A stretch of DNA of 45,239 nt from positions 1 to 45,239 of the forward strand of contig JAODBN010000361.1 of the NCBI GenBank assembly GCA_025463965.1. The letters are read 5' to 3'. Of the stretch, positions 1 through 45,239 are shown one piece after another. This DNA comes from Acidimicrobiaceae bacterium. GTDB taxonomy: Bacteria > Actinomycetota > Acidimicrobiia > Acidimicrobiales > Bog-793. A program made the position numbers and the translations under genes. The notes beneath the pieces were generated by a model. The model saw only the letters and a program-made list of their open reading frames with translations. It was not told the origin of the DNA and made no database searches. How positions within the stretch are numbered: position 1 is the first letter of the stretch; each line of letters starts with the position of its first letter.

Positions 1-939
1 GCTGCGGCCGTGCTCGGCTACCTCGACCCGGACAACTTCCTCGGCGGCTCCATGGACCTCGACCTCGATGCGGCGCGCCGCGGGATCGCCGAGCAGATCG
101 CCGCCCCGCTCGATCTTCCGCTCTGGCGTGCCGCCGCCGGGATCCTCTCAGTGATGGTCGCCGGCACGACGGGGGCACTGCGCCAGGTGACCGTCGAACG
201 GGGCCGGGATCTGCGGGAGTACTCGCTCCTCGCCTTCGGGGGCGCCGGGCCGCTGTTCGTGCCACTGATCGGCCGGGAGGTCGGCGCCCGCCAGGTGGTG
301 GTGCCCCACAACCCGGCGGTCTTCTCGGCGTGGGGGATGCTCGGGACCGATGTCGTCGAGGACGTCGGGCGTACCGTTCTTGCTCCGCTCGTACCTGAGG
401 CGGGGTCGGCGCTCGACGAGGTGTTTGCCGAGCTATGCGACCGCGCTGACGAACGGGTGCGCGCGCAGTGCTCGTCCGATGCCGAGCTGCGCACGGAGCG
501 TCTTGTTGAGCTGCGTTACGCCGGCCAGGAGCATGCCCTCGCCGTCGAGCTCGAGGACGGCGCCGTCGACCCAACCCGGCTCGCGGAGCGCTTCGGTGAG
601 CTGCACCGGCGCCTCTACGGCCACCAACTGCCGAACGCCGTGCAGGTGCTCGCAGCGCGGGCCACGGTGCGCGCGGTTCTGGCCTTTCCCGCCATCCCCG
701 AGGCCGAGGTCGGGGACGACCCGGAGCGGGCGCGCCGCGCCGGGCGCAACGCCTTCGACTTCGCCGCCGGTGCGATGGTTCCCTTCGCCTGCTACGACCG
801 TACGTTGCTCCGCGCTGGAGAGCGGCTCGTCGGACCGGCCGTGATCGAGGAGGCAACCACCGTGACGGTCCTCCAGTCGGACCAATGCCTCGAGGTCGAC
901 CGCCTCGGACATCTTGTGATCGGAGCGCACCGTGGTTGA
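1..939 (+). CDS. Hydantoinase/oxoprolinase family protein, A-type subunit (C-terminal part; 5' end lies outside the window)
   Basis: The reading frame is open from base 1 (track ORF 10..939, same frame). Its stop overlaps the GTG of the downstream B-type subunit gene by 8 nt, the usual A-B pairing of this family. The family call is by recollection of C-terminal hydantoinase_A-like sequence, not by search. Confidence 0.65.
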   Translation, partial: AAAVLGYLDPDNFLGGSMDLDLDAARRGIAEQIAAPLDLPLWRAAAGILSVMVAGTTGALRQVTVERGRDLREYSLLAFGGAGPLFVPLIGREVGARQVVVPHNPAVFSAWGMLGTDVVEDVGRTVLAPLVPEAGSALDEVFAELCDRADERVRAQCSSDAELRTERLVELRYAGQEHALAVELEDGAVDPTRLAERFGELHRRLYGHQLPNAVQVLAARATVRAVLAFPAIPEAEVGDDPERARRAGRNAFDFAAGAMVPFACYDRTLLRAGERLVGPAVIEEATTVTVLQSDQCLEVDRLGHLVIGAHRG

Positions 940-2659
940 GCAGGACGACGGGACCGGTCCAATGGGCGGGCCGGACGGGATCGCAGTGGACGGGGCGACG
1001 GCCGGGGTCATCCACCGATACCTCTTGGCGTCGGCCGAGGAAATGCGCACGACGCTCGTGCGCACGGCGTTCAACCCGGTGATCTACGAAGTGCTCGACT
1101 TCGGGATCTCGATCTATGACGAGAACCTCGACCTGTTGGCGGAGGCGCCCGGGATCACCTCGTTTCTCGGAGCGAACGACTACGCCATCCGACGCACCAT
1201 GGAGCACCTCGGTCCGGACAGCCTCGACCCCGGCGACGTCGTGCTCATGAATTACCCGTACTGGAACTCGGCCCACGCGTACGACGCCACCCTGTTCGGG
1301 CCGGCGTTCTGCGGCCAGGACCACCCTTTCATGTACCTGTGCGTGCGCGCCCACTGGATGGACCTCGGGGCCAAGGATCCGGGCTACGTCCTCGATTCGA
1401 CCGACGTGCACCAGGAGGGGATGCTCTTTCCAGGCACCAAGGTGTTTCGCCGCTACGAGGAGAGCCCCGAGATCATGGAGCTGCTCCGCTTCAACTCGCG
1501 CATGCCCGACCTGATCATCGGCGATCTGCACGCCCAGGTCTCGGCGATCCGCACGGGCGAGCGCCGAGTCGGCGAGATCGTAGAGCGCTTCGGTCCCGAG
1601 ACGGTCAACGCCGTCGCGAAGCGCCTGTACGCCGAAGGCGAGGCGACGACGCGGGCCGCGCTGCGGGCGCTCCCGCAGGGCAGCTGGACCGCCGAAGACT
1701 GGGCAGACGGCGATGTCAACACGCGCGAGCCGCTCCGCTTGAAGGTCACGGTGACGATTGAGGACGGCGAGATCATCGTCGACTTTGCAGGGTCGCACGG
1801 CACCGCCGTGGGCCCGGTCAATTTGCCTTTCGGCTCGACGCTGGCGATGTGCAAGGTAGCCCTCAAGGGCCTCACGAGTCCTTACGAGTCGGCGAACGCC
1901 GGACACAGCCGCCCGCTCACGGTGAAGGCCGAGCCGGGCAGCCTCTTTCATGCCGTCTACCCGGCGCCGACATTCACCCAGTGGACCCACATCGTTGCAT
2001 TCGAGCTGATCTACAAGGCGCTTTCCGCGGCCATGCCCGAGCAGGTGTCGGCCTCATCGGGCGGCGACATGCCCGGCTTCATGATGGTCGGCATCCACCC
2101 CGAGACCGGCCAGCTGTTCGCGGTTTCGAACAACGAGGTCGTTGGGTGGGGCGGTACTTCCACTCACGACGGCAACGATGTCACCATCCACCCCTCCGAG
2201 AGCATTGTGCGCAATACCCCGCTCGAGGTCCTCGAGCAGAAGACGACAATGCTGATCGAGCGCCTCGAGATGCGCACCGACTCGGGCGGTCCCGGGCTTC
2301 ACCGCGGCGGCGTCGGACTCGAGCGGGTGATCCGCTTCCTGGGCGACGGCGAATTCCTGAACGTGGTGCAGAAGACGATCTCTCCGCCATGGCCGATCGG
2401 CGGGGGCATGGCGTCTGAGCCGAACCGGATCCTCGCCTACGCGGGCACCGACGAGGCGCGGGCGATCTCCATCGAGCGGATCCCGGTGCGCACCGGTGAC
2501 CGCGTGGTGGTGCGCACTGCCGGCGGGGCCGGACACGGCGACCCGCGAACCCGAACGGCCGAGCGGGTCCGGTGGGACGTGGAGGAGGGTTACGTGTCGA
2601 TCGGAGCAGCGATCGAGCACTACGGCGTGACTCCTGACCAGCTGGGGATAGAGCGGTAG
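932..2659 (+). CDS. Hydantoinase B/oxoprolinase family protein (HyuB-like)
   Basis: 575-aa ORF. Blocks such as AFNPVIYEVLDFGISIYD, GWGGTSTHDGNDV and SGGPGLHRGGVGLER are typical of hydantoinase_B/acetone-carboxylase-alpha-type proteins. It is coupled to the upstream A-type gene. An alternative ATG at 962 is possible. Confidence 0.8.
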   Translation: MVEQDDGTGPMGGPDGIAVDGATAGVIHRYLLASAEEMRTTLVRTAFNPVIYEVLDFGISIYDENLDLLAEAPGITSFLGANDYAIRRTMEHLGPDSLDPGDVVLMNYPYWNSAHAYDATLFGPAFCGQDHPFMYLCVRAHWMDLGAKDPGYVLDSTDVHQEGMLFPGTKVFRRYEESPEIMELLRFNSRMPDLIIGDLHAQVSAIRTGERRVGEIVERFGPETVNAVAKRLYAEGEATTRAALRALPQGSWTAEDWADGDVNTREPLRLKVTVTIEDGEIIVDFAGSHGTAVGPVNLPFGSTLAMCKVALKGLTSPYESANAGHSRPLTVKAEPGSLFHAVYPAPTFTQWTHIVAFELIYKALSAAMPEQVSASSGGDMPGFMMVGIHPETGQLFAVSNNEVVGWGGTSTHDGNDVTIHPSESIVRNTPLEVLEQKTTMLIERLEMRTDSGGPGLHRGGVGLERVIRFLGDGEFLNVVQKTISPPWPIGGGMASEPNRILAYAGTDEARAISIERIPVRTGDRVVVRTAGGAGHGDPRTRTAERVRWDVEEGYVSIGAAIEHYGVTPDQLGIER

Positions 2660-3089
2660 GCGCGCTCCTTCCTGGCCAACGCGAATGGTCGGCCTCGACA
2701 CAGGCGTCGTCGACGAAGCAGGCGTCTCGAGCTGGCTGCGGCCGGATTGTCGGCATCCCCCCGGGGCCGGAGTCCTGGACCTCGGTAAGCACCAGGTGAC
2801 ACCCGAGACCGGGTCCCCGTGAGCTGGCCAGTTGGTCACGAATCGCGTCCCCTTCACACGACCTCCGCGTGGAAATAAAGGCCCATCTCGGTGCCTGTTA
2901 AGTCCCGACCTCGCCCGCGAGGCGAACTCGTTGAGCGCCGGTAGGCCAGTGAGGTTGGGCCGCGCTTGCCAACGACAGGCTCAGCGTGGCCGCCTTGTCC
3001 CTTCGGCGCCCAGCCAACTAACGGGTCACCCTCGGGCGTGTTGACGGCGAGGCTACGCTTCATCAGCGTCGGGGCTGAGGGGGTAGCTC

Positions 3090-4940
3090 ATGCACGCGCG
3101 GCAGCGGCTGAACGGTCGCCTTGAGCTTCTGGCGGTCGCTGGCCGCCTGCCGAAGCGAATCGTCGCGCTCGTCGCCATAACAATGGTCGTGGTCAACCTG
3201 CTTCCCGTTGGCATCGCACGAGTGACCGGGACACTCATCGCGCACGTGGTCGTGATCTCGCAAAGACACGCGGCGGTGACGTCAGCGGTTGCGCCGCTCG
3301 TCCTACTAGCCGCATTGCTGACTCTTGACCTGATCGCTCGCAACCTCGTTACACCCTTGCGGGACTGGTTTATCCATCGGTTGGACGGCGAGCTTCGAAC
3401 GAAGCTCCGCCGAGCGATGGCCCGGCCGTTCGGGATCGACCACCTCGATGAGCCGGACGTTCGCGAGCTGGTCGGCTTGCCTATCTATGGAATCCCGCAC
3501 TACACGATCGGGTCCGGAACCGATGGACAGATGTGGATCGCCGCTCGGTTCGTTGGGGCTGCGGCTGCAACTGCCCTTCTGAGCTACTACTTCACACCGT
3601 GGGTCGCGATATTGAGCTTCGGCTTGATCGTGGTCCAGCGCGCCATGATCAATCAACAGTGGAATGACATGACGCCAGCGATGTCAGTGATCACCACGGC
3701 CGAAGAGGGAGCGATCTACTGGCGTGACATCGCTGCCGGGCCGGGCGCCGCAAAGGAGATCCGACTATTCCAATTCCATGAATGGGCGCTCGACCAATTC
3801 AGCGCGACGCGTCAGCACTGGGTCGACATGTGGCGCCATGCAACGAGCAACGTGCTGCCACGCCAGTGGCGGACCTTCCTCCTTTCTGCAGTCGCGGCAG
3901 GCGTGCCGCTCGTGCTGATGGCTCGTTCCGCGGCGAGCGGCCATCTCTCCATAGCCGACCTGAGCATTGGGGTCACTTCACTCGCGGCGCTGTTGCAATA
4001 CGGGTTGATCGGATACGAGGACGTGAGCGTCGCCGGCGCCCTGGCAGCGCTTCCTCGTCTCCGGGCAATCGATACATCGTTGCCGGCAGACGAGCCGTCT
4101 GTCCTCTCGCCGCGGATGTCGGGCCCGCCCGCTGCCACGTCTGGTGCCCCGGGGATTGTGTTCGAAGACGTCTGGTTTGCCTACCCGGGAACGGACCGGG
4201 CAGTCCTTTGCGGACTCAACCTCGTCGTCGCTCAGGGTGAGCATCTGGCGATCGTGGGAGACAATGGCGCCGGTAAGACGACGTTGTTGAAGCTGCTCGC
4301 CGGCTTTTACACCCCGAGCCGAGGCACGATTCGCGTCGACGGGATCGACGCGCGTGAGCTGGATCCACAAGAACGCCTCAAGAACCTGGCGATCATCCTT
4401 CAGGACTTCACGCATTTCGAACTTTCGGCCTACGAGAACGTGGCATTAGCCGCCGATCACGGGCCGGGCGAGTTCGACGACGTAGTTGGCGCCGCCAAGG
4501 TGGCCGGGGCACTTGAGTTGGTCGAGGGACTACCGAGGCGCTGGGAGACGATCCTGTCCAAATCCTATGCGGGGGGTGCCGAGCTCTCGGGAGGTCAGTG
4601 GCAGCGCATCGCCCTCGCCCGGGCCTTGTTCGCTGCCAGACGGGGAGCTAAGACGCTTATCCTCGACGAGCCGACCGCCAACCTTGACGTCGAGGCAGAG
4701 CTCACGATTTTCGACAGGTTGCTCGACACTGCCGCCGGGCTGACCGTGCTGCTCGTTTCGCATCGCTTCTCGACTGTTCGGCGAGCCGATCGCATAGTCG
4801 TCCTTGGCGAAGGTCGGGTGGTCGAGGAGGGCTCACACGAGCAGCTCATGGCAGCGGACGGTCGCTACGCAGTGCTGTACCGCCTACAAGCCGACAAGTT
4901 CGCAGTCCAGGATGGAAGGAGTACGCCTCATGCCGGCTAG
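3090..4940 (+). CDS. ABC exporter, fused permease/ATP-binding protein (half transporter 1)
   Basis: The N-terminal half is hydrophobic. Motifs: Walker A GDNGAGKTT, signature LSGGQWQRIALARAL, Walker B LILDEPTANLD, H-loop SHRFS. A GAGGGGG RBS lies about 7 nt before the ATG. Confidence 0.9.
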   Translation: MHARQRLNGRLELLAVAGRLPKRIVALVAITMVVVNLLPVGIARVTGTLIAHVVVISQRHAAVTSAVAPLVLLAALLTLDLIARNLVTPLRDWFIHRLDGELRTKLRRAMARPFGIDHLDEPDVRELVGLPIYGIPHYTIGSGTDGQMWIAARFVGAAAATALLSYYFTPWVAILSFGLIVVQRAMINQQWNDMTPAMSVITTAEEGAIYWRDIAAGPGAAKEIRLFQFHEWALDQFSATRQHWVDMWRHATSNVLPRQWRTFLLSAVAAGVPLVLMARSAASGHLSIADLSIGVTSLAALLQYGLIGYEDVSVAGALAALPRLRAIDTSLPADEPSVLSPRMSGPPAATSGAPGIVFEDVWFAYPGTDRAVLCGLNLVVAQGEHLAIVGDNGAGKTTLLKLLAGFYTPSRGTIRVDGIDARELDPQERLKNLAIILQDFTHFELSAYENVALAADHGPGEFDDVVGAAKVAGALELVEGLPRRWETILSKSYAGGAELSGGQWQRIALARALFAARRGAKTLILDEPTANLDVEAELTIFDRLLDTAAGLTVLLVSHRFSTVRRADRIVVLGEGRVVEEGSHEQLMAADGRYAVLYRLQADKFAVQDGRSTPHAG

Positions 4941-6756
4941 CCGGGTCGCCGACGACTTGAGGGTGGTCCCCCGGCAGTCCCTTCGCAAGCGCCTCGCCTT
5001 ATGCAAGTCACTGGCTGCGCGATGCCCGCGCCGGGCCCTGTGGATGCTTGTGATCCTGATGATCCCGTTCAGCATTGCCGGCGTAGCGGTCGGTCTCGCG
5101 TTGCGGTGGCTCGCCGATGGGGCCATCGAACGGAATTGGGGTGTGGCCCTCGGCGGGGCGACCGTCGGCCTGCTCGCCTACGGGGTCCTCGGGTCGCTCC
5201 CCCGAGTCATGTACAACACCCAAGAGTGGCTCGCGGTCACGATCGGCTTCGACGTCGACCGGGGATCGCTCGAGTCGGTCGCGACGATGCCGGGCGTGGA
5301 GCACCTCGAGCGAGCCGAATATCTGGATCAGGTGGCCATCGTGAAGCGGACGGCGCTCGACGTGACGCGCTCGACGATGGCGGTGACCAACGTCGGAGCA
5401 CAGCTGATCCGGATCGTTTTGGGCACCGTCCTGCTGGCCACAGTCGACCCGATCCTTGGCTTGCTGCCTCTGTTCTTGCTTCCGTCGGCTTTGATTGTCC
5501 CGTTCGCCCAGCGACCCGTCGAGCGCGCGAATCTCGAGGCAGCGCCGCGCGAGCGCGCTTCCGACGCACTTCATCGACTATTTTTCTCGCCGTCAGCGTC
5601 CATGGAGATGCGCGTCTTCGCGTGTTCCCGCAAGCTGGACGAGCGTGCTGACGAGCTCTGGCGTGAGGCCGGCCGGGCTCGCGTCATCGCCGCGCTAAAG
5701 GCGGACCTGCTGTCGGCGCTTGGCTGGGCTCTGCTGGCGCTCGGGTTCGTCGGCGCTCTATTGGACGTTGTGATCGCTGCCCGTAGCGGGCGCGCCTCTG
5801 TCGGCGACGTCCTGCTCGTGTCGTCGCTTGCCTTTCAGATGCGAAACGACGTTGCGATGGGGGTTTCGTTCTTTCGCCAAGCCTTCGGCGTGCTGCGACT
5901 GGCGGATCGCTTCATCTGGCTGAGCGAGCAAGCGGAGGACCAGGCCGGTCGGTTCGCCGGGACCTTTCCCGTGCCGGCCCGCATCGCAAGAGGCATCCAA
6001 TTGTCGGGCGTCACGTTCGCGTATCCGGGCGCCGACGAACCATCGCTCGAGGGCATCGACCTCCTTCTGCCCGCAGGTGCCACGGTCGCGCTCGTCGGGG
6101 AGAACGGGGCGGGTAAGTCGACCCTCATCAAGCTTCTCTGCTGCCTCTACCAGCCCTCGGTGGGTTCGATCGAGGTCGATGGCACTGACCTGCGCAACCT
6201 CGATGTTGTCGCATGGCGACGGGAGCTTTCAGGCAGTTTCCAGGACTTCGTCAGACTGGAGGCGCAGATACTGCACAGCGTCGGTTCGGGCGATCCACCA
6301 AACATGAATTCCCCGGAGCGAGTGGGAGCCGCACTCGACGCTGCCGAAGCAGCCTCGCTCACAGCTCAGCTGCCCGACGGGTTGCGCACCCATCTCGGCA
6401 AGGCGTACCGAAACGGGGCAGAGCTCTCCGGAGGGCAGTGGCAGAAGGTGGCAATGGCGCGCGCCATGATGCGTCCCGAGCCCCTTCTGCTTGTCCTGGA
6501 CGAGCCCACTGCCGCTCTCGACGCGCAGACCGAGGCTGCGATCTACGACCGGTTCCTCGGGCTGGCCAACAGCTCACGCGAGCGGGGCAGGATCACCGTC
6601 GTGGCGTCGCACCGGTTTGCGTCGGTCCAGCGCGCTGACCTCATTGTCGTGCTGAAGAACGGCCACATCGTTGAGAAGGGAACTCATCATGATCTGCTCG
6701 CGCGTCAGGGCGAGTACGCAGCGATGTACCGGCGCCAAGCAGCGGCCTATCAGTGA
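4930..6756 (+). CDS. ABC exporter, fused permease/ATP-binding protein (half transporter 2)
   Basis: The track ORF starts at 4804. I moved the start to ATG 4930, which has a GGAAGGAG RBS at 4914-4921 and overlaps the upstream stop (ATGCCGGCTAG). Motifs: Walker A GENGAGKST, signature LSGGQWQKVAMARAM, Walker B LVLDEPTAALD, H-loop SHRFA. Confidence 0.9.
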   Translation: MPASRVADDLRVVPRQSLRKRLALCKSLAARCPRRALWMLVILMIPFSIAGVAVGLALRWLADGAIERNWGVALGGATVGLLAYGVLGSLPRVMYNTQEWLAVTIGFDVDRGSLESVATMPGVEHLERAEYLDQVAIVKRTALDVTRSTMAVTNVGAQLIRIVLGTVLLATVDPILGLLPLFLLPSALIVPFAQRPVERANLEAAPRERASDALHRLFFSPSASMEMRVFACSRKLDERADELWREAGRARVIAALKADLLSALGWALLALGFVGALLDVVIAARSGRASVGDVLLVSSLAFQMRNDVAMGVSFFRQAFGVLRLADRFIWLSEQAEDQAGRFAGTFPVPARIARGIQLSGVTFAYPGADEPSLEGIDLLLPAGATVALVGENGAGKSTLIKLLCCLYQPSVGSIEVDGTDLRNLDVVAWRRELSGSFQDFVRLEAQILHSVGSGDPPNMNSPERVGAALDAAEAASLTAQLPDGLRTHLGKAYRNGAELSGGQWQKVAMARAMMRPEPLLLVLDEPTAALDAQTEAAIYDRFLGLANSSRERGRITVVASHRFASVQRADLIVVLKNGHIVEKGTHHDLLARQGEYAAMYRRQAAAYQ

Positions 6757-6920
6757 CGGGCTTGACTGCTGGCGCGTAATCGAATCGGGGCACCGTCGAA
6801 CGCGCCGCGCCTGACAGAATCTCATGGTTCTTGCGACGCGGCATCCGAACCGACCTGGATGACAACCTTGCGCACCGGGATGGCCTCGGCGCGGGATTGA
6901 TCCGGCGGCAGACACTTTTG

Positions 6921-7322
6921 TTACGAGGCGGCTAGGGCGCCGAAGGGCGCTATGGGCACAAGGCCCTGCGCCTTGGCAGCCAGAGCGACGTCAACGGTGA
7001 CGAGTGCATCGGCCTGCAACTTCGTGATAGCCAAGTATTCCGCTTCACGGGTCGAGCTCCAACCTTGCTCGCGCGCGATCTGCCACGCGGTGCGCCGCGA
7101 TACCCGGTCACCGAGCAGCCGCATCTTCAGCTCGGTCAATCGCGCGTGGCGCCGGAGCGCCTCCTCCTCAGTGAGCTCGCCGCGACGCACTGCATCGAAC
7201 AGAAGGGAGAGCGCCTCGGAGCGGATCAGGCTGGGGGCGACGATCTGATGCTCCGGGTCGACCTGGACTTCCTCGGCAACGAGCCGAAGCAGAGTCGGAG
7301 CGTCGACCACGTACCGGGTCAC
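6921..7322 (-). CDS. PIN-domain protein (VapC-like toxin fold)
   Basis: 133 aa with a GTG start. The acidic residues follow PIN spacing: YVVDA (N-terminal D), RSEALS (E), EAEYLAI, and ADALVTVD near the C-terminus. No convincing antitoxin ORF lies upstream. Confidence 0.55.
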   Translation of the reverse strand: MTRYVVDAPTLLRLVAEEVQVDPEHQIVAPSLIRSEALSLLFDAVRRGELTEEEALRRHARLTELKMRLLGDRVSRRTAWQIAREQGWSSTREAEYLAITKLQADALVTVDVALAAKAQGLVPIAPFGALAAS

Positions 7323-7692
7323 GGCGACAGGTTAGTCGGCGCACGAATCTGTGCTCGCGTGACGCCACCCGCGCGCGGCGTTATCTCGCAAGCAGAAGCC
7401 CCTTATGGGGACGTCCAGGGTCTTATTGGACGGCACCTCCCGGTGACAGAGGTCGCTCGACGACGGCTCCGTGCAGACCATTCATTCCTTCTTGCACGGT
7501 CGCTTTCACGTCCTCGGTATCCGGCCATTGCCTCTACAGTGCCTTCTCGGCCGAGAGGGCATTGGCACGGTCACTGTCGACAGTTGAAGGAAGTAGCTCG
7601 GAGCGCCCGACGGACGTTGCGTGGATTCGTTGGCCGTGTGGCGGTTGGGTTGACTCGATGCGGTAGCTTTTCGTGGCGGTCCCACACGGCTG

Positions 7693-8529
7693 ATGGGGAG
7701 GACGATGGCAGACTCGGGCTATCAGGCTGGAAATCGCAGGCTATATGCAGGGAGGATGTCGAAACAGTACTCCTCGAAGGGCAGTTGGCTCGACGATGGT
7801 GAGCACGCGGCCGTGATGTCGGTCGCCAGCGAGGTTCGAGGCGGCTCGATTCTCGATATCGGCGTAGGCGCCGGCCGGACAGCTGGGCTCCTGCCGATGT
7901 TGTCAGACAAGTACGTCGCCGTCGACTATTCGGAAGCGTTGGCGGAGCTGGCACGGGCCGCGTACCCGAACCTCGACATCCGGTTCGGCGATGCCACTGA
8001 CCTCCCGCCTGATCTCCCTGGTAACCCCTTCCGGCTTGTGGTGTTCTCCTATAACGGCATCGACACCCTCGGCCATGTAGGACGTACCCAAGTCCTCGGC
8101 CAGGTCGCCAAAGTGCTTGAGCCAGGGGGATGGTTCGTCTATTCGACGCTGAATCGGGCCGGCCCCTACTTCGACGAGAAGCCGTGGCAGCGCTCGCCCG
8201 ATACGACCCGAAGCACCCCGGAACGGTTCGCCCGCTGGCTGGCTCACCTTGGACTACATCCCGACGACTACTGGCGGCGCTGGTCCTCCTGGTGGCGGCT
8301 ACGAAACAGCCTGGAGGACCACGGCGAATGGGCGGTCGGCCCCCTCGGCGGTCCGGGCTCAGGCTTGGTCGTCCATTGGACCACCCCAACTGCCACCCGG
8401 CAAGAACTCGCCACAGCAGGCCTTGAGCTCATCGCAGCTTTCGAGGAGGACGGTACTCCCATCCACCCGCTCGACGGCCAGACTTCGGCACCGGTGTTCC
8501 ACGTTGTCGCCCGACGTCCTCGGGACTGA
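7693..8529 (+). CDS. Class I SAM-dependent methyltransferase
   Basis: Motif I ILDIGVGAGRTAG and a post-I acidic residue (AVDYS). LEPGGWFVYST is typical of Methyltransf_11/25-type proteins. An alternative ATG at 7705 exists. Confidence 0.75.
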   Translation: MGRTMADSGYQAGNRRLYAGRMSKQYSSKGSWLDDGEHAAVMSVASEVRGGSILDIGVGAGRTAGLLPMLSDKYVAVDYSEALAELARAAYPNLDIRFGDATDLPPDLPGNPFRLVVFSYNGIDTLGHVGRTQVLGQVAKVLEPGGWFVYSTLNRAGPYFDEKPWQRSPDTTRSTPERFARWLAHLGLHPDDYWRRWSSWWRLRNSLEDHGEWAVGPLGGPGSGLVVHWTTPTATRQELATAGLELIAAFEEDGTPIHPLDGQTSAPVFHVVARRPRD

Positions 8530-9027
8530 CGCTCGACTGGCAACCCGCGGGCTTTCCTCGCACACGAGCAATCAGTGGCCGAATGGCGCGCCGTTCTTTT
8601 GCCCAGTGGGGATGAACTCAAGGTGGTTCATGAACACCTTGCCGTTTCTGCTCCCGTTCGCCTTAGGACCGGGAGCTGCCGACCAATGGAGTTCCGACAG
8701 AGGGGCGCCTCGCGCTTATAGGTGGGCAGCGTCTGGCGCTTACCCTTCTTCTCGATTAGCCCGTGGCGAACGCGGCAGAGGACAGCGGCAGAGGTGAAGT
8801 TCGCTGGCAGCGGCTCGAGGCCCTCGACCGCGCTGGTGTTCAAGACGAGTGGCTCCAGCTTGGACGCATGCGCCGCGGCTCGACCAAGCGTGTCTCGACC
8901 CCGGCCCGCATCTGGCGTGGCGGCGAGCGAGGTCGATGCGATGGACCGCCCGAACCGAGACGGTCCAGGCGGTTATCGGGTGAGGCCTGGCTGATCCGCC
9001 ATCGGCGGAATCGCTGTCGACGCCTGC

Positions 9028-10173
9028 TCAATAGGAGACTACGGAAAGGGCGAACTGGCGGTCGCCGTTGCGCTCGGCACAGGTCAGCTCGCCGGAGGCG
9101 ACGGCGACCAGCCGCTCGAAGATACGTTCGCCCATCGTCTCGACCGACTCGTCCCCAGCGAGGATGACCCCAGCGTCGAGGTCGATGTCGCCGGGAAGGC
9201 GGCCATAGGCATTGCTGTTGGTGGCGATCTTGAAGCAGGGTGCCACCGGCGAGCCGGTCGGGGTCCCGCGGCCGGTAGTGAAGGCGACGAGTTGGGCGCC
9301 GCCGGCGACCATGCCCACCATCTGTTCGATGTCGTGGCCGGGGGTGTCCATAATGTAAAGGCCGTTGCCGGGGCAGGCCTCGGCGAACCCGAGTACCCCG
9401 CTCACCGGCGCGTTGCCACCCTTCTTGGCCGAGCCGAGAGCCTTCTCCTCGATTGTGGTCAGCCCCCCGGCCTGGTTCCCCGGAGTCGGCTGGGCGTTGC
9501 GCACGTCGACGCCGAGGTCGCGGATCGCCTGCTCGAAGTTGAAGATCACCTCCCGAATCGCCGTCGCGACGTCGGGTGAGACCGCCCGGGCACAGAGCGC
9601 CTCTTCCGCGCCGATCAACTCGGGGATCTCCGCGAGGATGGCGCTGCCGCCAGCGGCGACCAGCTTGTCACTCGCCACCCCGAGAGCGGGATTGGCCGTG
9701 ATCCCAGAGAGGGCGTCCGATCCGCCGCACTCGAGCCCGAGCACCAGGCGAGCCACCTCGACTGGCTGTCGCTCGAAGCCCAGCGCCTCGGCTACGAGCT
9801 CTTTAGCGAACGCCCGGGCGGCGGCCGCGGCCCCAATGGTTCCGCGGTGGCGGGCCAGCGTGACGAATTCGACGCGCGGCCCCCGCCCGGAAAGGGCGTC
9901 AGCCAGCCAGGCGTCATCGTCGCTCAGGCCGAGTACGACGACCCCGGTGACGTTTGGGTTCGAGGCAAAGCCGATGAGGGTGCGGCGCACCCGGTCGGCA
10001 TCGACGGCGTCGGGGTGCTCGAGCTCCTGGGGGACGTCGACGGCTCCATGGAGATCCTCGACAGCCAGGCGCGCCGCGACGTTGGCGACCGAGCTCGTCG
10101 CCAGCACAATCACGTGGTTGCGCACCCCGACGCGACCGTCCGGCCGGACGTAGCCGGGGAAGGTCTCGCTCAC
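9028..10173 (-). CDS. UxaA/GarD-family dehydratase large subunit (SuyB-like; catalytic C-terminal domain intact, N-domain Cys/His motifs lost)
   Basis: Contains LECGGSDALSGITANPALG, PTPGNQAGGLTTIEEKALGSAKKGG and FTTGRGTPTGSP, the hallmark blocks of altronate/galactarate dehydratase C-terminal domains. Its ATGA start overlaps the upstream gene's stop. Confidence 0.85.
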   Translation of the reverse strand: MSETFPGYVRPDGRVGVRNHVIVLATSSVANVAARLAVEDLHGAVDVPQELEHPDAVDADRVRRTLIGFASNPNVTGVVVLGLSDDDAWLADALSGRGPRVEFVTLARHRGTIGAAAAARAFAKELVAEALGFERQPVEVARLVLGLECGGSDALSGITANPALGVASDKLVAAGGSAILAEIPELIGAEEALCARAVSPDVATAIREVIFNFEQAIRDLGVDVRNAQPTPGNQAGGLTTIEEKALGSAKKGGNAPVSGVLGFAEACPGNGLYIMDTPGHDIEQMVGMVAGGAQLVAFTTGRGTPTGSPVAPCFKIATNSNAYGRLPGDIDLDAGVILAGDESVETMGERIFERLVAVASGELTCAERNGDRQFALSVVSY

Positions 10174-11027
10174 ATCGACCTCGTCAGGCGTCGGAGGGTG
10201 AATTCGGCTGCCCCACGCCGCTCCGCCGCCGTTGCCCCGCCGTTGAAGACCGAGCAGGCGGCGGTGATCAGCTGATCGGCGATCAGCTCAGGGTCCATGG
10301 CGTTGTCCCCGTCCGGCCCGAGATCGAAGTCCTCGCCGAGCGCAGCGAACAGGGAGGCGTCGGAACTCACCGAGAGGACCGGGCAGGTGGCGAAGCTGCG
10401 CGGACCCTCCCCAGGTCCGCACGATGCGACGATCACCTGCGCTCCGGCGGAGGCGAGTTCGGCGTGGCACAACTCGCCGAAAGGTCCAGGGGTATCGGGA
10501 AGCAGAAGGGTCATTCCCACGTCCTCGGCGCGCTCGGCCAGCTCGTGGGCGAAGGGGGCTCTCGGGTCGTCGAGACCGACCCGCAGGGCGACAAGGGGGG
10601 CCGTGGCTCGCTCGGCGACGGCAGCTTCGTCGAGCAGCGCCTCGAGCAGGTGCAGGCCACGCTCGACCGTCGCCGCGGAGCCGCCGCATTCCTGAATCCC
10701 GACAAACTCGACACGCTGGCCCTCGGCGCGGATCGCCTCGGCAAGGCCGTCCCCGCCGATCGTCTCGCAGCCAAGGCCGACGACGAGCACGCTGGCAACG
10801 TTCGGGTGGGCCGCGACGCCAATGAACAACCGCGAAGTGAGCGCGACGTCGTCTCCGACTTGGCCGCAGCCGTGTTGATGGGTGACGGCGACAGCAGCCG
10901 AGCCTGCGATCTGGCGGGCGACGCGAGTCGAGCAGACGACGGAAGGGAGGACGAGCACGTGGTTGCGTGCCCCGACCGCCCCCCCGTCACGGTGGTAGCC
11001 GAAGAGCGTTTCGGCGGGGCTTGTCAT
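10170..11027 (-). CDS. UxaA-family paralogue, short form (N-domain HQHGCGQ and GLGCE motifs kept, catalytic middle blocks missing)
   Basis: 285 aa. It starts like UxaA after the SAF domain (GYHRDGGAVGARNHVLVLPSVVC) and keeps THQHGCGQVGDD and VVGLGCE. It lacks the CGGSD/PGN..GGLTT blocks. The tail AGAQVIVASCGPGEGP parallels GGAQLVAFTTGRGTP of the neighbouring gene. 4-nt overlaps on both sides. Confidence 0.75.
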   Translation of the reverse strand: MTSPAETLFGYHRDGGAVGARNHVLVLPSVVCSTRVARQIAGSAAVAVTHQHGCGQVGDDVALTSRLFIGVAAHPNVASVLVVGLGCETIGGDGLAEAIRAEGQRVEFVGIQECGGSAATVERGLHLLEALLDEAAVAERATAPLVALRVGLDDPRAPFAHELAERAEDVGMTLLLPDTPGPFGELCHAELASAGAQVIVASCGPGEGPRSFATCPVLSVSSDASLFAALGEDFDLGPDGDNAMDPELIADQLITAACSVFNGGATAAERRGAAEFTLRRLTRSM

Positions 11028-11407
11028 CGCCGGCCGTCCAGCTCGGCGGAATGTTCGGCGTCCGAGCCGGGAAGGCGGGCGCTCACGACGTTGTGGATGT
11101 GGACATGACAGCCGGGAGCGATCGGAGCGGTAGCAACGCCGATCACCTCCCCATACTTGCGCACGACCCCGCCACGGGCGATCGGGACGAGCGCCACCTT
11201 ATGGCCGAAGCCGATCTCCTCGGAGACGACGAGCTCGCCGTTGCCTTGTCCGAGCATGAGGAGTTCCCCTGGTCGCAGCGGTAGGAGCGCCACGGCGACA
11301 TTGTCCGTATCGTCGAGGCGCAGCACTCGCGGCGGCAGCGCGGGACTTTCCCCACCGTCTTGGCTCAGCCGCTGAGTAGAAGACGACGTGCTCGCCGGCT
11401 CAGTCAT
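11024..11407 (-). CDS. SAF-domain small subunit of UxaA/SuyA type
   Basis: 127 aa. DNVAVALLPLRPGE...GFGHKVALVPIARGGVVRKYGEVIGVATAPIAPGCHVHIHN matches the N-terminal SAF domain of altronate dehydratase. It is the first gene of a translationally coupled three-gene operon. Confidence 0.8.
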   Translation of the reverse strand: MTEPASTSSSTQRLSQDGGESPALPPRVLRLDDTDNVAVALLPLRPGELLMLGQGNGELVVSEEIGFGHKVALVPIARGGVVRKYGEVIGVATAPIAPGCHVHIHNVVSARLPGSDAEHSAELDGRR

Positions 11408-11446
11408 CGCCCCCCAAGTAGGTAGTAGTTCGTATTGCAGATCCTA

Positions 11447-11463
11447 TTGAGGCGAAGCCTCAA
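11447..11463. promoter_or_regulatory. 17-bp perfect palindrome TTGAGGCGAAGCCTCAA between the RibD_C remnant and the UxaA-like operon
   Basis: Read directly: 7-bp arms with a 3-nt centre, inside a locally AT-richer stretch about 40 nt upstream of the SAF gene ATG. It could be an operator or a short terminator hairpin (CAACTTTTCTC follows on the + strand). Confidence 0.4.
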
Positions 11464-11485
11464 CAACTTTTCTCGCCCGCGTGGG

Positions 11486-11956
11486 TCAAGAGGCGACGTT
11501 ACCGCCCATCAGGCTTACCGCCGTCTGACACCCGGTCTGGCGAGGCGCTGATGACTCGGCGGAGCCAGTCCGACTCATCGCGGCGCGCCCGTAGCGCTCA
11601 TAGATCACGCGCGAACTGAACGTCCTGGTCTCCACCACGACTAGCCGAACGTCTTCGGTGAGCGGCGGTAGGAATGGCGTGCCGCCACCGACGAGGACCG
11701 GATTGCGAAACATGCGGAGCTCGTCAACGAGGCCGAGCTCGATCGCTGCCGCGGCCAAACCGGCGCCGCCGATCGATACGTCTTTGTCGGTCGCATCGAG
11801 CGCCGCAGCGGCCTCCTCGGCCACCGATACCTCGGCGAGCCGGGCGTTGACTTGAACGCTGTCGAGCGTGCGGGCCTCTTCCATCGTCAATTTATCGCGT
11901 ACGGGGCCCTTGCAACTAGACCGTCTCCATACTGCACAATCGCCATTCCAGACCAC
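11486..11956 (-). pseudogene. RibD_C/dihydrofolate-reductase-family remnant (N-terminal part missing)
   Basis: Only the C-terminal part of the fold is recognisable (DKDVSIGGAGLAAAAIELGLVDELRMFRNPVLVGGGTPFLP...VIYERYGR). The N-terminal LDG/GR.TYE part seen in full-length members is absent, and the divergent monooxygenase gene leaves no room for it. An odd C-terminal extension of about 35 aa follows YERYGR. Confidence 0.5.
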
Positions 11957-12014
11957 AGATGTGGAACATCGGGATCAGGTGGCACTTCACCGAAGAGGGT
12001 CGTCACCCCTACGC

Positions 12015-13490
12015 ATGCGAGGTGCAGTGAACAAGCCCGAACACGAGGTCGTGATCGCAGGCGGAGGGCCAACCGGGATGATGCTGGCGGCTGAACTAGC
12101 GCTGGCGAAAGTAGACGTGGTGGTGGTCGAACGGCGCCCCGATCACGTCCTCATCGGCTCACGCGCTGGCGGCTTTCACTGCCGCACTGTCGAGGTTCTC
12201 GATCAGCGGGGTGTCGCTGACCGCTTCCTGACACAGGGCAACGTGGCGCAAATCGCGACGTTTGGGGCCACCGTTTTGGACATGAGCGACTTCCCGACGC
12301 GCCATCCGTATTCGCTCGGCATTCGGCAGAACCAGGTCGAGCAGATCATGGCCACCTGGATCGCCGAGCTACCCGTGCGCTTCATTCACGGATGTGAGGT
12401 GGCCGGGTTCGCGCAGGACGACACCGGGGTGCAGGTGCGACTCGTGGACAGTGAAACGCTGCGCGCCAAGTATCTCGTCGGCTGCGACGGAGGGCGCAGC
12501 GTGATCCGCAAAGCGGCCGGCATCGAGTTCCCGGGCTGGGACCCGACTAGGAGCAACCTCATTGCAGAGGTCGAGGTCAGCGAGGAACCACCGCGGGGCG
12601 TTCGTTATGACGCGACGGGCGTCCACGGCCTTCACCGGTTGGACGATGGCAAGACGTACCGCGTGATCGTGACCGAGCGGCAGCTCGGGTCAAGCAGCGA
12701 GCCGACCCTGAACGATCTGAGCGAGGCGCTCGTCGCCGTGTTCGGCACCGACTTCGGTATCCACAGCCCCACGTGGATTTCGAGGTTCACCGATATGACT
12801 CGACAGGCCGCGGCCTATCGCGCGGATCGTGTCCTGCTGGCAGGGGACGCTGCGCACGTCCATTATCCGGCGGGTGGACAGGGCCTCAGCCTTGGTGTGC
12901 AGGACGCGGTGAACCTTGGATGGAAGCTCGCTCAGGTCGTCAAGGGGATCTCCCCGGCGAGCCTCCTCGATACCTACCACGCAGAGCGTCACCCGATCGG
13001 CGCACGCGCGCTTAAGCACACGATGGCGCAAGGTGCGCTCCAGCGCCGTGACGACCGCATGGAAGCTCTAGTCGAAGTGGTGTCGGAGCTGGCGACCATG
13101 GACGAGCCTCGAAGGCGACTCGCTGGAATCATGTCCGGGCTCGATATCCACTATGACCTCGGCGAGGGACATCCCCTACTCGGGCGCCGCATGCCCGATC
13201 TCGACGTGGTCACGGCAGACAGAGCACTCCGAGTCTTCGAGTTGCTGCACGGCGCACGACCACTGCTGCTCAACCTCGGTCGGCCCGGCGACCTTGATGT
13301 CGCTCAGTGGGCCGACCGGGTCCAGCTCATAGACGCCAGTTACGAACGCGAGTGGGAGCTTCCCGTGCTGGGCGTCGTCAGTAGCCCGACGGCTGTGCTG
13401 GTTCGTCCGGACGGCTACGTCGCCTGGGTGGGAGAGGGCACCGAACGAGGCCTCATCGATGCGCTTACGACGTGGTTCGGATCGCCGTGA
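12015..13490 (+). CDS. Group A FAD-dependent monooxygenase, Rox (rifamycin monooxygenase)-like
   Basis: GXGXXG block VVIAGGGPTGMMLAAELA, then CDGGRSVIRK, LAGDAAHVHYPAGGQGLSLGVQDAVNLGWKLA, LLDTYHAERHP, YDLGEGHPLLGRRMPDL, and the C-terminal VLVRPDGYVAWVG...WFG. The track ORF starts at 11868; I trimmed it to ATG 12015. GTG 12027 is also possible. Confidence 0.8.
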   Translation: MRGAVNKPEHEVVIAGGGPTGMMLAAELALAKVDVVVVERRPDHVLIGSRAGGFHCRTVEVLDQRGVADRFLTQGNVAQIATFGATVLDMSDFPTRHPYSLGIRQNQVEQIMATWIAELPVRFIHGCEVAGFAQDDTGVQVRLVDSETLRAKYLVGCDGGRSVIRKAAGIEFPGWDPTRSNLIAEVEVSEEPPRGVRYDATGVHGLHRLDDGKTYRVIVTERQLGSSSEPTLNDLSEALVAVFGTDFGIHSPTWISRFTDMTRQAAAYRADRVLLAGDAAHVHYPAGGQGLSLGVQDAVNLGWKLAQVVKGISPASLLDTYHAERHPIGARALKHTMAQGALQRRDDRMEALVEVVSELATMDEPRRRLAGIMSGLDIHYDLGEGHPLLGRRMPDLDVVTADRALRVFELLHGARPLLLNLGRPGDLDVAQWADRVQLIDASYEREWELPVLGVVSSPTAVLVRPDGYVAWVGEGTERGLIDALTTWFGSP

Positions 13491-13578
13491 CGACTCAGCC
13501 AATCGCGCGGGCACGAACGGGGCCTCGTCGATGCGCTCATCACCTGGTTCCGCTCGTCGTGACGACCCAACCGATCGC
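13437..13578 (+). repeat. Imperfect tandem duplication (two units of about 70 bp) of the monooxygenase 3' end plus stop codon
   Basis: Manual alignment of 13437-13505 against 13510-13578 gives 57 identical of 70 columns with one 1-nt gap. Unit 1 encodes ...GTERGLIDALTTWFGSP*. Unit 2 reads ERGLVDALITWFRSS* in its own frame. Confidence 0.85.
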
Positions 13579-14022
13579 CTGATCGGCGCCGGGCGAATGC
13601 GTCCGAGGGAGCAGGTATGTTGGCCACTGCGTCATCGCCCTCCTTGATCGGGCTCGACCATGGGCCTGCGGAACGACGTCGGCCACGCCCTGAGGCGCAG
13701 CTGGGGGTTATAGGCCTTTTCATTGTCGAGCCGAAGCTCCCGTCCGAAAACGACAGTTTGAGGAAATGGGCTGAGCCGGACTGAGCGGCGCGTGCACCGA
13801 CGCAGCCCCGAACGCCAATCAGGCGGAAGCTCCGGAGGTCGTGCGGCACATAGCAGCGCCTCCTCGGCGAATGCACGCCCTTGCGCCGCCTCGTGGAAGG
13901 CGAGATTTTGCTCCCCGCGCCGAATTGGGCTCACGACTGCACGCGGCTTTCAGACGCGAGGCGTCGGCGCAAGCTGACAGGTGCTGTTCTTCCTGGCGGG
14001 TCGTTAACAGTTTGTTTCGCTC

Positions 14023-14051
14023 TTGATCAAGACAAGCGCTTGTTCTAGGGT
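14023..14051 (+). promoter_or_regulatory. Candidate promoter with embedded LacI-type operator: TTGATC - 17 nt containing ACAAGCGCTTGT - TAGGGT
   Basis: The -35-like TTGATC is at 14023-14028 and the -10-like TAGGGT (TANNNT) at 14046-14051. The 12-bp perfect palindrome at 14032-14043 lies inside the 17-nt spacer, about 50 nt upstream of the SBP start. Confidence 0.6.
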
Positions 14052-14091
14052 GCGTCACGAAGCTCGGTGGTCCAATGAGAAGGGGAGACCC

Positions 14092-15771
14092 GTGGACGAA
14101 TCGTCTGATCGCCTCGACGAGGTGGTCGAGGAGTATGCCGCCAACCGCATCACGCGACGAGAGGCGCTGAAGCGAGCTGGGGTTCTTGGCCTCGGTGCTG
14201 CAACGCTCGGTCCGCTACTCGCCAGGGTGCTGCCGTCTTCTGTGGCAGCCGCGTCGGAGGCTCCAGGCAACTCGGGACAGGCCGCGCCAAAGCATGGTGG
14301 CACGTTTCGGGAAGGCTATGACCGGGACTTCACCCCACCTAATCCAGTGGCGAATAACTGGGCCGATCCGGACTTCAACGCTCTGTTCGAAGCGCTCGTT
14401 ATCCGGAATCCCGAAGGCCAGATCGTCCCGATGCTTGCTGACCACTTCACGAGTGGTCCTCAGGGCTGGACCTTCCACCTCCGGAAGGGACTCAAGTTCC
14501 AGTCGGGGGCGCCGGTGACGCCCGCCGTCGTTGTAGAGGACTTCAACCTCTTTCGCAGTCCGAAGACTGGCCAAAACGGGCCGTTCTGGACGCCGATTTA
14601 TGACGTCGCGGCACAGGGCGAGAACGTGGTCTGCAAGACCCACCACGAGTTCCAGGCCTTCCAGGAGACGGTTGCCACCGAGTACTCGTACATCATGAAC
14701 CCGACGACCTGGAAGGCCCAGGGCTCGAAGTACGGGACGAAGCCGACCGACGGCACGGGGCCCTTCGTCCTCAGTAGCTACGTTCCCGGGCAGCACGTCA
14801 TCGCCAAGAGATGGAACGGCTACCCGGGATCTGTCGTCCCCTTCTTCCGTAACAAGGGCAAGGCGTACCTCGACGCGATCGAGTGGGTGCCCATCACGGA
14901 TGCGACTCAGCGCGCGCCGCAGATTCAGACCGGGCTCGTCGATGCAGTGAAGAACCCGCCGCCGCAGGATGTCGCCACCTTGAAGGCCGACAAGAACCTC
15001 GTGGTTCTCGAATTTCAAGAGCTGTCGAACTTCTTCTTGTCCGTGAACCTCGGCGACACTGCGCTCGGCTTCGACGACCTCCGGGTGCGCCAGGCCATCT
15101 CGCACGCGATCGACCGTGAGGCAATCGTGAAAGCGGTCTTCCTCGGCCACGCGGCCGCCACCTATGGGCCGGCGATGACCCGGTGGAAGTGGTACAACCC
15201 GGCGGTTGAGCAGTACAACAAGTTCGATACGGCGCTTGCGGGCCACCTGCTCGACGAGGCGGGATGGAAGATGGGCTCTAGCGGCGTGAGGACGAAGAAC
15301 GGCAAGCCCCTGGCATTCACGACGTTTAACCTGACCGACACCACCCAGAACCAGGTCATGGCGGCGATCGCGCAAATGCTTGCGAAGGTCGGCGTGCACA
15401 TGACCGTTAAAAGTCTGGCGTCTGCGGCCTTTTATCCTGAGCTCACGCAGAAGACGACGTCGTACGCGTTGAAGTGGCTTTGGTCGAGCCCCATCGATGT
15501 TGTCGCCCTCTTTGTCGCCTTCTATCAGCCCAAGACGGCCGCACTGAACTCCGTATACGACGCGTTCAATGCCTGGCAGACAGCAGGAAACTCGCCGCAG
15601 CTCAAGGCGGCGGCGCTGAGCTACCAGCAGGCCTTTGCGAAGCTTATCCCTTTGATCCCCATTTACACACAGAACACGATTTGGGTTCACAACAAAAACG
15701 TCGTCGGCTGGCAGCCGAACCAGGCGAACCTGTACCCATTTTACAATGATGTCTACCTGCAGAATGCGTGA
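14092..15771 (+). CDS. ABC transporter substrate-binding protein, family 5 (Dpp/Opp/Nik type), Tat-type signal
   Basis: The start was moved from the track's TTG 14023 to GTG 14092, which has an AAGGGGAG RBS. The twin-arginine motif ITRREALKRAGVLGLGAA is followed by an A-rich cleavage region. The family-5 core includes WTFHLRKGLKFQSGAPVT. Confidence 0.9.
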   Translation: MDESSDRLDEVVEEYAANRITRREALKRAGVLGLGAATLGPLLARVLPSSVAAASEAPGNSGQAAPKHGGTFREGYDRDFTPPNPVANNWADPDFNALFEALVIRNPEGQIVPMLADHFTSGPQGWTFHLRKGLKFQSGAPVTPAVVVEDFNLFRSPKTGQNGPFWTPIYDVAAQGENVVCKTHHEFQAFQETVATEYSYIMNPTTWKAQGSKYGTKPTDGTGPFVLSSYVPGQHVIAKRWNGYPGSVVPFFRNKGKAYLDAIEWVPITDATQRAPQIQTGLVDAVKNPPPQDVATLKADKNLVVLEFQELSNFFLSVNLGDTALGFDDLRVRQAISHAIDREAIVKAVFLGHAAATYGPAMTRWKWYNPAVEQYNKFDTALAGHLLDEAGWKMGSSGVRTKNGKPLAFTTFNLTDTTQNQVMAAIAQMLAKVGVHMTVKSLASAAFYPELTQKTTSYALKWLWSSPIDVVALFVAFYQPKTAALNSVYDAFNAWQTAGNSPQLKAAALSYQQAFAKLIPLIPIYTQNTIWVHNKNVVGWQPNQANLYPFYNDVYLQNA

Positions 15772-15779
15772 CCGGAGAA

Positions 15780-15816
15780 GCTGCCCGCTAGGCGGTAACG
15801 GCTTGTCAAGGGCAGC
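15780..15816 (+). other. Intercistronic stem-loop after the SBP gene (GCTGCCC ... GGGCAGC)
   Basis: 7-bp perfect arms at 15780-15786 and 15810-15816 in the 62-nt gap between the SBP and permease genes. Such hairpins often stabilise the SBP message. No U-tract follows. Confidence 0.3.
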
Positions 15817-15833
15817 GATGATGAAGTGAGCAC

Positions 15834-16766
15834 ATGAAGTTCGTTCTAACGCGCCTCTGTTACGCCGTGGTGATCATCGTCCTTGTCTCGATAGTCACCT
15901 TCTACAGCATGCATGCCTCACCCGGCAGCGTCGTGAGCAGTGTCTTCAACCTCGCGACCACGCCACACTCGGTGATCGTCGCGTACGAACGCCGTCACGG
16001 GCTTTTGGACCCGCTGCCGGTCCAGTACTGGCACTTCATGACTGGGCTGTTGAGCGGTAATTTCGGAACGTCGCTCGTTAGCAACTTGTCGGTGAAGACG
16101 ATCGTCGCGAACTCTGCCGGCTATACCGCACTGCTCGCCGGCTCCGCGTTCGTTCTCATCTTTGGCGTCGGCATTCCGATTGGCGTCCTCGCGGCGATCA
16201 AACGCGACTCGTGGTTCGACCGGGGGGTGCGCGCGTTCTCAAGCATTGTCCTTGCGATTCCAAACTTTGTACTCGGCATCATCCTCATCCTCGTCCTAGG
16301 CATTCACCTCCATGTGCTGCCCGTGGCTGGGGCCGGCTCTTTCTCGAACCTCGTCCTGCCGGCGATCGTGCTCGCCGCTGCAGAGTGGTCGCTCACGGTT
16401 CGCGTGACTCGTACGTCGTTTCTCGAGCAGCTCTCGGCTGACTTCACGAGAACGCTGCGCGCCCGGGGCGTCTCCGAGAGGCGGATCCAGTGGCGCCACG
16501 TGCTGCGCAACTCGATGGGCCCGATTATCTCGCTCGGGATAATCGAGGTGCGTAACCTGCTCGGTTACACGCTGATCGTTGAGGTGATCTTCCGCTGGCC
16601 GGGCCTCGGCACCGAGCTGGTGCAGTCCGTGCTCCAGCGGGACTACGACGTGACCGAGGTGCTCTCTCTGCTCCTGGCTGCGGCGGTCGTACTGGCGAGT
16701 GCGTTTGGCGATATCGCCCTCAGCCTGGTCGATCCTCGCGTGCGGGTGACCGGGGAGCATGGATGA
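15834..16766 (+). CDS. ABC transporter permease (DppB/OppB type)
   Basis: 310 aa, multi-pass hydrophobic, N-terminal MKFVLTRLCYAVVIIVLVSIVTF typical of the BPD_transp_1 OppB-like class. It sits in the operon between the SBP and the second permease. Confidence 0.9.
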   Translation: MKFVLTRLCYAVVIIVLVSIVTFYSMHASPGSVVSSVFNLATTPHSVIVAYERRHGLLDPLPVQYWHFMTGLLSGNFGTSLVSNLSVKTIVANSAGYTALLAGSAFVLIFGVGIPIGVLAAIKRDSWFDRGVRAFSSIVLAIPNFVLGIILILVLGIHLHVLPVAGAGSFSNLVLPAIVLAAAEWSLTVRVTRTSFLEQLSADFTRTLRARGVSERRIQWRHVLRNSMGPIISLGIIEVRNLLGYTLIVEVIFRWPGLGTELVQSVLQRDYDVTEVLSLLLAAAVVLASAFGDIALSLVDPRVRVTGEHG

Positions 16767-17668
16767 CGATGACCGCCCCGCAGATCGCTGCCCAGGGCAC
16801 CGGCCTGAAGGCGCGACCGAGCCGCTTTCTCATCTTGTTCCAGCCGCACAACCTTGTGTGGACGATCGGTGGAGTCATCATTATTGCGGCGGGGATCCTC
16901 GGGATCGTCCTGCAGCTCGTGCCTTCGTGGCGGCACCTCTACCTCACCCAGGATCTGACGGCGACATTTCAGGCGCCTCTCTCCACCGGCCACGTGCTCG
17001 GAACGGACAACCTCGGTCGAGATCTCCTCTGGCAGCTCATTGCCGGCCTTGGCATCTCGTTGATGATCGGGATTGGCGTGACTGTGCTCTCGCTTGTTCT
17101 CGGGCTCACGGTCGGGATCCTCGGCGCCTACTTCGGTCGTACGGCCGACGCGGTGAGCAACGTCATCGTCGACGTAACGTGGGCCTTCCCGGCGATCCTC
17201 CTTGCCGTCCTCCTCGCTGGCGCCATCGGCCCGAGCGTGACGACGGTCGTTCTCGCCCTCGCGCTGACGACCTGGCCTGGCTATGCCCGTATCGTCCGCG
17301 GCGAGGTGCTGTCCCTGCGCGAGCGGGACTTCGTGAACGCGGCTCGAGTGCTCGGCGTCCCGAAGCTCGTGATCAGCGTCCGGCACTTCGTCGTGAACCT
17401 TATGCCCATCACGATTGTGATCGCCGTGTACTACGTCGCGACGGCGATCATCGGTGAGGCGGGACTCTCGTTCCTCGGCCTCGGCGTGCAAGCGCCGATG
17501 CCGAGCCTGGGGCTCATGCTCTCGGTGGGCCAGCAGTACCTGAACGTCAGCTGGTGGCCCGTCGTTCTCTCCGGCGCGCTCTTGGCGCTCGTCGTGCTGT
17601 TCCTAAATGCGTTCGGGGACTTCCTACGGGGTCGCCTCGATCCCCACGGGCGGGTGCCGAGGCGATGA
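16763..17668 (+). CDS. ABC transporter permease (DppC/OppC type)
   Basis: 301 aa, hydrophobic, with HVLGTDNLGRDLLWQL typical of the OppC N-terminus. ATGA overlap with the upstream gene. Confidence 0.9.
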   Translation: MTMTAPQIAAQGTGLKARPSRFLILFQPHNLVWTIGGVIIIAAGILGIVLQLVPSWRHLYLTQDLTATFQAPLSTGHVLGTDNLGRDLLWQLIAGLGISLMIGIGVTVLSLVLGLTVGILGAYFGRTADAVSNVIVDVTWAFPAILLAVLLAGAIGPSVTTVVLALALTTWPGYARIVRGEVLSLRERDFVNAARVLGVPKLVISVRHFVVNLMPITIVIAVYYVATAIIGEAGLSFLGLGVQAPMPSLGLMLSVGQQYLNVSWWPVVLSGALLALVVLFLNAFGDFLRGRLDPHGRVPRR

Positions 17669-18690
17669 GGGGACCGGAACTCCTCGTGAAAGCGTCGGTG
17701 AGTCCGGCGGCGGTGCCCGCCAGCCGTCCTGCGCTCGCACTCCTCGACTTGTCCATCTCCCAGCGCCTGCGGCGGACGGAGAAGAGGCTCGTGACCCACG
17801 TCGATCTCGAGGTCGGGCAGGGTGAGATCGTCGGCCTCGTCGGCGAAAGTGGTTCGGGGAAGTCGCTAACGGCTCTTGCGTGCATGGGCCTCTTGCCTTC
17901 TGGCCTCGCGGTGACCGGCGGGGACGTGCACCTCGATGGCGCTTCGCTGCTCGGACTTGCGCCGAAGGCGTTCCGGGCGCTGCGCGGCAACGCGATCAGC
18001 ATGATCTTCCAAGACCCGCTCTCGAGTCTCGACCCGTGCGCCCGCATTGGCGCGCAGATAATCGAGACGATTCGCGCCCATAAAGACGTCAGCGCTTCCC
18101 AGGCGAAGCGGGATGCCATCGAGCTGCTAGACCGCGTCGGGATCCCGAGAGCGGCCCAACGCATGCGGGCGTATCCGCACGAGTTCTCGGGCGGAATGCG
18201 CCAGCGGGTCATGATCGCGGCGGCGCTCGTCCTCAAGCCACGCGTCCTGCTTGCGGATGAGCCGACAACGGCGCTGGACGTCACTACGCAGGCGGGCATC
18301 GTCGAGCTCGTGCGCGAACTCTGCCGTGAGCTTCAGATGAGCGTCGTCTGGATCTCCCACGACCTTGCGCTCGTCAGCGAGCTCGCCGATCGAGTGGCGG
18401 TGATGTACGCCGGAGAGATAGTCGAGGTCGCGGACTCCAAAGTTCTCTTCCGAGTGTCTCGTCATCCTTACACGAAGGGTCTTGTTGCCAGCGGGAGCAT
18501 CCGTCCCTACGGCGAGCGCTTCAGTTACATACCCGGCAGTATTGCCGAGCCGGGAACGTGGCCGACAGGGTGTCGATTTGCTCCTCGCTGCGAGCGCGTC
18601 CGCGAGGAGTGCGTCGGAGAGCATCCCGACTTTAGGAGTGGGACGACAACGGTCCGCTGCGTCAATCCCATCGAGTACGAGGCGGAATGA
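17665..18690 (+). CDS. ABC transporter ATP-binding protein (DppD/OppD type)
   Basis: The start was set at ATG 17665 (ATGA overlap); the track's extension from 17554 overlaps the permease. Motifs: Walker A GESGSGKS, signature FSGGMRQRV, Walker B LLADEPTTALD. The C-terminal oligopeptide-ATPase-type tail contains Cys residues. Confidence 0.9.
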   Translation: MRGPELLVKASVSPAAVPASRPALALLDLSISQRLRRTEKRLVTHVDLEVGQGEIVGLVGESGSGKSLTALACMGLLPSGLAVTGGDVHLDGASLLGLAPKAFRALRGNAISMIFQDPLSSLDPCARIGAQIIETIRAHKDVSASQAKRDAIELLDRVGIPRAAQRMRAYPHEFSGGMRQRVMIAAALVLKPRVLLADEPTTALDVTTQAGIVELVRELCRELQMSVVWISHDLALVSELADRVAVMYAGEIVEVADSKVLFRVSRHPYTKGLVASGSIRPYGERFSYIPGSIAEPGTWPTGCRFAPRCERVREECVGEHPDFRSGTTTVRCVNPIEYEAE

Positions 18691-19460
18691 CGGTGTCAAT
18701 CGTCCAGCTACTTGACGCGAGAAAGGTCTTCCGCGGACGGCGCGGCGCGCCGGATCACGTCGCTGTCGACGACGTCTCCTTCGAGATGAGCAGCGGTGAG
18801 ACGCTCGGCATTGTCGGAGAGAGCGGGAGCGGCAAGACGACCATCGCGCGGCTCGTCCTCTCACTGGCGCGCCCGACGTCCGGACACGTGTATGTGGGCG
18901 GCATCGACGTCGGCGCCGCCTCCGGCGCTGAGCGCAAGCGCCTACCGCGGATTGTCCAGGCGGTATTCCAGGATCCCTTCGCATCACTCGATCCACGGAT
19001 GACGATTGGCGCCAGCATCTGCCAAGGAGCAAAGCGTGCCTTCGGTGCGCAGGCGGCCCAAGCGGCGCTCGGTGATCTCCTCGACCATGTTGGACTGCCT
19101 CAGCGCTACCGTGACCTGTATCCGCACGAGCTCTCAGGCGGACAGCTCCAGCGCGTCGCGATCGCCCGCGCACTTGCGATGAAGCCGGATGTCCTCGTGG
19201 CCGACGAGCCAGTGAGCGCGCTCGATGTGTCGATGCAGGGACAGGTTCTCAATCTACTCATCGACCTTCGCCATGAGTTCTCCATCTCGTGCCTGTTCAT
19301 CTCGCACGACCTCGGGATCGTCCAGCAGTTCTGCGAGCGCGTGCTCGTGATGGAGAGCGGAAAGGTCGTCGAAGAGGGCGTACCCGGCGATATCTTCCGG
19401 TCGCCGTCGCATCCCTACACTCAGAGCCTCATCGAGGCCATCCCAAAGGTGCCCGCATGA
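18687..19460 (+). CDS. ABC transporter ATP-binding protein (DppF/OppF type)
   Basis: Walker A GESGSGKTT, signature LSGGQLQRVAIARAL, Walker B LVADEPVSALD. ATGA overlap. Confidence 0.9.
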   Translation: MTVSIVQLLDARKVFRGRRGAPDHVAVDDVSFEMSSGETLGIVGESGSGKTTIARLVLSLARPTSGHVYVGGIDVGAASGAERKRLPRIVQAVFQDPFASLDPRMTIGASICQGAKRAFGAQAAQAALGDLLDHVGLPQRYRDLYPHELSGGQLQRVAIARALAMKPDVLVADEPVSALDVSMQGQVLNLLIDLRHEFSISCLFISHDLGIVQQFCERVLVMESGKVVEEGVPGDIFRSPSHPYTQSLIEAIPKVPA

Positions 19461-20119
19461 CCGTGTCCGAGATCGGCTTCCCCGCCCCGGAGGCGGTGAG
19501 CTTCGGTGAGGGGGCCGACCTCGCCGGAGTTGCCTGGAGATGGCCGTCTGCCGATATCTCCTTGCTCTTCCTTCACGACGTCGGGACCGATCTCGACTCG
19601 CTTCGCTGGTTGTGCGCTCCGCTCGTAGCAGCGGGGATCACCTGCCTCAGCCTCGACCTCGCCGGCCACGGTCTTAGCGCCGGTGACTTCAAGGCCGACG
19701 GTGAACGGGCAGTTCACACCGCTTGGACTACGTTCACGGCCGGTTTGACAGGCGTCGCCGGCGTGGTCGCCGAGGGAGCGGCTGTCGACCTCATGTTTGC
19801 CACGGACTTTGCGAAAGCGCCAGTGTCGGCCGTCTGTCTCAGCCCGCGTCAGCGCGCCGGTGGGGGCGTACCCGCTCCGAGCTGGCGACTGGTCCCGAAA
19901 CTCGTGATCCTCGAGTCTGAGGGCACCGGTGATTCTGCCTATGCCGACACCATCATCGAGTCGACGAACGCGTGGTGCCTCCGCGCCGATCTCAGTCCGT
20001 CGTGCACAGAGGGAGACCGCTCCCACGATTACCAGGTGGCGAGCCTGACGCTCAAGTTCCTGCTCGAACAGGCGGCCTTCGAACTCGCCGGCCGGACTCA
20101 GCCCGGGGAGGCTCTGTGA
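19457..20119 (+). CDS. Alpha/beta-hydrolase-fold-like protein without a recognisable GXSXG nucleophile
   Basis: The start was set at ATG 19457 (ATGA overlap). LLFLHDVGTDLDSL...LSLDLAGHGLSAGDF resembles the beta3/oxyanion region of alpha/beta hydrolases. The position expected for the nucleophile elbow reads VVAEGAAV, with no Ser. Confidence 0.4.
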   Translation: MTVSEIGFPAPEAVSFGEGADLAGVAWRWPSADISLLFLHDVGTDLDSLRWLCAPLVAAGITCLSLDLAGHGLSAGDFKADGERAVHTAWTTFTAGLTGVAGVVAEGAAVDLMFATDFAKAPVSAVCLSPRQRAGGGVPAPSWRLVPKLVILESEGTGDSAYADTIIESTNAWCLRADLSPSCTEGDRSHDYQVASLTLKFLLEQAAFELAGRTQPGEAL

Positions 20120-21078
20120 GCACGCTCGAAGCACCGGCGCACCTACTCGCCCTCTATGAGCAGATGTACACGATCCGTGCATTCGAGGAGCAGGTGATGG
20201 AGCTGCTCCGAATCGGCGAGATCACGGGGTCGACCCACCTCTGCATAGGCCAGGAGGCCGTCCCGGTCGGCGCCTCTGCGGTGCTCCAAGCCTCAGACGC
20301 AGTCATCGCGACCTACCGTGGCCACGGCTGGGCGATCGCGAGAGGCGTTCCGCTCGCGGCGCTCTTCGCCGAGCTGATGGGCCGCGCCTCGGTTCTCTGC
20401 GACGGCCGGGGCGGCTCCGCCTATTTCATGGCCCCCGATCACGGCTTCCTTGGAGAGAATTCGATTGTCGGTGCTGGTGTCCCGATGGCGCTCGGCGCCG
20501 CTCTCGCCCGGCGCTTCCAGCGGCGAGACGCGATCGGGCTGGTGTCGATCGGCGACGGCGCGATGAATCAGGGCGCCGTGCACGAGTCGCTGAACATGGC
20601 GGCCGTCCTCGCCGTCCCGCTCGTCGTCGTCGTCGAGAACAACGGCTACGTCGAAATGACGCCGTCACAGGCGCTCACCGCCAAGCCGGCGCACGTTCGG
20701 GCAGCAGCCGCCTATGGCATTGAGTCGGTGCTCGTCGACGGTAACGATCCCGACGCGGTGGGCGCGGCCGTGGAGCGGGCGCGTGCGACCGCCATCGGGT
20801 CTCAGCGGCCGTTCCTCATCGAGGCCGAGACGCACCGCCTCGTCGGCCACTACTCGGGCGACCTCCAGGCCTATCGGCCGCCTGGGGAGCTCGACGCGGC
20901 GCGCCTGCGCGAGCCGCTCGTGCGTCTCGCAGCCACCATCAGCGACGATGAGGCCACCGATGCCGTGCGCGCACGAGTCGCCCGGTTGCTCGCGGAGGAA
21001 CTCGACGTGGCACGTCGCGTGCCACCGGCAAACCCAGAGCGAGCCCTCGTCGGTCTCTACGCAGGACCGGAACGATGA
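20116..21078 (+). CDS. Thiamine-diphosphate-dependent 2-oxoacid/acetoin dehydrogenase E1 component, alpha subunit
   Basis: The start was set at GTG 20116 (GTGA overlap, GGGGAGG RBS). MYTIRAFEE...HLCIGQEA...YRGHG, and the TPP motif SIGDGAMNQGAVHESLNMAAV...VVVVENNGY. Confidence 0.85.
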   Translation: MSTLEAPAHLLALYEQMYTIRAFEEQVMELLRIGEITGSTHLCIGQEAVPVGASAVLQASDAVIATYRGHGWAIARGVPLAALFAELMGRASVLCDGRGGSAYFMAPDHGFLGENSIVGAGVPMALGAALARRFQRRDAIGLVSIGDGAMNQGAVHESLNMAAVLAVPLVVVVENNGYVEMTPSQALTAKPAHVRAAAAYGIESVLVDGNDPDAVGAAVERARATAIGSQRPFLIEAETHRLVGHYSGDLQAYRPPGELDAARLREPLVRLAATISDDEATDAVRARVARLLAEELDVARRVPPANPERALVGLYAGPER

Positions 21079-22073
21079 GCGTGGTGGAGATCTCCTACAT
21101 CCGTGCCGTCAACGAGGCGCTGGCGTGGGCGCTCGCGCGCTATCCCGAATCGATCATCTTCGGGGAGGACGTCGCGCTGCCAAACGGGCCGTTCGGGGCG
21201 ACGAAGGGACTCCGCGCCCGCTTCGATGAGCGCGTCTTCGATACTCCGATCTCGGAGTCCGCGATGGTCGGTACCGCTCTTGGCGCAGCCGTCTCCGGTC
21301 TACGTCCGGTCGTCGAGATCATGTACGGCGACTTCCTCCTTGTCGCGATGGACCAGATCGTGAACCAGGTGGCAAACGCGCGCTACGTCTCGAACGGGGC
21401 GCTCGTCCCGCGACTCACTATCCGGACCCAGCAAGGCGCGACTCCCGGCTCATGCGCTCAGCACAGCCAGTCACTCGAGGCGCTCTTCGCACACATCCCC
21501 GGCCTGCGTGTCGGACTAGCGTCGAACGCCGTCGACGCTTACGAGATGCTTCGCGCTGCGATCGCCTCGGACGACCCGGTGTTGATCTTCGAGAGTCGCC
21601 GCCTCTATGCGCAAAAGGCGGCAGTCGCCCTTGATGGCCCGCTCGAGGCCGTCAGCGGGTCGCGCGTCGTTGCCGAGGGAGGCGACGTCACCGTCGTCTC
21701 GTGGGGAGCCGCAGTTTCTGACGTGCTGACGGCGCGCACCGCTCTCGATGAGCGCGGTGTGCACGCGACGGTTGTCGACCTGCGCTGGCTCTCTCCGCTC
21801 GATCTCAATCCCGTGTTCGACTCGGTGGCGCGAACGGGTCGGCTAGCGGTCGTCCACGAGGCAAATACGACTGGCGGCTTCGGCGGTGAGATCGTCGCTC
21901 GCGTCGTCGAAGAAATGGGTTCCCAGCTCACTGCGGCGCCGGTCCGCATCGGTGCGCGCGACTGCCGAATGCCGGCAGCGCCCAGCCTGTCCGCAGCCCT
22001 CCTCCCCACCCCAGACCGGATCGCCGCCGAGCTCATGACGCTCGTCGCACCGACCGGCGCGCCGGCCAGCTGA
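21075..22073 (+). CDS. 2-oxoacid/acetoin dehydrogenase E1 component, beta subunit (transketolase-like)
   Basis: FDTPISESAMVGTALGAAVSGLRPVVEIMYGDFLLVAMDQIVNQ and the C-terminal transketolase_C-like part (VVDLRWLSPLD). ATGA overlap. Confidence 0.85.
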   Translation: MSVVEISYIRAVNEALAWALARYPESIIFGEDVALPNGPFGATKGLRARFDERVFDTPISESAMVGTALGAAVSGLRPVVEIMYGDFLLVAMDQIVNQVANARYVSNGALVPRLTIRTQQGATPGSCAQHSQSLEALFAHIPGLRVGLASNAVDAYEMLRAAIASDDPVLIFESRRLYAQKAAVALDGPLEAVSGSRVVAEGGDVTVVSWGAAVSDVLTARTALDERGVHATVVDLRWLSPLDLNPVFDSVARTGRLAVVHEANTTGGFGGEIVARVVEEMGSQLTAAPVRIGARDCRMPAAPSLSAALLPTPDRIAAELMTLVAPTGAPAS

Positions 22074-22120
22074 TGCTCGCCTCATTGGAGGCAGCGCCTC
22101 GAAGACAAGGAGACAAGACC

Positions 22121-22927
22121 ATGTTGTGTCAACGGCTGGAAGGCCGCTCCGCTGTGATCACCGGCGGGGCGAGCGGGGTCGGACGGGCAACGGCGAAGCG
22201 CTTCGCCGAGGAAGGCGCGAAAACCATATGTTTGTTTGACTTGAACGGCGACAACCTCGGGCTTGTCGCTGGTGAGGTCGAACAGCGCGGCGCGAAGGTC
22301 ATCTCCTTCGTCGGCGATGTGACCTCTGTCGAGCAGTGTCAGGAGGCGATCGACATGATCGTAGCGAGCGCCGGGCACCTCGACATCCTCGTCAGCAACG
22401 CGCCGGCGCACAGCTCCGCGCCTTTCCTTGATATGTCACTCGCGGACTGGGACCGTGTCGTCGGGGTGAACCTCCGTGCATCGTTCATCATCGGCCAGAT
22501 CGCAGCGCGGGCCATGGTCGCTGGGGGGCGCGGTGGGGCGATCCTCTACACGGCGTCCGTGTCGGCGATTGGCGCCTCGAAGGACTACGCACACTACGGC
22601 GCCTCCAAGGCCGGAATCGTCAACCTCGCGAAGACGATGGCGCTCGAGCTCGTCCACGAGAACATCCGCGTCAATGCCGTGAGCCCAGGACCCCTCGACA
22701 CGCCGCAGTCGGTGGCGGTGCTCGGAAGTGAGGAGGCGATGGAGCGGGCGCGCAAGCACTGGCCACTCGTCCCGATGGGCCGGCTCGGCAAGCCCGAGGA
22801 GATCGCGGCGGCCTTCGCCTACCTCGCCTCAGACGACGCCGCTTACGTTACCGGGCAAAACCTGGTCGTAGACGGCGGCCTCACTGCGCACGCGTACTCA
22901 ATCCCCGAGGAGCTTTTGGCCAAATGA
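22121..22927 (+). CDS. SDR-family oxidoreductase
   Basis: The start was set at ATG 22121, which has an AAGGAG RBS. Motifs: TGGASGVGRA (TGxxxGxG), catalytic YGASKAG (YxxxK), and PGPLDTP. Confidence 0.85.
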   Translation: MLCQRLEGRSAVITGGASGVGRATAKRFAEEGAKTICLFDLNGDNLGLVAGEVEQRGAKVISFVGDVTSVEQCQEAIDMIVASAGHLDILVSNAPAHSSAPFLDMSLADWDRVVGVNLRASFIIGQIAARAMVAGGRGGAILYTASVSAIGASKDYAHYGASKAGIVNLAKTMALELVHENIRVNAVSPGPLDTPQSVAVLGSEEAMERARKHWPLVPMGRLGKPEEIAAAFAYLASDDAAYVTGQNLVVDGGLTAHAYSIPEELLAK

Positions 22928-23667
22928 AGATCAACGACCACCTCTATCTTGTTGGCGGCGGCGACTATGGGTTCAACCTGTCGGGCCGGCTCGACTGCAA
23001 CAGCTACGTCCTGGACACGGGCGAAGGACTGTGGATGATCGATGCGGGCTTCGACGGCGGCGAGCAGGTCGTGAAGAACATCCGCGCCGAAGGTCTCGAG
23101 CCGCGCGCGATCACGCGGTTGTTCATCACGCACTACCACGCTGACCACGCGGGGGCTCTTTCCTACATGCGCAAGGCACTCTCGCCTGAGCTCCAGATCG
23201 CGATCTCCCGCGAGGTCGCCGAGCAAGTACGCGCCGGGGACGAGGAGGACAACGGCCTACGGTGGGCGAAGAGCTTCGGCTTCTACCCCTCGGAGTTTGC
23301 CCTTGAGCCTTGCGAGGTCGATGTCGAGCTGACCCACGGCCAGCGCTTTCAGGCAGGGCGTTTCACGCTTGAGGCGATTGACACCCCCGGGCACTGCCGG
23401 GGGCACATCTGCTTCCACCTGACCGGGGGCTCGGGCGGCTACTTGTTCAGCGGGGACCACGTCTTCTGGGGCGGCAAGATCATCCTTCAGAACGTGGGCG
23501 ACTCGAGCGTGCAGGAGTACGCGGCGTCGATGAACGCGCTCCTCGACTACGACTACGCAGCGCTTATGCCCGGCCACCTCGCCTTCTCTATGGTAAACGG
23601 CAAGCGACACGTCGAGCTGGCCGCTAACCAGTTCAACAAGATCGGCCTGCCTGCGAATCTGCTTTGA
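22924..23667 (+). CDS. MBL-fold metallo-hydrolase
   Basis: HxHxDH motif THYHADHAG, then DTPGHCRGH and a later His (PGH). ATGA overlap. Confidence 0.8.
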   Translation: MKINDHLYLVGGGDYGFNLSGRLDCNSYVLDTGEGLWMIDAGFDGGEQVVKNIRAEGLEPRAITRLFITHYHADHAGALSYMRKALSPELQIAISREVAEQVRAGDEEDNGLRWAKSFGFYPSEFALEPCEVDVELTHGQRFQAGRFTLEAIDTPGHCRGHICFHLTGGSGGYLFSGDHVFWGGKIILQNVGDSSVQEYAASMNALLDYDYAALMPGHLAFSMVNGKRHVELAANQFNKIGLPANLL

Positions 23668-24944
23668 CCGATCTCGCGCAAATGGCAGACGCCTCGGGGG
23701 TCGACCTGCATCGTCCGGCGGAGTCGCGCCGCTTCGCGGTGACGGCGGGCGCGACTTTCCTTCCCGCCCGCGGTTTCGTCGCCGGTGTGACGGTACTGGT
23801 CGAGAACGGCGTGATCATCGAGGTCCGCAATCGTCCCGTTCCACCTGCTGAAGCGATCGTGCACGTTGAGCGACGGGATGCCACGCTGCTCCCCGGGCTC
23901 ATCGACAGCCATGTGCATCTCTCCTTCAGTGGCGGATCGCGCGTGATCGAGGACGTCACCGAGGCGAGCGACGTCACGCTCGGGCTCGTCGCGCTGCAGC
24001 ATGCGCAGATCGCCCTGGCGTCCGGTGCGACGACCCTGGCCGACTGCGGGGCTCGCTGCGAGGTGGTGCTTCAGGTGCGCGACGCGGTGGCGAGTGGCCG
24101 TGTCGCCGGTCCGCGCATCCTCGCGAGTGGCGCACCCATTACGACGACGGCGGGGCACTGTTCATGGCTCGGCGGCTGCGCGGACTCCATCGACGATGTC
24201 ATCCGCGAGGCGCGCCGCCAGGTAGGGGCCGGTGCCGATTTCTTGAAAGTGATGCTGACCGGTGGCAACCTCACGCCGGGCAGCAATCCCGGGATGCTGC
24301 AGTATCCGGCGGATGTGCTTTTTGCGCTCGCCAACGAGGCACGTCGTCTCGGGCGCCCCCTCGTCGTCCACGCCCACTCAGAGGAAGCCGTCGCCATCGC
24401 CGGGCGCGCCGGTGCGACGATCGTCGCCCACGGTACGTGCGCTTCGAGCGAGGGCATCGGGCTCTCGCCTACGACCGTGGAGGCGCTCCTTGCCGGGGGC
24501 ACGGTGATCGATCCGACGATCACCGTCGGCATGCCCGGCATCCGCGACCACGCACAGGTGATGCACGATCGCGCTCGGATCCGAAAGGAGATGCTGCCGG
24601 TGTTCACCGCCCTTGCCCGCCAAGGCGTGCCGCTGCTTGCTGGCACCGATGCGGGTGTGACCAATGTGCCGCACGGCAGCACGGCACGTGCTGTGCTGGC
24701 CCTCGAGCGTGAGGTCGGCCTCCAACGCGAGGAGGCGATCTTTTCGGCGACGGCCGCTCCGGCGCGCGTCTTCGGCCTCGAGCACCGCACAGGAGCGATC
24801 GTTCCAGGACTCGCCGCAGACCTCCTTCTCGTCGAGGGTGACCTCCGCACCGACGCGACTGCGATCCTCCGCCCGGCACAGGTCTGGTCGCAGGGCGTGC
24901 CCATCGCAGCAAGCGCTTGGCGTCGGGAGGCCGAGGTTGTATAG
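23664..24944 (+). CDS. Amidohydrolase-superfamily metal-dependent hydrolase (Amidohydro_1 type)
   Basis: LPGLIDSHVHL (HxH), KVMLTGG, VVHAHSEEA and the GTDAG region. The start is either TTG 23664 (overlapping the upstream stop) or ATG 23682. Confidence 0.8.
   Translation: MTDLAQMADASGVDLHRPAESRRFAVTAGATFLPARGFVAGVTVLVENGVIIEVRNRPVPPAEAIVHVERRDATLLPGLIDSHVHLSFSGGSRVIEDVTEASDVTLGLVALQHAQIALASGATTLADCGARCEVVLQVRDAVASGRVAGPRILASGAPITTTAGHCSWLGGCADSIDDVIREARRQVGAGADFLKVMLTGGNLTPGSNPGMLQYPADVLFALANEARRLGRPLVVHAHSEEAVAIAGRAGATIVAHGTCASSEGIGLSPTTVEALLAGGTVIDPTITVGMPGIRDHAQVMHDRARIRKEMLPVFTALARQGVPLLAGTDAGVTNVPHGSTARAVLALEREVGLQREEAIFSATAAPARVFGLEHRTGAIVPGLAADLLLVEGDLRTDATAILRPAQVWSQGVPIAASAWRREAEVV
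24910..24919. promoter_or_regulatory. Second copy of the LacI-type palindrome CAAGCGCTTG, ahead of the aldolase sub-operon
   Basis: An exact 10-mer in the last 35 nt of the amidohydrolase gene, overlapping a TTGGCG - 17 nt - TATAGG arrangement (24917-24945; the -10 fit is weak). A 119-nt gap follows it, one of the few breaks in an otherwise tightly coupled + strand gene run. Confidence 0.45.
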
Positions 24945-25063
24945 GCCCAGAAGGCGTGATCACTTCGAGCTCAAGGCTCTCGCCAGTTCCGGCGCCCAAT
25001 CCCTACGACCTATCGCCATGTTGGCCAACTTGGACTTTGGCTGCCGGGGCTCCGAGAGGTGAG

Positions 25064-25921
25064 ATGCCTGCCGTTCCGCTGATGGACATCCTGAAGAAGG
25101 CGTTCGATGAACACTACGGGGTGGCTGCGTTCAACGTCGTGAATGACCTCACCATGGAGGCTGTGCTTGCTGCGGCGCAGGTCTCGCGGGCGCCGGTCAT
25201 TGTCCAAACGTCGGTGAAGACGGTCCGTTCGATTGGCAGCGGCGTTTTGTTCTCGATGTGGGAAGAGATGTCGAAAGCCGTCGATGTTCCGGTAAGTCTG
25301 CACCTCGACCACTGTCCCGACCGTGCGGTGATCACCGAGTGCCTGCAAAAGGGGTGGAACTCGGTTCTTTTTGATGGCTCGCAGCTATCGGTGGTCGAAA
25401 ACCTCCGCCAGACAACCGAGGTGGTCCACGAGGCTCGCCGGTACGGCGCCCACGTCGAAGGTGAAATAGAGGCGATCACCGGCGTGGAGGATGGCGTTGG
25501 TTCTGACGAGGACGCCGCGCAGCAGTCCCTCGAAGTGGTACTGAACTTCGTTCGCTGCAGTGGCATCGATGTCTTCGCACCGGCGATCGGTAACGCTCAC
25601 GGCGTCTACCGGAGCGAACCGGCTCTCGATATGCAGCGCGTCTCGGACGTCGTCTCGGCGACGTCGATCCCCATCGCGCTTCACGGCGGAACTGGCATGG
25701 CGGAGGCACAATTCCGAGGTCTGATTGAGCGAGGTTGCGCCAAGATCAACATTTCGACAGCGCTGAAAATCAACTTCATGCAGTCGAGCCTTGCGCATCT
25801 GGAGAAGGCTCGTTTCGAGGGCAAGTGGGACCCTCCGTCCTTCTTCCGTGACGTCCGCTCAAGCGTGATGGAAATGGCGGCGCACCATATTCAGCTCTTT
25901 GGCAGTGCTGGAAAAGCGTGA
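25064..25921 (+). CDS. Class II ketose-bisphosphate aldolase (FbaA/GatY/KbaY family)
   Basis: The start was set at ATG 25064 (GAGAGGTGAG upstream). GVAAFNVVN, VIVQTS, SLHLDHC, ALHGGTGM and KINISTAL. Confidence 0.85.
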   Translation: MPAVPLMDILKKAFDEHYGVAAFNVVNDLTMEAVLAAAQVSRAPVIVQTSVKTVRSIGSGVLFSMWEEMSKAVDVPVSLHLDHCPDRAVITECLQKGWNSVLFDGSQLSVVENLRQTTEVVHEARRYGAHVEGEIEAITGVEDGVGSDEDAAQQSLEVVLNFVRCSGIDVFAPAIGNAHGVYRSEPALDMQRVSDVVSATSIPIALHGGTGMAEAQFRGLIERGCAKINISTALKINFMQSSLAHLEKARFEGKWDPPSFFRDVRSSVMEMAAHHIQLFGSAGKA

Positions 25922-26733
25922 GGACTTTGATCTTCGACTGTGACGGTGTTCTCTCCGACACCGAGCGCGACGGTCACCGCCGCGCCTTCAATCAGGCGTT
26001 TGCGGAGTTCGGGCTGCCGGTGTGCTGGAGTGAGGCAGAGTACGCGGAGAAACTTTCGATCGGCGGTGGAAAGGAGCGGATGGCGACTCTGCTCACCCCC
26101 GAACTCGTCGCGGCGATGGGTCTACCGAGAGACCCCGAAGCTCAGTCGAGCGTGCTGCAGACATGGCATCGGCGAAAGTCGGAGATCTACCGCGAGCTTG
26201 TTGCGCGCGGGGGCCTCCCACCCCGCCCTGGTGTCGCCCGCGTTGCCCGCGAAGCACTCGATGCAGGCTGGCAACTGGCTGTTGCTTCCACGTCCGCGGA
26301 GGAGTCCGTTCGGGCGATCCTCGAGCACGCGATCGGCGTGCGCGATGCGGGGCGCTTCTCAGCGGTACTCGCTGGGGACATTGTCGAGCGGAAGAAACCT
26401 GCGCCTGACATCTATGAATTGGTTGTCGGGCGCCTCGGAGCGGATCGGCAGACAACTGTCGTCGTTGAAGACTCACGCAACGGCCTGCTCGCGGCAGTTG
26501 GAGCTGGGTTGCCGTGCGTCATCACTGTCAGCAACTACACGCGGGACGAATCGTTCAAAGAGGCAGCTTTCGTGGTGAGCTCTCTCGGTGATCCCGGGGG
26601 GGAGGCGACGCACGTATACGAGAACCGAAGCCAGGCCTCTCCTGTTGGCTGGGTGACCTTGCGCGATCTGGAAATGTGCATGCTCGGAATGACGGACGGC
26701 GCTCACTCTGCCGGTGCGCAGGGGGACGGATGA
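25918..26733 (+). CDS. HAD-IA family hydrolase (CbbY-like phosphatase)
   Basis: Motif I LIFDCDGVLSDTE, motif II VASTS, motif III ERKKPAPDIY, motif IV VVVEDSRNG. GTGA overlap. Confidence 0.85.
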   Translation: MRTLIFDCDGVLSDTERDGHRRAFNQAFAEFGLPVCWSEAEYAEKLSIGGGKERMATLLTPELVAAMGLPRDPEAQSSVLQTWHRRKSEIYRELVARGGLPPRPGVARVAREALDAGWQLAVASTSAEESVRAILEHAIGVRDAGRFSAVLAGDIVERKKPAPDIYELVVGRLGADRQTTVVVEDSRNGLLAAVGAGLPCVITVSNYTRDESFKEAAFVVSSLGDPGGEATHVYENRSQASPVGWVTLRDLEMCMLGMTDGAHSAGAQGDG

Positions 26734-27395
26734 CGGCAACGCTCGGCGACGTCGCATTTGTCATTGGTTCGATGGCCCGCACCGCTGTCGACAACGAGGG
26801 CTTGTTCGGAGAGCTTGACGCGGTCGTTGGCGACGGCGACTTCGGCTACTCCATGGCTCGTGGCTTCGAGGCCGTCCTCGCTGGCTGGTCAGAGCTCGAC
26901 CGCGCGAGCATCGGTGGGTTCTTGAAGGGGGTCGCAACGACGGTGATGGGACGGATGGGCGGGACCTCTGGACCGATCTGGGGTACGGCGTTGCTGCGTG
27001 CCGGAACCGTCGCCGGCAACGAGTCGGAGCTGGAATGTGCGGAGGTGCTTGCCATGCTGTGGGCCGCAATCGAGGGAATCAGGCAACGCGGGAAGTCCGA
27101 TGTCGGGGACAAGACTCTTCTCGACGCTCTCGTTCCGGCGGTCAATGCGCTCGAGGGCGAGCTACTCAATGGTGGCGCTGCAGCCGATGCCCTAAGCAGA
27201 GCCGCGGTCGTCGCGTCCGAGGCCGCGGAGGCGACCCGCCCTATGGTGGCGAAGCGCGGGCGCGCCTCGTACGCCGGCGACCGGAGCGTCGGAACGCTCG
27301 ATCCGGGAGCGGCTGCCGTGGCCCGGATGTTCCAGGACATCGCGGCGAGCTGGTCAGAGCATGTGGGACGGAGCGATTCGGAGGCGCACACATGA
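26730..27395 (+). CDS. dhaL: Dihydroxyacetone kinase, ADP-binding subunit DhaL
   Basis: The start was set at ATG 26730 (ATGA overlap). DAVVGDGDFGYSM (GDGDHG-type motif with Phe for His), GGTSGPIW, GDKTLLDAL and RGRASY. Confidence 0.85.
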   Translation: MTATLGDVAFVIGSMARTAVDNEGLFGELDAVVGDGDFGYSMARGFEAVLAGWSELDRASIGGFLKGVATTVMGRMGGTSGPIWGTALLRAGTVAGNESELECAEVLAMLWAAIEGIRQRGKSDVGDKTLLDALVPAVNALEGELLNGGAAADALSRAAVVASEAAEATRPMVAKRGRASYAGDRSVGTLDPGAAAVARMFQDIAASWSEHVGRSDSEAHT

Positions 27396-28387
27396 AGAAG
27401 CTCATTAACGACCCGCAGGACTTTGTAGCGGAGATGCTAAAGGGAACCGCGCTCGCGAACCCGGGCTCCCTCCGGTACGTGCCGGAATTCAACCTCATCA
27501 TGCGCGTTGATGCTCCGCGTGAGGACAAGGTGTCGGTCATTCAAGGATCCGGATCTGGGCACGAGCCTGCGCACGTGATGTTCGTCGGGCGAGGGATGCT
27601 CGACGGCGCCTGCCCGGGCGACGTGTTCTCTGCTCCGCCGGTCGACTACGTCGTCGGAACGACCAAGATGCTGAACTCGCCGATGGGCGTGCTTTATCTC
27701 GTGAACAACTACACGGGCGATGGCATGGCGTTCGAGATGGCAGCGGAGATTGTCGAGGCCGAGGGCATCCGCGTAGCCACCGTCGTTATCGACGACGACG
27801 TGGCCGTGAAGGACTCGACCTATACGATCGGCCGTCGTGGCGTGGCAGGAAACTTCTTCGTCATCAAGGCTGTCGGGGCGGCGGCGGAACTCAGCGCGAG
27901 TCTCGACGATCTCGTTTTGCTCGGCAACCGGGTGAACTCTGTGACGCGAACGATGGGCATGGCACTTACCTCCTGCACGCCGCCCGCGAAAGGAAGCCCG
28001 CTCTTCGAGCTTGGCCAGAGTGAGATGGAGATGGGAGTCGGTATCCACGGCGAGCCGGGGCGGAGTCGGGAGCCGCTAGGGAGCGCAAACGAGATCATCG
28101 ATGCGCTGGTCGAAGCCGTTGTCGCAGATTTACCCTATCGGCGCGGCGATCAGGTCGCGCTGATGATCAACGGCCTCGGCGCCACCCCGGTCAGTGAGCT
28201 CTACCTCGCATATGGCCGGGCGCACGAGCAACTTGTGGCCCGGGGGATCGACGTCGCGCGTAGTTATGTCGGGGAGTACTGCACATCCCTCGACATGGCG
28301 GGGTGCTCGGTCACTCTCGTGCGACTGGATGACGGCCTCGTCGACTATCTGGCAGCACCCGCGGACGTCGCGGTTCGAATCTTCTAG
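27392..28387 (+). CDS. dhaK: Dihydroxyacetone kinase, substrate-binding subunit DhaK
   Basis: The start was set at ATG 27392 (ATGA overlap); the track's extension from 27035 overlaps dhaL. MKKLINDPQDFVAEMLKG, GSGSGHEPAH, NYTGD and EMGVGIHGEPG. Confidence 0.9.
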   Translation: MKKLINDPQDFVAEMLKGTALANPGSLRYVPEFNLIMRVDAPREDKVSVIQGSGSGHEPAHVMFVGRGMLDGACPGDVFSAPPVDYVVGTTKMLNSPMGVLYLVNNYTGDGMAFEMAAEIVEAEGIRVATVVIDDDVAVKDSTYTIGRRGVAGNFFVIKAVGAAAELSASLDDLVLLGNRVNSVTRTMGMALTSCTPPAKGSPLFELGQSEMEMGVGIHGEPGRSREPLGSANEIIDALVEAVVADLPYRRGDQVALMINGLGATPVSELYLAYGRAHEQLVARGIDVARSYVGEYCTSLDMAGCSVTLVRLDDGLVDYLAAPADVAVRIF

Positions 28388-28488
28388 GACTCGTTGGAGC
28401 ACGCGCGGGTTTGGGAGCAATGGTCATTACGGCGTGCTCGTCGCGGCGAACAGCCGTGCCTGCCGCACGGGAACACAAGGAGGGAACG

Positions 28489-29952
28489 ATGCGCGAGATC
28501 TTCGAGTACCGGTTCACGAAGCTCGACCCCGTTGGCGGGGACCACATCGACCCGCCCGGCGTTGCGATCTACGAGGGGCTCCTCAACAAGGGCCCGAGCG
28601 AACAGCCTCTGCCTGGGCTGGCGGTGGCGTGGTCGCCGAGTGAGGATGGCCTCGTCTGGCGTCTGCGGCTCCGTCCGGAAGCGCGGTTCCACTCGGGCGA
28701 TCCGTGCGACGCGCCGGCGGTCGTCGCCGCGCTCGAACGCTGTCGCTGGGGCGATGGCCGGACTCATCAGCTCTGGTACTGGGACCCGGTCGACACGGTC
28801 CGAGCGCTCGACGAGGGGACGATCGAGATCCGGCTGCACTATCCCTGGCTTCGACTCCCGACGCTGTTGTGGGGAACACACACTGCGATCGCCAATGACC
28901 GGCGTCGGGAAGCACTCGGCGCCCGCTACGGCATCGAGTTGGCAGATGGGACTGGGCCCTATCGTCTCGTTTCCTATGAGCCGGACGAGGTTGTGGGCGA
29001 ACTCGTCCACGGGGCGGGCGAGACGCGGCCGCGCGTCGTCAGCTGGATGTCCGAGAGCGATGACGACGCCCGGTGCGCGGCCCTAGGGCGCGACGACGTC
29101 GATGTTGTCCGAGCGGTGCGGCCGGAGTGGATCCAGCACGAGAGCGCCGAGCGCTGGCGCTACGTCGAGCAGGACGAGATCTCCCAGTTCTACCTAGCGC
29201 TCAGATTCGACGGAGCCTTCGGCTTTGACGACGTCGAGCTGCGGCGCGCCGTCGATGCCTTTGTAGACCGTCCTGCGCTCGTCGCGGCGGCGTTCGGCGG
29301 GCTCGGCAACGGCCGCCGCTCGCCAGTTCCGGTCGGGGACGTCTTCGCCTCGAACTTCGACCCCGCAACGGTACCGCCGCTGTCCATCGCCCAAGCGGAG
29401 GCGGTACTCGACGCCCATGGTCTGGTGCGGGGGCCAGACGGGGTGCGCATGAAGGACGGCGTTCCGCTGCGCCTGCCCTGCGTTACGCAGGACGCCCCGG
29501 CCTTTCGCCGGCTCGTCGGCGAGCTCGGCCGTCAGATCGCCGCGGCCGGCATCGTCCTCGAGTTCGAGTACTACACGCCGTTCGAAGACTTCTACCGGGC
29601 GTGCGCGAAGCGGCCGGCAGCCTTTGTGTCGAAGTGGCTTTGGCAGGACGCTATCGAGGCCGTCATGGGCTTCTCGCGGTCGTCGTGCACCGGAGACGCC
29701 GGGTGCAACTGGCAGGGCTCGATCGTGCCGGCCGTCGACGCCGCCTACGACCGGTTCCTCCAGGCGTCGACGCTTGAAGAGCTCGGCGAGCGGAGCCGCG
29801 AGGTCCAGGAGAGCTTCATGCGCGAACTGCCGTACATCCCACTCTGCTCGCCGGCGGAGACATACGCGATCTCGCCGCGAGTGCACGGGTTCGTCCCGGT
29901 GCCAGGGACGCTCTACCCTCTCTATGACAAGGTCCTGCTCGCCGATGAATGA
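28489..29952 (+). CDS. Family-5 solute-binding-protein homologue lacking any signal peptide (predicted cytoplasmic)
   Basis: ATG 28489 has a strong AAGGAGG RBS. The mature-type SBP_bac_5 core begins at residue about 5 (FTKLDPV...IYEGLLNK...PGLAVAWSPSEDGLVWRLRLRPEARFHSGDP). No hydrophobic or Tat N-terminus is present. The in-frame upstream extension (from 28411) is too short and uncharged to be a signal. Confidence 0.75.
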   Translation: MREIFEYRFTKLDPVGGDHIDPPGVAIYEGLLNKGPSEQPLPGLAVAWSPSEDGLVWRLRLRPEARFHSGDPCDAPAVVAALERCRWGDGRTHQLWYWDPVDTVRALDEGTIEIRLHYPWLRLPTLLWGTHTAIANDRRREALGARYGIELADGTGPYRLVSYEPDEVVGELVHGAGETRPRVVSWMSESDDDARCAALGRDDVDVVRAVRPEWIQHESAERWRYVEQDEISQFYLALRFDGAFGFDDVELRRAVDAFVDRPALVAAAFGGLGNGRRSPVPVGDVFASNFDPATVPPLSIAQAEAVLDAHGLVRGPDGVRMKDGVPLRLPCVTQDAPAFRRLVGELGRQIAAAGIVLEFEYYTPFEDFYRACAKRPAAFVSKWLWQDAIEAVMGFSRSSCTGDAGCNWQGSIVPAVDAAYDRFLQASTLEELGERSREVQESFMRELPYIPLCSPAETYAISPRVHGFVPVPGTLYPLYDKVLLADE

Positions 29953-30256
29953 GCCGACGGTGTATTGCGTCATCCTTTACCGCAAGGACGGTGTCTCCCG
30001 GGAGCAGTTCCTCGAGGCGTGGCTCGGCGAGCACCGCCGTCTCATTGGCGATCTCTCCGGCCTGACGGACGTGCGTCTGCTTCCCGTCGCCGAGCCCGCC
30101 GATGGCGGCCCCGATGGCGTGGGGCTGCTCCGTTTCGCCTCGGCAGCGCAGCTCACCGCCGCGCTCCAGTCCGAGCCCGCGCTCACGCTGCGACGCCACA
30201 CGGCGACTTTCTCCAAGTCGGACGCGGCGGTCCGGCTGCTGTTGACCGAGCCGTGA
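29945..30256 (+). CDS. EthD-domain protein (dimeric alpha/beta-barrel family)
   Basis: 103 aa. VYCVILYRKDGVSREQFLEAWLGEHRRLIGDLSGLTDVRLLPV fits the EthD pattern. The start overlaps the SBP-like stop by 8 nt, and the stop overlaps the next gene's GTG. Confidence 0.65.
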   Translation: MNEPTVYCVILYRKDGVSREQFLEAWLGEHRRLIGDLSGLTDVRLLPVAEPADGGPDGVGLLRFASAAQLTAALQSEPALTLRRHTATFSKSDAAVRLLLTEP

Positions 30257-32487
30257 CGACGCGGGAATTAGGGGCCGGTCCACCGATCGGCTACTTCGAC
30301 CGCTGGACGGCCCGACCTGGCGAGACGATAGAGCTGAAGGTGAGCAGCGAGATTGGCTTCGACGTGTCGATCATCCGCGTCTTACAGGCCGACAACAGCG
30401 CCTTGGCGCCCGGTCGGCGGGAGTACGTCGAGGAGTGGTGGCCAAGCTGTCGGTTTGGGGCGGCGGTGCAGAAGGTGGCGCCGGGCTCGTGCGTTCTCAC
30501 CGACCTGCTTCCGGCTCTGCAGACTGCCGAGAGATATGCGGTGGAGCTGATGTTCCGCCCGGGCGTGTTCGATGGCGGTGAGGCTCAAGTCGTCGCCGCT
30601 CTCCTCGCCGCCGACGGGCGCGCCAGTATGGAGCTCGCGCTCGACGGCGACGGCGGCCCCTACCTCGGGATCGGTTGCGGGCTGCGGCGACGGCGCGTCC
30701 GCGCCGGGCCGGCGACCGTTCTGCAAGTGGGCCGCTGGTACGAGGCGCGCCTCAGTGTCGACCTCGAGACTCGCCTGGCGCAGCTCGTGGTGGAGAGTGT
30801 GCTCGACGCGCCGAGCGGGCGCCAGCTCCTGGATGCAGAACTCGAGCTCGACGAGACCGACGTCGTGGCGCTGCGGGGGGATGCCCGCCCAGAACGCCTA
30901 ATGCTCGGTGCTGGCGGCGACTCCGACGTCGGCGAGCCCGGGGAGAACCCGCCGCGCGTCGGCCACTTTTCAGGGAAAGTAGAGGCGCCGACAGTCTCGG
31001 GGAGCGCTTCCTTGGCCGCGTTCGGCGGAGCGTTCAGCTACTCGTGGCAGCTCGGACCCGAGGTGCACAACGCGGCGGTCCTCGACGACCGGGGACAGGG
31101 CATCGTTGCCCATCTGCTCAATGCGCCGATGTCAGCAGTGACAGGTCACGCCTACGACGGGAGCGTCGTCTGTTACGCGCAGGCTCCGGACATGTATCGT
31201 GCCCTGGCACTCCATCGCGACGACCTTGAAGACGCCGGCTGGTCGACGACCGCCACGCTCACCTTGCCCGACGGACTGTCGTCCGGCGTGTATGCGGCCA
31301 AGTTGCAGAGCACGGCGGGATCTCGATACGTGCCCTTCTTCGTCGCCCCGCGGTCGGGCGGCGAGCGCCCGGCGATCGCCGTCGTGCTCCCTACCTTTAC
31401 CTATCTCGCGTACGCGAATGAGCACGTGCGCGAGTCGCTCCCCCACTTTGGGGAGACCCCGCAGCATCCGTCGCCTCAGGACCTCGAGATATCGGTGCAC
31501 CGCGACTTCGGGCTTTCATTGTACGACCACCACGATGACGGCACAGGGGTCTGCTTCTCGTCATGCCGTCGGCCGGTGCTCAACCTCGATCCGACCTACC
31601 GCTTCTGGCTGTTCGACGGACCGGTCCACCTCGGCGAGGACCTCTACCTGCTCGATTGGCTGGAGCGGGAGGGCTACGCCTTCGATGTCCTCACCGACCA
31701 TCTCTTGCACGGGGAGGGACAGCAAGCGCTCGCCGGGTACCGCGTCGTGCTGACGGGGAGTCACCCCGAGTACGTCAGCGAGCAGCTGATCGATGCCTTC
31801 GAAGCCCATGTCGAGGGCGGCGGCCGGCTGATGTACCTCGGTGGCAACGGGTTTTACTGGGTCACTTCCGTCCACCCCGAGCGGCCGCATCTGATCGAGG
31901 TGCGTCGGGGGAACGCCGGTGGCCGCGCCTGGGAGAGTGACCCGGGGGAGACCCACCATGCGACGACCGGGGAGCAAGGGGGCCTCTGGCGCCACCGCGG
32001 CCGGCCACCGAACCGGCTGCTCGGCGTCGGCTTCAGCGCGCAGGGTGCTGACGACGATGCGCCCGGATATCGACGGGTCTCGAGTGAGCCCCGCTGGAGC
32101 TTCGTTTTCGAGGGCCTGACCGACGACCAGGCGATCGGCGAATCGGGACTCCTTCTCGGCGGTGCGGCCGGCAACGAGGTGGATCGCGCCGACCCCCGCT
32201 GCGGCACACCGCCTGAGACGGTCGTGCTCGCGACCTCCACGGGCCATAGCGACGCATACCAGCTCGCCCACGAGGATCTCGCCTTCACCGCGCCGGACCA
32301 GGGTGGTACCAAGCAGCCGCTCGTCCGAGCGGATCTTACGATGACGCCCTACGTATCGGGTGGGTGCGTCTTTTCAGTGGGGGCGATCACCTGGCTCGGA
32401 GCGCTCGCCGCGTCCTCCTATGACAACGACGTCGCCCGGCTGACGGCGAACGTTCTCCGGCGCTTTCTCTCGCCCGCGCCTCTCTAA
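30253..32487 (+). CDS. N,N-dimethylformamidase beta (large) subunit-like protein, paralogue 1
   Basis: The start was set at GTG 30253 (GTGA overlap); the track's extension from 29965 overlaps the EthD gene. Blocks recalled from DmfA2-type proteins: IGYFDRWTARPGETIELKVS, PTFTYLAYANE, LTGSHPEY, GGRLMYLGGNGFYWV, HPERPHLIEVRR, LVRADLTM, ITWLGAL, NDVARLTANVLRRFL. Confidence 0.75.
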   Translation: MTTRELGAGPPIGYFDRWTARPGETIELKVSSEIGFDVSIIRVLQADNSALAPGRREYVEEWWPSCRFGAAVQKVAPGSCVLTDLLPALQTAERYAVELMFRPGVFDGGEAQVVAALLAADGRASMELALDGDGGPYLGIGCGLRRRRVRAGPATVLQVGRWYEARLSVDLETRLAQLVVESVLDAPSGRQLLDAELELDETDVVALRGDARPERLMLGAGGDSDVGEPGENPPRVGHFSGKVEAPTVSGSASLAAFGGAFSYSWQLGPEVHNAAVLDDRGQGIVAHLLNAPMSAVTGHAYDGSVVCYAQAPDMYRALALHRDDLEDAGWSTTATLTLPDGLSSGVYAAKLQSTAGSRYVPFFVAPRSGGERPAIAVVLPTFTYLAYANEHVRESLPHFGETPQHPSPQDLEISVHRDFGLSLYDHHDDGTGVCFSSCRRPVLNLDPTYRFWLFDGPVHLGEDLYLLDWLEREGYAFDVLTDHLLHGEGQQALAGYRVVLTGSHPEYVSEQLIDAFEAHVEGGGRLMYLGGNGFYWVTSVHPERPHLIEVRRGNAGGRAWESDPGETHHATTGEQGGLWRHRGRPPNRLLGVGFSAQGADDDAPGYRRVSSEPRWSFVFEGLTDDQAIGESGLLLGGAAGNEVDRADPRCGTPPETVVLATSTGHSDAYQLAHEDLAFTAPDQGGTKQPLVRADLTMTPYVSGGCVFSVGAITWLGALAASSYDNDVARLTANVLRRFLSPAPL

Positions 32488-34592
32488 GCGAGCATACGCT
32501 GGAGGACGTTCGTGCAGACTCGGGCGAGGTCGTTCTTCCCGTCCTCCACTGGGAGACATCCGCTCGCCGTGACCGACCCGAGGCTGAATACAATGCCGCC
32601 GGCCGGGGTGTGCCGGATCGTCATGTCAGCTCGCGTCTCGACGTCGGGGGCGCGCCCGGGCCCGCTCTCGAAGGTCCGAAAGAAAAAGCCTCCCGTCGGC
32701 ATCGCGCTCGCGAGCACAGTTGTTCCGACCGGCGCAAGGTCGGGGGTATAACGGTCGAATTCGAAGGCGACGGCGCCGCCCATGTTGAGTCCACATTCGC
32801 CGATTACGGCAGACGTGACGCCGTCAAACACCCACGCGAAGTCAGGGCCATACGAGGCGTCGGTGCGTTGGTAGCCGATGCCGGTATCCCAGCCGAAGCC
32901 CGCGAACCCGACCGAGACGATGGAGTCTGGCGGCCGCCCGCTCTGGGCCCACGTGCCGCCCCATTGCGGCTCGAAGACGTGAGCTACCTCGTCGCGCTCC
33001 GCGCTCCACGTCTGCGATCCACGCCAGCGCCGGACTTCCATGAGGTGTGGGCGCTCGTGATCGATGGAGGTCACCCAGTACAGGCCGTTGCCACCAAGAT
33101 AGATCAGGCTTCCTCCTGCATCGAGGTGGTGCTCGACGGCGTCGAGCATGGCGGCAGTCCAGTACTCGGGGTGCGCCGACAGCACGAGGACGCGTGCGCC
33201 CCTCAGTGCGCGGGCACCGTTCTCGTGAAGTACCCCGTCGGTGACGACGCCAAAGTCGATTCCACTCCGGTCGAGCCAGTAGTTGGCGTAGAGATCGGCC
33301 ATCAAAAGGTGCGTGGCCGTAGCCTCATCGCCCGGCGCTCCGGTCCCGGTGAAGGCGTCGACACTGTCGACCTCCAGGCGCGCGCCCGGCTCTAGGGTCG
33401 GCGAGGGCTTCAGCCGCGTCGTGACGTACACCGGAGAGCCATCGTTATGGAGCGCGTAGTGCGAGAGGCCGGGGTAGCGGTCCGCTTCCCGACCGAGGTT
33501 CGCGTACGCCTGCCAGGTGAATGTGGGCGCGAGCAGAAGAACAAGTGGGTTGACCTCTGGGGTCACGATGAAGGGGAGCTCGGCATCGCCATCGCTGCCA
33601 GAGACGTGCAGGCTGTAAAAGCCAGATCGCGCCGACTCCGGGACTGCGATCCGGTGGGTCCGCGGCCAGCGGCAGCTCTCGAGGTCGTCGCGATGCAGGT
33701 GCACGGTTGCGTAGGGCGCTGCCGTCATCGGGGGCTCGGTTGTGCCGTCGAGCGGCAATGGCCCCGACACGCCGAGTGCGGGCGCGTTAATGAGCGTGCC
33801 GTGGTGATTATTTGCCGACTGGTCCACGACTTTCCAGAGACTGTCGGCGCTCCCGAAGAGCCAGCTCCCGAGGATCGCGCGGCGCCTGCTCGTCCCCTCT
33901 ATGCCCCAGTTCATGAGCTCCATGAGACCAATCGCGTCAGGGATCTCAGCGAGGAGGAACGGAGCGTGGAGCTTGCCGTCAAACTGGCCGCGCGCCCATC
34001 CCTCGGACTCGGTGTGCCCGCCGAGCACGAGGGTCCCGTCCGATGTCGGCGGCGGCAGCGGCGCGATCGTGCGGACGAGCTCGTAGGGACCACCTGTGCG
34101 GCCGAGCTGTCCCCAGGCGAGCTTGACCAGTCCTGCCGACGCGTCGAGGCCGAGCCCCAGAAAGGCCCACTGGCGTTCGTACAGCTCGCGTGGGGACTCG
34201 AGAATCGTTTCCTCGCCGAGAACAAATCCAGGTCGCCCATTGCGGATCGCGAGCCGCGCCGCGCCGGACTTCGTCATCCAGGAGGCAACCACCGACGTCT
34301 CACGGAGCACAGTTGGCCAGATCCACGTCGCGAAGGTGAGCGGTCGGCCGTCCGTTGTGAGGGCGCCAGGAATTATCGCGCACGAGCCGGCTACAACAGT
34401 CTGTTCCTCGACGGGCTGCAGCTGCTCGAGGGGCCAGGAAGTCTCCTCAAATAGAGCACCGGGACCAAGATTTGGATCCGCGTGGACGAGACGGCGGACG
34501 TGCACATGCGGAGCGGCGTCTTGACCCGAAACGCGGGCGGCGAGGCTCGTCCCTGGCAGGACTTCGAAAGCATCAAGGTAGCCCCGCGCCAC
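32484..34592 (-). CDS. N,N-dimethylformamidase beta (large) subunit-like protein, paralogue 2
   Basis: 702 aa with a GTG start and no RBS (see the promoter feature). It has the same block order as paralogue 1: RGYLDAFEVLPGTSL, APTFTWQAYAN, LSAHPEYWT, GGSLIYLGGNGLYWV, HERPHLMEVRR, TRADMTI, NDLARVCTNVLQRML. Its stop codon overlaps that of paralogue 1. Confidence 0.75.
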   Translation of the reverse strand: MARGYLDAFEVLPGTSLAARVSGQDAAPHVHVRRLVHADPNLGPGALFEETSWPLEQLQPVEEQTVVAGSCAIIPGALTTDGRPLTFATWIWPTVLRETSVVASWMTKSGAARLAIRNGRPGFVLGEETILESPRELYERQWAFLGLGLDASAGLVKLAWGQLGRTGGPYELVRTIAPLPPPTSDGTLVLGGHTESEGWARGQFDGKLHAPFLLAEIPDAIGLMELMNWGIEGTSRRRAILGSWLFGSADSLWKVVDQSANNHHGTLINAPALGVSGPLPLDGTTEPPMTAAPYATVHLHRDDLESCRWPRTHRIAVPESARSGFYSLHVSGSDGDAELPFIVTPEVNPLVLLLAPTFTWQAYANLGREADRYPGLSHYALHNDGSPVYVTTRLKPSPTLEPGARLEVDSVDAFTGTGAPGDEATATHLLMADLYANYWLDRSGIDFGVVTDGVLHENGARALRGARVLVLSAHPEYWTAAMLDAVEHHLDAGGSLIYLGGNGLYWVTSIDHERPHLMEVRRWRGSQTWSAERDEVAHVFEPQWGGTWAQSGRPPDSIVSVGFAGFGWDTGIGYQRTDASYGPDFAWVFDGVTSAVIGECGLNMGGAVAFEFDRYTPDLAPVGTTVLASAMPTGGFFFRTFESGPGRAPDVETRADMTIRHTPAGGIVFSLGSVTASGCLPVEDGKNDLARVCTNVLQRMLA

Positions 34593-34598
34593 AGGGCC

Positions 34599-34634
34599 AC
34601 AGTAACATGGGCTTTCCGTTGGACAAGCGCTTGA
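34599..34634 (-). promoter_or_regulatory. Candidate leaderless promoter of DMFase-like paralogue 2, overlapped by the third LacI-type palindrome (divergent lacI side)
   Basis: The minus strand reads CAAGCGCTTGTCC - 16 nt - TACTGT - 6 nt - GTG. The -35-like TTGTCC is at 34626-34621 and the -10-like TACTGT at 34604-34599. The palindrome core is at 34624-34633 (ACAAGCGCTTGA at 34623-34634). The GTG start at 34592 lies where transcription would begin. Confidence 0.55.
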
Positions 34635-34677
34635 TCATCGGCCTTCGAGGCCCCAATTCAGGAAGACGGTTCTCGCA

Positions 34678-35748
34678 GTGCTCGATCATGTCGTCGCGAA
34701 CGCCAAGCGGCCTTCGGCCCGTGTCGGACAGGGGAGTTCTCTCCTCGCCGTCGCGGGCGAGGCGCGGGTTCACCCGTCGACGGTGTCGCGGATCCTGCGA
34801 GACGATCCGGCCGTTCGCGTCCGCCCCGCCACGCGCCAGCGTGTCATTGCAGCGGCCGCTGCACTCGGCTATGTCCCGAATGCAAACGCCCGCGGATTGG
34901 CGCTCCGCCGGACGACGACGCTCGGCTTGATCATCCCAAGCACTGCGAACATCGTCTACGAACAGATCATCAAGGGCGCGGAGTCAGCGGCACGGGCGGC
35001 CGGATACGTTCTCGTACTTGCTGAGTCAGCCGACGTAGGGCAGGTTGACTCCGCCCACCGTGAGCTGATTCTCGGCGGGCGCGTCGACGGGCTGCTCATC
35101 GCGAGCGGAACGTTGCGAGAGTCGCTGCCTCGAGCAGTCTTGAATGGCGTGAATAACACGATCATCTTGAACCGTCGGATCCGCGGCTCGGTTCCCAGCA
35201 TCATTGAGGACGACGAGCGGGGGATGGCCCGCGGCGTCGAGCATCTCGTCGCTCTTGGGCACACTCGTATCGCCTGCCTTGCCGGTCCAGAGGAGGTGGA
35301 CACGGCGACCCGCCGTTTGTCCGGCTTCAAGGAGGCGTTGCGAGCCGCCGGTTTACCCGTCTCCCGTGGCTACATCCAGCGAGCAAGTTTCGATGAGGCA
35401 GGCGGCTACGAAGCCATGCTTCGTCTGCTTCAACTGGAACGCCGACCGACCGCGGTCGCGGCGAGCAGTATCGTGGCGGCGATCGGTGCCCTTGCAGCCT
35501 GTCACGCGACTGGGGTTTCAGTTCCCGGTGAACTCTCGATGATCGCGTTTCACGATGCCACGATCGCTCAGTACCTCACACCGTCGCTGTCCACCATCTG
35601 GATGCCGCTCTTTGAGCTCGGCGAGATGGCGACACGACAACTGCTTGAAGTGATCGACGGGCGAGACATCCCTTCCGTTCAGCGTCTACAGGATCCTGAG
35701 CCGCGCGTCATCCCCCGCGCCTCTACGGCCCCTCCGCCCGCTGATTAA
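34678..35748 (+). CDS. LacI/GalR-family transcriptional regulator
   Basis: N-terminal HTH LLAVAGEARVHPSTVSRILRDD followed by a periplasmic-binding-protein-like sugar-binding domain (GLIIPS..., DGLLIAS, VALGHTRIACLAGP, PGELSMIAFHD). It is divergent from paralogue 2 across an 85-nt region that carries the palindrome. Confidence 0.9.
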   Translation: MLDHVVANAKRPSARVGQGSSLLAVAGEARVHPSTVSRILRDDPAVRVRPATRQRVIAAAAALGYVPNANARGLALRRTTTLGLIIPSTANIVYEQIIKGAESAARAAGYVLVLAESADVGQVDSAHRELILGGRVDGLLIASGTLRESLPRAVLNGVNNTIILNRRIRGSVPSIIEDDERGMARGVEHLVALGHTRIACLAGPEEVDTATRRLSGFKEALRAAGLPVSRGYIQRASFDEAGGYEAMLRLLQLERRPTAVAASSIVAAIGALAACHATGVSVPGELSMIAFHDATIAQYLTPSLSTIWMPLFELGEMATRQLLEVIDGRDIPSVQRLQDPEPRVIPRASTAPPPAD

Positions 35749-36044
35749 CGGCTGGATGAAGCGAGTCGCCTGGCGCTTCCACACGGGGGCGCCGTGAGAA
35801 TCAGCAGGGCCTTTTCTGACCGGGCCGCAATCTCAAGACGAAGCATGAGCGCACGTGCTGTGGAGGTCCTCGCCGTGATCACCGCGGAGGGGCAAGTAGA
35901 CGGCAAGCGCTTCACCGAGGAGGGCGCGCGGACGGCTTGCATTTGCGGCTCTGTACGGCCAATCTCGCGCTCAACCCGCCTGAAGTCGAAGCAGCTTGGG
36001 AACGACGCCATTACGACATCGGAACATCGCCTGCCATCGGCTCA

Positions 36045-36926
36045 TCACTTCAAGGAGTTAGTGATGTGCTCGAAGGTTCTCAGGTTCGGGCCGGACTTGA
36101 CGGGATCGGAGGGCCGAGGCCAATGCACGACGACATCGGTCATGCCGACACCCTCCAGGTGACCCACGAAGTCGTCCCAGGCGTCGGGCGATGCTTGGGC
36201 CCAGGGCAGGTCTAGCGGCACCAGCATTGTTCGGCTGAGCTCTTCGGGACGCCGGCCAGCCGCCGCGAGAGCCTCTCCCAACTGCCCGACCTGATCGCTC
36301 ACCGTGGCGAACCAGTCGTTCGGTGCCAGGTCCCTGGCATTGCCGTAACGGCCGTACGTGACCCAGCCGCCGCCTAGTCGGGCCGCAATGGCCATTGCCC
36401 GCGGGCCAGCGGCGGCGATCGCGAAGGGCACACGAGGGGATTGGACACAGCCGGGGATCTGGCGAGCGTCGTTTGCCGAGTACCACCTCCCGCTCGAGGT
36501 GGTCGCCGGCTGGGTGAGCAATCGATCCAGCAGTTCGCAGAACTCCTCGAAACGCGAGGTCCGCTCTCCCTGGCCCCATGGCGGTTTACCGAGCACGCGT
36601 GCGTCCTCGGAGTCGGCGCCCGCCCCGATGCCGAGGGTGAGGCGCCCACCGCTGAGGTCATCGAGGGTCATGACCTCTTTTGCCAGGGGCACTGGATGAC
36701 GAAAGTTCGGGCTGGTGACGAGCGTTCCCAGTCGGATGGTGGACGTGGAGGTAGCGGCTGCCGCTAACAGGGGCACCGCCCCATACCAGGGGCCATCTCG
36801 GAGCGTGGTCCACGACAAGTGGTCGTAGGTCCAAGCGGTGCCAAAGCCGGCGCGTTCAGCCTCCTGCCAGCGGTGCCGGTCCTGGGCCCACGGCAGCTCG
36901 GGGAGAAGACAGACGCCGACGCGCAA
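36045..36926 (-). CDS. Luciferase-like monooxygenase (LLM) class oxidoreductase, probably F420-dependent
   Basis: MRVGVCLLPELPW...WQEAERAGFGTAWTYDHLSW and LTLGIGAG are typical of actinobacterial LLM/F420 oxidoreductases. The cofactor assignment is an inference. Confidence 0.75.
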   Translation of the reverse strand: MRVGVCLLPELPWAQDRHRWQEAERAGFGTAWTYDHLSWTTLRDGPWYGAVPLLAAAATSTSTIRLGTLVTSPNFRHPVPLAKEVMTLDDLSGGRLTLGIGAGADSEDARVLGKPPWGQGERTSRFEEFCELLDRLLTQPATTSSGRWYSANDARQIPGCVQSPRVPFAIAAAGPRAMAIAARLGGGWVTYGRYGNARDLAPNDWFATVSDQVGQLGEALAAAGRRPEELSRTMLVPLDLPWAQASPDAWDDFVGHLEGVGMTDVVVHWPRPSDPVKSGPNLRTFEHITNSLK

Positions 36927-37072
36927 CGTCGCTACCTGCCCGCTGGCCGGCGTTGAACGGTGCAGCCTTCGGATCTCGCCGACGACTGAAGAGGCTGGAA
37001 GGCGGGCACGCAGGCGACTCTATCCAAGGCTCGTGCCGGTGACCTGTCCGCACGCGAGAGCGGCGATATGGA

Positions 37073-37128
37073 TGGATTCGAGTCGAAGTGGCTTGCTCCG
37101 CAGAGGGCCGAGCAAGGGACCGAATCCA
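37073..37128 (+). other. Nested inverted repeat (potential stem-loop or operator) in the glcB upstream region
   Basis: Outer arms TGGATTCG (37073-37080) and CGAATCCA (37121-37128). Inner arms CTTGCTC (37092-37098) and GAGCAAG (37110-37116). It ends 72 nt before the glcB ATG. Confidence 0.35.
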
Positions 37129-37199
37129 CATCCTGGAAGTTGTTTGCCGCCAACCGGAAGGCGGCGGTAACGTCCGTTCACCTAGGGCGGGAGAGCGCG

Positions 37200-39374
37200 A
37201 TGGCGATGGTCGAGGCGGAGCAGCTACGCGTCGATGAGGAGCTGCACCGGTTTCTCACGGAGGAGGCGCTTCCGGGGACCGGAGTCGAGCCAGCGGCGTT
37301 CTGGCGAGGCCTGTCAGACCTGGTTCACAGCCGAGCTGACGAGAACCGCCGGCTGCTCGCTCAGCGTGCCCAGTTCCAGTCGCGCATCGACTCGTGGCAC
37401 ATCGAGCACCGGCATCAGGAGCACGACGCAGCCGCCTACCGGAGCTTCCTTGAGGAGATCGGCTACCTACAAGAAGAAGGGCCCGACTTCGAGATCGACA
37501 CGACAGGCGTGGACCCGGAGATCAACGAGATCGCCGGTCCGCAGCTCGTCGTACCGGTGACGAACCCGCGCTACGCGTTGAACGCCGCGAACGCGCGGTG
37601 GGGATCGCTCTACGACGCCCTGTACGGCACCGACGCTGTGGTCGCGCAGCCACCAGCCGGTGGCTCCTACGACCCCGAGCGAGGCGCACGGGTCGTGGCC
37701 TGGGTCCGGGCCTTCCTCGACGACGTCTTGCCCCTCGAACGCGGCTCCCACGCGGATGTCACCTCCTATCGCGCCGTGCATGGTCGCCTGGAAGTTGACA
37801 CCGGGGCCGGCGAGATGAGCGGGCTTCAGGACTCGGGCGCGTTCGCCGGATACCGAGGCTCGCCCGATTCACCGTCTTCGGTGCTGCTCGTCAACCACGG
37901 CCTCCACATTGAGCTCGTGCTGGATCGAACCGGCCCGGTCGGTGCGGCCGACGCCGCCGGCATTGCGGACGTGCTGATCGAGTCCGCGCCGACCACGATC
38001 GTCGACTTTGAGGACTCGGTGGCAGCGGTCGACGCTACGGACAAGGTGGCTGCCTATCGCGTTTGGCTCGGTCTCATGCGTGGTGACCTCGAAGCCACGT
38101 TCCAAAAGGCTGGCGGACCGATGACCCGGCGTCTCGCGGACGATCGAGAGTTCGTGGCGCCAGACGGCTCGCGCCTGGTCCTGCGCGGACGAGCGCTTCT
38201 GCTCGTGCGCAACGTCGGCCACTTCATGACGACCGACGCGGTGCTCGATCGTTCGGGCAGGCCCGTTCCTGAAGGGCTTCTCGACGCGATGGTCACGGTG
38301 CTCATCGCGCTCCACGACATCAACCGTGGCGCCGACAGGCGGAACTCCCGACACGGCTCGGTGTACGTGGTGAAGCCCAAGATGCACGGGCCCGACGAGG
38401 TCGCCTTCGCCGACGGCGTGTTCGCCCAAGTCGAGGAAGCGCTCGGCCTGGCGCAAGGAACGGTGAAGCTCGGGCTGATGGACGAGGAGCGGCGCACGAC
38501 CCTCAACCTGAAGGCGTGCATCGGAGCGGCCAGATCTCGTATCGCCTTCATCAACACGGGCTTCCTCGACCGGACCTGCGACGAGATCGACACCTCGATG
38601 CAAGCAGGTCCGATGGTCCGTAAGGCGGAGATGAAGAGCCAACCGTGGCTCATAGCCTACGAAGACAACAACGTGGACGTCGGCCTTGCGTGTGGGCTTC
38701 GCGGGCGAGCCCAGATCGGCAAGGGCATGTGGGCCGCCCCGGACCTCATGGCGCAGATGCTGCGCGAGAAGATCGGCCAGCCCCTCGCCGGGGCCAATTG
38801 CGCTTGGGTCCCGTCGCCCACCGCGGCGACCTTGCACGCCACGCACTATCACCGCGTCGACGTCGCTGAGCAACAAGAGCAGCTCCTCGGCAAGCGGAGG
38901 GCGTCGATCGCCGACCTCCTGGCGCTGCCTTTGCAGTCCGGGTCCGCGTTGAGCGCAGAAGAGGTCCGAAGCGAGCTGGACAACAACGCCCAAGGCATCT
39001 TGGGCTACGCCGTGCGCTGGGTGGAGCAGGGGATCGGCTGCTCGAAGGTGCCGGACATCCACGACGTCGCGCTGATGGAGGACCGCGCCACCTGCAGGAT
39101 CTCGTCTCAACACATCGCCAACTGGCTGCTCCACGGGATCCTCGACCGAGAGACGGTTTTGGACGCGCTGCGGCGAATGGCGGAGGTGGTCGACGGCCAG
39201 AACGCCGGGGACGCCGCCTACACCGACATGGCCCCGGGATTCGACGGCGTCGCCTTCCGAGCCGCCTGCGAGCTCGTTCTCCTTGGAGCCGAGCAGCCAT
39301 CCGGGTACACCGAGCCGATCCTTCACTCGTCCCGCCTCGAATACAAGCAGGGCGCGGGGACGAGCCCGGTATGA
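37200..39374 (+). CDS. glcB: Malate synthase G
   Basis: The start was set at ATG 37200 (GGGAGAG upstream). VYVVKPKMHGPDEVAF, MDEERRTTLNLKACI, NTGFLDRTCDEIDT and GKGMWAAPD. The length of about 724 aa fits MSG. Confidence 0.9.
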   Translation: MAMVEAEQLRVDEELHRFLTEEALPGTGVEPAAFWRGLSDLVHSRADENRRLLAQRAQFQSRIDSWHIEHRHQEHDAAAYRSFLEEIGYLQEEGPDFEIDTTGVDPEINEIAGPQLVVPVTNPRYALNAANARWGSLYDALYGTDAVVAQPPAGGSYDPERGARVVAWVRAFLDDVLPLERGSHADVTSYRAVHGRLEVDTGAGEMSGLQDSGAFAGYRGSPDSPSSVLLVNHGLHIELVLDRTGPVGAADAAGIADVLIESAPTTIVDFEDSVAAVDATDKVAAYRVWLGLMRGDLEATFQKAGGPMTRRLADDREFVAPDGSRLVLRGRALLLVRNVGHFMTTDAVLDRSGRPVPEGLLDAMVTVLIALHDINRGADRRNSRHGSVYVVKPKMHGPDEVAFADGVFAQVEEALGLAQGTVKLGLMDEERRTTLNLKACIGAARSRIAFINTGFLDRTCDEIDTSMQAGPMVRKAEMKSQPWLIAYEDNNVDVGLACGLRGRAQIGKGMWAAPDLMAQMLREKIGQPLAGANCAWVPSPTAATLHATHYHRVDVAEQQEQLLGKRRASIADLLALPLQSGSALSAEEVRSELDNNAQGILGYAVRWVEQGIGCSKVPDIHDVALMEDRATCRISSQHIANWLLHGILDRETVLDALRRMAEVVDGQNAGDAAYTDMAPGFDGVAFRAACELVLLGAEQPSGYTEPILHSSRLEYKQGAGTSPV

Positions 39375-40840
39375 CCCGCCCACAAGACGCGCTCGTCGCG
39401 GTCCTCCGACGCCTCCGGGAACTCCTCCCGCCCGAGGGGCTCGTCACCGATTCGGCCGAGCTTCGAACCTACGAGTGCGACGGCCTCACCCACTTCCGGG
39501 TCGTCCCCGCGCTCGTCGTCCTCGCCCGCTCGAGCGCCGACGTACGTCTCGTTGTCTCGGTCTGCGGACAAGAAGGCGTCCCCTATGTCGCCCGGGGCGC
39601 GGGCACGGGACTGTCCGGAGGAGCGGTGCCGCACGCCGAGGGTGTCCTCATCGTCCTCGCCAAGATGCGTGCGATCCTCGAGATCGACCCCGCAAACCAG
39701 CGCGCCGTCGTAGAGCCGGGCGTCGCCAACCTGGACGTCTCCCGGGCCGCCGCCCCGAGCGGCTACTACTACGCCCCAGACCCATCGAGCCAGCAGGTGT
39801 GCTCGATTGGGGGCAACGTCGCTGAGAACTCCGGCGGCGCCCACTGTCTCAAGTACGGGTTCACGACGAACCATGTCACCGGCCTCGAGGTGGTCACCCC
39901 CGACGGGGAGCTCCTCGAGCTCGGGGGCAAGGCGCCCGATCCCCCGGGCTACGACCTCATGGGCGCCCTGGTGGGCTCCGAGGGGACGCTCGGCATCGTC
40001 ACCAAGGTGACCGTGCGCCTGCTGCGCTCCCCCGAGACCGTCCGCACGCTGCTCGCTGGATTCGCCGACACCGACGCCGCGGGAGACGCCGTGTCGTCCA
40101 TCATCGCCGTCGGTCTTCTTCCGGCGGCCATCGAGATGATGGACGCGCTCGCCATCGAGGCCGCCGAGGCGGCCGTCGGTTGCGCCTATCCCGAGGGCGC
40201 GGGTGCTGTGCTCATCGTCGAGCTCGACGGCCCCGAGGTCGAGGTCGTGACGGCGCTCGCGGAGGTCGAACAGCACTGCCACGCCGCTGGCGCCTTCGAG
40301 CTGCGGCGAGCAGCCACGCCTGCCGAGCGGACGCAGATCTGGCACGGCCGTAAGTCGGCGTTCGCCGCCGTCGGGAGGATCAGCCCGGACTACATCGTCC
40401 AGGACGGCGTGGTGCCGCGAACTGCCCTTCCGTCGGTGCTGCGGGAGATCAATCGTCTCTCGAAGGAGGCGGGATTGCGGGTTGCCAACGTGTTCCACGC
40501 CGGGGACGGCAACCTCCACCCGCTTGTGCTGTTCGACGCCAGCAGGCCTGGTGAACTTGCGCTCGCCGAAGAGCTGTCGAGCCGCATCCTCGAGACGTGC
40601 TTGCGCCACGGGGGCTCGATCACCGGCGAGCACGGAGTCGGCCTCGACAAGGTCACCTCCATGGCCAAGATGTTCCGGCCGGACGACCTCGACACGATGC
40701 AGTTGCTGCGTTGCGCCTTCGATCCCGACAATCTCTGCAATCCCGCCAAGATCTTCCCGACACCTCGGCTGTGCGGCGAGCGCCCTGGGCGCCAGAGCCC
40801 GCACCCGATCGAGGTCGCCGGCCTTGCCGAGCGTTACTGA
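39371..40840 (+). CDS. glcD: Glycolate oxidase subunit GlcD (FAD-linked oxidase)
   Basis: LRTYECDGL, a PCMH-type FAD-binding domain (ARGAGTGLSGGAVP), and the C-terminal GGSITGEHGVGLDK. ATGA overlap with glcB. Confidence 0.85.
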   Translation: MTRPQDALVAVLRRLRELLPPEGLVTDSAELRTYECDGLTHFRVVPALVVLARSSADVRLVVSVCGQEGVPYVARGAGTGLSGGAVPHAEGVLIVLAKMRAILEIDPANQRAVVEPGVANLDVSRAAAPSGYYYAPDPSSQQVCSIGGNVAENSGGAHCLKYGFTTNHVTGLEVVTPDGELLELGGKAPDPPGYDLMGALVGSEGTLGIVTKVTVRLLRSPETVRTLLAGFADTDAAGDAVSSIIAVGLLPAAIEMMDALAIEAAEAAVGCAYPEGAGAVLIVELDGPEVEVVTALAEVEQHCHAAGAFELRRAATPAERTQIWHGRKSAFAAVGRISPDYIVQDGVVPRTALPSVLREINRLSKEAGLRVANVFHAGDGNLHPLVLFDASRPGELALAEELSSRILETCLRHGGSITGEHGVGLDKVTSMAKMFRPDDLDTMQLLRCAFDPDNLCNPAKIFPTPRLCGERPGRQSPHPIEVAGLAERY

Positions 40841-42075
40841 TGAAGCTCTTGGAGTCGCTTGCGAGCGTGTGCGCCTCGGGCGGGGCGCGGAGCGGGGAGG
40901 CGGCCGACGAGGTGGATGGGCTCTTGCCCGAGGTTGTCGCTGCCCCCGTGACCACCGAGGAGGTCGCCGCCGTCGTAGGCCTGTGTGCCGCGACGAAGAC
41001 AACCATGCTCGCCAGGGGCTCAGGCACCAAGCTCGACTGGGGGGGCTCGCCGGAATCGCTCGGCGTCGTGATCGATCTCTCCGGCCTCAATGGGGTGGTG
41101 GAGCACGAGCCAGGGGACTTCGTCGTGTCGCTACGGGCGGGGACCACGCTCGCAGCGCTCGACCGCGAGCTCGAGCGCGCCGGCCAGCGGCTCCCGATCG
41201 ACGAGGTCGTGCCGAACTCGAGTGTCGGAGGCGTGATCGCCACGGGACTCTCGGGGCCCTCGCGGTATTTGCACGGAGCGGTCCGCGATCTTCTGATCGG
41301 GCTCACGGTGGTGCGTGCCGACGGCGTGGTGGCGCGCTCGGGCAGCAAGGTGGTGAAGAACGTCGCCGGCTACGACCTGGCCAAGCTCTTCACAGGCTCC
41401 TACGGCACCTTGGCCATCGTGACCGAGGCGATCTTCCGGCTACGTCCCCGCCCGCGGGCCGAGCGCTACCTGTCGGCGACGTTCGCCGACGAGGCTGAGC
41501 TGAGCGCAGCTCTCTCCGGCATCCTTGCCTCCCAGCTGGCGTTCGCCGCGGTCGAGCTCGCGCGGGCTGAGGGCGGTGGTCCTATGACCCTCGGCGTGCT
41601 CCTCGAGGGTCACCCGGATGCGCTCGAACGGCGGATGGCCGGCGCGGCAGCGCTTCTCGGGAAATGCGCGGTGTCGGACACGGTTCCGAAGGAGTGGGGT
41701 CAGCTTCCGGGTCCGGTCACTCTCAAGATCGCCGTGCCGCTTGGCTTCGTGCCGTCTCTCCTCGGCGAGCTGTCTGCTCTCGAGACGACCCTGGCCATCC
41801 CGCTGAGGATCCGGGGCTCTGCTGGGGTGGGCATCCTCTACGTGGGCCTGGAGCCCTCGACAGACCAGGCATCCTTCGCTGAGCTCCTGCAGGTGCTGCG
41901 CAGCAGCGTCGGGAGCACCGGTGGAAGCGTCGTCGTGCTCCGCGCTCCCGCCTCGATCAAAGCTGGCGTCGACAGTTGGGGCCCGGTCGCCGGCCTCGAG
42001 CTGATGCGCCGGGTAAAGGAGCGCTTCGACCCCGATCGACGACTCTCGCCCGGCCGATTCGTCGGGGGGATCTGA
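40840..42075 (+). CDS. glcE: Glycolate oxidase FAD-binding subunit GlcE
   Basis: The start was set at ATG 40840, sharing one nt with the glcD TGA. ARGSGTKLDWGG and VVKNVAGYDLAKLFTGSYGTLAIVTEA. Its position between glcD and glcF fits. Confidence 0.75.
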   Translation: MKLLESLASVCASGGARSGEAADEVDGLLPEVVAAPVTTEEVAAVVGLCAATKTTMLARGSGTKLDWGGSPESLGVVIDLSGLNGVVEHEPGDFVVSLRAGTTLAALDRELERAGQRLPIDEVVPNSSVGGVIATGLSGPSRYLHGAVRDLLIGLTVVRADGVVARSGSKVVKNVAGYDLAKLFTGSYGTLAIVTEAIFRLRPRPRAERYLSATFADEAELSAALSGILASQLAFAAVELARAEGGGPMTLGVLLEGHPDALERRMAGAAALLGKCAVSDTVPKEWGQLPGPVTLKIAVPLGFVPSLLGELSALETTLAIPLRIRGSAGVGILYVGLEPSTDQASFAELLQVLRSSVGSTGGSVVVLRAPASIKAGVDSWGPVAGLELMRRVKERFDPDRRLSPGRFVGGI

Positions 42076-43388
42076 TGGGCTTCGACGACGACCACCCGCC
42101 GAGCCGGGAGCTGCTCGCCGACTGTGTCCACTGCGGGTTCTGCTTGCCGGCCTGCCCGACCTATGTGCTCACCGGCGAGGAGATGGACTCCCCGCGAGGT
42201 CGCATCCACATCATCTCCCAGGTGCTCGACGGCGCCCCGCTGCCCGGGGCGGCCCAGCTGCACCTGGACCGCTGTCTGTCTTGTCTCAGCTGTGTGACCG
42301 CGTGCCCCTCGGGCGTCCGTTACGACGAGATCATCGCCGACACCCGGATGCAGGTCGAGCGCCAGGCCCATCGCTCACCTGGCGAACGGGCCTTGCGGGG
42401 AGCGGTCTTCGGCGTCTTCCCCTACCCACGGCGTCTGCGAGTCGCGCGTGCATTGCTCGTTGCCGGCGAGCGCTCGGGCCTACGTTCCCTGCTGCGTCGC
42501 AAGGCTGTGCGCAAGCACCTCCCGGGGCTGCTGCGCACCCTGGACGGCCTGGCTCCTGCACTCGGTGCGCGCGAGCGCATCGCCGAGCTGGTCCCGGCGC
42601 GAGGAGAGTGTCGGGGCCGCGTCGGGCTGCTCACTGGGTGCGTCCAGTCCGTGCTTTTCTCTCCGGTCAACGCGGCGACCGCACGCGTCCTTGCGCGCGA
42701 GGGATTTGACGTCGTCGTACCGGCGCGGCAGGGATGCTGCGGAGCGCTGTCCGGCCATGCGGGGCGAGAGGAGGAGGCGAAGCGTTTCGCCCGGGAGACC
42801 GTCGACTGCTTCGAGCGCGCCGGAGTCGACACCGTGGTCGTCAACTCCGCCGGCTGTGGCTCGGCGATGAAGGAGTATGCACGGCTGCTGCGTGATGACG
42901 AGAACTACGCCGATCGCGCCGAGCAATTCTCGCTGATGACACGCGACTTTTCCGAGTTCTTGTCACTAGCGGGCTCGAGAGCGACGCGAGGTCCGGTCGA
43001 GATGACCGTGGCCTATCACGATGCTTGCCACCTGGCTCACGCTCAGGGCATCCGAGCTGCGCCGAGGGCCTTGCTCGAGGAGGTGCCCGGGCTCGTCGTG
43101 CGCGAGATCGCCGACCCCGACCTGTGCTGCGGCTCGGCGGGCGTCTACAACCTGTTCCAGCGTGAGTGGGCGGGGCGCCTGGGCGAGCGCAAGGCGCAGG
43201 CCGTTCTTGCGACCGGCGCCGAGGCCCTCGTTGCGAGCAATCCTGGATGCCTCATGCAAGTGCGCGCCGCGTCGGAAGAGCTCGACTCGCCGGGCCACGC
43301 CATCGGTTACTACCACCTGGCTCAGATTCTCGACGCCTCTCTCTGCGGGACTCCACTCGCCCAACCCACCTCGGCGCCGGGGGGCTGA
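42075..43388 (+). CDS. glcF: Glycolate oxidase iron-sulfur subunit GlcF
   Basis: The start was set at ATG 42075 (TGATG overlap). Two ferredoxin-type clusters (CVHCGFCLPACPTY and CLSCLSCVTACPSGV) and two CCG-type Cys-rich domains (CCGALSG, CCGSAG). Confidence 0.85.
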   Translation: MGFDDDHPPSRELLADCVHCGFCLPACPTYVLTGEEMDSPRGRIHIISQVLDGAPLPGAAQLHLDRCLSCLSCVTACPSGVRYDEIIADTRMQVERQAHRSPGERALRGAVFGVFPYPRRLRVARALLVAGERSGLRSLLRRKAVRKHLPGLLRTLDGLAPALGARERIAELVPARGECRGRVGLLTGCVQSVLFSPVNAATARVLAREGFDVVVPARQGCCGALSGHAGREEEAKRFARETVDCFERAGVDTVVVNSAGCGSAMKEYARLLRDDENYADRAEQFSLMTRDFSEFLSLAGSRATRGPVEMTVAYHDACHLAHAQGIRAAPRALLEEVPGLVVREIADPDLCCGSAGVYNLFQREWAGRLGERKAQAVLATGAEALVASNPGCLMQVRAASEELDSPGHAIGYYHLAQILDASLCGTPLAQPTSAPGG

Positions 43389-43545
43389 CTCCGTGCACCA
43401 CCCCCGCAATCGCGATGTTCTCCCGCTCGCGGCCTCCCGTTATCGCCGTTCGCCGCCGCGTCCCGATGAGGAGCTGGTCACGGGTAGGGCCCGCAAGGCT
43501 GGCCATCTCCGAACGGCGACGACGACCTCGGCTTGGTCTTCGAAG

Positions 43546-44331
43546 GTGCCCGTGGAAAGCGACGGGGCCACCGGTGGAGTTCAGTCGGTGGACCGCACGC
43601 TTCAAATCGTCGAGCTCCTCGTCCGCTCACCGACTCCGCTCGGGGTCCTCGCGATCGCCGAGGCGACCGGACTGGCCCAAGCGACCGTCCACCGACTGCT
43701 TCGCGCCCTAGCCCAACGAGGATGGGTGCGCCAGGACGCGGGCCGCCGATACGCGCCTGGGGTCACCATGTTCCGGCTCGGGGAAACCTCGCAACGCCAC
43801 GTCGCAGCCGCCGCCCAGCCCTTCCTCGCCGAAGCAGCGAGCGCCACCGGCGAGACGGCGAACCTGGCTTTGCTAGAGGGCGAGCACGCCACCTACGTCG
43901 GACAGGTACCGTCGACGCACCGCCTTCGTACCTTTGCCGAGGTCGGCCACCGAGTGCCGCTTCACTCCACAGCCGTCGGCAAGGCCCTGGTCGCCTTCCT
44001 TGCCGAGGCCGAGATCGACGGCCTCCTCGCTCGCACCGGGCTGCCCAGCCGCACCTCGACCACCATCACGAGCGAGCGGCGATTTCGAGAGGAGCTCGCT
44101 GCGGTGCGCCGCCTGGGCTACGCCGTGGACCGGAGCGAGGAGGCGGAAGGAGTCTCCTGCGTGGCCCTTCCCGTGCGCGACACCGATGGTCAGGTGGTGT
44201 GCGCACTTTCGATCTCGGGGCCAGGCACTCGGGTGAAGGATGGAGATGCGCCCCGCCTCGCGGCGGTGCTGTCACCCATCGTCGAGCGTCTCGCCCGCTC
44301 CCTCAGCCCAGGCGACAGGACGCAACCCTGA
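43546..44331 (+). CDS. IclR-family transcriptional regulator
   Basis: HTH region VQSVDRTLQIVELL...LGVLAIAEATGLAQATVHRLLRAL, effector domain with GVSCVALPVRDTDGQVVCALSISGP. The start is uncertain: GTG 43546 or 43552 is preferred, GTG 43393 is possible, and the track start 43021 overlaps glcF. Confidence 0.8.
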   Translation: MPVESDGATGGVQSVDRTLQIVELLVRSPTPLGVLAIAEATGLAQATVHRLLRALAQRGWVRQDAGRRYAPGVTMFRLGETSQRHVAAAAQPFLAEAASATGETANLALLEGEHATYVGQVPSTHRLRTFAEVGHRVPLHSTAVGKALVAFLAEAEIDGLLARTGLPSRTSTTITSERRFREELAAVRRLGYAVDRSEEAEGVSCVALPVRDTDGQVVCALSISGPGTRVKDGDAPRLAAVLSPIVERLARSLSPGDRTQP

Positions 44332-44446
44332 CCATCTGAGCGGCGGGCCCACGCCTGCATTCACCACGGCGTAGAGCGGCTCTCGACTTCCGAGGGTGAG
44401 TCGCCAACTCGCGCGTCGCTGGCGTGATGCGAGCGGAGCAGTCGGG

Positions 44447-45239
44447 CTAGGTCGGTGTTGTCACCGAAGGGCTCGTCGTCGTCGTGGGCGGCGTCGTCGT
44501 GGTGGTGGGAGCAGTCGTCGTGGTCGTCGGCGCGGTCGTCGTCGTAGTACTTGTGCTCGTCGTCGTCGTGCTGGGTCTCGTGGTAGTCGTGCTGGGGCGA
44601 GTGGTCGTCGTGTCGGGCGCGGTGCTGGTGGTGCTGGGGCGAGTGGTTGTCGTGTCAGGTGTGGTTGTCGTGGTTGTGCTGGGCCCGGTCGTGTCGCCAG
44701 TGGTGTCAGTGGTGGGCGGCGTAGGTCGAGTCGTGGTCGTGGTCGACCCGGGTGGAGAAAGAGCGGTTGCAAAAACGGTAGTTGGAGCGGTGATCGTTGG
44801 AGAAGGAGGCTTAGATGCGAGAGTAGTGGTCGGCGCGCTCACCGTCTTGTGGACAGGACGTTTGTTGTGGGTTGTAGCGACGACAGTCTTCTTGCCGGAC
44901 GTCGTTACGACGACCGCTTTAGTCGGAGGTCTCGTCGTCGTCGTGGTATTGCGCCTACTCGCCTTGGCGGGAGCCTTCTTCACCGACTTCTTCGTAACGG
45001 TCGAGCTCGTTCGGGCTCTGGTGACAGGTCTCCTGGTGCGCACGGGAGTCTTCCGTCTTGTATTGACTTTCTGCCTTGTCGGGACGCGGGCAGCTGTCTT
45101 GGTCCGAACACTCGTCTTGACCCGAATCGTGGACGTCGTGGGCGGTGTCGTTGAGCTCGTAGTCGTTTGAAATGTGGCAGCTTTGCCGGCGGTAGTGGGG
45201 GTCGTGGGGCTAGGCGCAGTAGGAGCTTTGCCTGAGAAC
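44447..45239 (-). CDS. Thr/Pro/Lys-rich low-complexity protein, C-terminal part (5' end beyond the window edge)
   Basis: By my manual translation, the minus-strand frame stays open from the window edge down to TAG at 44449-44447; the track only begins at an internal GTG (45043). A basic Lys/Arg/Thr-rich segment is followed by PDTTTTRPSTT-type repeats. The strand choice is by plausibility only, since both + frames give poly-Val or poly-Arg. Confidence 0.45.
   Translation of the reverse strand, partial: FSGKAPTAPSPTTPTTAGKAATFQTTTSSTTPPTTSTIRVKTSVRTKTAARVPTRQKVNTRRKTPVRTRRPVTRARTSSTVTKKSVKKAPAKASRRNTTTTTRPPTKAVVVTTSGKKTVVATTHNKRPVHKTVSAPTTTLASKPPSPTITAPTTVFATALSPPGSTTTTTRPTPPTTDTTGDTTGPSTTTTTTPDTTTTRPSTTSTAPDTTTTRPSTTTTRPSTTTTSTSTTTTTAPTTTTTAPTTTTTPPTTTTSPSVTTPT
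44568..44700. repeat. Imperfect tandem repeats (units of about 21-45 bp beginning GTGCTGGG) inside a GTC/GTG-rich microsatellite-like tract
   Basis: GTGCTGGG recurs at 44568, 44589, 44631 and 44676. GTGCTGGGGCGAGTGGT(C/T)GTCGTGTC is repeated 42 bp apart. The surrounding tract (about 44470-45000) is dominated by (GTC/GTG)n. Confidence 0.8.

Follow-up and report, generated by a model that had tools for sequence, protein, structure and literature searches.

The three genes analysed here lie in a 45,239-nucleotide stretch of DNA from an Acidimicrobiaceae bacterium (the window: contig JAODBN010000361.1 of assembly GCA_025463965.1, positions 1 to 45,239). They form a compact operon on the minus strand, encoding a SAF small subunit followed by a short and a large UxaA-type paralogue (Table 1). 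The stop codon of the SAF gene and the start codon of the short paralogue share an ATGA overlap (junction GGCGATGACAAG), and the short paralogue runs into the large one through a GTGA overlap (junction GTCGATGTGAGC); the open reading frames and both junctions thus bear out the initial annotation, which had described three genes of these lengths joined by 4-nt overlaps. A GGGGGG ribosome-binding site is located 4 nt ahead of the ATG of the SAF gene. Within the leader, an inverted repeat with 7-bp arms and a 3-nt loop was found at 11447-11463, and a sequence scan returned a terminator-like match on the plus strand; the repeat could serve as an operator or could terminate the upstream remnant gene. 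No sigma-70-like promoter was found in 8500-12000.

Table 1. Coordinates of the operon genes and leader within the window
Feature	Coordinates	Strand	Remarks
SAF small subunit, 127 aa	11024..11407	minus	first operon gene (ORF list)
Short UxaA paralogue, 285 aa	10170..11027	minus	middle gene (ORF list, Pfam)
Large UxaA paralogue, 381 aa	9028..10173	minus	last gene (ORF list, Pfam)
Leader, 78 bp	11408..11485	.	upstream of operon; contains inverted repeat

In the window, the operon is neighboured by a methyltransferase gene, a RibD_C remnant, an FAD monooxygenase gene and ABC transporter genes. Neither sugar-acid genes nor sulfonate genes (SuyZ-type exporter, ComC/SlcC dehydrogenases, hps) were found around it there. 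At the loci of its relatives, the neighbouring genes are sugar and sugar-acid genes, hinting at small sugars or sugar acids as substrates. The three genes are currently annotated as 'UxaA family hydrolase' or 'altronate dehydratase large subunit'.

The initial annotation had also stated that both larger proteins open with a block of the GY.R.DG.VG.RNH type and carry complementary sets of motifs, and both statements held when the blocks were located in the sequence. The SAF domain (PF08666, 6.8e-11 by Pfam) forms a separate chain. The short paralogue, beginning with FGYHRDGGAVGARNH, consists of an intact second domain (GD_AH_second, PF04295; 4.2e-38 and 130.9 bits, with a cut-off of 27.3 bits). 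Of the catalytic domain it has just the C-terminal half (GD_AH_C; 4.7e-7, profile positions 123-238 of 242 alone); the first half of this C-terminal domain is gone, about 100 residues having been deleted by comparison with full-length paralogues. It keeps HQHGCGQVGDD (residues 50-60) and GLGCE (85-88), and its second-domain residues are Cys32, His50-Gln-His-Gly-Cys54, Asp60, Cys87-Glu88, Gln112 and Gly115-Gly116, among which Cys32, Cys54 and Cys87 represent three of the family's four conserved Cys; the CGGSD, PGN..GGLTT, EEK and FTTGRG blocks are all absent.

The large paralogue, beginning with PGYVRPDGRVGVRNH, possesses a complete GD_AH_C domain (PF20629; 7.5e-92, 307.5 bits, profile positions 2-236 of 242) and a weaker GD_AH_second match (4.9e-20 and 72.4 bits, with the same cut-off of 27.3 bits). 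Its catalytic blocks CGGSD (149-153), PGNQAGGLTT (231-240) and FTTGRG (298-303) are in place, as are further catalytic residues taken from the invariant positions of alignment A2 (PGN231-233, GG236-237, EEK242-244, DTPG.DIE276-283 and Lys315), but the Cys/His positions of its second domain read PQELEHPDAV (48-57) and GLSDDD (82-87). Cys1-3, HxHGC and GLGCE are gone from this domain, leaving only Cys149 of CGGSD, which by its spacing would be the fourth family Cys. A phmmer comparison aligned residues 4-363 with the galactarate dehydratase GarD (PDB 6U7L) at 1.4e-44, and the AF2 model of the large paralogue reached a pLDDT of 87.8. No single chain contains all four family Cys, which are present in the operon as a whole. 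Alignment confirmed that the paralogues do not both retain all catalytic and Cys residues; that neither alone has the full residue set is masked by the uniform gene labels.

Eighty related loci were picked by the short-family peptide patterns HQHGC.[QHE]VG and VV[GS]LGCET[IV], a choice that skews the two-gene comparison set towards close relatives. The SAF-short-large order was present in 45 of the 80, nearly all from Actinomycetota, the taxa comprising three named Actinomycetota classes, one Chloroflexota locus, two ANGP1 loci and three unclassified bacterial MAGs. The short and large genes are adjacent in all 45 three-gene loci, with ends usually overlapping or abutting, and recurrence in 45 independent loci places the complementary motif pattern beyond chance. 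Both in the related loci and in haloarchaea, the SAF gene lies directly upstream of the Cys-bearing paralogue. Cultured carriers include Conexibacter sp., Gordonia sp. CPCC 205515 and Nocardia vaccinii NBRC 15922. Across these loci, the motifs that each copy has kept show 98-100% conservation. Of the second-domain residues tested (in GarD numbering C147, H178-Q-H-G-C182, D190, C218-E219, Q247 and G252-G253), conservation reaches 95-100% among two-gene large subunits and 85-100%, with most at 100%, among the short paralogues; the large paralogue has lost them except at the His178 (91%) and Asp190 (83%) positions. Conversely, the large paralogue shows 98-100% conservation at over 40 positions of the catalytic domain that have been deleted or have diverged in the short one. 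A survey of the phylum with the short profile gave a full-length match in the source genome only, while 40 other genomes matched just the second-domain part of the profile; this is not a prevalence figure, since alignment may also be incomplete for short paralogues that have diverged (Nanopelagicales, about 35% identity).

Phylogenetic analysis resolved the short paralogues as one clade (SH-aLRT 81) and the large paralogues as another (SH-aLRT 100), the two being sisters (SH-aLRT 84) nested in the two-gene SAF-plus-large enzymes, with two-gene enzymes of Gaiellales and Thermomicrobiales as the nearest relatives of both. The short and large subtrees mirror each other, and the pairwise identities of the two paralogues are correlated (Spearman 0.67). 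In the second domain, the short paralogue has a mean pairwise identity of 46% and the large one of 41%, with the short ahead in 824 of 990 pairs; in the C-terminal half, the large averages 57% and the short 38%, and the large is ahead in 933 of 990 pairs. Measured by these identities, each paralogue is evolving faster in the domain it gave up, a case of reciprocal relaxation, and on the evidence of trees and alignments the partition of motifs after a single duplication is real and old. The initial annotation had proposed that metal- or cluster-binding and catalytic functions were partitioned after duplication. The partition of motifs stands, given the sister clades, the conserved motifs and the 45 loci, but a clean division into metal binding and catalysis does not, because the CGGSD Cys stays in the large subunit.

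The deletion of about 100 residues could be taken as a sign that the short gene is a decaying, functionless pseudogene of a tandem duplicate, and a recent pseudogene had been considered in the initial annotation. The chance of this is close to nil, since 45 loci have kept the frame open at identities as low as about 35%, the short family numbers at least 303 members, and the second domain of the short paralogue changes at a slower rate than the one in the intact large partner. Alignment A1 (35 members) contains 31 invariant positions overall, including the second-domain residues listed above, and the AF2 model predicts a compact stand-alone fold (pLDDT 93.7, pTM 0.92). The conservation data rule the pseudogene out. 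In a Foldseek search of the PDB, this model matched nothing but the four GarD 6U7L chains at E <= 0.001 (best TMq 0.66).

The same compact fold would also suit two enzymes with a common SAF subunit, in which SAF and the large paralogue form a dehydratase and SAF and the short paralogue have a new activity at the Cys/His site, such as an isomerase/epimerase or another lyase step of the same pathway. The short family has invariant residues of its own, for example His188, with no conserved counterpart at the aligned positions of the large subunits. A natural SAF-short fusion protein (P0019) was also found, in which the large subunit is not fused. We nevertheless consider two separate enzymes improbable: the opening half of the catalytic domain, with blocks that all active members conserve, is missing from the short paralogue; no member truncated in this way is known to be active; and a single complex is the simpler explanation of how strictly the short paralogue has co-diverged with the large one and stayed beside it.

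Dehydratases of the UxaA/GarD type are common in the breakdown of sugar acids, and to our knowledge the family is represented by one structure only. Its cofactor is debated between an activating Fe2+, for which Dreyer reportedly made the case in 1987, and a rubredoxin-like four-Cys site. Four Cys, which are Cys134, Cys173, Cys208 and Cys276 in D-arabinonate dehydratase C785_RS13685, are conserved superfamily-wide with the exception of sulfolactate sulfo-lyase, and have been proposed to form one mononuclear iron site; a rubredoxin-like four-Cys iron site was argued for, and the EPR signals are reminiscent of a [3Fe-4S] cluster as well (Watanabe et al. 2019, PMC6336799).

With a probability of roughly 0.6, we propose that the trio encodes one heteromeric enzyme of the UxaA/GarD superfamily, an Fe-dependent hydroxy-acid (sugar-acid) dehydratase whose single active site is composite. 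The ancestor would have been a two-gene SAF-plus-large enzyme whose large gene was duplicated in tandem, the copies then losing complementary parts. The 4-nt overlaps would couple translation and let the three chains be made together. The short and large chains would pair through their homologous second domains as in the ancestral homodimer, the second domain being, as the GarD structure paper (Rosas-Lemus, 2020) reportedly shows, the GarD dimer interface, and the SAF subunit would bind like the N-terminal domain of single-chain enzymes. In this complex, the short subunit would supply Cys32, Cys54 and Cys87 with the His/Asp/Glu cluster, that is, the family's proposed iron site, and the large subunit the entire catalytic C-terminal domain with the fourth Cys, Cys149. 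One of the two ancestral active sites would be left, made of both chains, with the large subunit's degenerate second domain and the short subunit's half C-domain persisting as scaffold. The predicted reaction is beta-elimination of water from a 2,3-dihydroxy acid to give a 2-keto-3-deoxy acid. No further GD_AH_C gene able to supply the missing parts was found in the source genome (77% complete); the natural SAF-short fusion and the recurrence of the complementary pattern in haloarchaea likewise speak for this reading.

Alternatively, SAF and the large paralogue could constitute a complete SuyAB-like enzyme without second-domain Cys, the short subunit being an accessory outside the active site with a metal-loading, redox-sensing, stabilising or regulatory role. 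Such an enzyme has a possible model in a SuyB-like protein of Halomarina, the second domain of which lacks Cys1-3 and keeps the fourth Cys, and the locus of which encodes SAF as its sole partner and no third paralogue, along with a sulfate-exporter-family gene and an Ldh-family oxidoreductase gene. This two-gene locus suggests that a Cys-poor large subunit and SAF might suffice for catalysis, and the protein itself that the fourth Cys may function independently of the other three. Moreover, all catalytic-domain blocks are found in the large paralogue, sulfolactate sulfo-lyase is the exception to four-Cys conservation (Watanabe et al. 2019), and Haloferax volcanii DS2 carries a disrupted Cys-bearing paralogue but intact large and SAF genes. 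However, the catalytic blocks of the SuyB-like protein are altered (NCATSD, PDN, STGQG) and those of the large paralogue are of the canonical Cys-dependent type; the invariant Cys, His, Asp and Glu of the short family form an active- or metal-site pattern beyond that of a mere scaffold; and the short and large genes always occur together in the 45 three-gene loci. Taking both sides into account, we regard an accessory role of the short subunit as rather unlikely and retain the composite dehydratase as the preferred reading.

An analogous trio, annotated just as 'UxaA family hydrolase', occurs in haloarchaea, for example in Haladaptatus halobius (LIW51_RS28235-28225) and Haloferax gibbonsii. 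Here too, the large subunit lacks Cys1-3 and has CGGSD and TTGRG, and the Cys1-3-bearing paralogue, with the SAF gene directly upstream, lacks CGGSD, PGN and TTGRG. It differs from the bacterial trio in its gene order (large-SAF-Cys-type) and in that the Cys-type paralogue is of full length (about 375 aa), its middle region being degenerate rather than deleted. In the catalytic-domain tree the haloarchaeal large subunit did not group with the bacterial one. This tree favours an independent origin of the haloarchaeal trio, but the two may still share one, a common clade not being rejected by the AU test (p = 0.097).

A possible and more tentative extension is that the iron (or iron-sulfur) site of UxaA/GarD enzymes in general spans the subunit interface, with one chain contributing the three second-domain Cys and its partner contributing, through its C-terminal domain, the CGGSD Cys and the catalytic residues. 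If this is true, the cross-interface geometry would have let the same complementary loss arise independently in Actinomycetota and haloarchaea, and the natural 'half-enzymes' would settle the decades-old question of the nature and location of the family's iron centre. As the second-domain Cys and the catalytic domain are on different polypeptides, the halves should be separately expressible, mutable and metal-loadable, and this natural dissection of the iron site could show what it does in the family.

The initial annotation's view of the known systems, with single-chain altronate and galactarate dehydratases and a two-gene SuyAB, agrees with the literature, in which UxaA and GarD are single chains, SuyAB, the (2R)-sulfolactate sulfo-lyase (EC 4.4.1.24), is the characterised heteromer, and a heteromeric L-fuconate dehydratase is predicted in Paraburkholderia mimosarum (Watanabe et al. 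2019, PMC6336799). It also knew of no characterised three-subunit version, and none was found in a search of the full-text literature, which largely leaves out subscription journals; the three-subunit UxaA-type layout is thus conserved yet, as we found no published version, apparently undescribed. Like the two-gene enzymes, the trio has a separate small SAF subunit directly upstream of a large subunit with GD_AH_second and GD_AH_C; unlike them, it has a third gene, in 45 loci, and never carries the second-domain Cys/His and the catalytic blocks on one chain. Compared with SuyB, the large paralogue has CGGSD, PGN and FTTGRG where the Halomarina SuyB-like protein has NCATSD, PDN and ISTGQG. The latter lies on a separate long branch of the trees, and, judged against this one SuyB-like sequence, the large paralogue is not a SuyB orthologue.

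The single-chain enzymes, namely E. coli GarD, UxaA and C785_RS13685, have the same domain order (SAF, second, C-terminal) and identical catalytic blocks, and their four Cys are all matched operon-wide. In contrast to them, three chains are used here, and the second domain and half of the C-domain are present twice. The domain set of superfamily COG2721 (SAF, GD_AH_second and a complete GD_AH_C) is present across the three chains, and scores against TIGR03248, the equivalog model of galactarate dehydratase GarD, were 191.7, 34.7 and 33.4 bits, all below the cut-off of 730.85. As read from its genes, the trio would be a well-sampled example of a duplicated enzyme subunit turning into two interdependent partial copies, possibly twice. 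A comparable case is that of the fungal V-ATPase ring subunits Vma3 and Vma11, which Finnigan et al. reportedly described in 2012 as an obligate hetero-oligomer arisen by duplication and complementary loss. The present system, known from sequences, differs in that whole functional blocks were lost in different enzyme domains and not interface specificities; in both, the gene of a self-associating subunit was duplicated, and in Vma3/Vma11 it is the reciprocal losses that make both copies necessary.

The minus-strand operon encodes a SAF subunit, a short UxaA paralogue and a large UxaA paralogue. A GGGGGG ribosome-binding site precedes its first ATG, and the genes are joined by stop/start overlaps, ATGA between genes 1 and 2 and GTGA between genes 2 and 3. 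Each motif cited in the initial annotation, which had read the operon as a split UxaA-type dehydratase with complementary degeneration of two paralogues, was found in the window exactly as given.

Features of the three-gene operon and of related haloarchaeal loci
Feature	Location	Strand	Evidence or structure
SAF subunit, 127 aa	11024-11407	-	ORF; Pfam SAF domain
Short UxaA paralogue, 285 aa	10170-11027	-	ORF; GD_AH_second 130.9 bits; GD_AH_C only profile positions 123-238 of 242
Large UxaA paralogue, 381 aa	9028-10173	-	ORF; complete GD_AH_C 307.5 bits; weaker GD_AH_second 72.4 bits
Inverted repeat, operon leader	11447-11463		7-bp arms, 3-nt loop; TTGAGGC-GAA-GCCTCAA on + strand
ORF upstream of operon	11486-11956	-	matches only positions 139-196 of 197-position RibD_C profile
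FAD monooxygenase gene	11868-13490		divergent
Haloarchaeal trio	L093 5001-7623 (Haladaptatus halobius plasmid); also L098, L099		
Disrupted Cys-bearing UxaA paralogue	L092 10493-11384 (Haloferax volcanii DS2 pHV3)		annotated as HVO_RS21160, 226 aa
Putative sulfate exporter family transporter, SAF, Cys-poor UxaA large subunit, Ldh-family oxidoreductase	L094 3587-7173 (Halomarina sp. BND7 plasmid)		

Alignment of 46 short, 46 three-gene large and 39 two-gene large subunits (the latter from the form with SAF and one large subunit) with residues 122-504 of E. coli galactarate dehydratase (GarD, PDB 6U7L) confirmed the complementary motif loss. The second-domain set (GarD numbering: C147, H178-Q-H-G-C182, D190, C218-E219, Q247 and G252-G253) is 95-100% conserved in two-gene large subunits and 85-100% in short proteins, most positions at 100%, and is mostly lost from three-gene large subunits, where His178 (91%) and Asp190 (83%) remain. 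The C-domain set (C291GGSD, N303-P, D311, E324, E327, GAEH, R338, E356, D364, P370-x-x-G-N374, G377-G378, E383-E-K385, K392, DTPG.DIE, FTTGRG, K456, N460 and D472) is conserved in two-gene large subunits, ~98-100% conserved in three-gene large subunits, and deleted or diverged in short proteins; after its deletion, the short protein retains only P216, D235, G263, T266, E269 and R280.

The spacing of the operon's four Cys agrees with Cys134/173/208/276 of D-arabinonate dehydratase (PMC6336799), so that the short chain bears three of the site cysteines and the large chain the remaining one. Watanabe et al. 2019 (PMC6336799) proposed that these four form one rubredoxin-like iron site throughout the superfamily except in the sulfolactate sulfo-lyase SuyAB. 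We consider it probable (about 0.6) that the trio is a heteromeric dehydratase in which one of two ancestral active sites survives. That site would combine the Cys/His second domain of the short subunit with the catalytic domain of the large subunit, which bears the fourth Cys, and the degenerate halves would form a scaffold together with the SAF subunit. The conserved complementary residue sets, the single duplication, the co-divergence of the copies, their reciprocal constraint and their confident folds are established; from the sequences and models we infer physical assembly, a two-chain site, iron binding and the reaction type. It is rather unlikely that SAF and the large protein suffice as an enzyme, with the short protein as an accessory. 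A SuyB-like protein of Halomarina, known from sequence, speaks for this reading, as it lacks the three second-domain Cys, keeps the fourth and has SAF as its only partner, but its catalytic blocks are altered too, whereas those of the large paralogue are canonical.

A search with the short protein returned at least 303 relatives; among the best 120, most have 265-320 aa, with identity down to ~40%. Aligning 35 relatives revealed 31 invariant positions, including C32, H50, H52, G53, C54, D60, C87, E88, T89, Q112, G115 and G116 as well as H188, D233, D235, E269, R271 and R280. AlphaFold2 with this alignment gave a compact model (pLDDT 93.7, pTM 0.92), for which Foldseek against the PDB at E ≤ 0.001 retrieved only the four chains of GarD 6U7L (best TMq 0.66). 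The initial annotation had named a recent pseudogene as the alternative; the short gene instead recurs, conserved, across these relatives. A remnant is ruled out by the number of relatives, the invariant positions and the confident compact fold, and we give the pseudogene reading, refuted by this conservation, practically no credence. The large paralogue was also modelled confidently overall (pLDDT 87.8), with low confidence in the loop after CGGSD (residues 154-157) and around PGN..GGLTT (~225-240); judging from the model, these loops may order only with metal, substrate or a partner subunit. A natural SAF-short fusion of 372 aa (P0019) occurs on the contig of locus L019 (uncultured Actinomycetota MFD00392.bin.2.295), where the SAF stop codon is gone and the frame continues directly into GYRRPTG...; that SAF and the short protein together constitute a new activity is improbable.

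The arrangement was surveyed in 80 related loci from species-representative genomes, with ORFs classed by a script using similarity and motifs. SAF-short-large is conserved in 45 of the 80, a sample drawn with short-family patterns, and in all 45 HxxGC occurs in the short protein and is missing from the large one, whereas CGGSD and TTGRG show the opposite pattern. The ordinary two-gene form was found in 39 loci (7 of them from the first scan), its single large subunit bearing both motif sets. Trio carriers belong to Thermoleophilia (Conexibacter, Baekduia, Solirubrobacteraceae), Acidimicrobiia and Actinomycetes (Gordonia, Nocardia vaccinii, Nanopelagicales), besides one Chloroflexota, two ANGP1 and three unclassified bacterial MAGs. 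Distribution is patchy, since only 2 of the 18 genomes in the window's GTDB family carry the trio; one has the two-gene form and 12 have no relative. Two MAGs named 'Bifidobacterium breve' (L041, L042) have loci almost the same as those in freshwater Nanopelagicales MAGs, with which they cluster in both trees; the label is probably wrong.

In the second-domain tree (quick IQ-TREE, 147 columns; all trees were quick searches on short alignments), short proteins (SH-aLRT 81) and three-gene large subunits (SH-aLRT 100) each form one clade, and the two are sisters (84) nested within two-gene large subunits, of which the Thermomicrobiales and Gaiellales ones are nearest. The short and large subtrees match in their groupings (the window with loci L001 and L002; L014/17/18; L034/38; Nanopelagicales; the ANGP1 group), indicating a single duplication followed by co-inheritance; the duplication proposed at the outset is thus upheld. 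The three-gene large subunits cluster with five actinobacterial two-gene enzymes in the catalytic-domain tree, and the AU test does not reject their monophyly (p = 0.38). Mean pairwise identity in the second domain is 46% for short versus 41% for large proteins (short higher in 824 of 990 pairs), and in the C-terminal half 57% for large versus 38% for short (large higher in 933 of 990). By these identities each copy is relaxed, though not free, in its surrendered part, which is consistent with a remaining structural role there.

The operon's neighbours in the window are a methyltransferase, a RibD_C remnant, an FAD monooxygenase and ABC transporters, and no pathway context was found within the window. 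The ORF upstream looks like a gene remnant overlapping the 5' end of the FAD monooxygenase gene. The leader repeat is not a perfect 17-bp palindrome; CAACTTTTCT follows it on the + strand, the element scores as terminator-like, and no + strand gene ends there. The source genome, a 3.5-Mb MAG, is 77% complete, and the search of it yielded no GD_AH_C gene besides the operon's. Recurrent neighbours in relatives are LacI regulators, Dak1, Dak2, an aldehyde dehydrogenase whose gene immediately precedes the SAF gene, oxidoreductases of the SDR and Gfo/Idh/MocA types, an FMN-dependent alpha-hydroxy-acid dehydrogenase, a class II aldolase, two FGGY kinases and a HAD phosphatase. They suggest that a small sugar, polyol or sugar acid is broken down, singling out no one substrate.

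A protein search of a plasmid collection revealed haloarchaeal loci in which three genes annotated 'UxaA family hydrolase' stand side by side. As in bacteria, SAF is immediately upstream of the Cys-bearing paralogue; unlike in bacteria, the Cys-less large gene comes first, and the Cys-bearing paralogue is full-length without catalytic blocks. The large subunit of Haladaptatus halobius has IPTSVAASS, HQMGT and VELGIED where the three Cys would stand, but retains both ECGGSD and FTTGRG; the product of the third gene (377 aa) retains SVIC, HDHGC and GLGCE, with GIVSSDLGDST and ITGEG in place of the catalytic blocks. At least 395 members of this Cys-type family occur across Halobacteria, and neighbours of the trio include FAH-family, zinc-dehydrogenase, enolase-superfamily and DHDPS-family genes. 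The haloarchaeal large subunit stands apart from the bacterial ones in the catalytic-domain tree (branch support 97); forcing them together costs 27.8 log-likelihood units, which is not significant (AU p = 0.097), and an independent origin is favoured from these sequences. Compared with Haloferax gibbonsii P0245, the H. volcanii DS2 paralogue has residues 1-24 in one frame and 70-387 in another, lacks residues 25-69 (the first Cys and the HDHGC block) and carries a 42-residue internal deletion. The adjoining large and SAF genes look intact, and the disruption represents a natural knockout in a model archaeon.

Literature searches found no three-subunit UxaA-type enzyme, and database names of the trio proteins are generic. 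Watanabe et al. 2019 (PMC6336799) list four functionally characterised enzymes, SuyAB being the sole heteromeric one, and a further predicted two-gene L-fuconate dehydratase. The L094 locus, with copies at 86-90% identity on several Haloarcula, Halomicrococcus and Natribaculum plasmids, is likely an archaeal SuyAB-type sulfolactate module. Its three genes, its canonical catalytic blocks and the absence of a sulfonate context set the trio apart from SuyAB. GarD is the sole solved relative by sequence. The trio is excluded from galactarate dehydratases by score, all matches to NCBIfam TIGR03248 being sub-threshold. By domain content the trio belongs to the UxaA/GarD superfamily, but none of its chains carries all four Cys typical of the family.

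Follow-up and report, generated by a model that had tools for sequence, protein, structure and literature searches.

Introduction

The operators of LacI-family regulators were described in a genomic survey (Ravcheev et al. 2014, PMC4052901) as even palindromes of 16 to 22 nt centered on CG; more than 75% of them lie 30 to 140 nt upstream of a start codon. The same survey (PMC4052901) found 72% of the regulators to be autoregulated and, where a pathway was assigned, 96% of the LacI-family groups to control the use of carbohydrates. A similar-looking palindrome is known from KstR2, a regulator of the TetR family, whose motif is found in three promoter regions per genome in Actinobacteria (PMC3068626).

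Here we examine a catabolic gene block on a stretch of 45,239 nt (the window) that makes up an entire contig in a metagenome-assembled genome of Acidimicrobiaceae. The genome is that of an uncultured soil actinobacterium. A first-pass annotation had proposed that three exact copies of a LacI-type palindrome tie a block of 20 genes into one regulon acting on one substrate; by our count, the block comprises 19 genes. Gene families were assigned from Pfam and NCBIfam profile matches. The conservation of the palindrome was judged by phylogenetic footprinting in 72 related loci totaling 872 kb (L numbers below), and 100 dinucleotide-preserving shuffles of the window served as the chance baseline. 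Sites were scored with a matrix built from 19 sites, all from other genomes with the window left out; these training sites score 19.3 to 28.5.

Results

A conserved catabolic gene set with variable accessories

Apart from an inserted module that is described further below, the block contains the following genes.

14092-19460, plus strand: Dpp/Opp-type ABC importer of five genes (Pfam SBP_bac_5, BPD_transp_1, ABC_tran, oligo_HPY; synteny conserved)
14092-15771, plus strand: SBP1, the importer binding protein, with a twin-arginine-like leader (SBP_bac_5)
15834-16766 and 16763-17668, plus strand: the two importer permeases
17665-18690 and 18687-19460, plus strand: the two importer ATPases
19457-20119, plus strand: 220-aa protein without a family
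about 20116-21078, plus strand: E1 alpha (Pfam/NCBIfam)
21075-22073, plus strand: E1 beta (Pfam/NCBIfam)
22073-22927, plus strand: SDR (Pfam/NCBIfam)
22924-23667, plus strand: MBL-fold hydrolase (Pfam/NCBIfam)
23664-24944, plus strand: amidohydrolase (Pfam/NCBIfam; stop codon 24942-24944)
28489-29952, plus strand: SBP2, an SBP_bac_5 homolog without a signal peptide (Pfam)
29965-32487, plus strand: DMF1, a homolog of the DMFase large subunit (Pfam; solved DMFase large subunit 6lvb, E = 3e-116)
32484-34592, minus strand: DMF2, a second DMFase-like gene, divergent from lacI (Pfam DMFA2_C)
34678-35748, plus strand: lacI-family regulator gene, 356 aa (Pfam LacI HTH, Peripla_BP_1, Peripla_BP_3)

The order of the enzyme genes from 19457 to 24944 is shared with L001-L009, L015, L018, L024, and L064-L068, and the E1-type thiamine enzyme of the block comes without E2/E3. 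The importer, E1, SDR, MBL hydrolase, amidohydrolase, SBP2 (a cytoplasmic homolog of binding proteins), and the two DMFase-like genes form a set that belongs together, with a P450 gene and an aldolase/Dha-kinase module as variable accessories of the cluster. A single substrate, as had been proposed, is plausible for the roughly 13 genes of the conserved core and less so for the aldolase/Dha-kinase module, since a different regulator precedes this module in its closest homologs.

Three exact copies of a rare palindrome, two of them high-scoring

An exhaustive pattern search of the window located CAAGCGCTTG at 14033-14042, 24910-24919, and 34624-34633, the three positions already picked out by eye, and no fourth copy. 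The shuffles contain 0.02 copies on average and none of the 100 reached three; the earlier guess had been about 0.05. The only one-mismatch copies are those at 31723 and 35904, as had been claimed. Two-mismatch copies show no clear excess (34 versus 25.5 expected, a number reached in 8 of 100 shuffles). We also confirmed by rereading the extended sequences of site 1 (ACAAGCGCTTGT) and site 3 (ACAAGCGCTTGA). Once flanks are taken into account, the three copies differ: the matrix scores are 27.4 for the first (O1), 24.2 for the third (O3), and 9.7 for the second (site 2). The elements at O1 and O3 are as follows.

14023-14028, plus strand: -35-like hexamer TTGATC of P1, the importer promoter (read in the sequence; TTGAC(N) aligned in L064-L069)
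14028-14047, no strand: operator O1, 20-mer CAAGACAAGCGCTTGTTCTA, core 14033-14042 (score 27.4)
14046-14051, plus strand: -10-like hexamer TAGGGT, of TAnnnT type, of P1 (TAnnnT kept after the operator in L064-L069)
34599-34626, minus strand: DMF2 promoter-like elements, -35-like TTGTCC 34626-34621, 16-nt spacer, and -10-like TACTGT 34604-34599 (read in the sequence)
34619-34638, no strand: operator O3, TTGGACAAGCGCTTGATCAT, core 34624-34633 (score 24.2; equivalent in 17 of 22 lacI loci)

Rereading of the sequence bore out that site 1 occupies the 17-nt spacer of TTGATC/TAGGGT, and this placement is conserved in the close importer loci: all six close SBP1 loci (L064-L069) have both the TTGAC-operator-TAnnnT architecture and a site equivalent to O1, with scores of 21.5 to 28.5. 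Five more distant SBP1 loci also have an upstream site, which is an exact ACAAGCGCTTGT in L029, L031, and L032 and a two-mismatch variant in L005 and L030. O3 lies within the 85-bp gap between DMF2 and lacI, where, as described before, it overlaps the minus-strand TTGTCC of the DMFase-like gene, again at a placement conserved in relatives. The center of O1 lies about 54 nt ahead of the GTG of SBP1, and that of O3 precedes the GTG of lacI by about 49 nt and the GTG of DMF2 by about 36 nt; these distances all fall within the 30 to 140 nt typical of LacI/GalR sites.

Neither P1 nor the DMF2 promoter passed a strict sigma-70 consensus scan, no promoter of lacI itself was identified, and the sole match of the promoter and terminator scans around the three sites was a terminator-like hairpin at 13887-13904. 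Since the strict scans gave no promoter, our promoter assignments rest on TAnnnT-type hexamers and their conservation. In the DMF2/lacI gap of orthologous loci, the operator and the -10 islands are conserved, and a TAnnnT island stands at the position aligned with the DMF2 -10 in eight of these loci. The -10-like TACTGT ends 6 nt before the DMF2 GTG at 34592, and the DMF2 mRNA is likely leaderless.

The palindrome accompanies lacI and SBP1 orthologs

The 12-mer from the window, with at most one mismatch, occurs 27 times in the 872 kb of related loci, compared with 0 to 4 times in shuffles. Twenty-three of these copies lie at most 250 nt upstream of a lacI or SBP1 start, and the other four are likewise in gaps that precede lacI, SBP1, or DMFase-like genes. 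The exact 10-mer occurs 15 times in the same DNA, in every case with a score of at least 22 and in such a gap. The family consensus is approximately gAACAAGCGCTTGTTc, with sites upstream of lacI or SBP1 orthologs; the 19 sites from other genomes yield CTAAACAAGCGCTTGTTTAG, with the central CG in 19 of 19, and orthologous sites are found 23 to 124 nt upstream of start codons.

Among 22 orthologous lacI loci, 17 have an operator-like site upstream of lacI, and the divergent DMF2/lacI order recurs in L001, L006, L007, L009, L015-L018, L021, and L022. The five loci without a full site are L003 and L004, in which lacI is coupled behind DMF1 and the site is missing for that reason, L010, where the absence is due to truncation of the locus, L002, which has only a half-site, and L023, which has none. 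In more distant genomes, at about 50% identity, lacI and the importer operon point away from each other with the same palindrome in between, and L005 has a second site before its E1-SDR-MBL-amidohydrolase operon. Altogether, more than 25 loci, which come from different genomes, combine the motif with a lacI ortholog.

Motif and regulator also change together. The recognition helix STVSR(I/V)LR is kept across the clades that bear the (A/G)CAA(G/A)CG motif, and in the most distant clade the motif TCAAACGCTTGA is paired with the helix SLVSRIVN. The regulator has a LacI helix-turn-helix at residues 25-68 (PF00356, 41.7 bits for a cut-off of 27), which aligns with that of CcpA, and a C-terminal, periplasmic-binding-protein-like effector domain (PF13377, E = 1.3e-37; PF00532, E = 8e-27). 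It aligns over its full length with the CcpA, RbsR, and PurR structures, including the hinge NANARGLAL, and the hinge GYVPNANARGLAL corresponds to GYRPNAVARGLAS of CcpA. In the PurR, LacI, and CcpA structures, the hinge leucine inserts at the central CpG step; A71, R72, and L74 are invariant in 27 orthologs of the regulator. In the alignment to LacI structures, query residues 23-338 match LacI residues 7-320, and the C-terminal tetramerization helix lies outside it.

A probable local LacI-family regulon

The proposal that the palindrome is a LacI-type operator of the regulator at 34678, and the block one regulon, was upheld by this footprinting, since the palindrome is kept upstream of both lacI and SBP1 orthologs. 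O1 and O3 are well-supported candidate operators, and the block probably constitutes a local, autoregulated LacI-family regulon with the product of 34678-35748 as its cognate regulator and O1 and O3 as its predicted operators. The regulon would probably extend over about 19 genes, arranged as one long operon plus a divergent pair. P1 probably drives a single transcript from SBP1 to DMF1 (14092-32487, 17 genes); the gaps within this stretch are all short, and no terminator was predicted at the single junction scanned, between the amidohydrolase and aldolase genes.

Our working model is that a dimer of the regulator binds the even palindrome, about gAACAAGCGCTTGTTc, with its invariant central CG. 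A repressor bound at O1 would keep RNA polymerase off P1, whose -35/-10 spacer is filled by this operator, and because O3 overlaps the -35 region of DMF2 about 49 nt before lacI, it would repress both genes. We infer that the sign of regulation is repression. The repressor would be released by an effector, presumably the compound that is taken up or an intermediate.

Site 2 and the inserted module

Of the three claimed operators, sites 1 and 3 are well supported, but site 2 is not equally supported as an operator or promoter, scoring 9.7 versus 24 to 27. It is found at the edge of the module listed here.

24905-24924, no strand: site 2 (O2), CGCAGCAAGCGCTTGGCGTC, core 24910-24919 (exact core, nonconsensus flanks, score 9.7)
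24909-28400, plus strand: inserted module aldolase-HAD-DhaL-DhaK, 3.5 kb (Pfam; junction alignments)
25064-25921, plus strand: class II ketose-bisphosphate aldolase (Pfam)
25918-26733, plus strand: HAD hydrolase (Pfam)
26730-27395, plus strand: DhaL/Dak2 (Pfam)
27392-28387, plus strand: DhaK/Dak1 (Pfam)

Site 2 had been described as preceding the gap before the aldolase genes. A 119-nt gap (24945-25063) does precede the aldolase ATG at 25064, but the site itself is intragenic, lying at the module's left edge within the final 12 codons of the amidohydrolase gene, which are not conserved; its center stands about 150 nt ahead of the aldolase ATG, outside the 30 to 140 nt range. In L001, L009, L015, L018, L024, L064, L065, L067, and L068, the amidohydrolase gene and SBP2 have no such module between them. 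Aldolase homologs are found downstream of lacI, after a P450 gene, in L002, L007, L018, L019, and L022; L007 and L022 have the full aldolase-HAD-Dak2-Dak1 module there. In L002, a bona fide site follows lacI and stands ahead of the P450 gene and the aldolase behind it; in the other four of these loci, the P450 gene follows lacI without a site of its own. A P450 remnant as the source of site 2 gave no tblastn signal in the window, and comparison of the aldolase upstream region with the closest homologs (L070-L072) revealed neither homology nor a site. Behind the Dak1 stop lies a degenerate copy of the 3' end of the amidohydrolase gene; visible in gapped alignments only and missed by a gapless repeat search, this duplication is suggestive but not proven. 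Since the module is a lineage-specific insertion, site 2 has no counterpart in relatives. Strict sigma-70 and terminator scans detected neither a promoter nor a terminator at the amidohydrolase/aldolase junction, and in the absence of a terminator, read-through would bring the module under the same control even with an inert site 2.

We give about an even chance to the explanation that site 2 is an inert relic or a chance match, that the regulon has two operators only, and that the module is expressed by read-through from P1. The weak flanks and the atypical position argue for it, as do the location of the site at a recombination junction, with nucleotide homology to L001 ending at 24908, the lack of a terminator between the amidohydrolase and aldolase genes, and the relatives in which the amidohydrolase gene runs directly into SBP2 with no site. 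Against it, an exact 10-mer is expected by chance only about 0.02 times per 45 kb, and core-only copies such as site 2 are entirely lacking from the 872 kb of related loci.

That same rarity of a third exact copy speaks for all three copies being working operators, as the first-pass annotation had it, with site 2 overlapping the -35 of an internal promoter and making the module separately repressible, a scheme whose odds we put at slightly below even. A candidate internal promoter can be read at 24917-24945 (TTGGCG, 17 nt, TATAGG), site 2 stands at the 5' boundary of the module ahead of the 119-nt gap, and the 10-mer is always in regulatory gaps across the related DNA. The site of L002 before the P450 gene and aldolase offers a parallel, and the presumably functional L030 site, GCAAGCGCTTGC, also lacks flanking A/T on both sides. 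The score of site 2 nevertheless falls within the window background (9.3 to 13.6), shuffles yield 1.9 matches scoring at least 8 per window, the site is in an open reading frame beyond the usual distance, neither orthologous loci nor the closest aldolase homologs have a counterpart, and the scans detected no promoter or terminator there. Site 2 may be a weak, auxiliary, or relic operator; at best, it would be a weak operator with an auxiliary role at a possible internal promoter before the inserted module.

Discussion

The assignment of the palindrome to the LacI-family regulator has to be weighed against binding by a regulator of another family, such as a KstR2-like TetR protein, with the proximity of lacI being coincidental. 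The KstR2 motif was the only look-alike in a literature search for the 10-mer and the 12-mers. The KstR2 operator AnCAAGnnCTTGnT, a nearly identical 14-bp palindrome known from mycobacteria and Rhodococcus, contains CAAGCGCTTG, and published KstR2 sites include CCAAGCGCTTGC and AACAAGCGCTTGGT (PMC3068626). In KstR2 sites, however, CAAG is fixed and the center varies, whereas here, in a LacI-like pattern, the center is fixed as CG and the flanking position is G or A. Moreover, none of the 39 window ORFs scanned contains a TetR domain, the motif follows lacI orthologs through more than 25 loci, the site co-occurs with lacI and not with a tetR gene, and the motif covaries with the LacI recognition helix. 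We therefore reject KstR2 as an explanation and regard this alternative as very improbable.

That the copies are nonregulatory (for example, dispersed repeats, hairpins or terminators, or an artifact of base composition) has nothing in its favor beyond the general ability of palindromes to form hairpins and is effectively refuted by the comparative data: the copies lie in promoter gaps and not at the 3' ends of genes, their flanks are not repeated, an Rfam search of the window returned no RNA family, their position with respect to -35/-10 elements and start codons is kept from genome to genome, and a loopless stem of 10 to 12 bp cannot be an intrinsic terminator.

The LacI-family regulon that we favor leaves room for ideas about its substrate. 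We consider it possible, though doubtful, that the cluster encodes an undescribed pathway, widespread among Actinobacteria of soil and peat, for the catabolism of a natural amide-linked substrate, possibly an opine/Amadori-type sugar- or polyol-amine conjugate. The DMFase-family enzymes, SBP2, and the E2-less E1 would then act on the compound delivered by the peptide/opine-type importer, and the LacI-family repressor would sense a pathway intermediate. Our literature search found no link between DMFase-like clusters and control by a LacI-family repressor; if true, this scenario would give the DMFase family a natural role and add a rare LacI regulon beyond ordinary sugar use.

The mechanism itself is textbook, an ordinary bacterial gene switch that would not surprise a specialist. 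What is new is that a predicted LacI-type switch has been pinned down for a catabolic cluster in an uncultured soil actinobacterium. The operator model gAACAAGCGCTTGTTc within a conserved -35/-10 spacer provides a cheap handle on this cluster in uncultured Acidimicrobiia and related Actinobacteria, and a reporter host equipped with the candidate repressor-operator pair could serve to screen for inducers and hence for the natural substrate of the DMFase-family enzymes.

In its combination of a strong promoter-proximal operator and a weaker intragenic copy, the locus is reminiscent of the E. coli lac operon, with site 2 inside the amidohydrolase ORF resembling lac O2 inside lacZ. The lac auxiliary operators act by looping through the LacI tetramer; site 2 is about 10 kb from both O1 and O3, which makes looping unlikely here. 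The block is closest to the local regulons of the LacI/GalR family (PMC4052901; CcpA, PurR, and RbsR models), with which it shares the helix-turn-helix, the leucine hinge, the periplasmic-binding-protein-like effector domain, the AA.CG.TT core, an operator before the regulator's own gene, a size of fewer than 20 genes, and an ABC importer. It differs from the regulons of the survey in that its genes do not form a recognizable sugar pathway but comprise a family 5 peptide/opine-type importer, two DMFase-family amidases, an amidohydrolase, an E1 without E2/E3, and an MBL hydrolase.

Gene content of the block

The block spans 19 genes according to Pfam, NCBIfam and refined gene models, and not the 20 counted in the first-pass annotation; the window that holds it is a complete contig (45,239 bp) from a MAG labelled Acidimicrobiaceae bacterium.

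Features of the block and its surroundings (gene families from Pfam/NCBIfam)
13887-13904: terminator-like hairpin with T-run; the importer promoter lies about 120 nt further downstream
Importer: SBP1, a family-5 solute-binding protein with a twin-arginine-like leader, with two permeases and two ATPases
19457-20119: 220-aa protein, no Pfam or NCBIfam family
19972-22073: E1 alpha and E1 beta, pyruvate/acetoin-dehydrogenase type
In the block: SDR, MBL-fold hydrolase, amidohydrolase
In the block: class II ketose-bisphosphate aldolase, HAD hydrolase, DhaL, DhaK
28489-29952: SBP2, second family-5 binding-protein homologue, no signal peptide (MREIFEYRF...)
One per strand: two N,N-dimethylformamidase (DMFase) large-subunit homologues, DMF1 (plus) and DMF2 (minus), E = 3e-116 against the solved structure 6lvb
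34678-35748: LacI-family regulator gene (lacI)
37068-44331: glycolate-type unit after the block, with malate synthase G, GlcD/E/F-like FAD and Fe-S oxidase subunits and an IclR-family regulator

The hairpin at 13887-13904 marks the 5' boundary of the regulon. The LacI-family gene is the only regulator in the block, and the only one elsewhere in the window is the IclR gene, which belongs to the separate glycolate-type unit, where no LacI-type site is found. The LacI-family protein has the LacI HTH and the effector domain, and its hinge segment NANARGLAL aligns to the CcpA hinge.

In every orthologous locus, the gene of the 220-aa protein separates the second ATPase from E1 alpha, and one orthologue has a weak alpha/beta-hydrolase match. 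Since the cluster contains no E2 or E3 genes, in the window and in all relatives alike, E1 alpha/beta suggests a stand-alone thiamine-dependent C-C cleaving enzyme. The position of SBP2 beside the DMFase-like genes is a conserved arrangement, found also around 3763 in L001, the locus of the closest relative, and SBP2 may be a cytoplasmic homologue of binding proteins that serves a purpose other than transport.

Two well-supported putative operators

An exhaustive search of the window returned the exact 10-mer CAAGCGCTTG at 14033, 24910 and 34624 only, the same three positions as in the first-pass annotation, against a mean expectation of 0.02 copies; none of 100 dinucleotide-preserving shuffles contained three. 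The one-mismatch copies proved to be just the two already noticed, at 31723 and 35904, and the sequences flanking the sites read as described. Two-mismatch copies showed no clear excess in the window (34 were counted for 25.5 expected, and 8 of 100 shuffles had at least 34).

Sites were scored with a symmetrised 20-nt matrix built from 19 sites of other genomes (consensus CTAAACAAGCGCTTGTTTAG), all 19 of which have the central CG. Site 1 (core 14033-14042) scores 27.4 and site 3 (core 34624-34633) 24.2, within the training range of 19.3-28.5. The one-mismatch copies at 31723-31732 and 35904-35913 score below 10 and are best read as chance matches; the former lies within DMF1, the latter in the convergent-gene region past lacI.

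Site 1, ACAAGCGCTTGT, fills part of the 17-nt spacer between TTGATC (14023-14028) and TAGGGT (14046-14051). In all six loci around close SBP1 orthologues, SBP1 is preceded at about 50 nt by a site with a score of 21.5-28.5. The proposed placement in a promoter spacer is thus conserved, because the six loci share the architecture of the window, namely TTGAC(N), three bases, ACAAGCG(C/T)TTGT(T/C)C and TAnnnT. In one of these genomes (L069), a phage-type integrase gene (455-1771) lies on the opposite strand about 600 nt upstream of the SBP1 promoter, which hints that the cluster may be on or next to a mobile element there.

Site 3, ACAAGCGCTTGA, lies in the 85-bp gap between the GTG start codons of the minus-strand DMF2 (34592) and of lacI (34678). 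Alignment of this gap reveals three conserved islands: the DMF2 start-codon region, a minus-strand TAnnnT a few bases upstream of that start, and the operator, 14-20 nt beyond the TAnnnT. These islands fit the earlier reading of an overlap between site 3 and the -35 region of DMF2.

Conservation in related loci

We compared 72 loci, 63 around LacI relatives (from GTDB genomes and JGI metagenomes), six around SBP1 orthologues and three around aldolase homologues, totalling 872 kb. With at most one mismatch, the 12-mer ACAAGCGCTTGT occurs 27 times, versus 0-4 times in shuffles. Twenty-three of these matches are at most 250 nt upstream of a lacI or SBP1 start, as extrapolated, in a zone covering 1.2% of the DNA; the remaining four likewise precede lacI or occupy a gap that separates a DMFase-like gene from SBP1. 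Exact 10-mers are placed in the same way, 15/15 being in gaps upstream of lacI, SBP1 or DMFase-like genes.

The conservation expected of a true operator at orthologous loci is borne out upstream of lacI, where 17 of the 22 loci with a LacI at least 60% identical have a site. The closest relative (L001, 81% identical) has ggACAAGCGCTTGAtcat, as far from lacI as site 3 is in the window, and the orthologous variants include gaACAAGCGTTTGTtg, agACAAACGCTTGTtc and agGCAAGCGCTTGTtc. The exceptions are L003 and L004, where lacI directly follows the plus-strand DMF1 and leaves no gap, L010, where the locus is cut off upstream of lacI, L002, with a half-site only, and L023, with no site. Where LacI is about 50% identical (L029-L032, L005, L030), lacI and the importer operon are divergent, with the palindrome in the gap between them; L005 has a second site in front of its E1-SDR-MBL-amidohydrolase operon.

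The most distant clade (L034-L062, from lake metagenomes, at about 39% identity) has TCAAACGCTTGA as its palindrome and SLVSRIVN in place of STVSRVLR as its recognition helix, so that motif and helix, as aligned, appear to co-vary in this single instance. LacI genes of this clade are linked to E1 beta, E1 alpha and SDR genes, and TCAAACGCTTGA is found, for example, at 15805-15824 in L038, about 1.2 kb past the SDR gene. Some relatives carry tandem operators 74-213 nt apart in one gap (L067, 9729-9748 and 9942-9961; L068, 882-901 and 956-975; L060, 83-102 and 260-279); the window has one per gap.

Site 2 and the aldolase module

Site 2 (core 24910-24919) had been placed before a 119-nt gap that precedes the aldolase genes. 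The gap is real, but the site itself is intragenic, within the amidohydrolase ORF and 27 nt before its stop codon (24942-24944), its centre being separated by about 150 nt from the downstream aldolase ATG (25064). It scores 9.7, comparable to intragenic background matches at 23107, 26790, 31718 and 38185 (9.3-13.6), and shuffled windows yield 1.9 matches of at least 8. Its flanking positions are G/G, where nearly all other sites have A/T.

The aldolase-HAD-DhaL-DhaK module (about 24909-28400) is, as judged from alignments, a 3.5-kb insertion specific to this lineage, because relatives usually have SBP2 directly after the amidohydrolase, and because nucleotide homology to L001 ends at 24908, the left edge of site 2, and resumes past the DhaK stop, where about 28400-28488 matches the stretch of L001 that holds the amidohydrolase 3' end, the spacer and the SBP2 start. 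Site 2 thereby marks the 5' edge of the module. The junctions of the module are near 24908/24909 and about 28400-28440, and an apparent degenerate second amidohydrolase 3' end lies behind it. The GC3 of the module (0.70-0.77) is somewhat below that of neighbouring genes (0.78-0.85).

Aldolase homologues occur downstream of lacI, behind a cytochrome P450 gene, in L002, L007, L018, L019 and L022, and the full module is present there in L007 and L022. The P450 gene, absent from the window, directly follows lacI in L002 (11177-12373), L022 (1660-2877), L006, L007, L015, L016, L018, L019 and L026; an operator-like site precedes it in L002, L015, L016 and L026, and elsewhere it follows lacI without a site of its own. 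A GAF-GerE regulator precedes the closest aldolase homologues (80-82% identical), which have no site like site 2 and whose upstream regions show no homology to the window.

We consider it about equally probable that site 2 is a weak or auxiliary operator and that it is a relic, because its score is low and its position atypical, yet so few exact 10-mers are expected per window and no core-only copy like it occurs in the 872 kb of related DNA. Whichever reading holds, the module is probably co-transcribed from the importer promoter (P1), because the junction of the amidohydrolase and aldolase genes has no predicted terminator.

Proposed mechanism and comparison with known regulators

We propose that a repressor dimer at site 1 would obstruct the importer promoter and silence a transcript that probably spans 14092-32487. 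A dimer at site 3 would block the promoter of DMF2, whose mRNA is probably leaderless, and dampen lacI itself, and some ligand would relieve repression. On the substrate there are leads rather than findings: the importer and three amide hydrolases are reminiscent of systems for peptides, opines and N-acyl-amino acids, and a ketose or polyol moiety is suggested instead by the aldolase, Dha kinase, SDR and E1 genes. A literature search found no published account of this motif-regulator pair or of the regulation of DMFase-like clusters. The operator model delimits a conserved, uncharacterised catabolic cluster of uncultured Actinobacteria, and the motif-regulator pair is a testable handle on its inducer.

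The operator of mycobacterial KstR2, a TetR-type regulator, is AnCAAGnnCTTGnT and contains CAAGCGCTTG (PMC3068626); a KstR2-like operator is rejected here, since no TetR gene is found in the window and the conservation pattern is opposite, the centre being fixed and the adjacent G/A variable in the window's family. Our analysis instead finds the proposal of a single regulon correct in substance: the block is a standard local LacI-family regulon with two well-supported putative operators, sites 1 and 3, and a doubtful one, site 2. Its site properties match the pattern of a survey of 1,303 LacI-family regulators, which describes the sites as even palindromes centred on CG, places more than 75% of them 30-140 nt before the start codon and fewer than 1% in coding regions, and counts 72% of the regulators as autoregulated (PMC4052901).

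Follow-up and report, generated by a model that had tools for sequence, protein, structure and literature searches.

The closest described relatives of the two large proteins considered here belong to the N,N-dimethylformamidase (DMFase) family. The large (beta) subunit of DMFase from Paracoccus sp. DMF (PDB 6LVB) is inactive without its small (alpha) subunit, which has a four-helix/two-strand fold and forms part of the substrate entrance, and the pocket is lined by F693 of the neighboring large subunit (PMC7686228). N-acetyl-(R)-beta-phenylalanine acylase (PDB 8HUY/8I59/8I5A) is a single entity in the PDB. AceAB, the acetamiprid amidase of Pigmentiphaga sp. D-2, is likened here by description; it has two subunits (alpha and beta), acts on a non-DMF substrate, and has no DMF activity despite high similarity to DMFase. 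Similarity is therefore no predictor of substrate, and AceAB shows the DMFase family to be a general amide C-N hydrolase scaffold. With the last two enzymes now characterized, the view of an earlier note on this DNA that DMFase homologues are functionally unassigned is outdated. Described counterparts of the other genes are the cluster-C (family 5) periplasmic binding proteins (GsiB/YliB, NikA/NikZ, AapF, AgaA), the EthD family with 4-methylmuconolactone methylisomerase (MLMI), and the acetoin/2,3-butanediol cleavage system (AcoA, AcoB, AcoC, BudC).

The whole stretch of DNA analyzed (45,239 nucleotides) is referred to as the window. Its features were as follows:

14032..14043, LacI-type operator O1 (ACAAGCGCTTGT), about 50 bp upstream of the importer SBP gene
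14092..19460, + strand, Dpp/Opp-type ABC importer: Tat-signal SBP_bac_5 (14092-15771), two permeases, two ATPases (Pfam; NCBIfam NikA/Opp5A/GsiB-like)
19457..24944, + strand, conserved enzyme core of six genes, in an order common to L001-L005, L014, L021, and L033
19457-20119, + strand, alpha/beta-fold protein without the Ser nucleophile (enzyme core)
20116-21078, + strand, TPP E1 alpha (enzyme core)
21075-22073, + strand, TPP E1 beta (enzyme core)
22121-22927, + strand, SDR (enzyme core)
22924-23667, + strand, MBL-fold hydrolase (enzyme core)
23664-24944, + strand, amidohydrolase of the Cc2672/ochratoxinase type (enzyme core)
24909..24920, LacI-type operator O2 (core CAAGCGCTTG), inside the 3' end of the amidohydrolase gene, ahead of the inserted block
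25064..28387, + strand, inserted, lineage-specific block: class II ketose-bisphosphate aldolase, HAD phosphatase, DhaL, DhaK
28489..29952, + strand, cytSBP, signal-less cytoplasmic SBP_bac_5 homologue, 487 aa (Pfam SBP_bac_5 3e-38; RBS AAGGAGG)
29945..30256, + strand, EthD/MLMI-fold protein of the dimeric alpha+beta barrel type, 103 aa (EthD 20 bits; AF2 model)
30253..32487, + strand, DMF1, DMFase-large-subunit-like Fe amidohydrolase, 744 aa (PF20254 6e-91)
32484..34592, - strand, DMF2, second DMFase-family amidohydrolase, 702 aa, closest to N-acetyl-(R)-beta-phenylalanine acylase (PF20254 8e-68)
34623..34634, LacI-type operator O3 (ACAAGCGCTTGA), in the 85-bp DMF2/lacI divergent region
34678..35748, + strand, LacI-family repressor (Pfam LacI and Peripla_BP_1/3)

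The last four genes before lacI (28489 to 34592) are adjacent, the first three are translationally coupled, and the fourth is convergent and separately promoted, all as the earlier note had described. The ATG of cytSBP lies 2 nt 3' of AAGGAGGGA. The cytSBP and EthD-fold genes overlap by 8 nt (ATGAATGA, spanning the cytSBP stop) and the EthD-fold gene and DMF1 by 4 nt (GTGA). Both overlaps were kept in L001-L004, and tight translational coupling of cytSBP, EthD, and DMF1 was seen in nearly all loci of the closest clade, within which L018 and L083 have a P450 gene inserted between cytSBP and EthD. DMF2 converges on DMF1, and their stop codons share 2 nt (cTAa).

DMF1 matched 6lvb_A at 2e-116 (DMF1 residues 13-743 against 8-758), a homology over all three domains, and N-acetyl-(R)-beta-phenylalanine acylase at 5e-99. 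DMF2 had its best solved match in the acylase (8huy_A, 1e-70, full length) and was far more distant from Paracoccus DMFase (6lvb, 2e-53). These full-length matches bear out the earlier description of the large proteins as DMFase-beta-like. With the catalytic residues defined as in PMC7686228, alignment placed DMF1 Y387/Y424/H504/E506/N532/E642 at DMFase Y399/Y440/H519/E521/N547/E657. All six were also kept in DMF2, as judged from alignment to 8huy and 6lvb and from the family alignment. The Tyr/Tyr/Glu iron ligands, present in both paralogues, together with His519, Asn547, and Glu657, were kept in 29/29 aligned sequences, namely DMF1, DMF2, and 27 relatives (orthologues of DMF1 or DMF2 linked to such clusters, plus four distant homologues with unrelated surroundings). 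By sequence, both proteins are cytoplasmic and belong, over their full length, to the DMFase-large-subunit/N-acyl-beta-amino-acid acylase family; at 33% identity, they are paralogues from two different clades. Each carries a complete mononuclear-iron catalytic set, the iron itself being predicted from conservation of its ligands. As a single protein entity the acylase shares the architecture of the DMF proteins, and the Tyr/Tyr/His/Glu/Asn/Glu positions align between them; identity to it is low, however, and pocket loops differ, and the likeness implies no beta-amino-acid substrate here.

Public annotation names DMF1 an N,N-dimethylformamidase beta subunit, and its best solved match is the Paracoccus large subunit. 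DMF1 of the window retains, as F678, the F693 gate that limits DMFase to small amides. DMF1 and/or DMF2 might on these grounds be a genuine DMFase, or another small-formamide or xenobiotic amidase, among unrelated genes. This was judged quite improbable. The gate position is Leu in most DMF1 orthologues, and the AceAB case warns against reading a substrate from similarity. No canonical small-subunit gene accompanies DMF1, unlike in Paracoccus DMFase and AceAB: the 6.1-kb stretch is fully occupied by the four genes, and the gene directly upstream encodes an EthD fold that did not match the DMFase small subunit in sequence. Nor does the context suit C1 or methylamine metabolism. Overlapping start and stop codons tie DMF1 into a conserved operon that has a peptide/opine-type (Dpp-type) importer and a sugar-type, LacI-family repressor, and the window contains no methylamine or dimethylamine utilization genes.

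The AF2 model of cytSBP (pLDDT 91.8) showed a complete two-lobe SBP5 fold. Its nearest structures were AapF, GsiB, NikZ, and AgaA, all periplasmic binding proteins, and cluster-C binding proteins matched with TM 0.72-0.84 and profile E down to 9e-49. A secreted SBP5 paralogue, 25% identical to cytSBP and with a Tat-like signal (TRREALKRAGVLGLGAATLG), heads the same operon. It could thus be asked whether cytSBP is a mis-called or decayed transporter part without a cytoplasmic role, be it a pseudogene or another periplasmic binding protein. This is most improbable, given that none of the 120/120 homologues examined (43-100% identical, mostly 475-506 aa, from several phyla) had an N-terminal hydrophobic segment or signal peptide, and all began at the same conserved FEYxFTxLDP motif. 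The window gene could be extended upstream by at most 26 codons, which were not signal-like, and a strong RBS stands immediately ahead of its start. The mean column identity of 55% and the 62 invariant columns of the family alignment (including H19, D21, H68, C73, D74, and H131) indicate purifying selection among sequences 43-100% identical. In contrast to cluster-C binding protein genes, cytSBP genes were always among cytoplasmic enzyme genes, linked to SDR, MBL, and P450 genes and never beside permease genes. The protein belongs to a widespread, uncharacterized cytoplasmic family.

The EthD assignment of the earlier note needs one qualification. The window copy scored 20 bits, just below the Pfam EthD threshold of 22 bits; its homologues, however, matched EthD (PF07110) in 16/16 cases (best 9e-8), and the fold agrees. 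The AF2 model (pLDDT 95.3) superposed in Foldseek on MLMI (3hfk, TM 0.81) and EthD BH0200 (2ftr), although identity to MLMI is only 19-21%. In the eth cluster the EthD gene directly follows a P450 gene, and so does the EthD-fold gene in several related loci; the window itself has no P450.

A single 19-gene operon (14092-32487) runs from the Dpp-type importer through the alpha/beta-fold protein, TPP E1 alpha/beta, SDR, MBL hydrolase, amidohydrolase, and aldolase-HAD-DhaLK block to cytSBP, EthD, and DMF1. The importer that the earlier note placed upstream is real, but ten enzyme genes separate it from the four genes. The aldolase-HAD-DhaL-DhaK block was seen outside the window only in L004, there downstream of lacI. 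Three exact copies of CAAGCGCTTG occur (at 14033, 24910, and 34624; chance expectation 0.02). The single putative LacI operator proposed earlier over the four genes thus becomes three, and a LacI-type regulon common to the importer and the four genes stands. The 101-bp gap ahead of cytSBP contains no copy of the CAAGCGCTTG operator, so that cytSBP, EthD, and DMF1 would be controlled as the tail of the long operon. Among the four genes only DMF2, with lacI, has an operator in its own 85-bp divergent promoter region (O3, about 31 bp upstream of the DMF2 start).

The operator recurred in related loci, ahead of DMF2 in nearly all of them, and also ahead of lacI, of the importer SBP gene, and of the aldolase/P450 block. 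It lay 27-44 bp upstream of DMF2 orthologues in L001-L005, L017, L020, L021, L064, L072, L077, L078, and L086, and 234 bp upstream in L066/L067. Equivalents of O1 were at the same position in L003, L023, and L088, and equivalents of O2 preceded a P450-aldolase block in L004 and L020. The repressor was 65-81% identical across orthologous loci.

The neighborhood survey covered 79 metagenomic loci, and co-occurrence was counted in the 20 with at least 3 kb on each side of cytSBP. SDR genes neighbored cytSBP in 20/20, MBL genes in 18/20, and any DMFase-like gene in 8/20, as found by tblastn searches of short metagenomic contigs with the proteins of the window as queries, where SDR and MBL matches could include paralogues. 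Every close relative with sufficient sequence (L001-L005, L017, L020, L021) had the four genes together in the order of the window, as had L082, where cytSBP is cut at the contig edge; synteny extended over the whole cluster in L001-L005, L014, L017, L020, and L021. The tie of cytSBP to SDR and MBL is far more consistent than that to DMFase-like genes. P450 genes adjoined the SBP or EthD gene in many relatives.

Could the four proteins form one multi-subunit amidase, with cytSBP and/or the EthD-fold protein replacing the DMFase small subunit by stabilizing DMF1 and shaping the substrate entrance? The conserved 8-nt and 4-nt overlaps fit such a complex, as do the dependence of the DMFase large subunit on its partner and the F693 contribution from an adjacent large subunit. 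DMF1 and DMF2, which co-occur and adjoin in all type-A loci long enough for both, may heterodimerize. The idea is nevertheless unlikely. Complete, otherwise identical clusters in L013/L033, L036, and L073 have cytSBP, EthD, and LacI without a DMFase-like gene, and most loci with cytSBP have neither an EthD nor a DMFase gene. In loci of type C, EthD comes after the amidohydrolase gene, and cytSBP lies on the opposite strand behind a P450 gene. The EthD fold (a beta-alpha-beta-beta-alpha-alpha-beta barrel half) is unlike the small subunit, and the N-acetyl-(R)-beta-phenylalanine acylase is a single entity. The same DMFase-free clusters contradict the self-contained four-gene module of the earlier note; cytSBP and EthD belong with the upstream SDR/MBL/amidohydrolase core, and distant DMF1 homologues occur in unrelated genomic contexts.

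The explanation judged rather probable is that the four genes form the distal end of a LacI-repressed catabolic regulon of about 21.7 kb (window about 14030-35750), with two accessory Fe-amidases on a conserved, uncharacterized core; gene content and regulation suggest the catabolic assignment. The regulon would serve an imported organic solute carrying amide bonds, and repression by the LacI-type repressor bound to ACAAGCGCTTGT at three promoters would be relieved. DMF1 and DMF2 would each hydrolyze a different C-N (amide) bond, either in the substrate or in its breakdown products, using Fe(III)-bound water, with Glu acting as the base and Asn forming the oxyanion hole. DMF1 would have a hydrophobic gate as in DMFase (F/L at the F693 position), and the shorter gate loop of DMF2 probably leaves a roomier pocket. 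The earlier interpretation, a dedicated C-N-cleaving unit for an imported compound, was partly supported as a whole: C-N cleavage is a reasonable role, yet the DMFase pair is not the only amide- or ester-cleaving unit, because genes for an amidohydrolase, an MBL hydrolase, and an alpha/beta-fold protein lie in the same cluster. Against the accessory-amidase explanation, the tight cytSBP-EthD-DMF1 coupling is also expected of subunits of one complex, and single-chain DMF1 may need some partner, given the inactivity of the isolated Paracoccus large subunit.

Likeness to the acetoin system is a feature of the neighbors and not of the four genes. The upstream operon has the E1 alpha/beta pair and a BudC-like SDR, but lacks a lipoyl domain and E3. 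The best named match of the alpha/beta-fold protein was the alpha/beta-fold part of AcoC; it was weak (E 1e-3 to 9e-10), and Gly stands in place of the nucleophile Ser.

Under the accessory-amidase explanation, the DMF pair would be a lineage-specific evolutionary add-on to an older, widespread core of Dpp-type importer, SDR, MBL hydrolase, and cytoplasmic SBP homologue, with the EthD-fold protein, an amidohydrolase or M20 peptidase, TPP E1 alpha/beta, and P450 as variable extras. cytSBP and the EthD-fold protein would be components of this core rather than amidase subunits, the former perhaps an intracellular ligand-binding/presenting or catalytic partner and the latter a small alpha+beta-barrel enzyme or helper. 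Under GntR, cytSBP occurred together with SDR, MBL, M20, and aminotransferase genes in Devosia and in an Actinomycetales MAG.

The earlier note had described four adjacent genes, and all four were found exactly at the positions claimed, next to a regulator gene divergent from the last of them.

The four genes and the adjoining regulator gene.
28489-29952, plus strand: cytSBP, a homologue of family-5 binding proteins (SBP_bac_5, 3e-38); its ATG lies 2 nt after AAGGAGGGA
29945-30256, plus strand: EthD-fold gene, 103 aa; overlaps the stop of cytSBP as ATGAATGA
30253-32487, plus strand: DMF1, like the large subunit of dimethylformamidase (DMFase); starts in a GTGA overlap
34592-32484, minus strand: DMF2, paralogue of DMF1; its stop codon shares 2 nt with the DMF1 stop
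34678-35748, plus strand: LacI-family gene (Pfam LacI and Peripla_BP_1/3); begins 85 bp upstream of DMF2 on the opposite strand

At 32484-32487 the convergent stops of DMF1 and DMF2 share bases (cTAa) and leave no space for terminators, so the two transcripts must run into each other. In orthologous loci this junction is a 4-nt overlap or a 2-nt gap. The G+C content across the window was 61-70%. Scans of 28000-35000 for sigma-70 and terminator consensus stayed at background level, which at 65-69% G+C is uninformative either way. Neither the Rfam scan nor the tRNA scan of the window produced a hit, and the Rfam result thus gave no riboswitch hint at the ligand.

Both large proteins were placed in the DMFase beta-like family, as the earlier note had proposed. 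The DMFA2_C model (PF20254) matched DMF1 with 306 bits and DMF2 with 230 bits against a cut-off of 27 bits; no NCBIfam model matched either protein. DMF1 aligned end to end with the large subunit of Paracoccus DMFase (6lvb_A; 2e-116, residues 13-743 against 8-758) and with N-acetyl-(R)-beta-phenylalanine acylase (8huy_A; 5e-99). DMF2 gave these matches in reverse order: 8huy_A at 1e-70 (3-699 against 11-745), then 6lvb at 2e-53. The two paralogues are 33% identical. Single full-length alignments spanned the three-domain architecture (Ig-like, pentraxin/LamG-like and catalytic) in both, with domain limits taken from the DMFase paper (PMC7686228); Pfam Laminin_G_3 was undetected in DMF1 and DMF2 themselves.

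In DMFase the Fe(III) ligands are Y399, Y440 and E521; H519, N547 and E657 are essential or catalytic, and F693, contributed by the partner subunit, is a size gate (PMC7686228). All six catalytic positions were kept in DMF1, in DMF2 and in every one of 27 further family sequences in the alignment, of which 23 are cluster-linked orthologues and four are distant homologues. Ligand loss in the two paralogues, which would speak against the earlier reading, was therefore not found, and by alignment DMF1 and DMF2 appear to keep the 2-Tyr-1-Glu mononuclear iron ligand set. The position equivalent to F693 was F or L in the DMF1 clade and fell within a shorter loop in the DMF2 clade.

DMFase proper (EC 3.5.1.56, alpha2beta2) has a ~15-kDa alpha subunit, and no gene for this subunit was found within 28489-34592. 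This stretch has no free coding space: the upstream neighbour of DMF1 is the EthD-fold gene, and upstream of DMF2 there is only the 85-bp promoter region. The DMFase small subunit consists of four helices and two strands, and the large subunit is inactive without it (PMC7686228).

DMFase proper hydrolyses DMF to formate and dimethylamine. AceAB, a two-subunit acetamiprid amidase of the DMFase family, does not hydrolyse DMF, so similarity to DMFase does not predict the substrate. The N-acetyl-(R)-beta-phenylalanine acylase (identity per PDB names) is a further characterised family member. With these two enzymes characterised, the statement that DMFase homologues are functionally unassigned is only partly true. 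DMF1 homologues at 39-44% identity occupied unrelated gene settings: a Dpp importer with an alanine-racemase-like gene, a Streptomyces aminocyclitol-type cluster, and an isolated position.

The 103-aa protein scored just below threshold with Pfam EthD (PF07110; 20 bits against 22 bits) and lower with TIGR02118 (19 against 30.5 bits). Among its homologues, 16 of 16 matched PF07110 at E <= 0.01 (best 9e-8). Its AlphaFold model (AF2, pLDDT 95.3) contained a ferredoxin-like beta-alpha-beta-beta-alpha-alpha-beta unit, and Foldseek matched it to 3hfk, 3hds and 2ftr with probability 1.00 and TM 0.76-0.81. The closest structures were 4-methylmuconolactone methylisomerase and EthD protein BH0200. The protein is thus predicted to have an EthD fold, of the dimeric alpha+beta barrel type. 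A homologue of the DMFase small subunit was also considered and excluded: no DMFase chain in the PDB was matched by the single sequence or the family profile, the fold is different, and the gene occurs without DMFase genes.

The cytSBP model (pLDDT 91.8) formed a complete two-lobe family-5 binding-protein fold, with TM 0.82-0.84 to liganded DppA, AapF and AgaA. The nearest structures were AapF, GsiB/YliB, NikZ/NikA and AgaA. No export signal (Sec/Tat or lipobox) was found in cytSBP, and the at most 26 codons upstream are non-hydrophobic; the first SBP of the operon, unlike cytSBP, carries a Tat-like signal. A hydrophobic N-terminal segment or signal peptide was present in 0 of 120 cytSBP homologues (43-100% identity, mostly 475-506 aa). 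The family had 55% mean column identity and 62 invariant columns, including several His, Cys and Asp residues (among them H19, D21, H68, C73, D74 and H131). A literature search on cytoplasmic SBP homologues returned nothing useful. These alignments and the gene neighbourhoods reveal the signal-less SBP5 homologues as a conserved cytoplasmic family of Actinobacteria and Alphaproteobacteria tied to SDR, MBL and P450 genes, which current annotation pipelines wrongly label as an extracellular transport protein.

Upstream of cytSBP, nearly every plus-strand junction was an overlap or a short gap.

Genes upstream of cytSBP, in order, and copies of the predicted operator.
14092-19460, plus strand: importer (Tat-SBP5, two permeases, two ATPases)
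19457-20119, plus strand: 220-aa protein without a Pfam hit
then, plus strand: TPP-dependent E1 alpha and E1 beta
then, plus strand: SDR, resembling sugar 1-dehydrogenases and butanediol dehydrogenase
then, plus strand: MBL-fold hydrolase
then, plus strand: amidohydrolase; closest solved structures are "Xaa-Pro dipeptidase" 2qs8, amide hydrolase LlADH, Arg carboxypeptidase Cc2672 and ochratoxinase
then, plus strand: class II aldolase, HAD phosphatase, DhaL and DhaK, just before cytSBP, the EthD-fold gene and DMF1
14033: operator copy, in the form ACAAGCGCTTGT, ~50 bp ahead of the importer SBP gene
24910: operator copy, in the last amidohydrolase codons, just ahead of the aldolase block
34624: operator copy, between DMF2 and lacI

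The 10-mer CAAGCGCTTG occurred in exactly three copies, against 0.02 expected. In related loci (L-numbered), where operators were counted at two or fewer substitutions, the palindrome was found 27-44 bp upstream of the DMF2 orthologues of L001-L005, L017, L020, L021, L064, L072, L077, L078 and L086; in L066/L067 the distance was 234 bp. Further copies stood ahead of the importer SBP gene (L003, L023, L088) and ahead of a P450/aldolase block (L004, L020). The predicted operator copies, together with the LacI repressor gene, thus appear to mark one regulon. The earlier claim that all four genes stand under a putative LacI operator holds for this shared regulon with its three copies; an operator-controlled promoter of its own, however, is predicted only for DMF2 among the four. 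The perfect palindrome ACAAGCGCTTGT also adjoins the importer SBP gene at L011:6014 and L024:5533, where cytSBP adjoins SDR and MBL; a GntR regulator was called in L011, and no LacI gene lies within the fetched stretch of either locus.

The aldolase-HAD-DhaL-DhaK block (24909-28488) has its own operator copy inside the 3' end of the amidohydrolase gene. It was absent from most orthologous clusters and stood after lacI in L004, which marks it as an insertion in the window. The 101-bp gap between dhaK and cytSBP is the right edge of the inserted block, since cytSBP directly follows the amidohydrolase gene in relatives. An internal promoter or operator in this gap was considered and rejected, as it holds no palindrome and no operator copy.

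The 220-aa protein between the importer ATPase and E1 alpha is conserved and belongs to a small family (73 representatives at E<=1e-3). Its distant representatives were alpha/beta hydrolases, the best named match was the alpha/beta part of AcoC (acetoin-dehydrogenase E2), and the nucleophile Ser position is occupied by an invariant Gly. The second importer ATPase (18687-19460) has 257 aa and a truncated oligo_HPY C-terminal region. Orthologous loci encode an equally short ATPase (253-258 aa), apart from L004 with its two called pieces, so the short form is not a frameshift.

A DMF1-based scan of genome contigs yielded two loci only, its patterns being too specific. A metagenome scan with a cytSBP alignment yielded 79 loci, which were then searched by tblastn with the window's proteins. 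The gene order from importer to lacI was fully kept in orthologous clusters, whose DMF1 is 56-69% identical. The four genes thus lie within a conserved LacI regulon that includes a Dpp-type importer. Their co-occurrence, expected in the earlier note, was found throughout the closest relatives (cytSBP at least 57% identical), which always had them together and in the same order where the contig was long enough, but it did not extend to the wider family. In the 20 loci where cytSBP has 3 kb or more of flanking sequence on each side, SDR was found in 20, MBL in 18, the EthD gene in nine and any DMFase-like gene in eight. In the lower-identity loci L013/L033, L036 and L073 this cluster, including cytSBP, the EthD gene and lacI, lacked any DMFase-like gene. 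Type C loci (L053, L064, L072, L077, L078, L086) had a single DMF2-clade gene under the operator, and a P450 preceded cytSBP. GntR-type clusters (an Actinomycetales MAG and Devosia) had cytSBP with SDR, MBL, an M20 peptidase and an aminotransferase.

These distributions bear on the main rival explanation, which we keep alive: that the four proteins form one complex in place of the DMFase alpha-beta architecture. The conserved translational coupling argues for such a complex; clusters with cytSBP and EthD that lack a DMFase gene weaken the case. We prefer a reading in which DMF1 and DMF2 would be accessory additions to an older core with the importer, SDR, MBL hydrolase and cytSBP as its invariant members. 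Each would cleave a different amide bond, in the imported compound or in fragments of it, and cytSBP and the EthD protein would serve the core and not act as amidase subunits.

As a conjecture, the substrate may be a polar conjugate that combines amide bonds with a hydroxylated carbon chain. The hints are the sugar-type repressor, SBPs of the GsiB/NikA/AgaA/AapF group, an N-acyl-amino-acid-type amidohydrolase, the acetoin-system-like trio of SDR, E1 and alpha/beta-fold protein, and the operator-linked DhaKL-aldolase block. Narrower, conjectural guesses were not adopted: opine- or Amadori-like sugar-amino acid conjugates, N-acyl amino acids, and HEHEAA-like ethanolamine amides. They were prompted by the SBP neighbours AgaA/GsiB/AapF, the ochratoxinase/Cc2672-type amidohydrolase and the DhaKL/aldolase block.

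A bolder proposal, which we consider rather unlikely, is that cytSBP is a non-transport, cytoplasmic component, substrate-presenting or catalytic, that takes part in a widespread pathway not yet described, together with SDR, MBL, the EthD-fold protein and, in lineages other than this one, P450. Here it would hand its ligand to a DMF1/DMF2 pair that would work with no canonical small subunit and might form a heterodimer. If true, the locus would reveal what the DMFase family does in nature and would add a new functional class to the SBP-fold proteins.

All four proteins have known folds or families, and amide hydrolysis by the DMFase family is already established. The locus yields no evidence yet of new chemistry. 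Three things lack an earlier description: the regulon in its entirety, two single-chain paralogues of the DMFase family paired under a LacI operator, and a widespread family of signal-less SBP5 proteins linked to SDR, MBL and P450 genes. DMF is man-made, hardly any natural substrate is known for the large DMFase-like family, and environmental surveys label its proteins simply "dimethylformamidase". Here two family members, catalytically intact as judged from conserved residues, occur in a repressor-controlled, importer-linked catabolic regulon conserved among uncultured Acidimicrobiia and relatives. A defined operator, a repressor and a pair of binding proteins provide handles for fishing out the natural ligand, and through this locus the natural role of DMFase-like enzymes becomes experimentally approachable.

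Several neighbouring features were also recorded. Downstream of lacI, malate synthase G, a GlcD/GlcE/GlcF-type glycolate oxidase and an IclR regulator occupy 37068-44328, and a luciferase-like monooxygenase gene (36045-36926, minus strand) lies ahead of them; the orthologous loci examined had none of these genes beside the cluster. The A subunit (cut at the contig edge) and B subunit of a hydantoinase/oxoprolinase lie at 10-2659, and 9028-13490 holds a split UxaA/galactarate-dehydratase-like pair (minus strand) and a FAD aromatic-ring hydroxylase. No operator copies were found near the hydantoinase, UxaA-like or FAD hydroxylase genes.

A cytochrome P450 of ~390 aa was found in 15 related loci and not within the window: L018:5093-6244, L083:730-1899, L078:5573-6763, and L004, L017, L020, L047, L053, L055, L064, L072, L077, L079, L080 and L086. 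It stood between cytSBP and the EthD gene (L018, L083), directly upstream of cytSBP under a LacI-type operator, or after lacI. A pairing of EthD and P450 is known from the eth cluster. In L004 (15695-17755) one uninterrupted 686-aa ORF joins a P450 (residues ~1-345, apparently without the C-terminal part) to a class II aldolase, which could be a true fusion or an assembly or frameshift artefact. Lastly, L023/L088 and L066/L067 represent one organism with two cytSBP paralogues in the same cluster, carried by two metagenome contigs (Ga0194050_1000091 and Ga0194055_10000098). Its 52%-identical cytSBP lies beside SDR upstream of lacI, and its 41%-identical cytSBP closes the operon, ahead of a DMF2-clade gene with its own operator.

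Follow-up and report, generated by a model that had tools for sequence, protein, structure and literature searches.

A leaderless family-5 solute-binding protein, very probably a cytoplasmic paralogue of its operon's Tat-exported receptor, with a possible role in a catabolic pathway

The window (the whole stretch of 45,239 nucleotides of an Acidimicrobiaceae bacterium that was analysed) holds an operon with genes for two family-5 solute-binding proteins, denoted here S and T, and its features are collected in Table 1. The transporter of the window has its own Tat-exported receptor, S. The alpha/beta-hydrolase-like ORF and the E1 alpha and E1 beta genes are variable accessory genes found in type-A loci, and the order of the two DMFA2_C genes and the LacI gene recurs in two further loci (L003 and L007). 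The substrate could be named neither from the SDR, whose likeness to glucose or 2,3-butanediol dehydrogenases is generic only, nor from the MBL-fold hydrolase, which is closest to B3-like or HARLDQ-type proteins, below every cut-off. N-acyl-homoserine lactones, diketopiperazines, beta-lactams, mannityl-opine or Amadori compounds and metallophores were all considered and none is supported; the evidence on the pathway substrate reaches as far as "amide-containing, possibly sugar- or amino-acid-derived".

Table 1. Genes and other features of the window around the gene for T (positions are those of the window).
Feature	Position	Strand	Evidence or remark
Protein S, Tat-exported family-5 binding protein, same operon as T	14092..15771	+	Pfam SBP_bac_5 227 bits; twin-arginine leader
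Dpp/Opp-type ABC importer	15834..19460	+	Pfam BPD_transp_1, ABC_tran, oligo_HPY
Importer permeases (two)	15834-16766, 16763-17668	+	Pfam
Importer ATPases (two)	about 17665-18690, 18687-19460	+	Pfam
Alpha/beta-hydrolase-like ORF	about 19457-20119	+	without Pfam match
TPP-dependent E1 alpha	about 20116-21078	+	
TPP-dependent E1 beta	21075-22073	+	
Short-chain dehydrogenase (SDR)	22073-22927	+	Pfam
MBL-fold hydrolase with HYHADH motif	22924-23667	+	Pfam, motif
Amidohydrolase, Xaa-Pro-dipeptidase-like	23664..24944	+	Pfam Amidohydro_1; NCBIfam XaaProDiPepCaul 3e-54, below cut-off
Spacer between dhaK and T, 101 nt	28388..28488	+	holds non-conserved in-frame extension (TTG 28411, ATG 28420)
Shine-Dalgarno AAGGAGG	28477..28483	+	read directly; 5-nt spacer to ATG 28489
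Protein T, leaderless family-5 solute-binding-protein paralogue, 487 aa	28489..29952	+	Pfam, AF2, Foldseek, homologue N-termini
EthD-like small protein, 103 aa	29945..30256	+	Pfam EthD 20 bits, just under cut-off 22; NCBIfam TIGR02118 1.4e-3
N,N-dimethylformamidase-beta-like (DMFA2_C) genes, two, convergent	about 30253-32487, 32484-34592	+, -	Pfam
LacI-type regulator	34678-35748	+	Pfam

The reading frame of T extends from its ATG to a TGA at 29950-29952, where the start of the EthD-like gene overlaps it by 8 nt, and its codon positions (GC1/2/3 = 0.73/0.49/0.83) are typical of coding sequence in a window of 66% GC. The preliminary description had held that a strong AAGGAGG ribosome-binding site fixes the start; the motif is there, but with 10 occurrences in the window against 4.1 expected it is weak evidence alone, so that it supports the start and does not fix it, and the backing comes from the N-termini of homologues. 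A consensus scan of the spacer between dhaK and T gave no promoter-like or terminator-like site. The longest in-frame extension, from TTG 28411, reads MGAMVITACSSRR..., in which the tetrapeptide ITAC formally matches the lipobox pattern, but it is preceded by just five uncharged residues and is missing from the closest T orthologue (L003). As read from its sequence, the extension, whether begun at 28411 or 28420, cannot supply T with a signal peptide, and the earlier view that it holds no lipoprotein signal stands.

The absence of an export signal from T, also claimed at the outset, is borne out by sequence, hydropathy and comparative data. Neither T nor its longest upstream extension has a hydrophobic or twin-arginine N-terminus, and the highest 19-residue Kyte-Doolittle hydropathy anywhere in T is 1.19, which means that there is no TM-like segment. 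Nearly all of 114 near-full-length homologues (43-72% identity, 470-510 aa), which come from three phyla, start 0-30 residues before the motif M-x-E-[IV]-F-E-Y-x-F-[TS]-x-[LV]-DP...H-[IV]-DPP and lack a hydrophobic stretch there; in orthologous loci the in-frame sequence 5' of the T start is not conserved, often with stop codons 2-30 codons upstream. In a library of 1.84 billion representatives, the top ~10 clusters match T from residue 1-16, and the next-best matches (286-381 bits) are all 547-593 aa long and carry Tat leaders of 60-90 aa.

An exported protein of this kind, S, is encoded in the same operon. The twin-arginine leader of S (..NRITRREALKRAGVLGLGAA..), already recognised in the preliminary description, is real and is conserved in the orthologues of S, where it is almost always present; it belongs to a region of 60-90 residues (conserved n-region, twin-arginine signal and linker) that has no counterpart in T. 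Residues 1-486 of T align with residues 72-558 of S (26% identity, E 8e-46, against 5e-18 for the best PDB match of T to a solute-binding protein), and the mature core thus begins at residue 1 of T, in line with the earlier view that it does so within the first few residues. The two proteins have the fold, the mature length and the motifs GG-T-[LF]-RE-G-[YF]-D, KWLW and LYP-x-Y in common. In a neighbour-joining tree with bootstrap, both T and T+S are monophyletic (each 100/100), while S is paraphyletic (monophyletic in only 1/100) and T is nested within the S family, a pattern that suggests one loss event for the leader. Very probably T is a paralogue, now cytoplasmic, of the Tat-exported family-5 receptor in its own operon: an ancestor within the exported family would have lost the twin-arginine signal and linker (~70 residues) once, and its descendant kept the whole bilobed fold with the inter-lobe cleft.

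The fold itself is well defined. SBP_bac_5 is the sole Pfam match in T (132.3 bits, cut-off 32.4, residues 40-384), and the AF2 model (pLDDT 93.6, pTM 0.92) has the full three-domain bilobed cluster-C fold with an inter-lobe cleft. In Foldseek the model matches closed, liganded SBP5 structures (DppA, AppA, GbpA, AapF, AgaA) with TM 0.82-0.85, and open forms with a lower TM of 0.63-0.75. The solved cluster-C proteins that were compared, namely E. coli GsiB/YliB (1uqw), Pseudomonas AapF (7kz8/7kz9), E. coli NikA (1zlq), H. parasuis GbpA (3m8u), H. ducreyi SatA (5z99) and A. tumefaciens AgaA (6hlx), resemble T in their three-domain bilobed fold (E about 1e-32 to 1e-36, TM up to 0.85), but they are only 15-22% identical to it and are all periplasmic or lipoprotein receptors. 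The NCBIfam equivalogs that were considered give T no more specific name, all of them lying far below cut-off (Opp5A_nikA 66.5 vs 600, GsiB 63.7 vs 594, nikA 60.3 vs 393, CntA 38.8 vs 800, and SgrR 20.3 bits vs 476). In the searched databases, the annotation of every named family member is "peptide/nickel transport system substrate-binding protein" or a close variant of it. A full-text literature search (leaderless or cytoplasmic SBP_bac_5, SBP-derived enzymes, clavulanate OppA2) found no paper on the family; PMC13149774 was discarded as a precedent for a cytoplasmic solute-binding protein, as it matched merely through the phrase "extra-cytoplasmic solute-binding protein". A tblastn search of PLSDB plasmids at 1e-30 gave no match to T, and hence no link to opine or Ti plasmids.

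The genomic context of the T family was found in Actinomycetota, Chloroflexota and Alphaproteobacteria. The ORF caller used on the loci was crude (GC3-weighted, at least 90 aa) and misses some genes, so the co-occurrence counts around T are lower bounds. Of 29 well-flanked loci, 24 have an SDR gene within 7 kb of T, and the count is the same for an MBL-fold protein and for an ABC importer; the SDR and the MBL-fold hydrolase are the most constant partners of T. An alpha/beta-hydrolase-like gene is near it in 19 loci, an EthD or PNPOx-like gene in at least 18, and 17 loci have an amidase gene. An amidohydrolase gene is directly followed by T in the loci most closely orthologous to this one (L001-L006). 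One contig holds two T paralogues, both accompanied by an SDR and an EthD gene of their own, and a single sequence (P0077) is an in-frame fusion of T with EthD, possibly an artefact of assembly or of a frameshift. No single partner gene always lies directly beside T, and this weakens the idea of an obligate complex. Nor is T linked to permease and ATPase genes as their sole receptor: the transporter of the window has S, and in five of the 29 loci there is no Dpp-type transporter within 7 kb.

Because the whole family is leaderless and branches as one derived clade from within a Tat-exported family, because T is rich in cysteine (8 residues, against 1 in S) and because of these five loci, it is well supported that T resides in the cytoplasm and does not serve as a transport receptor, which is the conclusion that the preliminary description had reached. 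Its cytoplasmic location, together with ligand binding and any catalysis, is what we infer from these data.

What T may bind was approached through its cleft, by hhalign mapping onto the verified sequence of NikA, where W96 of T corresponds to W100, position 93 to R97, T130/H131 to R137/P138 and W385 to W398. The canonical cluster-C motifs FHxG, GTGPY and W..D occur in T, and the ligand-contact residues R97, R137, Y402 and H416 of NikA are not conserved as such. At or near these positions the T family is invariant for H19, Y97, D99, T130-H131, D387 and N407; at the corresponding positions S has, in this order, W (100%), F, a variable residue, E (100%)-Y, S and a variable residue, so that in T the pocket has H19 in place of W, T130-H131 in place of E-Y and D387 in place of S. 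From the NikA alignment and from what we take to be the pocket residues of NikA, rather than from model coordinates, His19, His131, Asp99 and Asp387 would cluster in the cleft. In 25 paired T/S loci, T conserves three His and two Cys and S none, and overall divergence is equal (mean pairwise identity 0.49 for T and 0.51 for S). A protein that only binds, and always the same ligand, would also be expected to have invariant polar residues in its pocket.

A scheme that fits the locus would run as follows. The Dpp-type importer would bring in an amide- or peptide-like compound, and inside the cell the cleft of T, re-lined with the family-invariant His19, Asp99, Thr130-His131, Asp387 and Asn407, would close on the imported compound or, more probably, on an intermediate. 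T would then perform one chemical step itself or hold the intermediate for a neighbour, for which the SDR, the MBL-fold hydrolase, the amidase and the EthD/PNPOx-like protein are the candidate recipients. That T no longer serves a permease, and that its cleft closes on an intermediate in order to catalyse a step or to hold it for neighbouring enzymes, is put forward tentatively, as something slightly less than an even bet. The overall reading, in which T is part of a pathway in the cytoplasm, binds one of its intermediates, perhaps catalyses a step and is no transport receptor, is the most likely one, and comes close to an even chance without quite reaching it.

Since the ligand pocket is re-lined with invariant His and Asp residues, T itself may be a catalyst, which is an option beyond the enzyme partner, substrate chaperone or sensor of the preliminary description. 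Enzymes evolved from solute-binding proteins exist, cyclohexadienyl dehydratase being an example (PMC7683729). These resemble T in that a binding-protein scaffold with a remodelled cleft offers a possible route to catalysis, but they derive from type-II amino-acid-binding proteins, whereas T belongs to cluster C and its catalysis is putative. No enzyme is known to us that evolved from the SBP_bac_5 (cluster C) fold, and this counts against catalysis by T. Likewise, the numbers of conserved columns in T and S are similar (101 and 108, respectively), so the paired loci give no excess constraint in T that would point to catalysis. That T would be the first known case of an enzyme or metal-dependent catalyst evolved from this peptide/nickel-binding fold, acting on an intermediate of an amide- or peptide-like catabolic pathway, is a possible but doubtful proposal.

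Some of the same observations suit a non-catalytic cytoplasmic binder, which would capture the imported compound or a labile intermediate on its exit from the transporter and buffer it or hand it to the catabolic enzymes. T keeps the complete closed-type fold, is the closest relative of the cognate receptor S, and evolves at the same rate as S with a similar number of conserved positions; to our knowledge all characterised SBP_bac_5 proteins and domains are binders, and the substrate chaperone suggested earlier would fit as well. On the other hand, an importer driven by ATP can do without a cytoplasmic sink, few catabolic operons encode a stand-alone carrier protein, and T is retained in loci without a nearby Dpp-type transporter. 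Moreover, its pocket differs from that of S at no fewer than six conserved positions, and T therefore probably does not bind the imported compound. We regard pure binding as unlikely, at roughly one chance in four.

It seems improbable that T is a cytoplasmic sensor, which would bind an inducer or intermediate and modulate an adjacent LacI or GntR regulator or, by trans-inhibition, the importer ATPases. Cytoplasmic SBP_bac_5 sensor domains do exist, as in SgrR/DsvR, which join an N-terminal HTH to a C-terminal SBP_bac_5 domain and use the fold as a small-molecule-binding module (PMC13060122). T differs from them as a stand-alone protein without HTH or other DNA-binding domain, encoded among enzymes and not beside an sRNA or regulon, and far below the cut-off of the SgrR model. 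A regulator gene of LacI or GntR type lies close to T in 21 of the 29 loci, and directly adjacent in several, but regulators are expected in any catabolic cluster, LacI and GntR/FCD regulators have effector domains of their own, and the type of regulator varies while T is constant. In the cytoplasm of Pseudomonas aeruginosa, the stand-alone binding-protein homologue AmiC acts as an amide sensor and controls AmiR. It is leaderless like T and comes from an amide-catabolic operon, but its fold is type I (LivJ-like, Peripla_BP_6), unlike the SBP_bac_5 fold of T, and it works with an ANTAR partner; no ANTAR/AmiR-type gene was found among the neighbours of T in the window or in the annotated loci.

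Export of T after all, as a folded protein bound to S (Tat "hitch-hiking") or by some other leaderless route, which would make it a second extracytoplasmic receptor, is very improbable. The Tat system exports folded proteins and complexes, the orthologues of S almost always have twin-arginine leaders, and T and S occur together in most loci, with T even lying between the S and permease genes in one of them (L053). However, hitch-hiking on S is unlikely when five of the 29 loci have T but neither S nor a transporter within 7 kb; T is also embedded among genes for cytoplasmic enzymes and overlaps the EthD start, its cysteines and its conserved His and Cys set it apart from S, and we know of no heterodimers of solute-binding proteins. 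That the start was miscalled, or that the gene is a truncated pseudogene or a receptor-gene duplicate in decay, is a reading for which only the lipobox-like ITAC could be adduced; it is effectively refuted by an intact reading frame with 41 columns invariant across three phyla, a conserved N-terminus, the upstream stops in orthologues and a predicted fold of high confidence.

With T read as a cytoplasmic pathway component, the "substrate-binding protein" transport label of its family is almost certainly wrong in function, and genes of this type make transporters look more numerous than they are, while a pathway component goes unnoticed. In abundant uncultured lineages of soil and fresh water, the family is the marker of a conserved catabolic module made up of importer, SDR, MBL hydrolase, amidases and EthD/PNPOx, in some cases together with E1 alpha/beta. 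The T/S pair represents a natural experiment: among Tat-exported receptors the leader was lost once, the cleft was then re-lined, and the two proteins have persisted together and evolved equally fast. Two recombinant proteins from one operon could show how a binding protein gains an intracellular job. If T is indeed an enzyme, both ends of a receptor-to-enzyme transition would be open to comparison, with the ancestor-type receptor still in the same operon, and the pathway would be one that is widespread in uncultured Actinomycetota and Chloroflexota.

T, the leaderless family-5 solute-binding-protein (SBP) paralogue, has SBP_bac_5 (132 bits) as its sole Pfam match, and is nowhere near any cut-off of the NCBIfam equivalogs NikA, Opp5A, GsiB, CntA and SgrR. 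AlphaFold2, given a family alignment of 50 sequences, predicts T with confidence (pLDDT 93.6, pTM 0.92) as a cluster-C binding protein with all three domains present; the model superposes best on closed, liganded AapF, GbpA, AppA, DppA, SatA and AgaA (TM 0.82-0.85) and more poorly on open forms (TM 0.63-0.75), with a sequence identity of only 15-22% to any solved structure. Homology and fold place T in the SBP_bac_5 superfamily; it lies outside the functional class "extracytoplasmic ABC receptor", since it lacks the defining features of that class, having no export signal and not being the transporter's receptor.

According to the preliminary description, a strong AAGGAGG motif fixes the start of T. 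The motif is present at the Shine-Dalgarno position and supports this start, but with 10 occurrences in the window, where 4.1 are expected, it does not fix it; the start is fixed by comparison with relatives. A protein homologue search gave 120 of these at 43-72% identity (query coverage 98-100%), nearly all 470-510 aa long, and almost all N-termini read M-x-E-[IV]-F-E-Y-x-F-[TS]-x-[LV]-DP-x(3-5)-H-[IV]-DPP, preceded by at most a few non-hydrophobic residues. The in-frame DNA 5' of the start shows no conservation among orthologous genome loci, where stop codons 2-30 codons ahead of the start are frequent. The ITAC of the longest in-frame extension is formally a lipobox, but only five residues, uncharged, precede its Cys, and the motif was not found in the closest orthologue; TM-like hydropathy was not found in any segment of T (maximum over 19 residues 1.19). 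The absence of an export signal, and an extension too short and uncharged for a lipoprotein signal, both claimed earlier, are thus borne out. Among the genome loci with a T homologue, L016 has an in-frame (PGEHG)x5 peptide repeat, which may or may not be translated, immediately 5' of the homologue's start (just upstream of position 10001). In L053 (Limnocylindria MAG, ~8500-13000) the homologue has the gene of the exported SBP directly on one side and the permease genes directly on the other, the usual place of a second receptor gene, and is still leaderless (in-frame stop ~29 codons upstream).

The best match of T by far is S, the Tat-exported binding protein encoded in the same operon: residues 1-486 of T align with 72-558 of S without large gaps (26% identity, E 8e-46), so the N-terminus of T coincides exactly with the beginning of S's folded core, in agreement with the first description of a mature core at the N-terminus of T. 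S does carry the twin-arginine leader described there. When 1.84 billion representative proteins were searched with a profile, the leaderless family formed about ten 50%-identity clusters matching from residue 1-16 (436-725 bits); the next-best matches (286-381 bits) were all 547-593 aa long, matched from residue 60-92 and carried the conserved leader L-x-[ED]-x-Y...[IVL]-[STDN]-RR-x-F-[LFM], in some cases with a lipobox too. Leaders of this type (also in S orthologues of loci L010-L063 and in database proteins P0131-P0152) are unusually long with a conserved n-region, the lipobox where present reads LLAACGG or LAACSS, and a low-complexity linker separates leader and fold start. In the bootstrapped NJ tree, T was monophyletic in 100/100 replicates, as was T+S against other SBP5 proteins, while S alone was so in just 1/100, which places T inside the exported family. 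The simplest history is that the leader was lost once.

The E. coli NikA sequence, checked against PDB 1zlq (residues 91-502 match 100%, N-terminal numbering consistent), was aligned to the T family profile by hhalign (probability 99.5). T W96 corresponds to NikA W100, position 93 (Arg in the family consensus but His in the window) to R97, T130/H131 to R137/P138 and W385 to W398, while D387 and N407 lie no more than two residues away from A400/Y402 and H416; we take these NikA residues to line its ligand pocket. When 51 T and 27 S sequences were compared in one alignment, D21, P22, R86, W98, N136, D153, R195, the KWLW motif and LYP-x-Y were among many features common to both, with conserved switches at and around pocket positions: position 19 is His in T and Trp (100%) in S, 94 Gln and Asn, 97 Tyr and Phe, 130-131 Thr-His and Glu (100%)-Tyr, and 387 Asp and Ser; Asp, Lys, Asn and Asp at 99, 382, 407 and 417 are invariant in T only and variable in S. 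Across 25 paired loci, both proteins have diverged equally (mean pairwise identity 0.49 for T, 0.51 for S), with 101 columns conserved at >=90% in T versus 108 in S, whereas T has three conserved His and two conserved Cys and S has none. Taken together, these comparisons show that selection maintains the cleft of T, with a chemistry different from the receptor's and richer in His and Asp.

The window holds one long, tightly packed operon on the plus strand, in the order S, two permeases, two ATPases, an alpha/beta-hydrolase-like ORF, E1 alpha, E1 beta, short-chain dehydrogenase (SDR), metallo-beta-lactamase-fold (MBL) hydrolase with an HYHADH motif, amidohydrolase, class-II aldolase, HAD, DhaL, DhaK, T, EthD-like and DMFA2_C, after which come a second DMFA2_C gene, convergent with the first, and a gene for a LacI regulator. 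The aldolase-to-DhaK block occupies this place only in the window (elsewhere in L014, L016 and L059); since the amidohydrolase directly adjoins T in the closest orthologous loci, the block was inserted and is specific to the window's lineage. The alpha/beta-hydrolase-like ORF had no match in Pfam or NCBIfam, has Glu at the expected nucleophile-elbow place (VVAEGAA) and in type-A loci is conserved downstream of the ATPase genes.

Coordinates of T and associated features in the window
Feature	Position	Strand	Length	Remark
S	14092-15771	+		
Tat leader region of S	14092-14300	+		
Alpha/beta-hydrolase-like ORF	19457-20119	+	~220 aa	motifs LLFLHDVG.., LDLAGHGLS
Class-II aldolase, HAD phosphatase, DhaL, DhaK	24917-28387	+		between amidohydrolase and T
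Gap between DhaK and T	28388-28488		101 nt	one of only two sizeable operon gaps
Longest in-frame T extension	from TTG 28411			reads MGAMVITACSSRR...
AAGGAGG (Shine-Dalgarno)	28477-28483	+		5 nt before T start
T ORF	ATG 28489 to TGA 29950-29952	+	487 aa	
EthD-like ORF	29945-30256	+	103 aa	start overlaps T stop by 8 nt (ATGAATGA)
DMFA2_C (N,N-dimethylformamidase beta-subunit-like)	30253-32487	+		
DMFA2_C paralogue, convergent	32484-34592	-		3' ends overlap 4 nt; arrangement also in L003, L007

Scanning a single genome for each GTDB species gave 66 T loci, all in records with MAG titles, from Actinomycetota (Acidimicrobiaceae, with the nearest relative at 72%, Thermoleophilia, Gaiellales, Nocardioides/Marmoricola, Streptosporangiaceae, Nanopelagicales), Chloroflexota (Thermomicrobiales, Sphaerobacteraceae, Chloroflexia) and Alphaproteobacteria (Devosia, Nitratireductor, Rhizobiaceae); none was found on PLSDB plasmids. 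The contig of L041 (CALQEM020000100.1) is binned as "Bifidobacterium breve" and may be mis-binned, since all other loci come from environmental MAGs of Actinomycetota, Chloroflexota or Alphaproteobacteria. Partners within 7 kb, counted in 29 loci with at least 7 kb either side of T (lower bounds, the ORF caller being crude), were SDR, MBL-fold hydrolase and Dpp-type ABC genes (24 each), a LacI or GntR regulator (21), alpha/beta-hydrolase-like (19), EthD or PNPOx-like (18), amidase (Amidohydro_1, M20 or DMFA2_C; 17) and E1 alpha/beta (13). Gene order depends on lineage (SDR-MBL-amidase-T; MBL-PNPOx-T-SDR-abH; T-GntR...FAH-SDR-MBL-M20-abH-S, where abH is alpha/beta-hydrolase-like), and in five loci a Dpp-type transporter was not seen near T. 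Some loci add an aminotransferase, 2-hydroxyacid dehydrogenase, fumarylacetoacetase-family hydrolase or enolase-superfamily (MR_MLE) protein. Taken together, the neighbours suggest that the substrate resembles an amide or peptide and may be a sugar conjugate. On one contig (CAIXFH010000152.1; L010 and L033), two T paralogues, 52% and 40% identical to that of the window, flank one transporter, and each paralogue is accompanied by an SDR and an EthD gene of its own; several other MAGs have two copies on separate contigs (L009/L031, L012/L046). Database protein P0077 is a T homologue fused in-frame to an EthD domain.

T is leaderless, sometimes lacks a transporter, and shows a more constant linkage to intracellular enzymes than to any one regulator. 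It is very probably cytoplasmic and not a transport receptor, as proposed at the outset. T would stay in the cytoplasm and bind a small molecule other than the ligand of S, most simply a pathway intermediate. We tentatively favour, at somewhat less than even chances, a direct part in one chemical step, as catalyst or as a partner that holds the substrate for the SDR, MBL, amidase or EthD/PNPOx protein, because of the invariant His and Asp gained in the cleft, the co-duplication with SDR and EthD, the T-EthD fusion, and the fact that catabolic operons seldom encode passive carriers, which also speaks against the rather unlikely alternative of a passive binder or hand-off protein. It is improbable that T is a sensor with LacI/GntR or the importer as its target, a role for which AmiC is a precedent; the SBP_bac_5 domain of SgrR/DsvR offers a further sensor precedent (PMC13060122). 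Exit from the cell by Tat hitch-hiking with S is very improbable, and an artefact hardly worth considering.

Some proteins matching SBP Pfam families are cytosolic and have other jobs, a cytosolic location having been predicted in a survey for ~1% of those automatically retrieved (PMC9602780), and PMC7683729 describes several enzymes as having evolved from SBPs. The boldest reading, a rather unlikely one, would make T the first enzyme to have arisen from the cluster-C fold. The apparent novelty is the T family itself: leaderless cluster-C proteins that stand alone, are conserved across three phyla, are nested in a family of Tat-exported receptors and are retained beside the receptor in a catabolic module.
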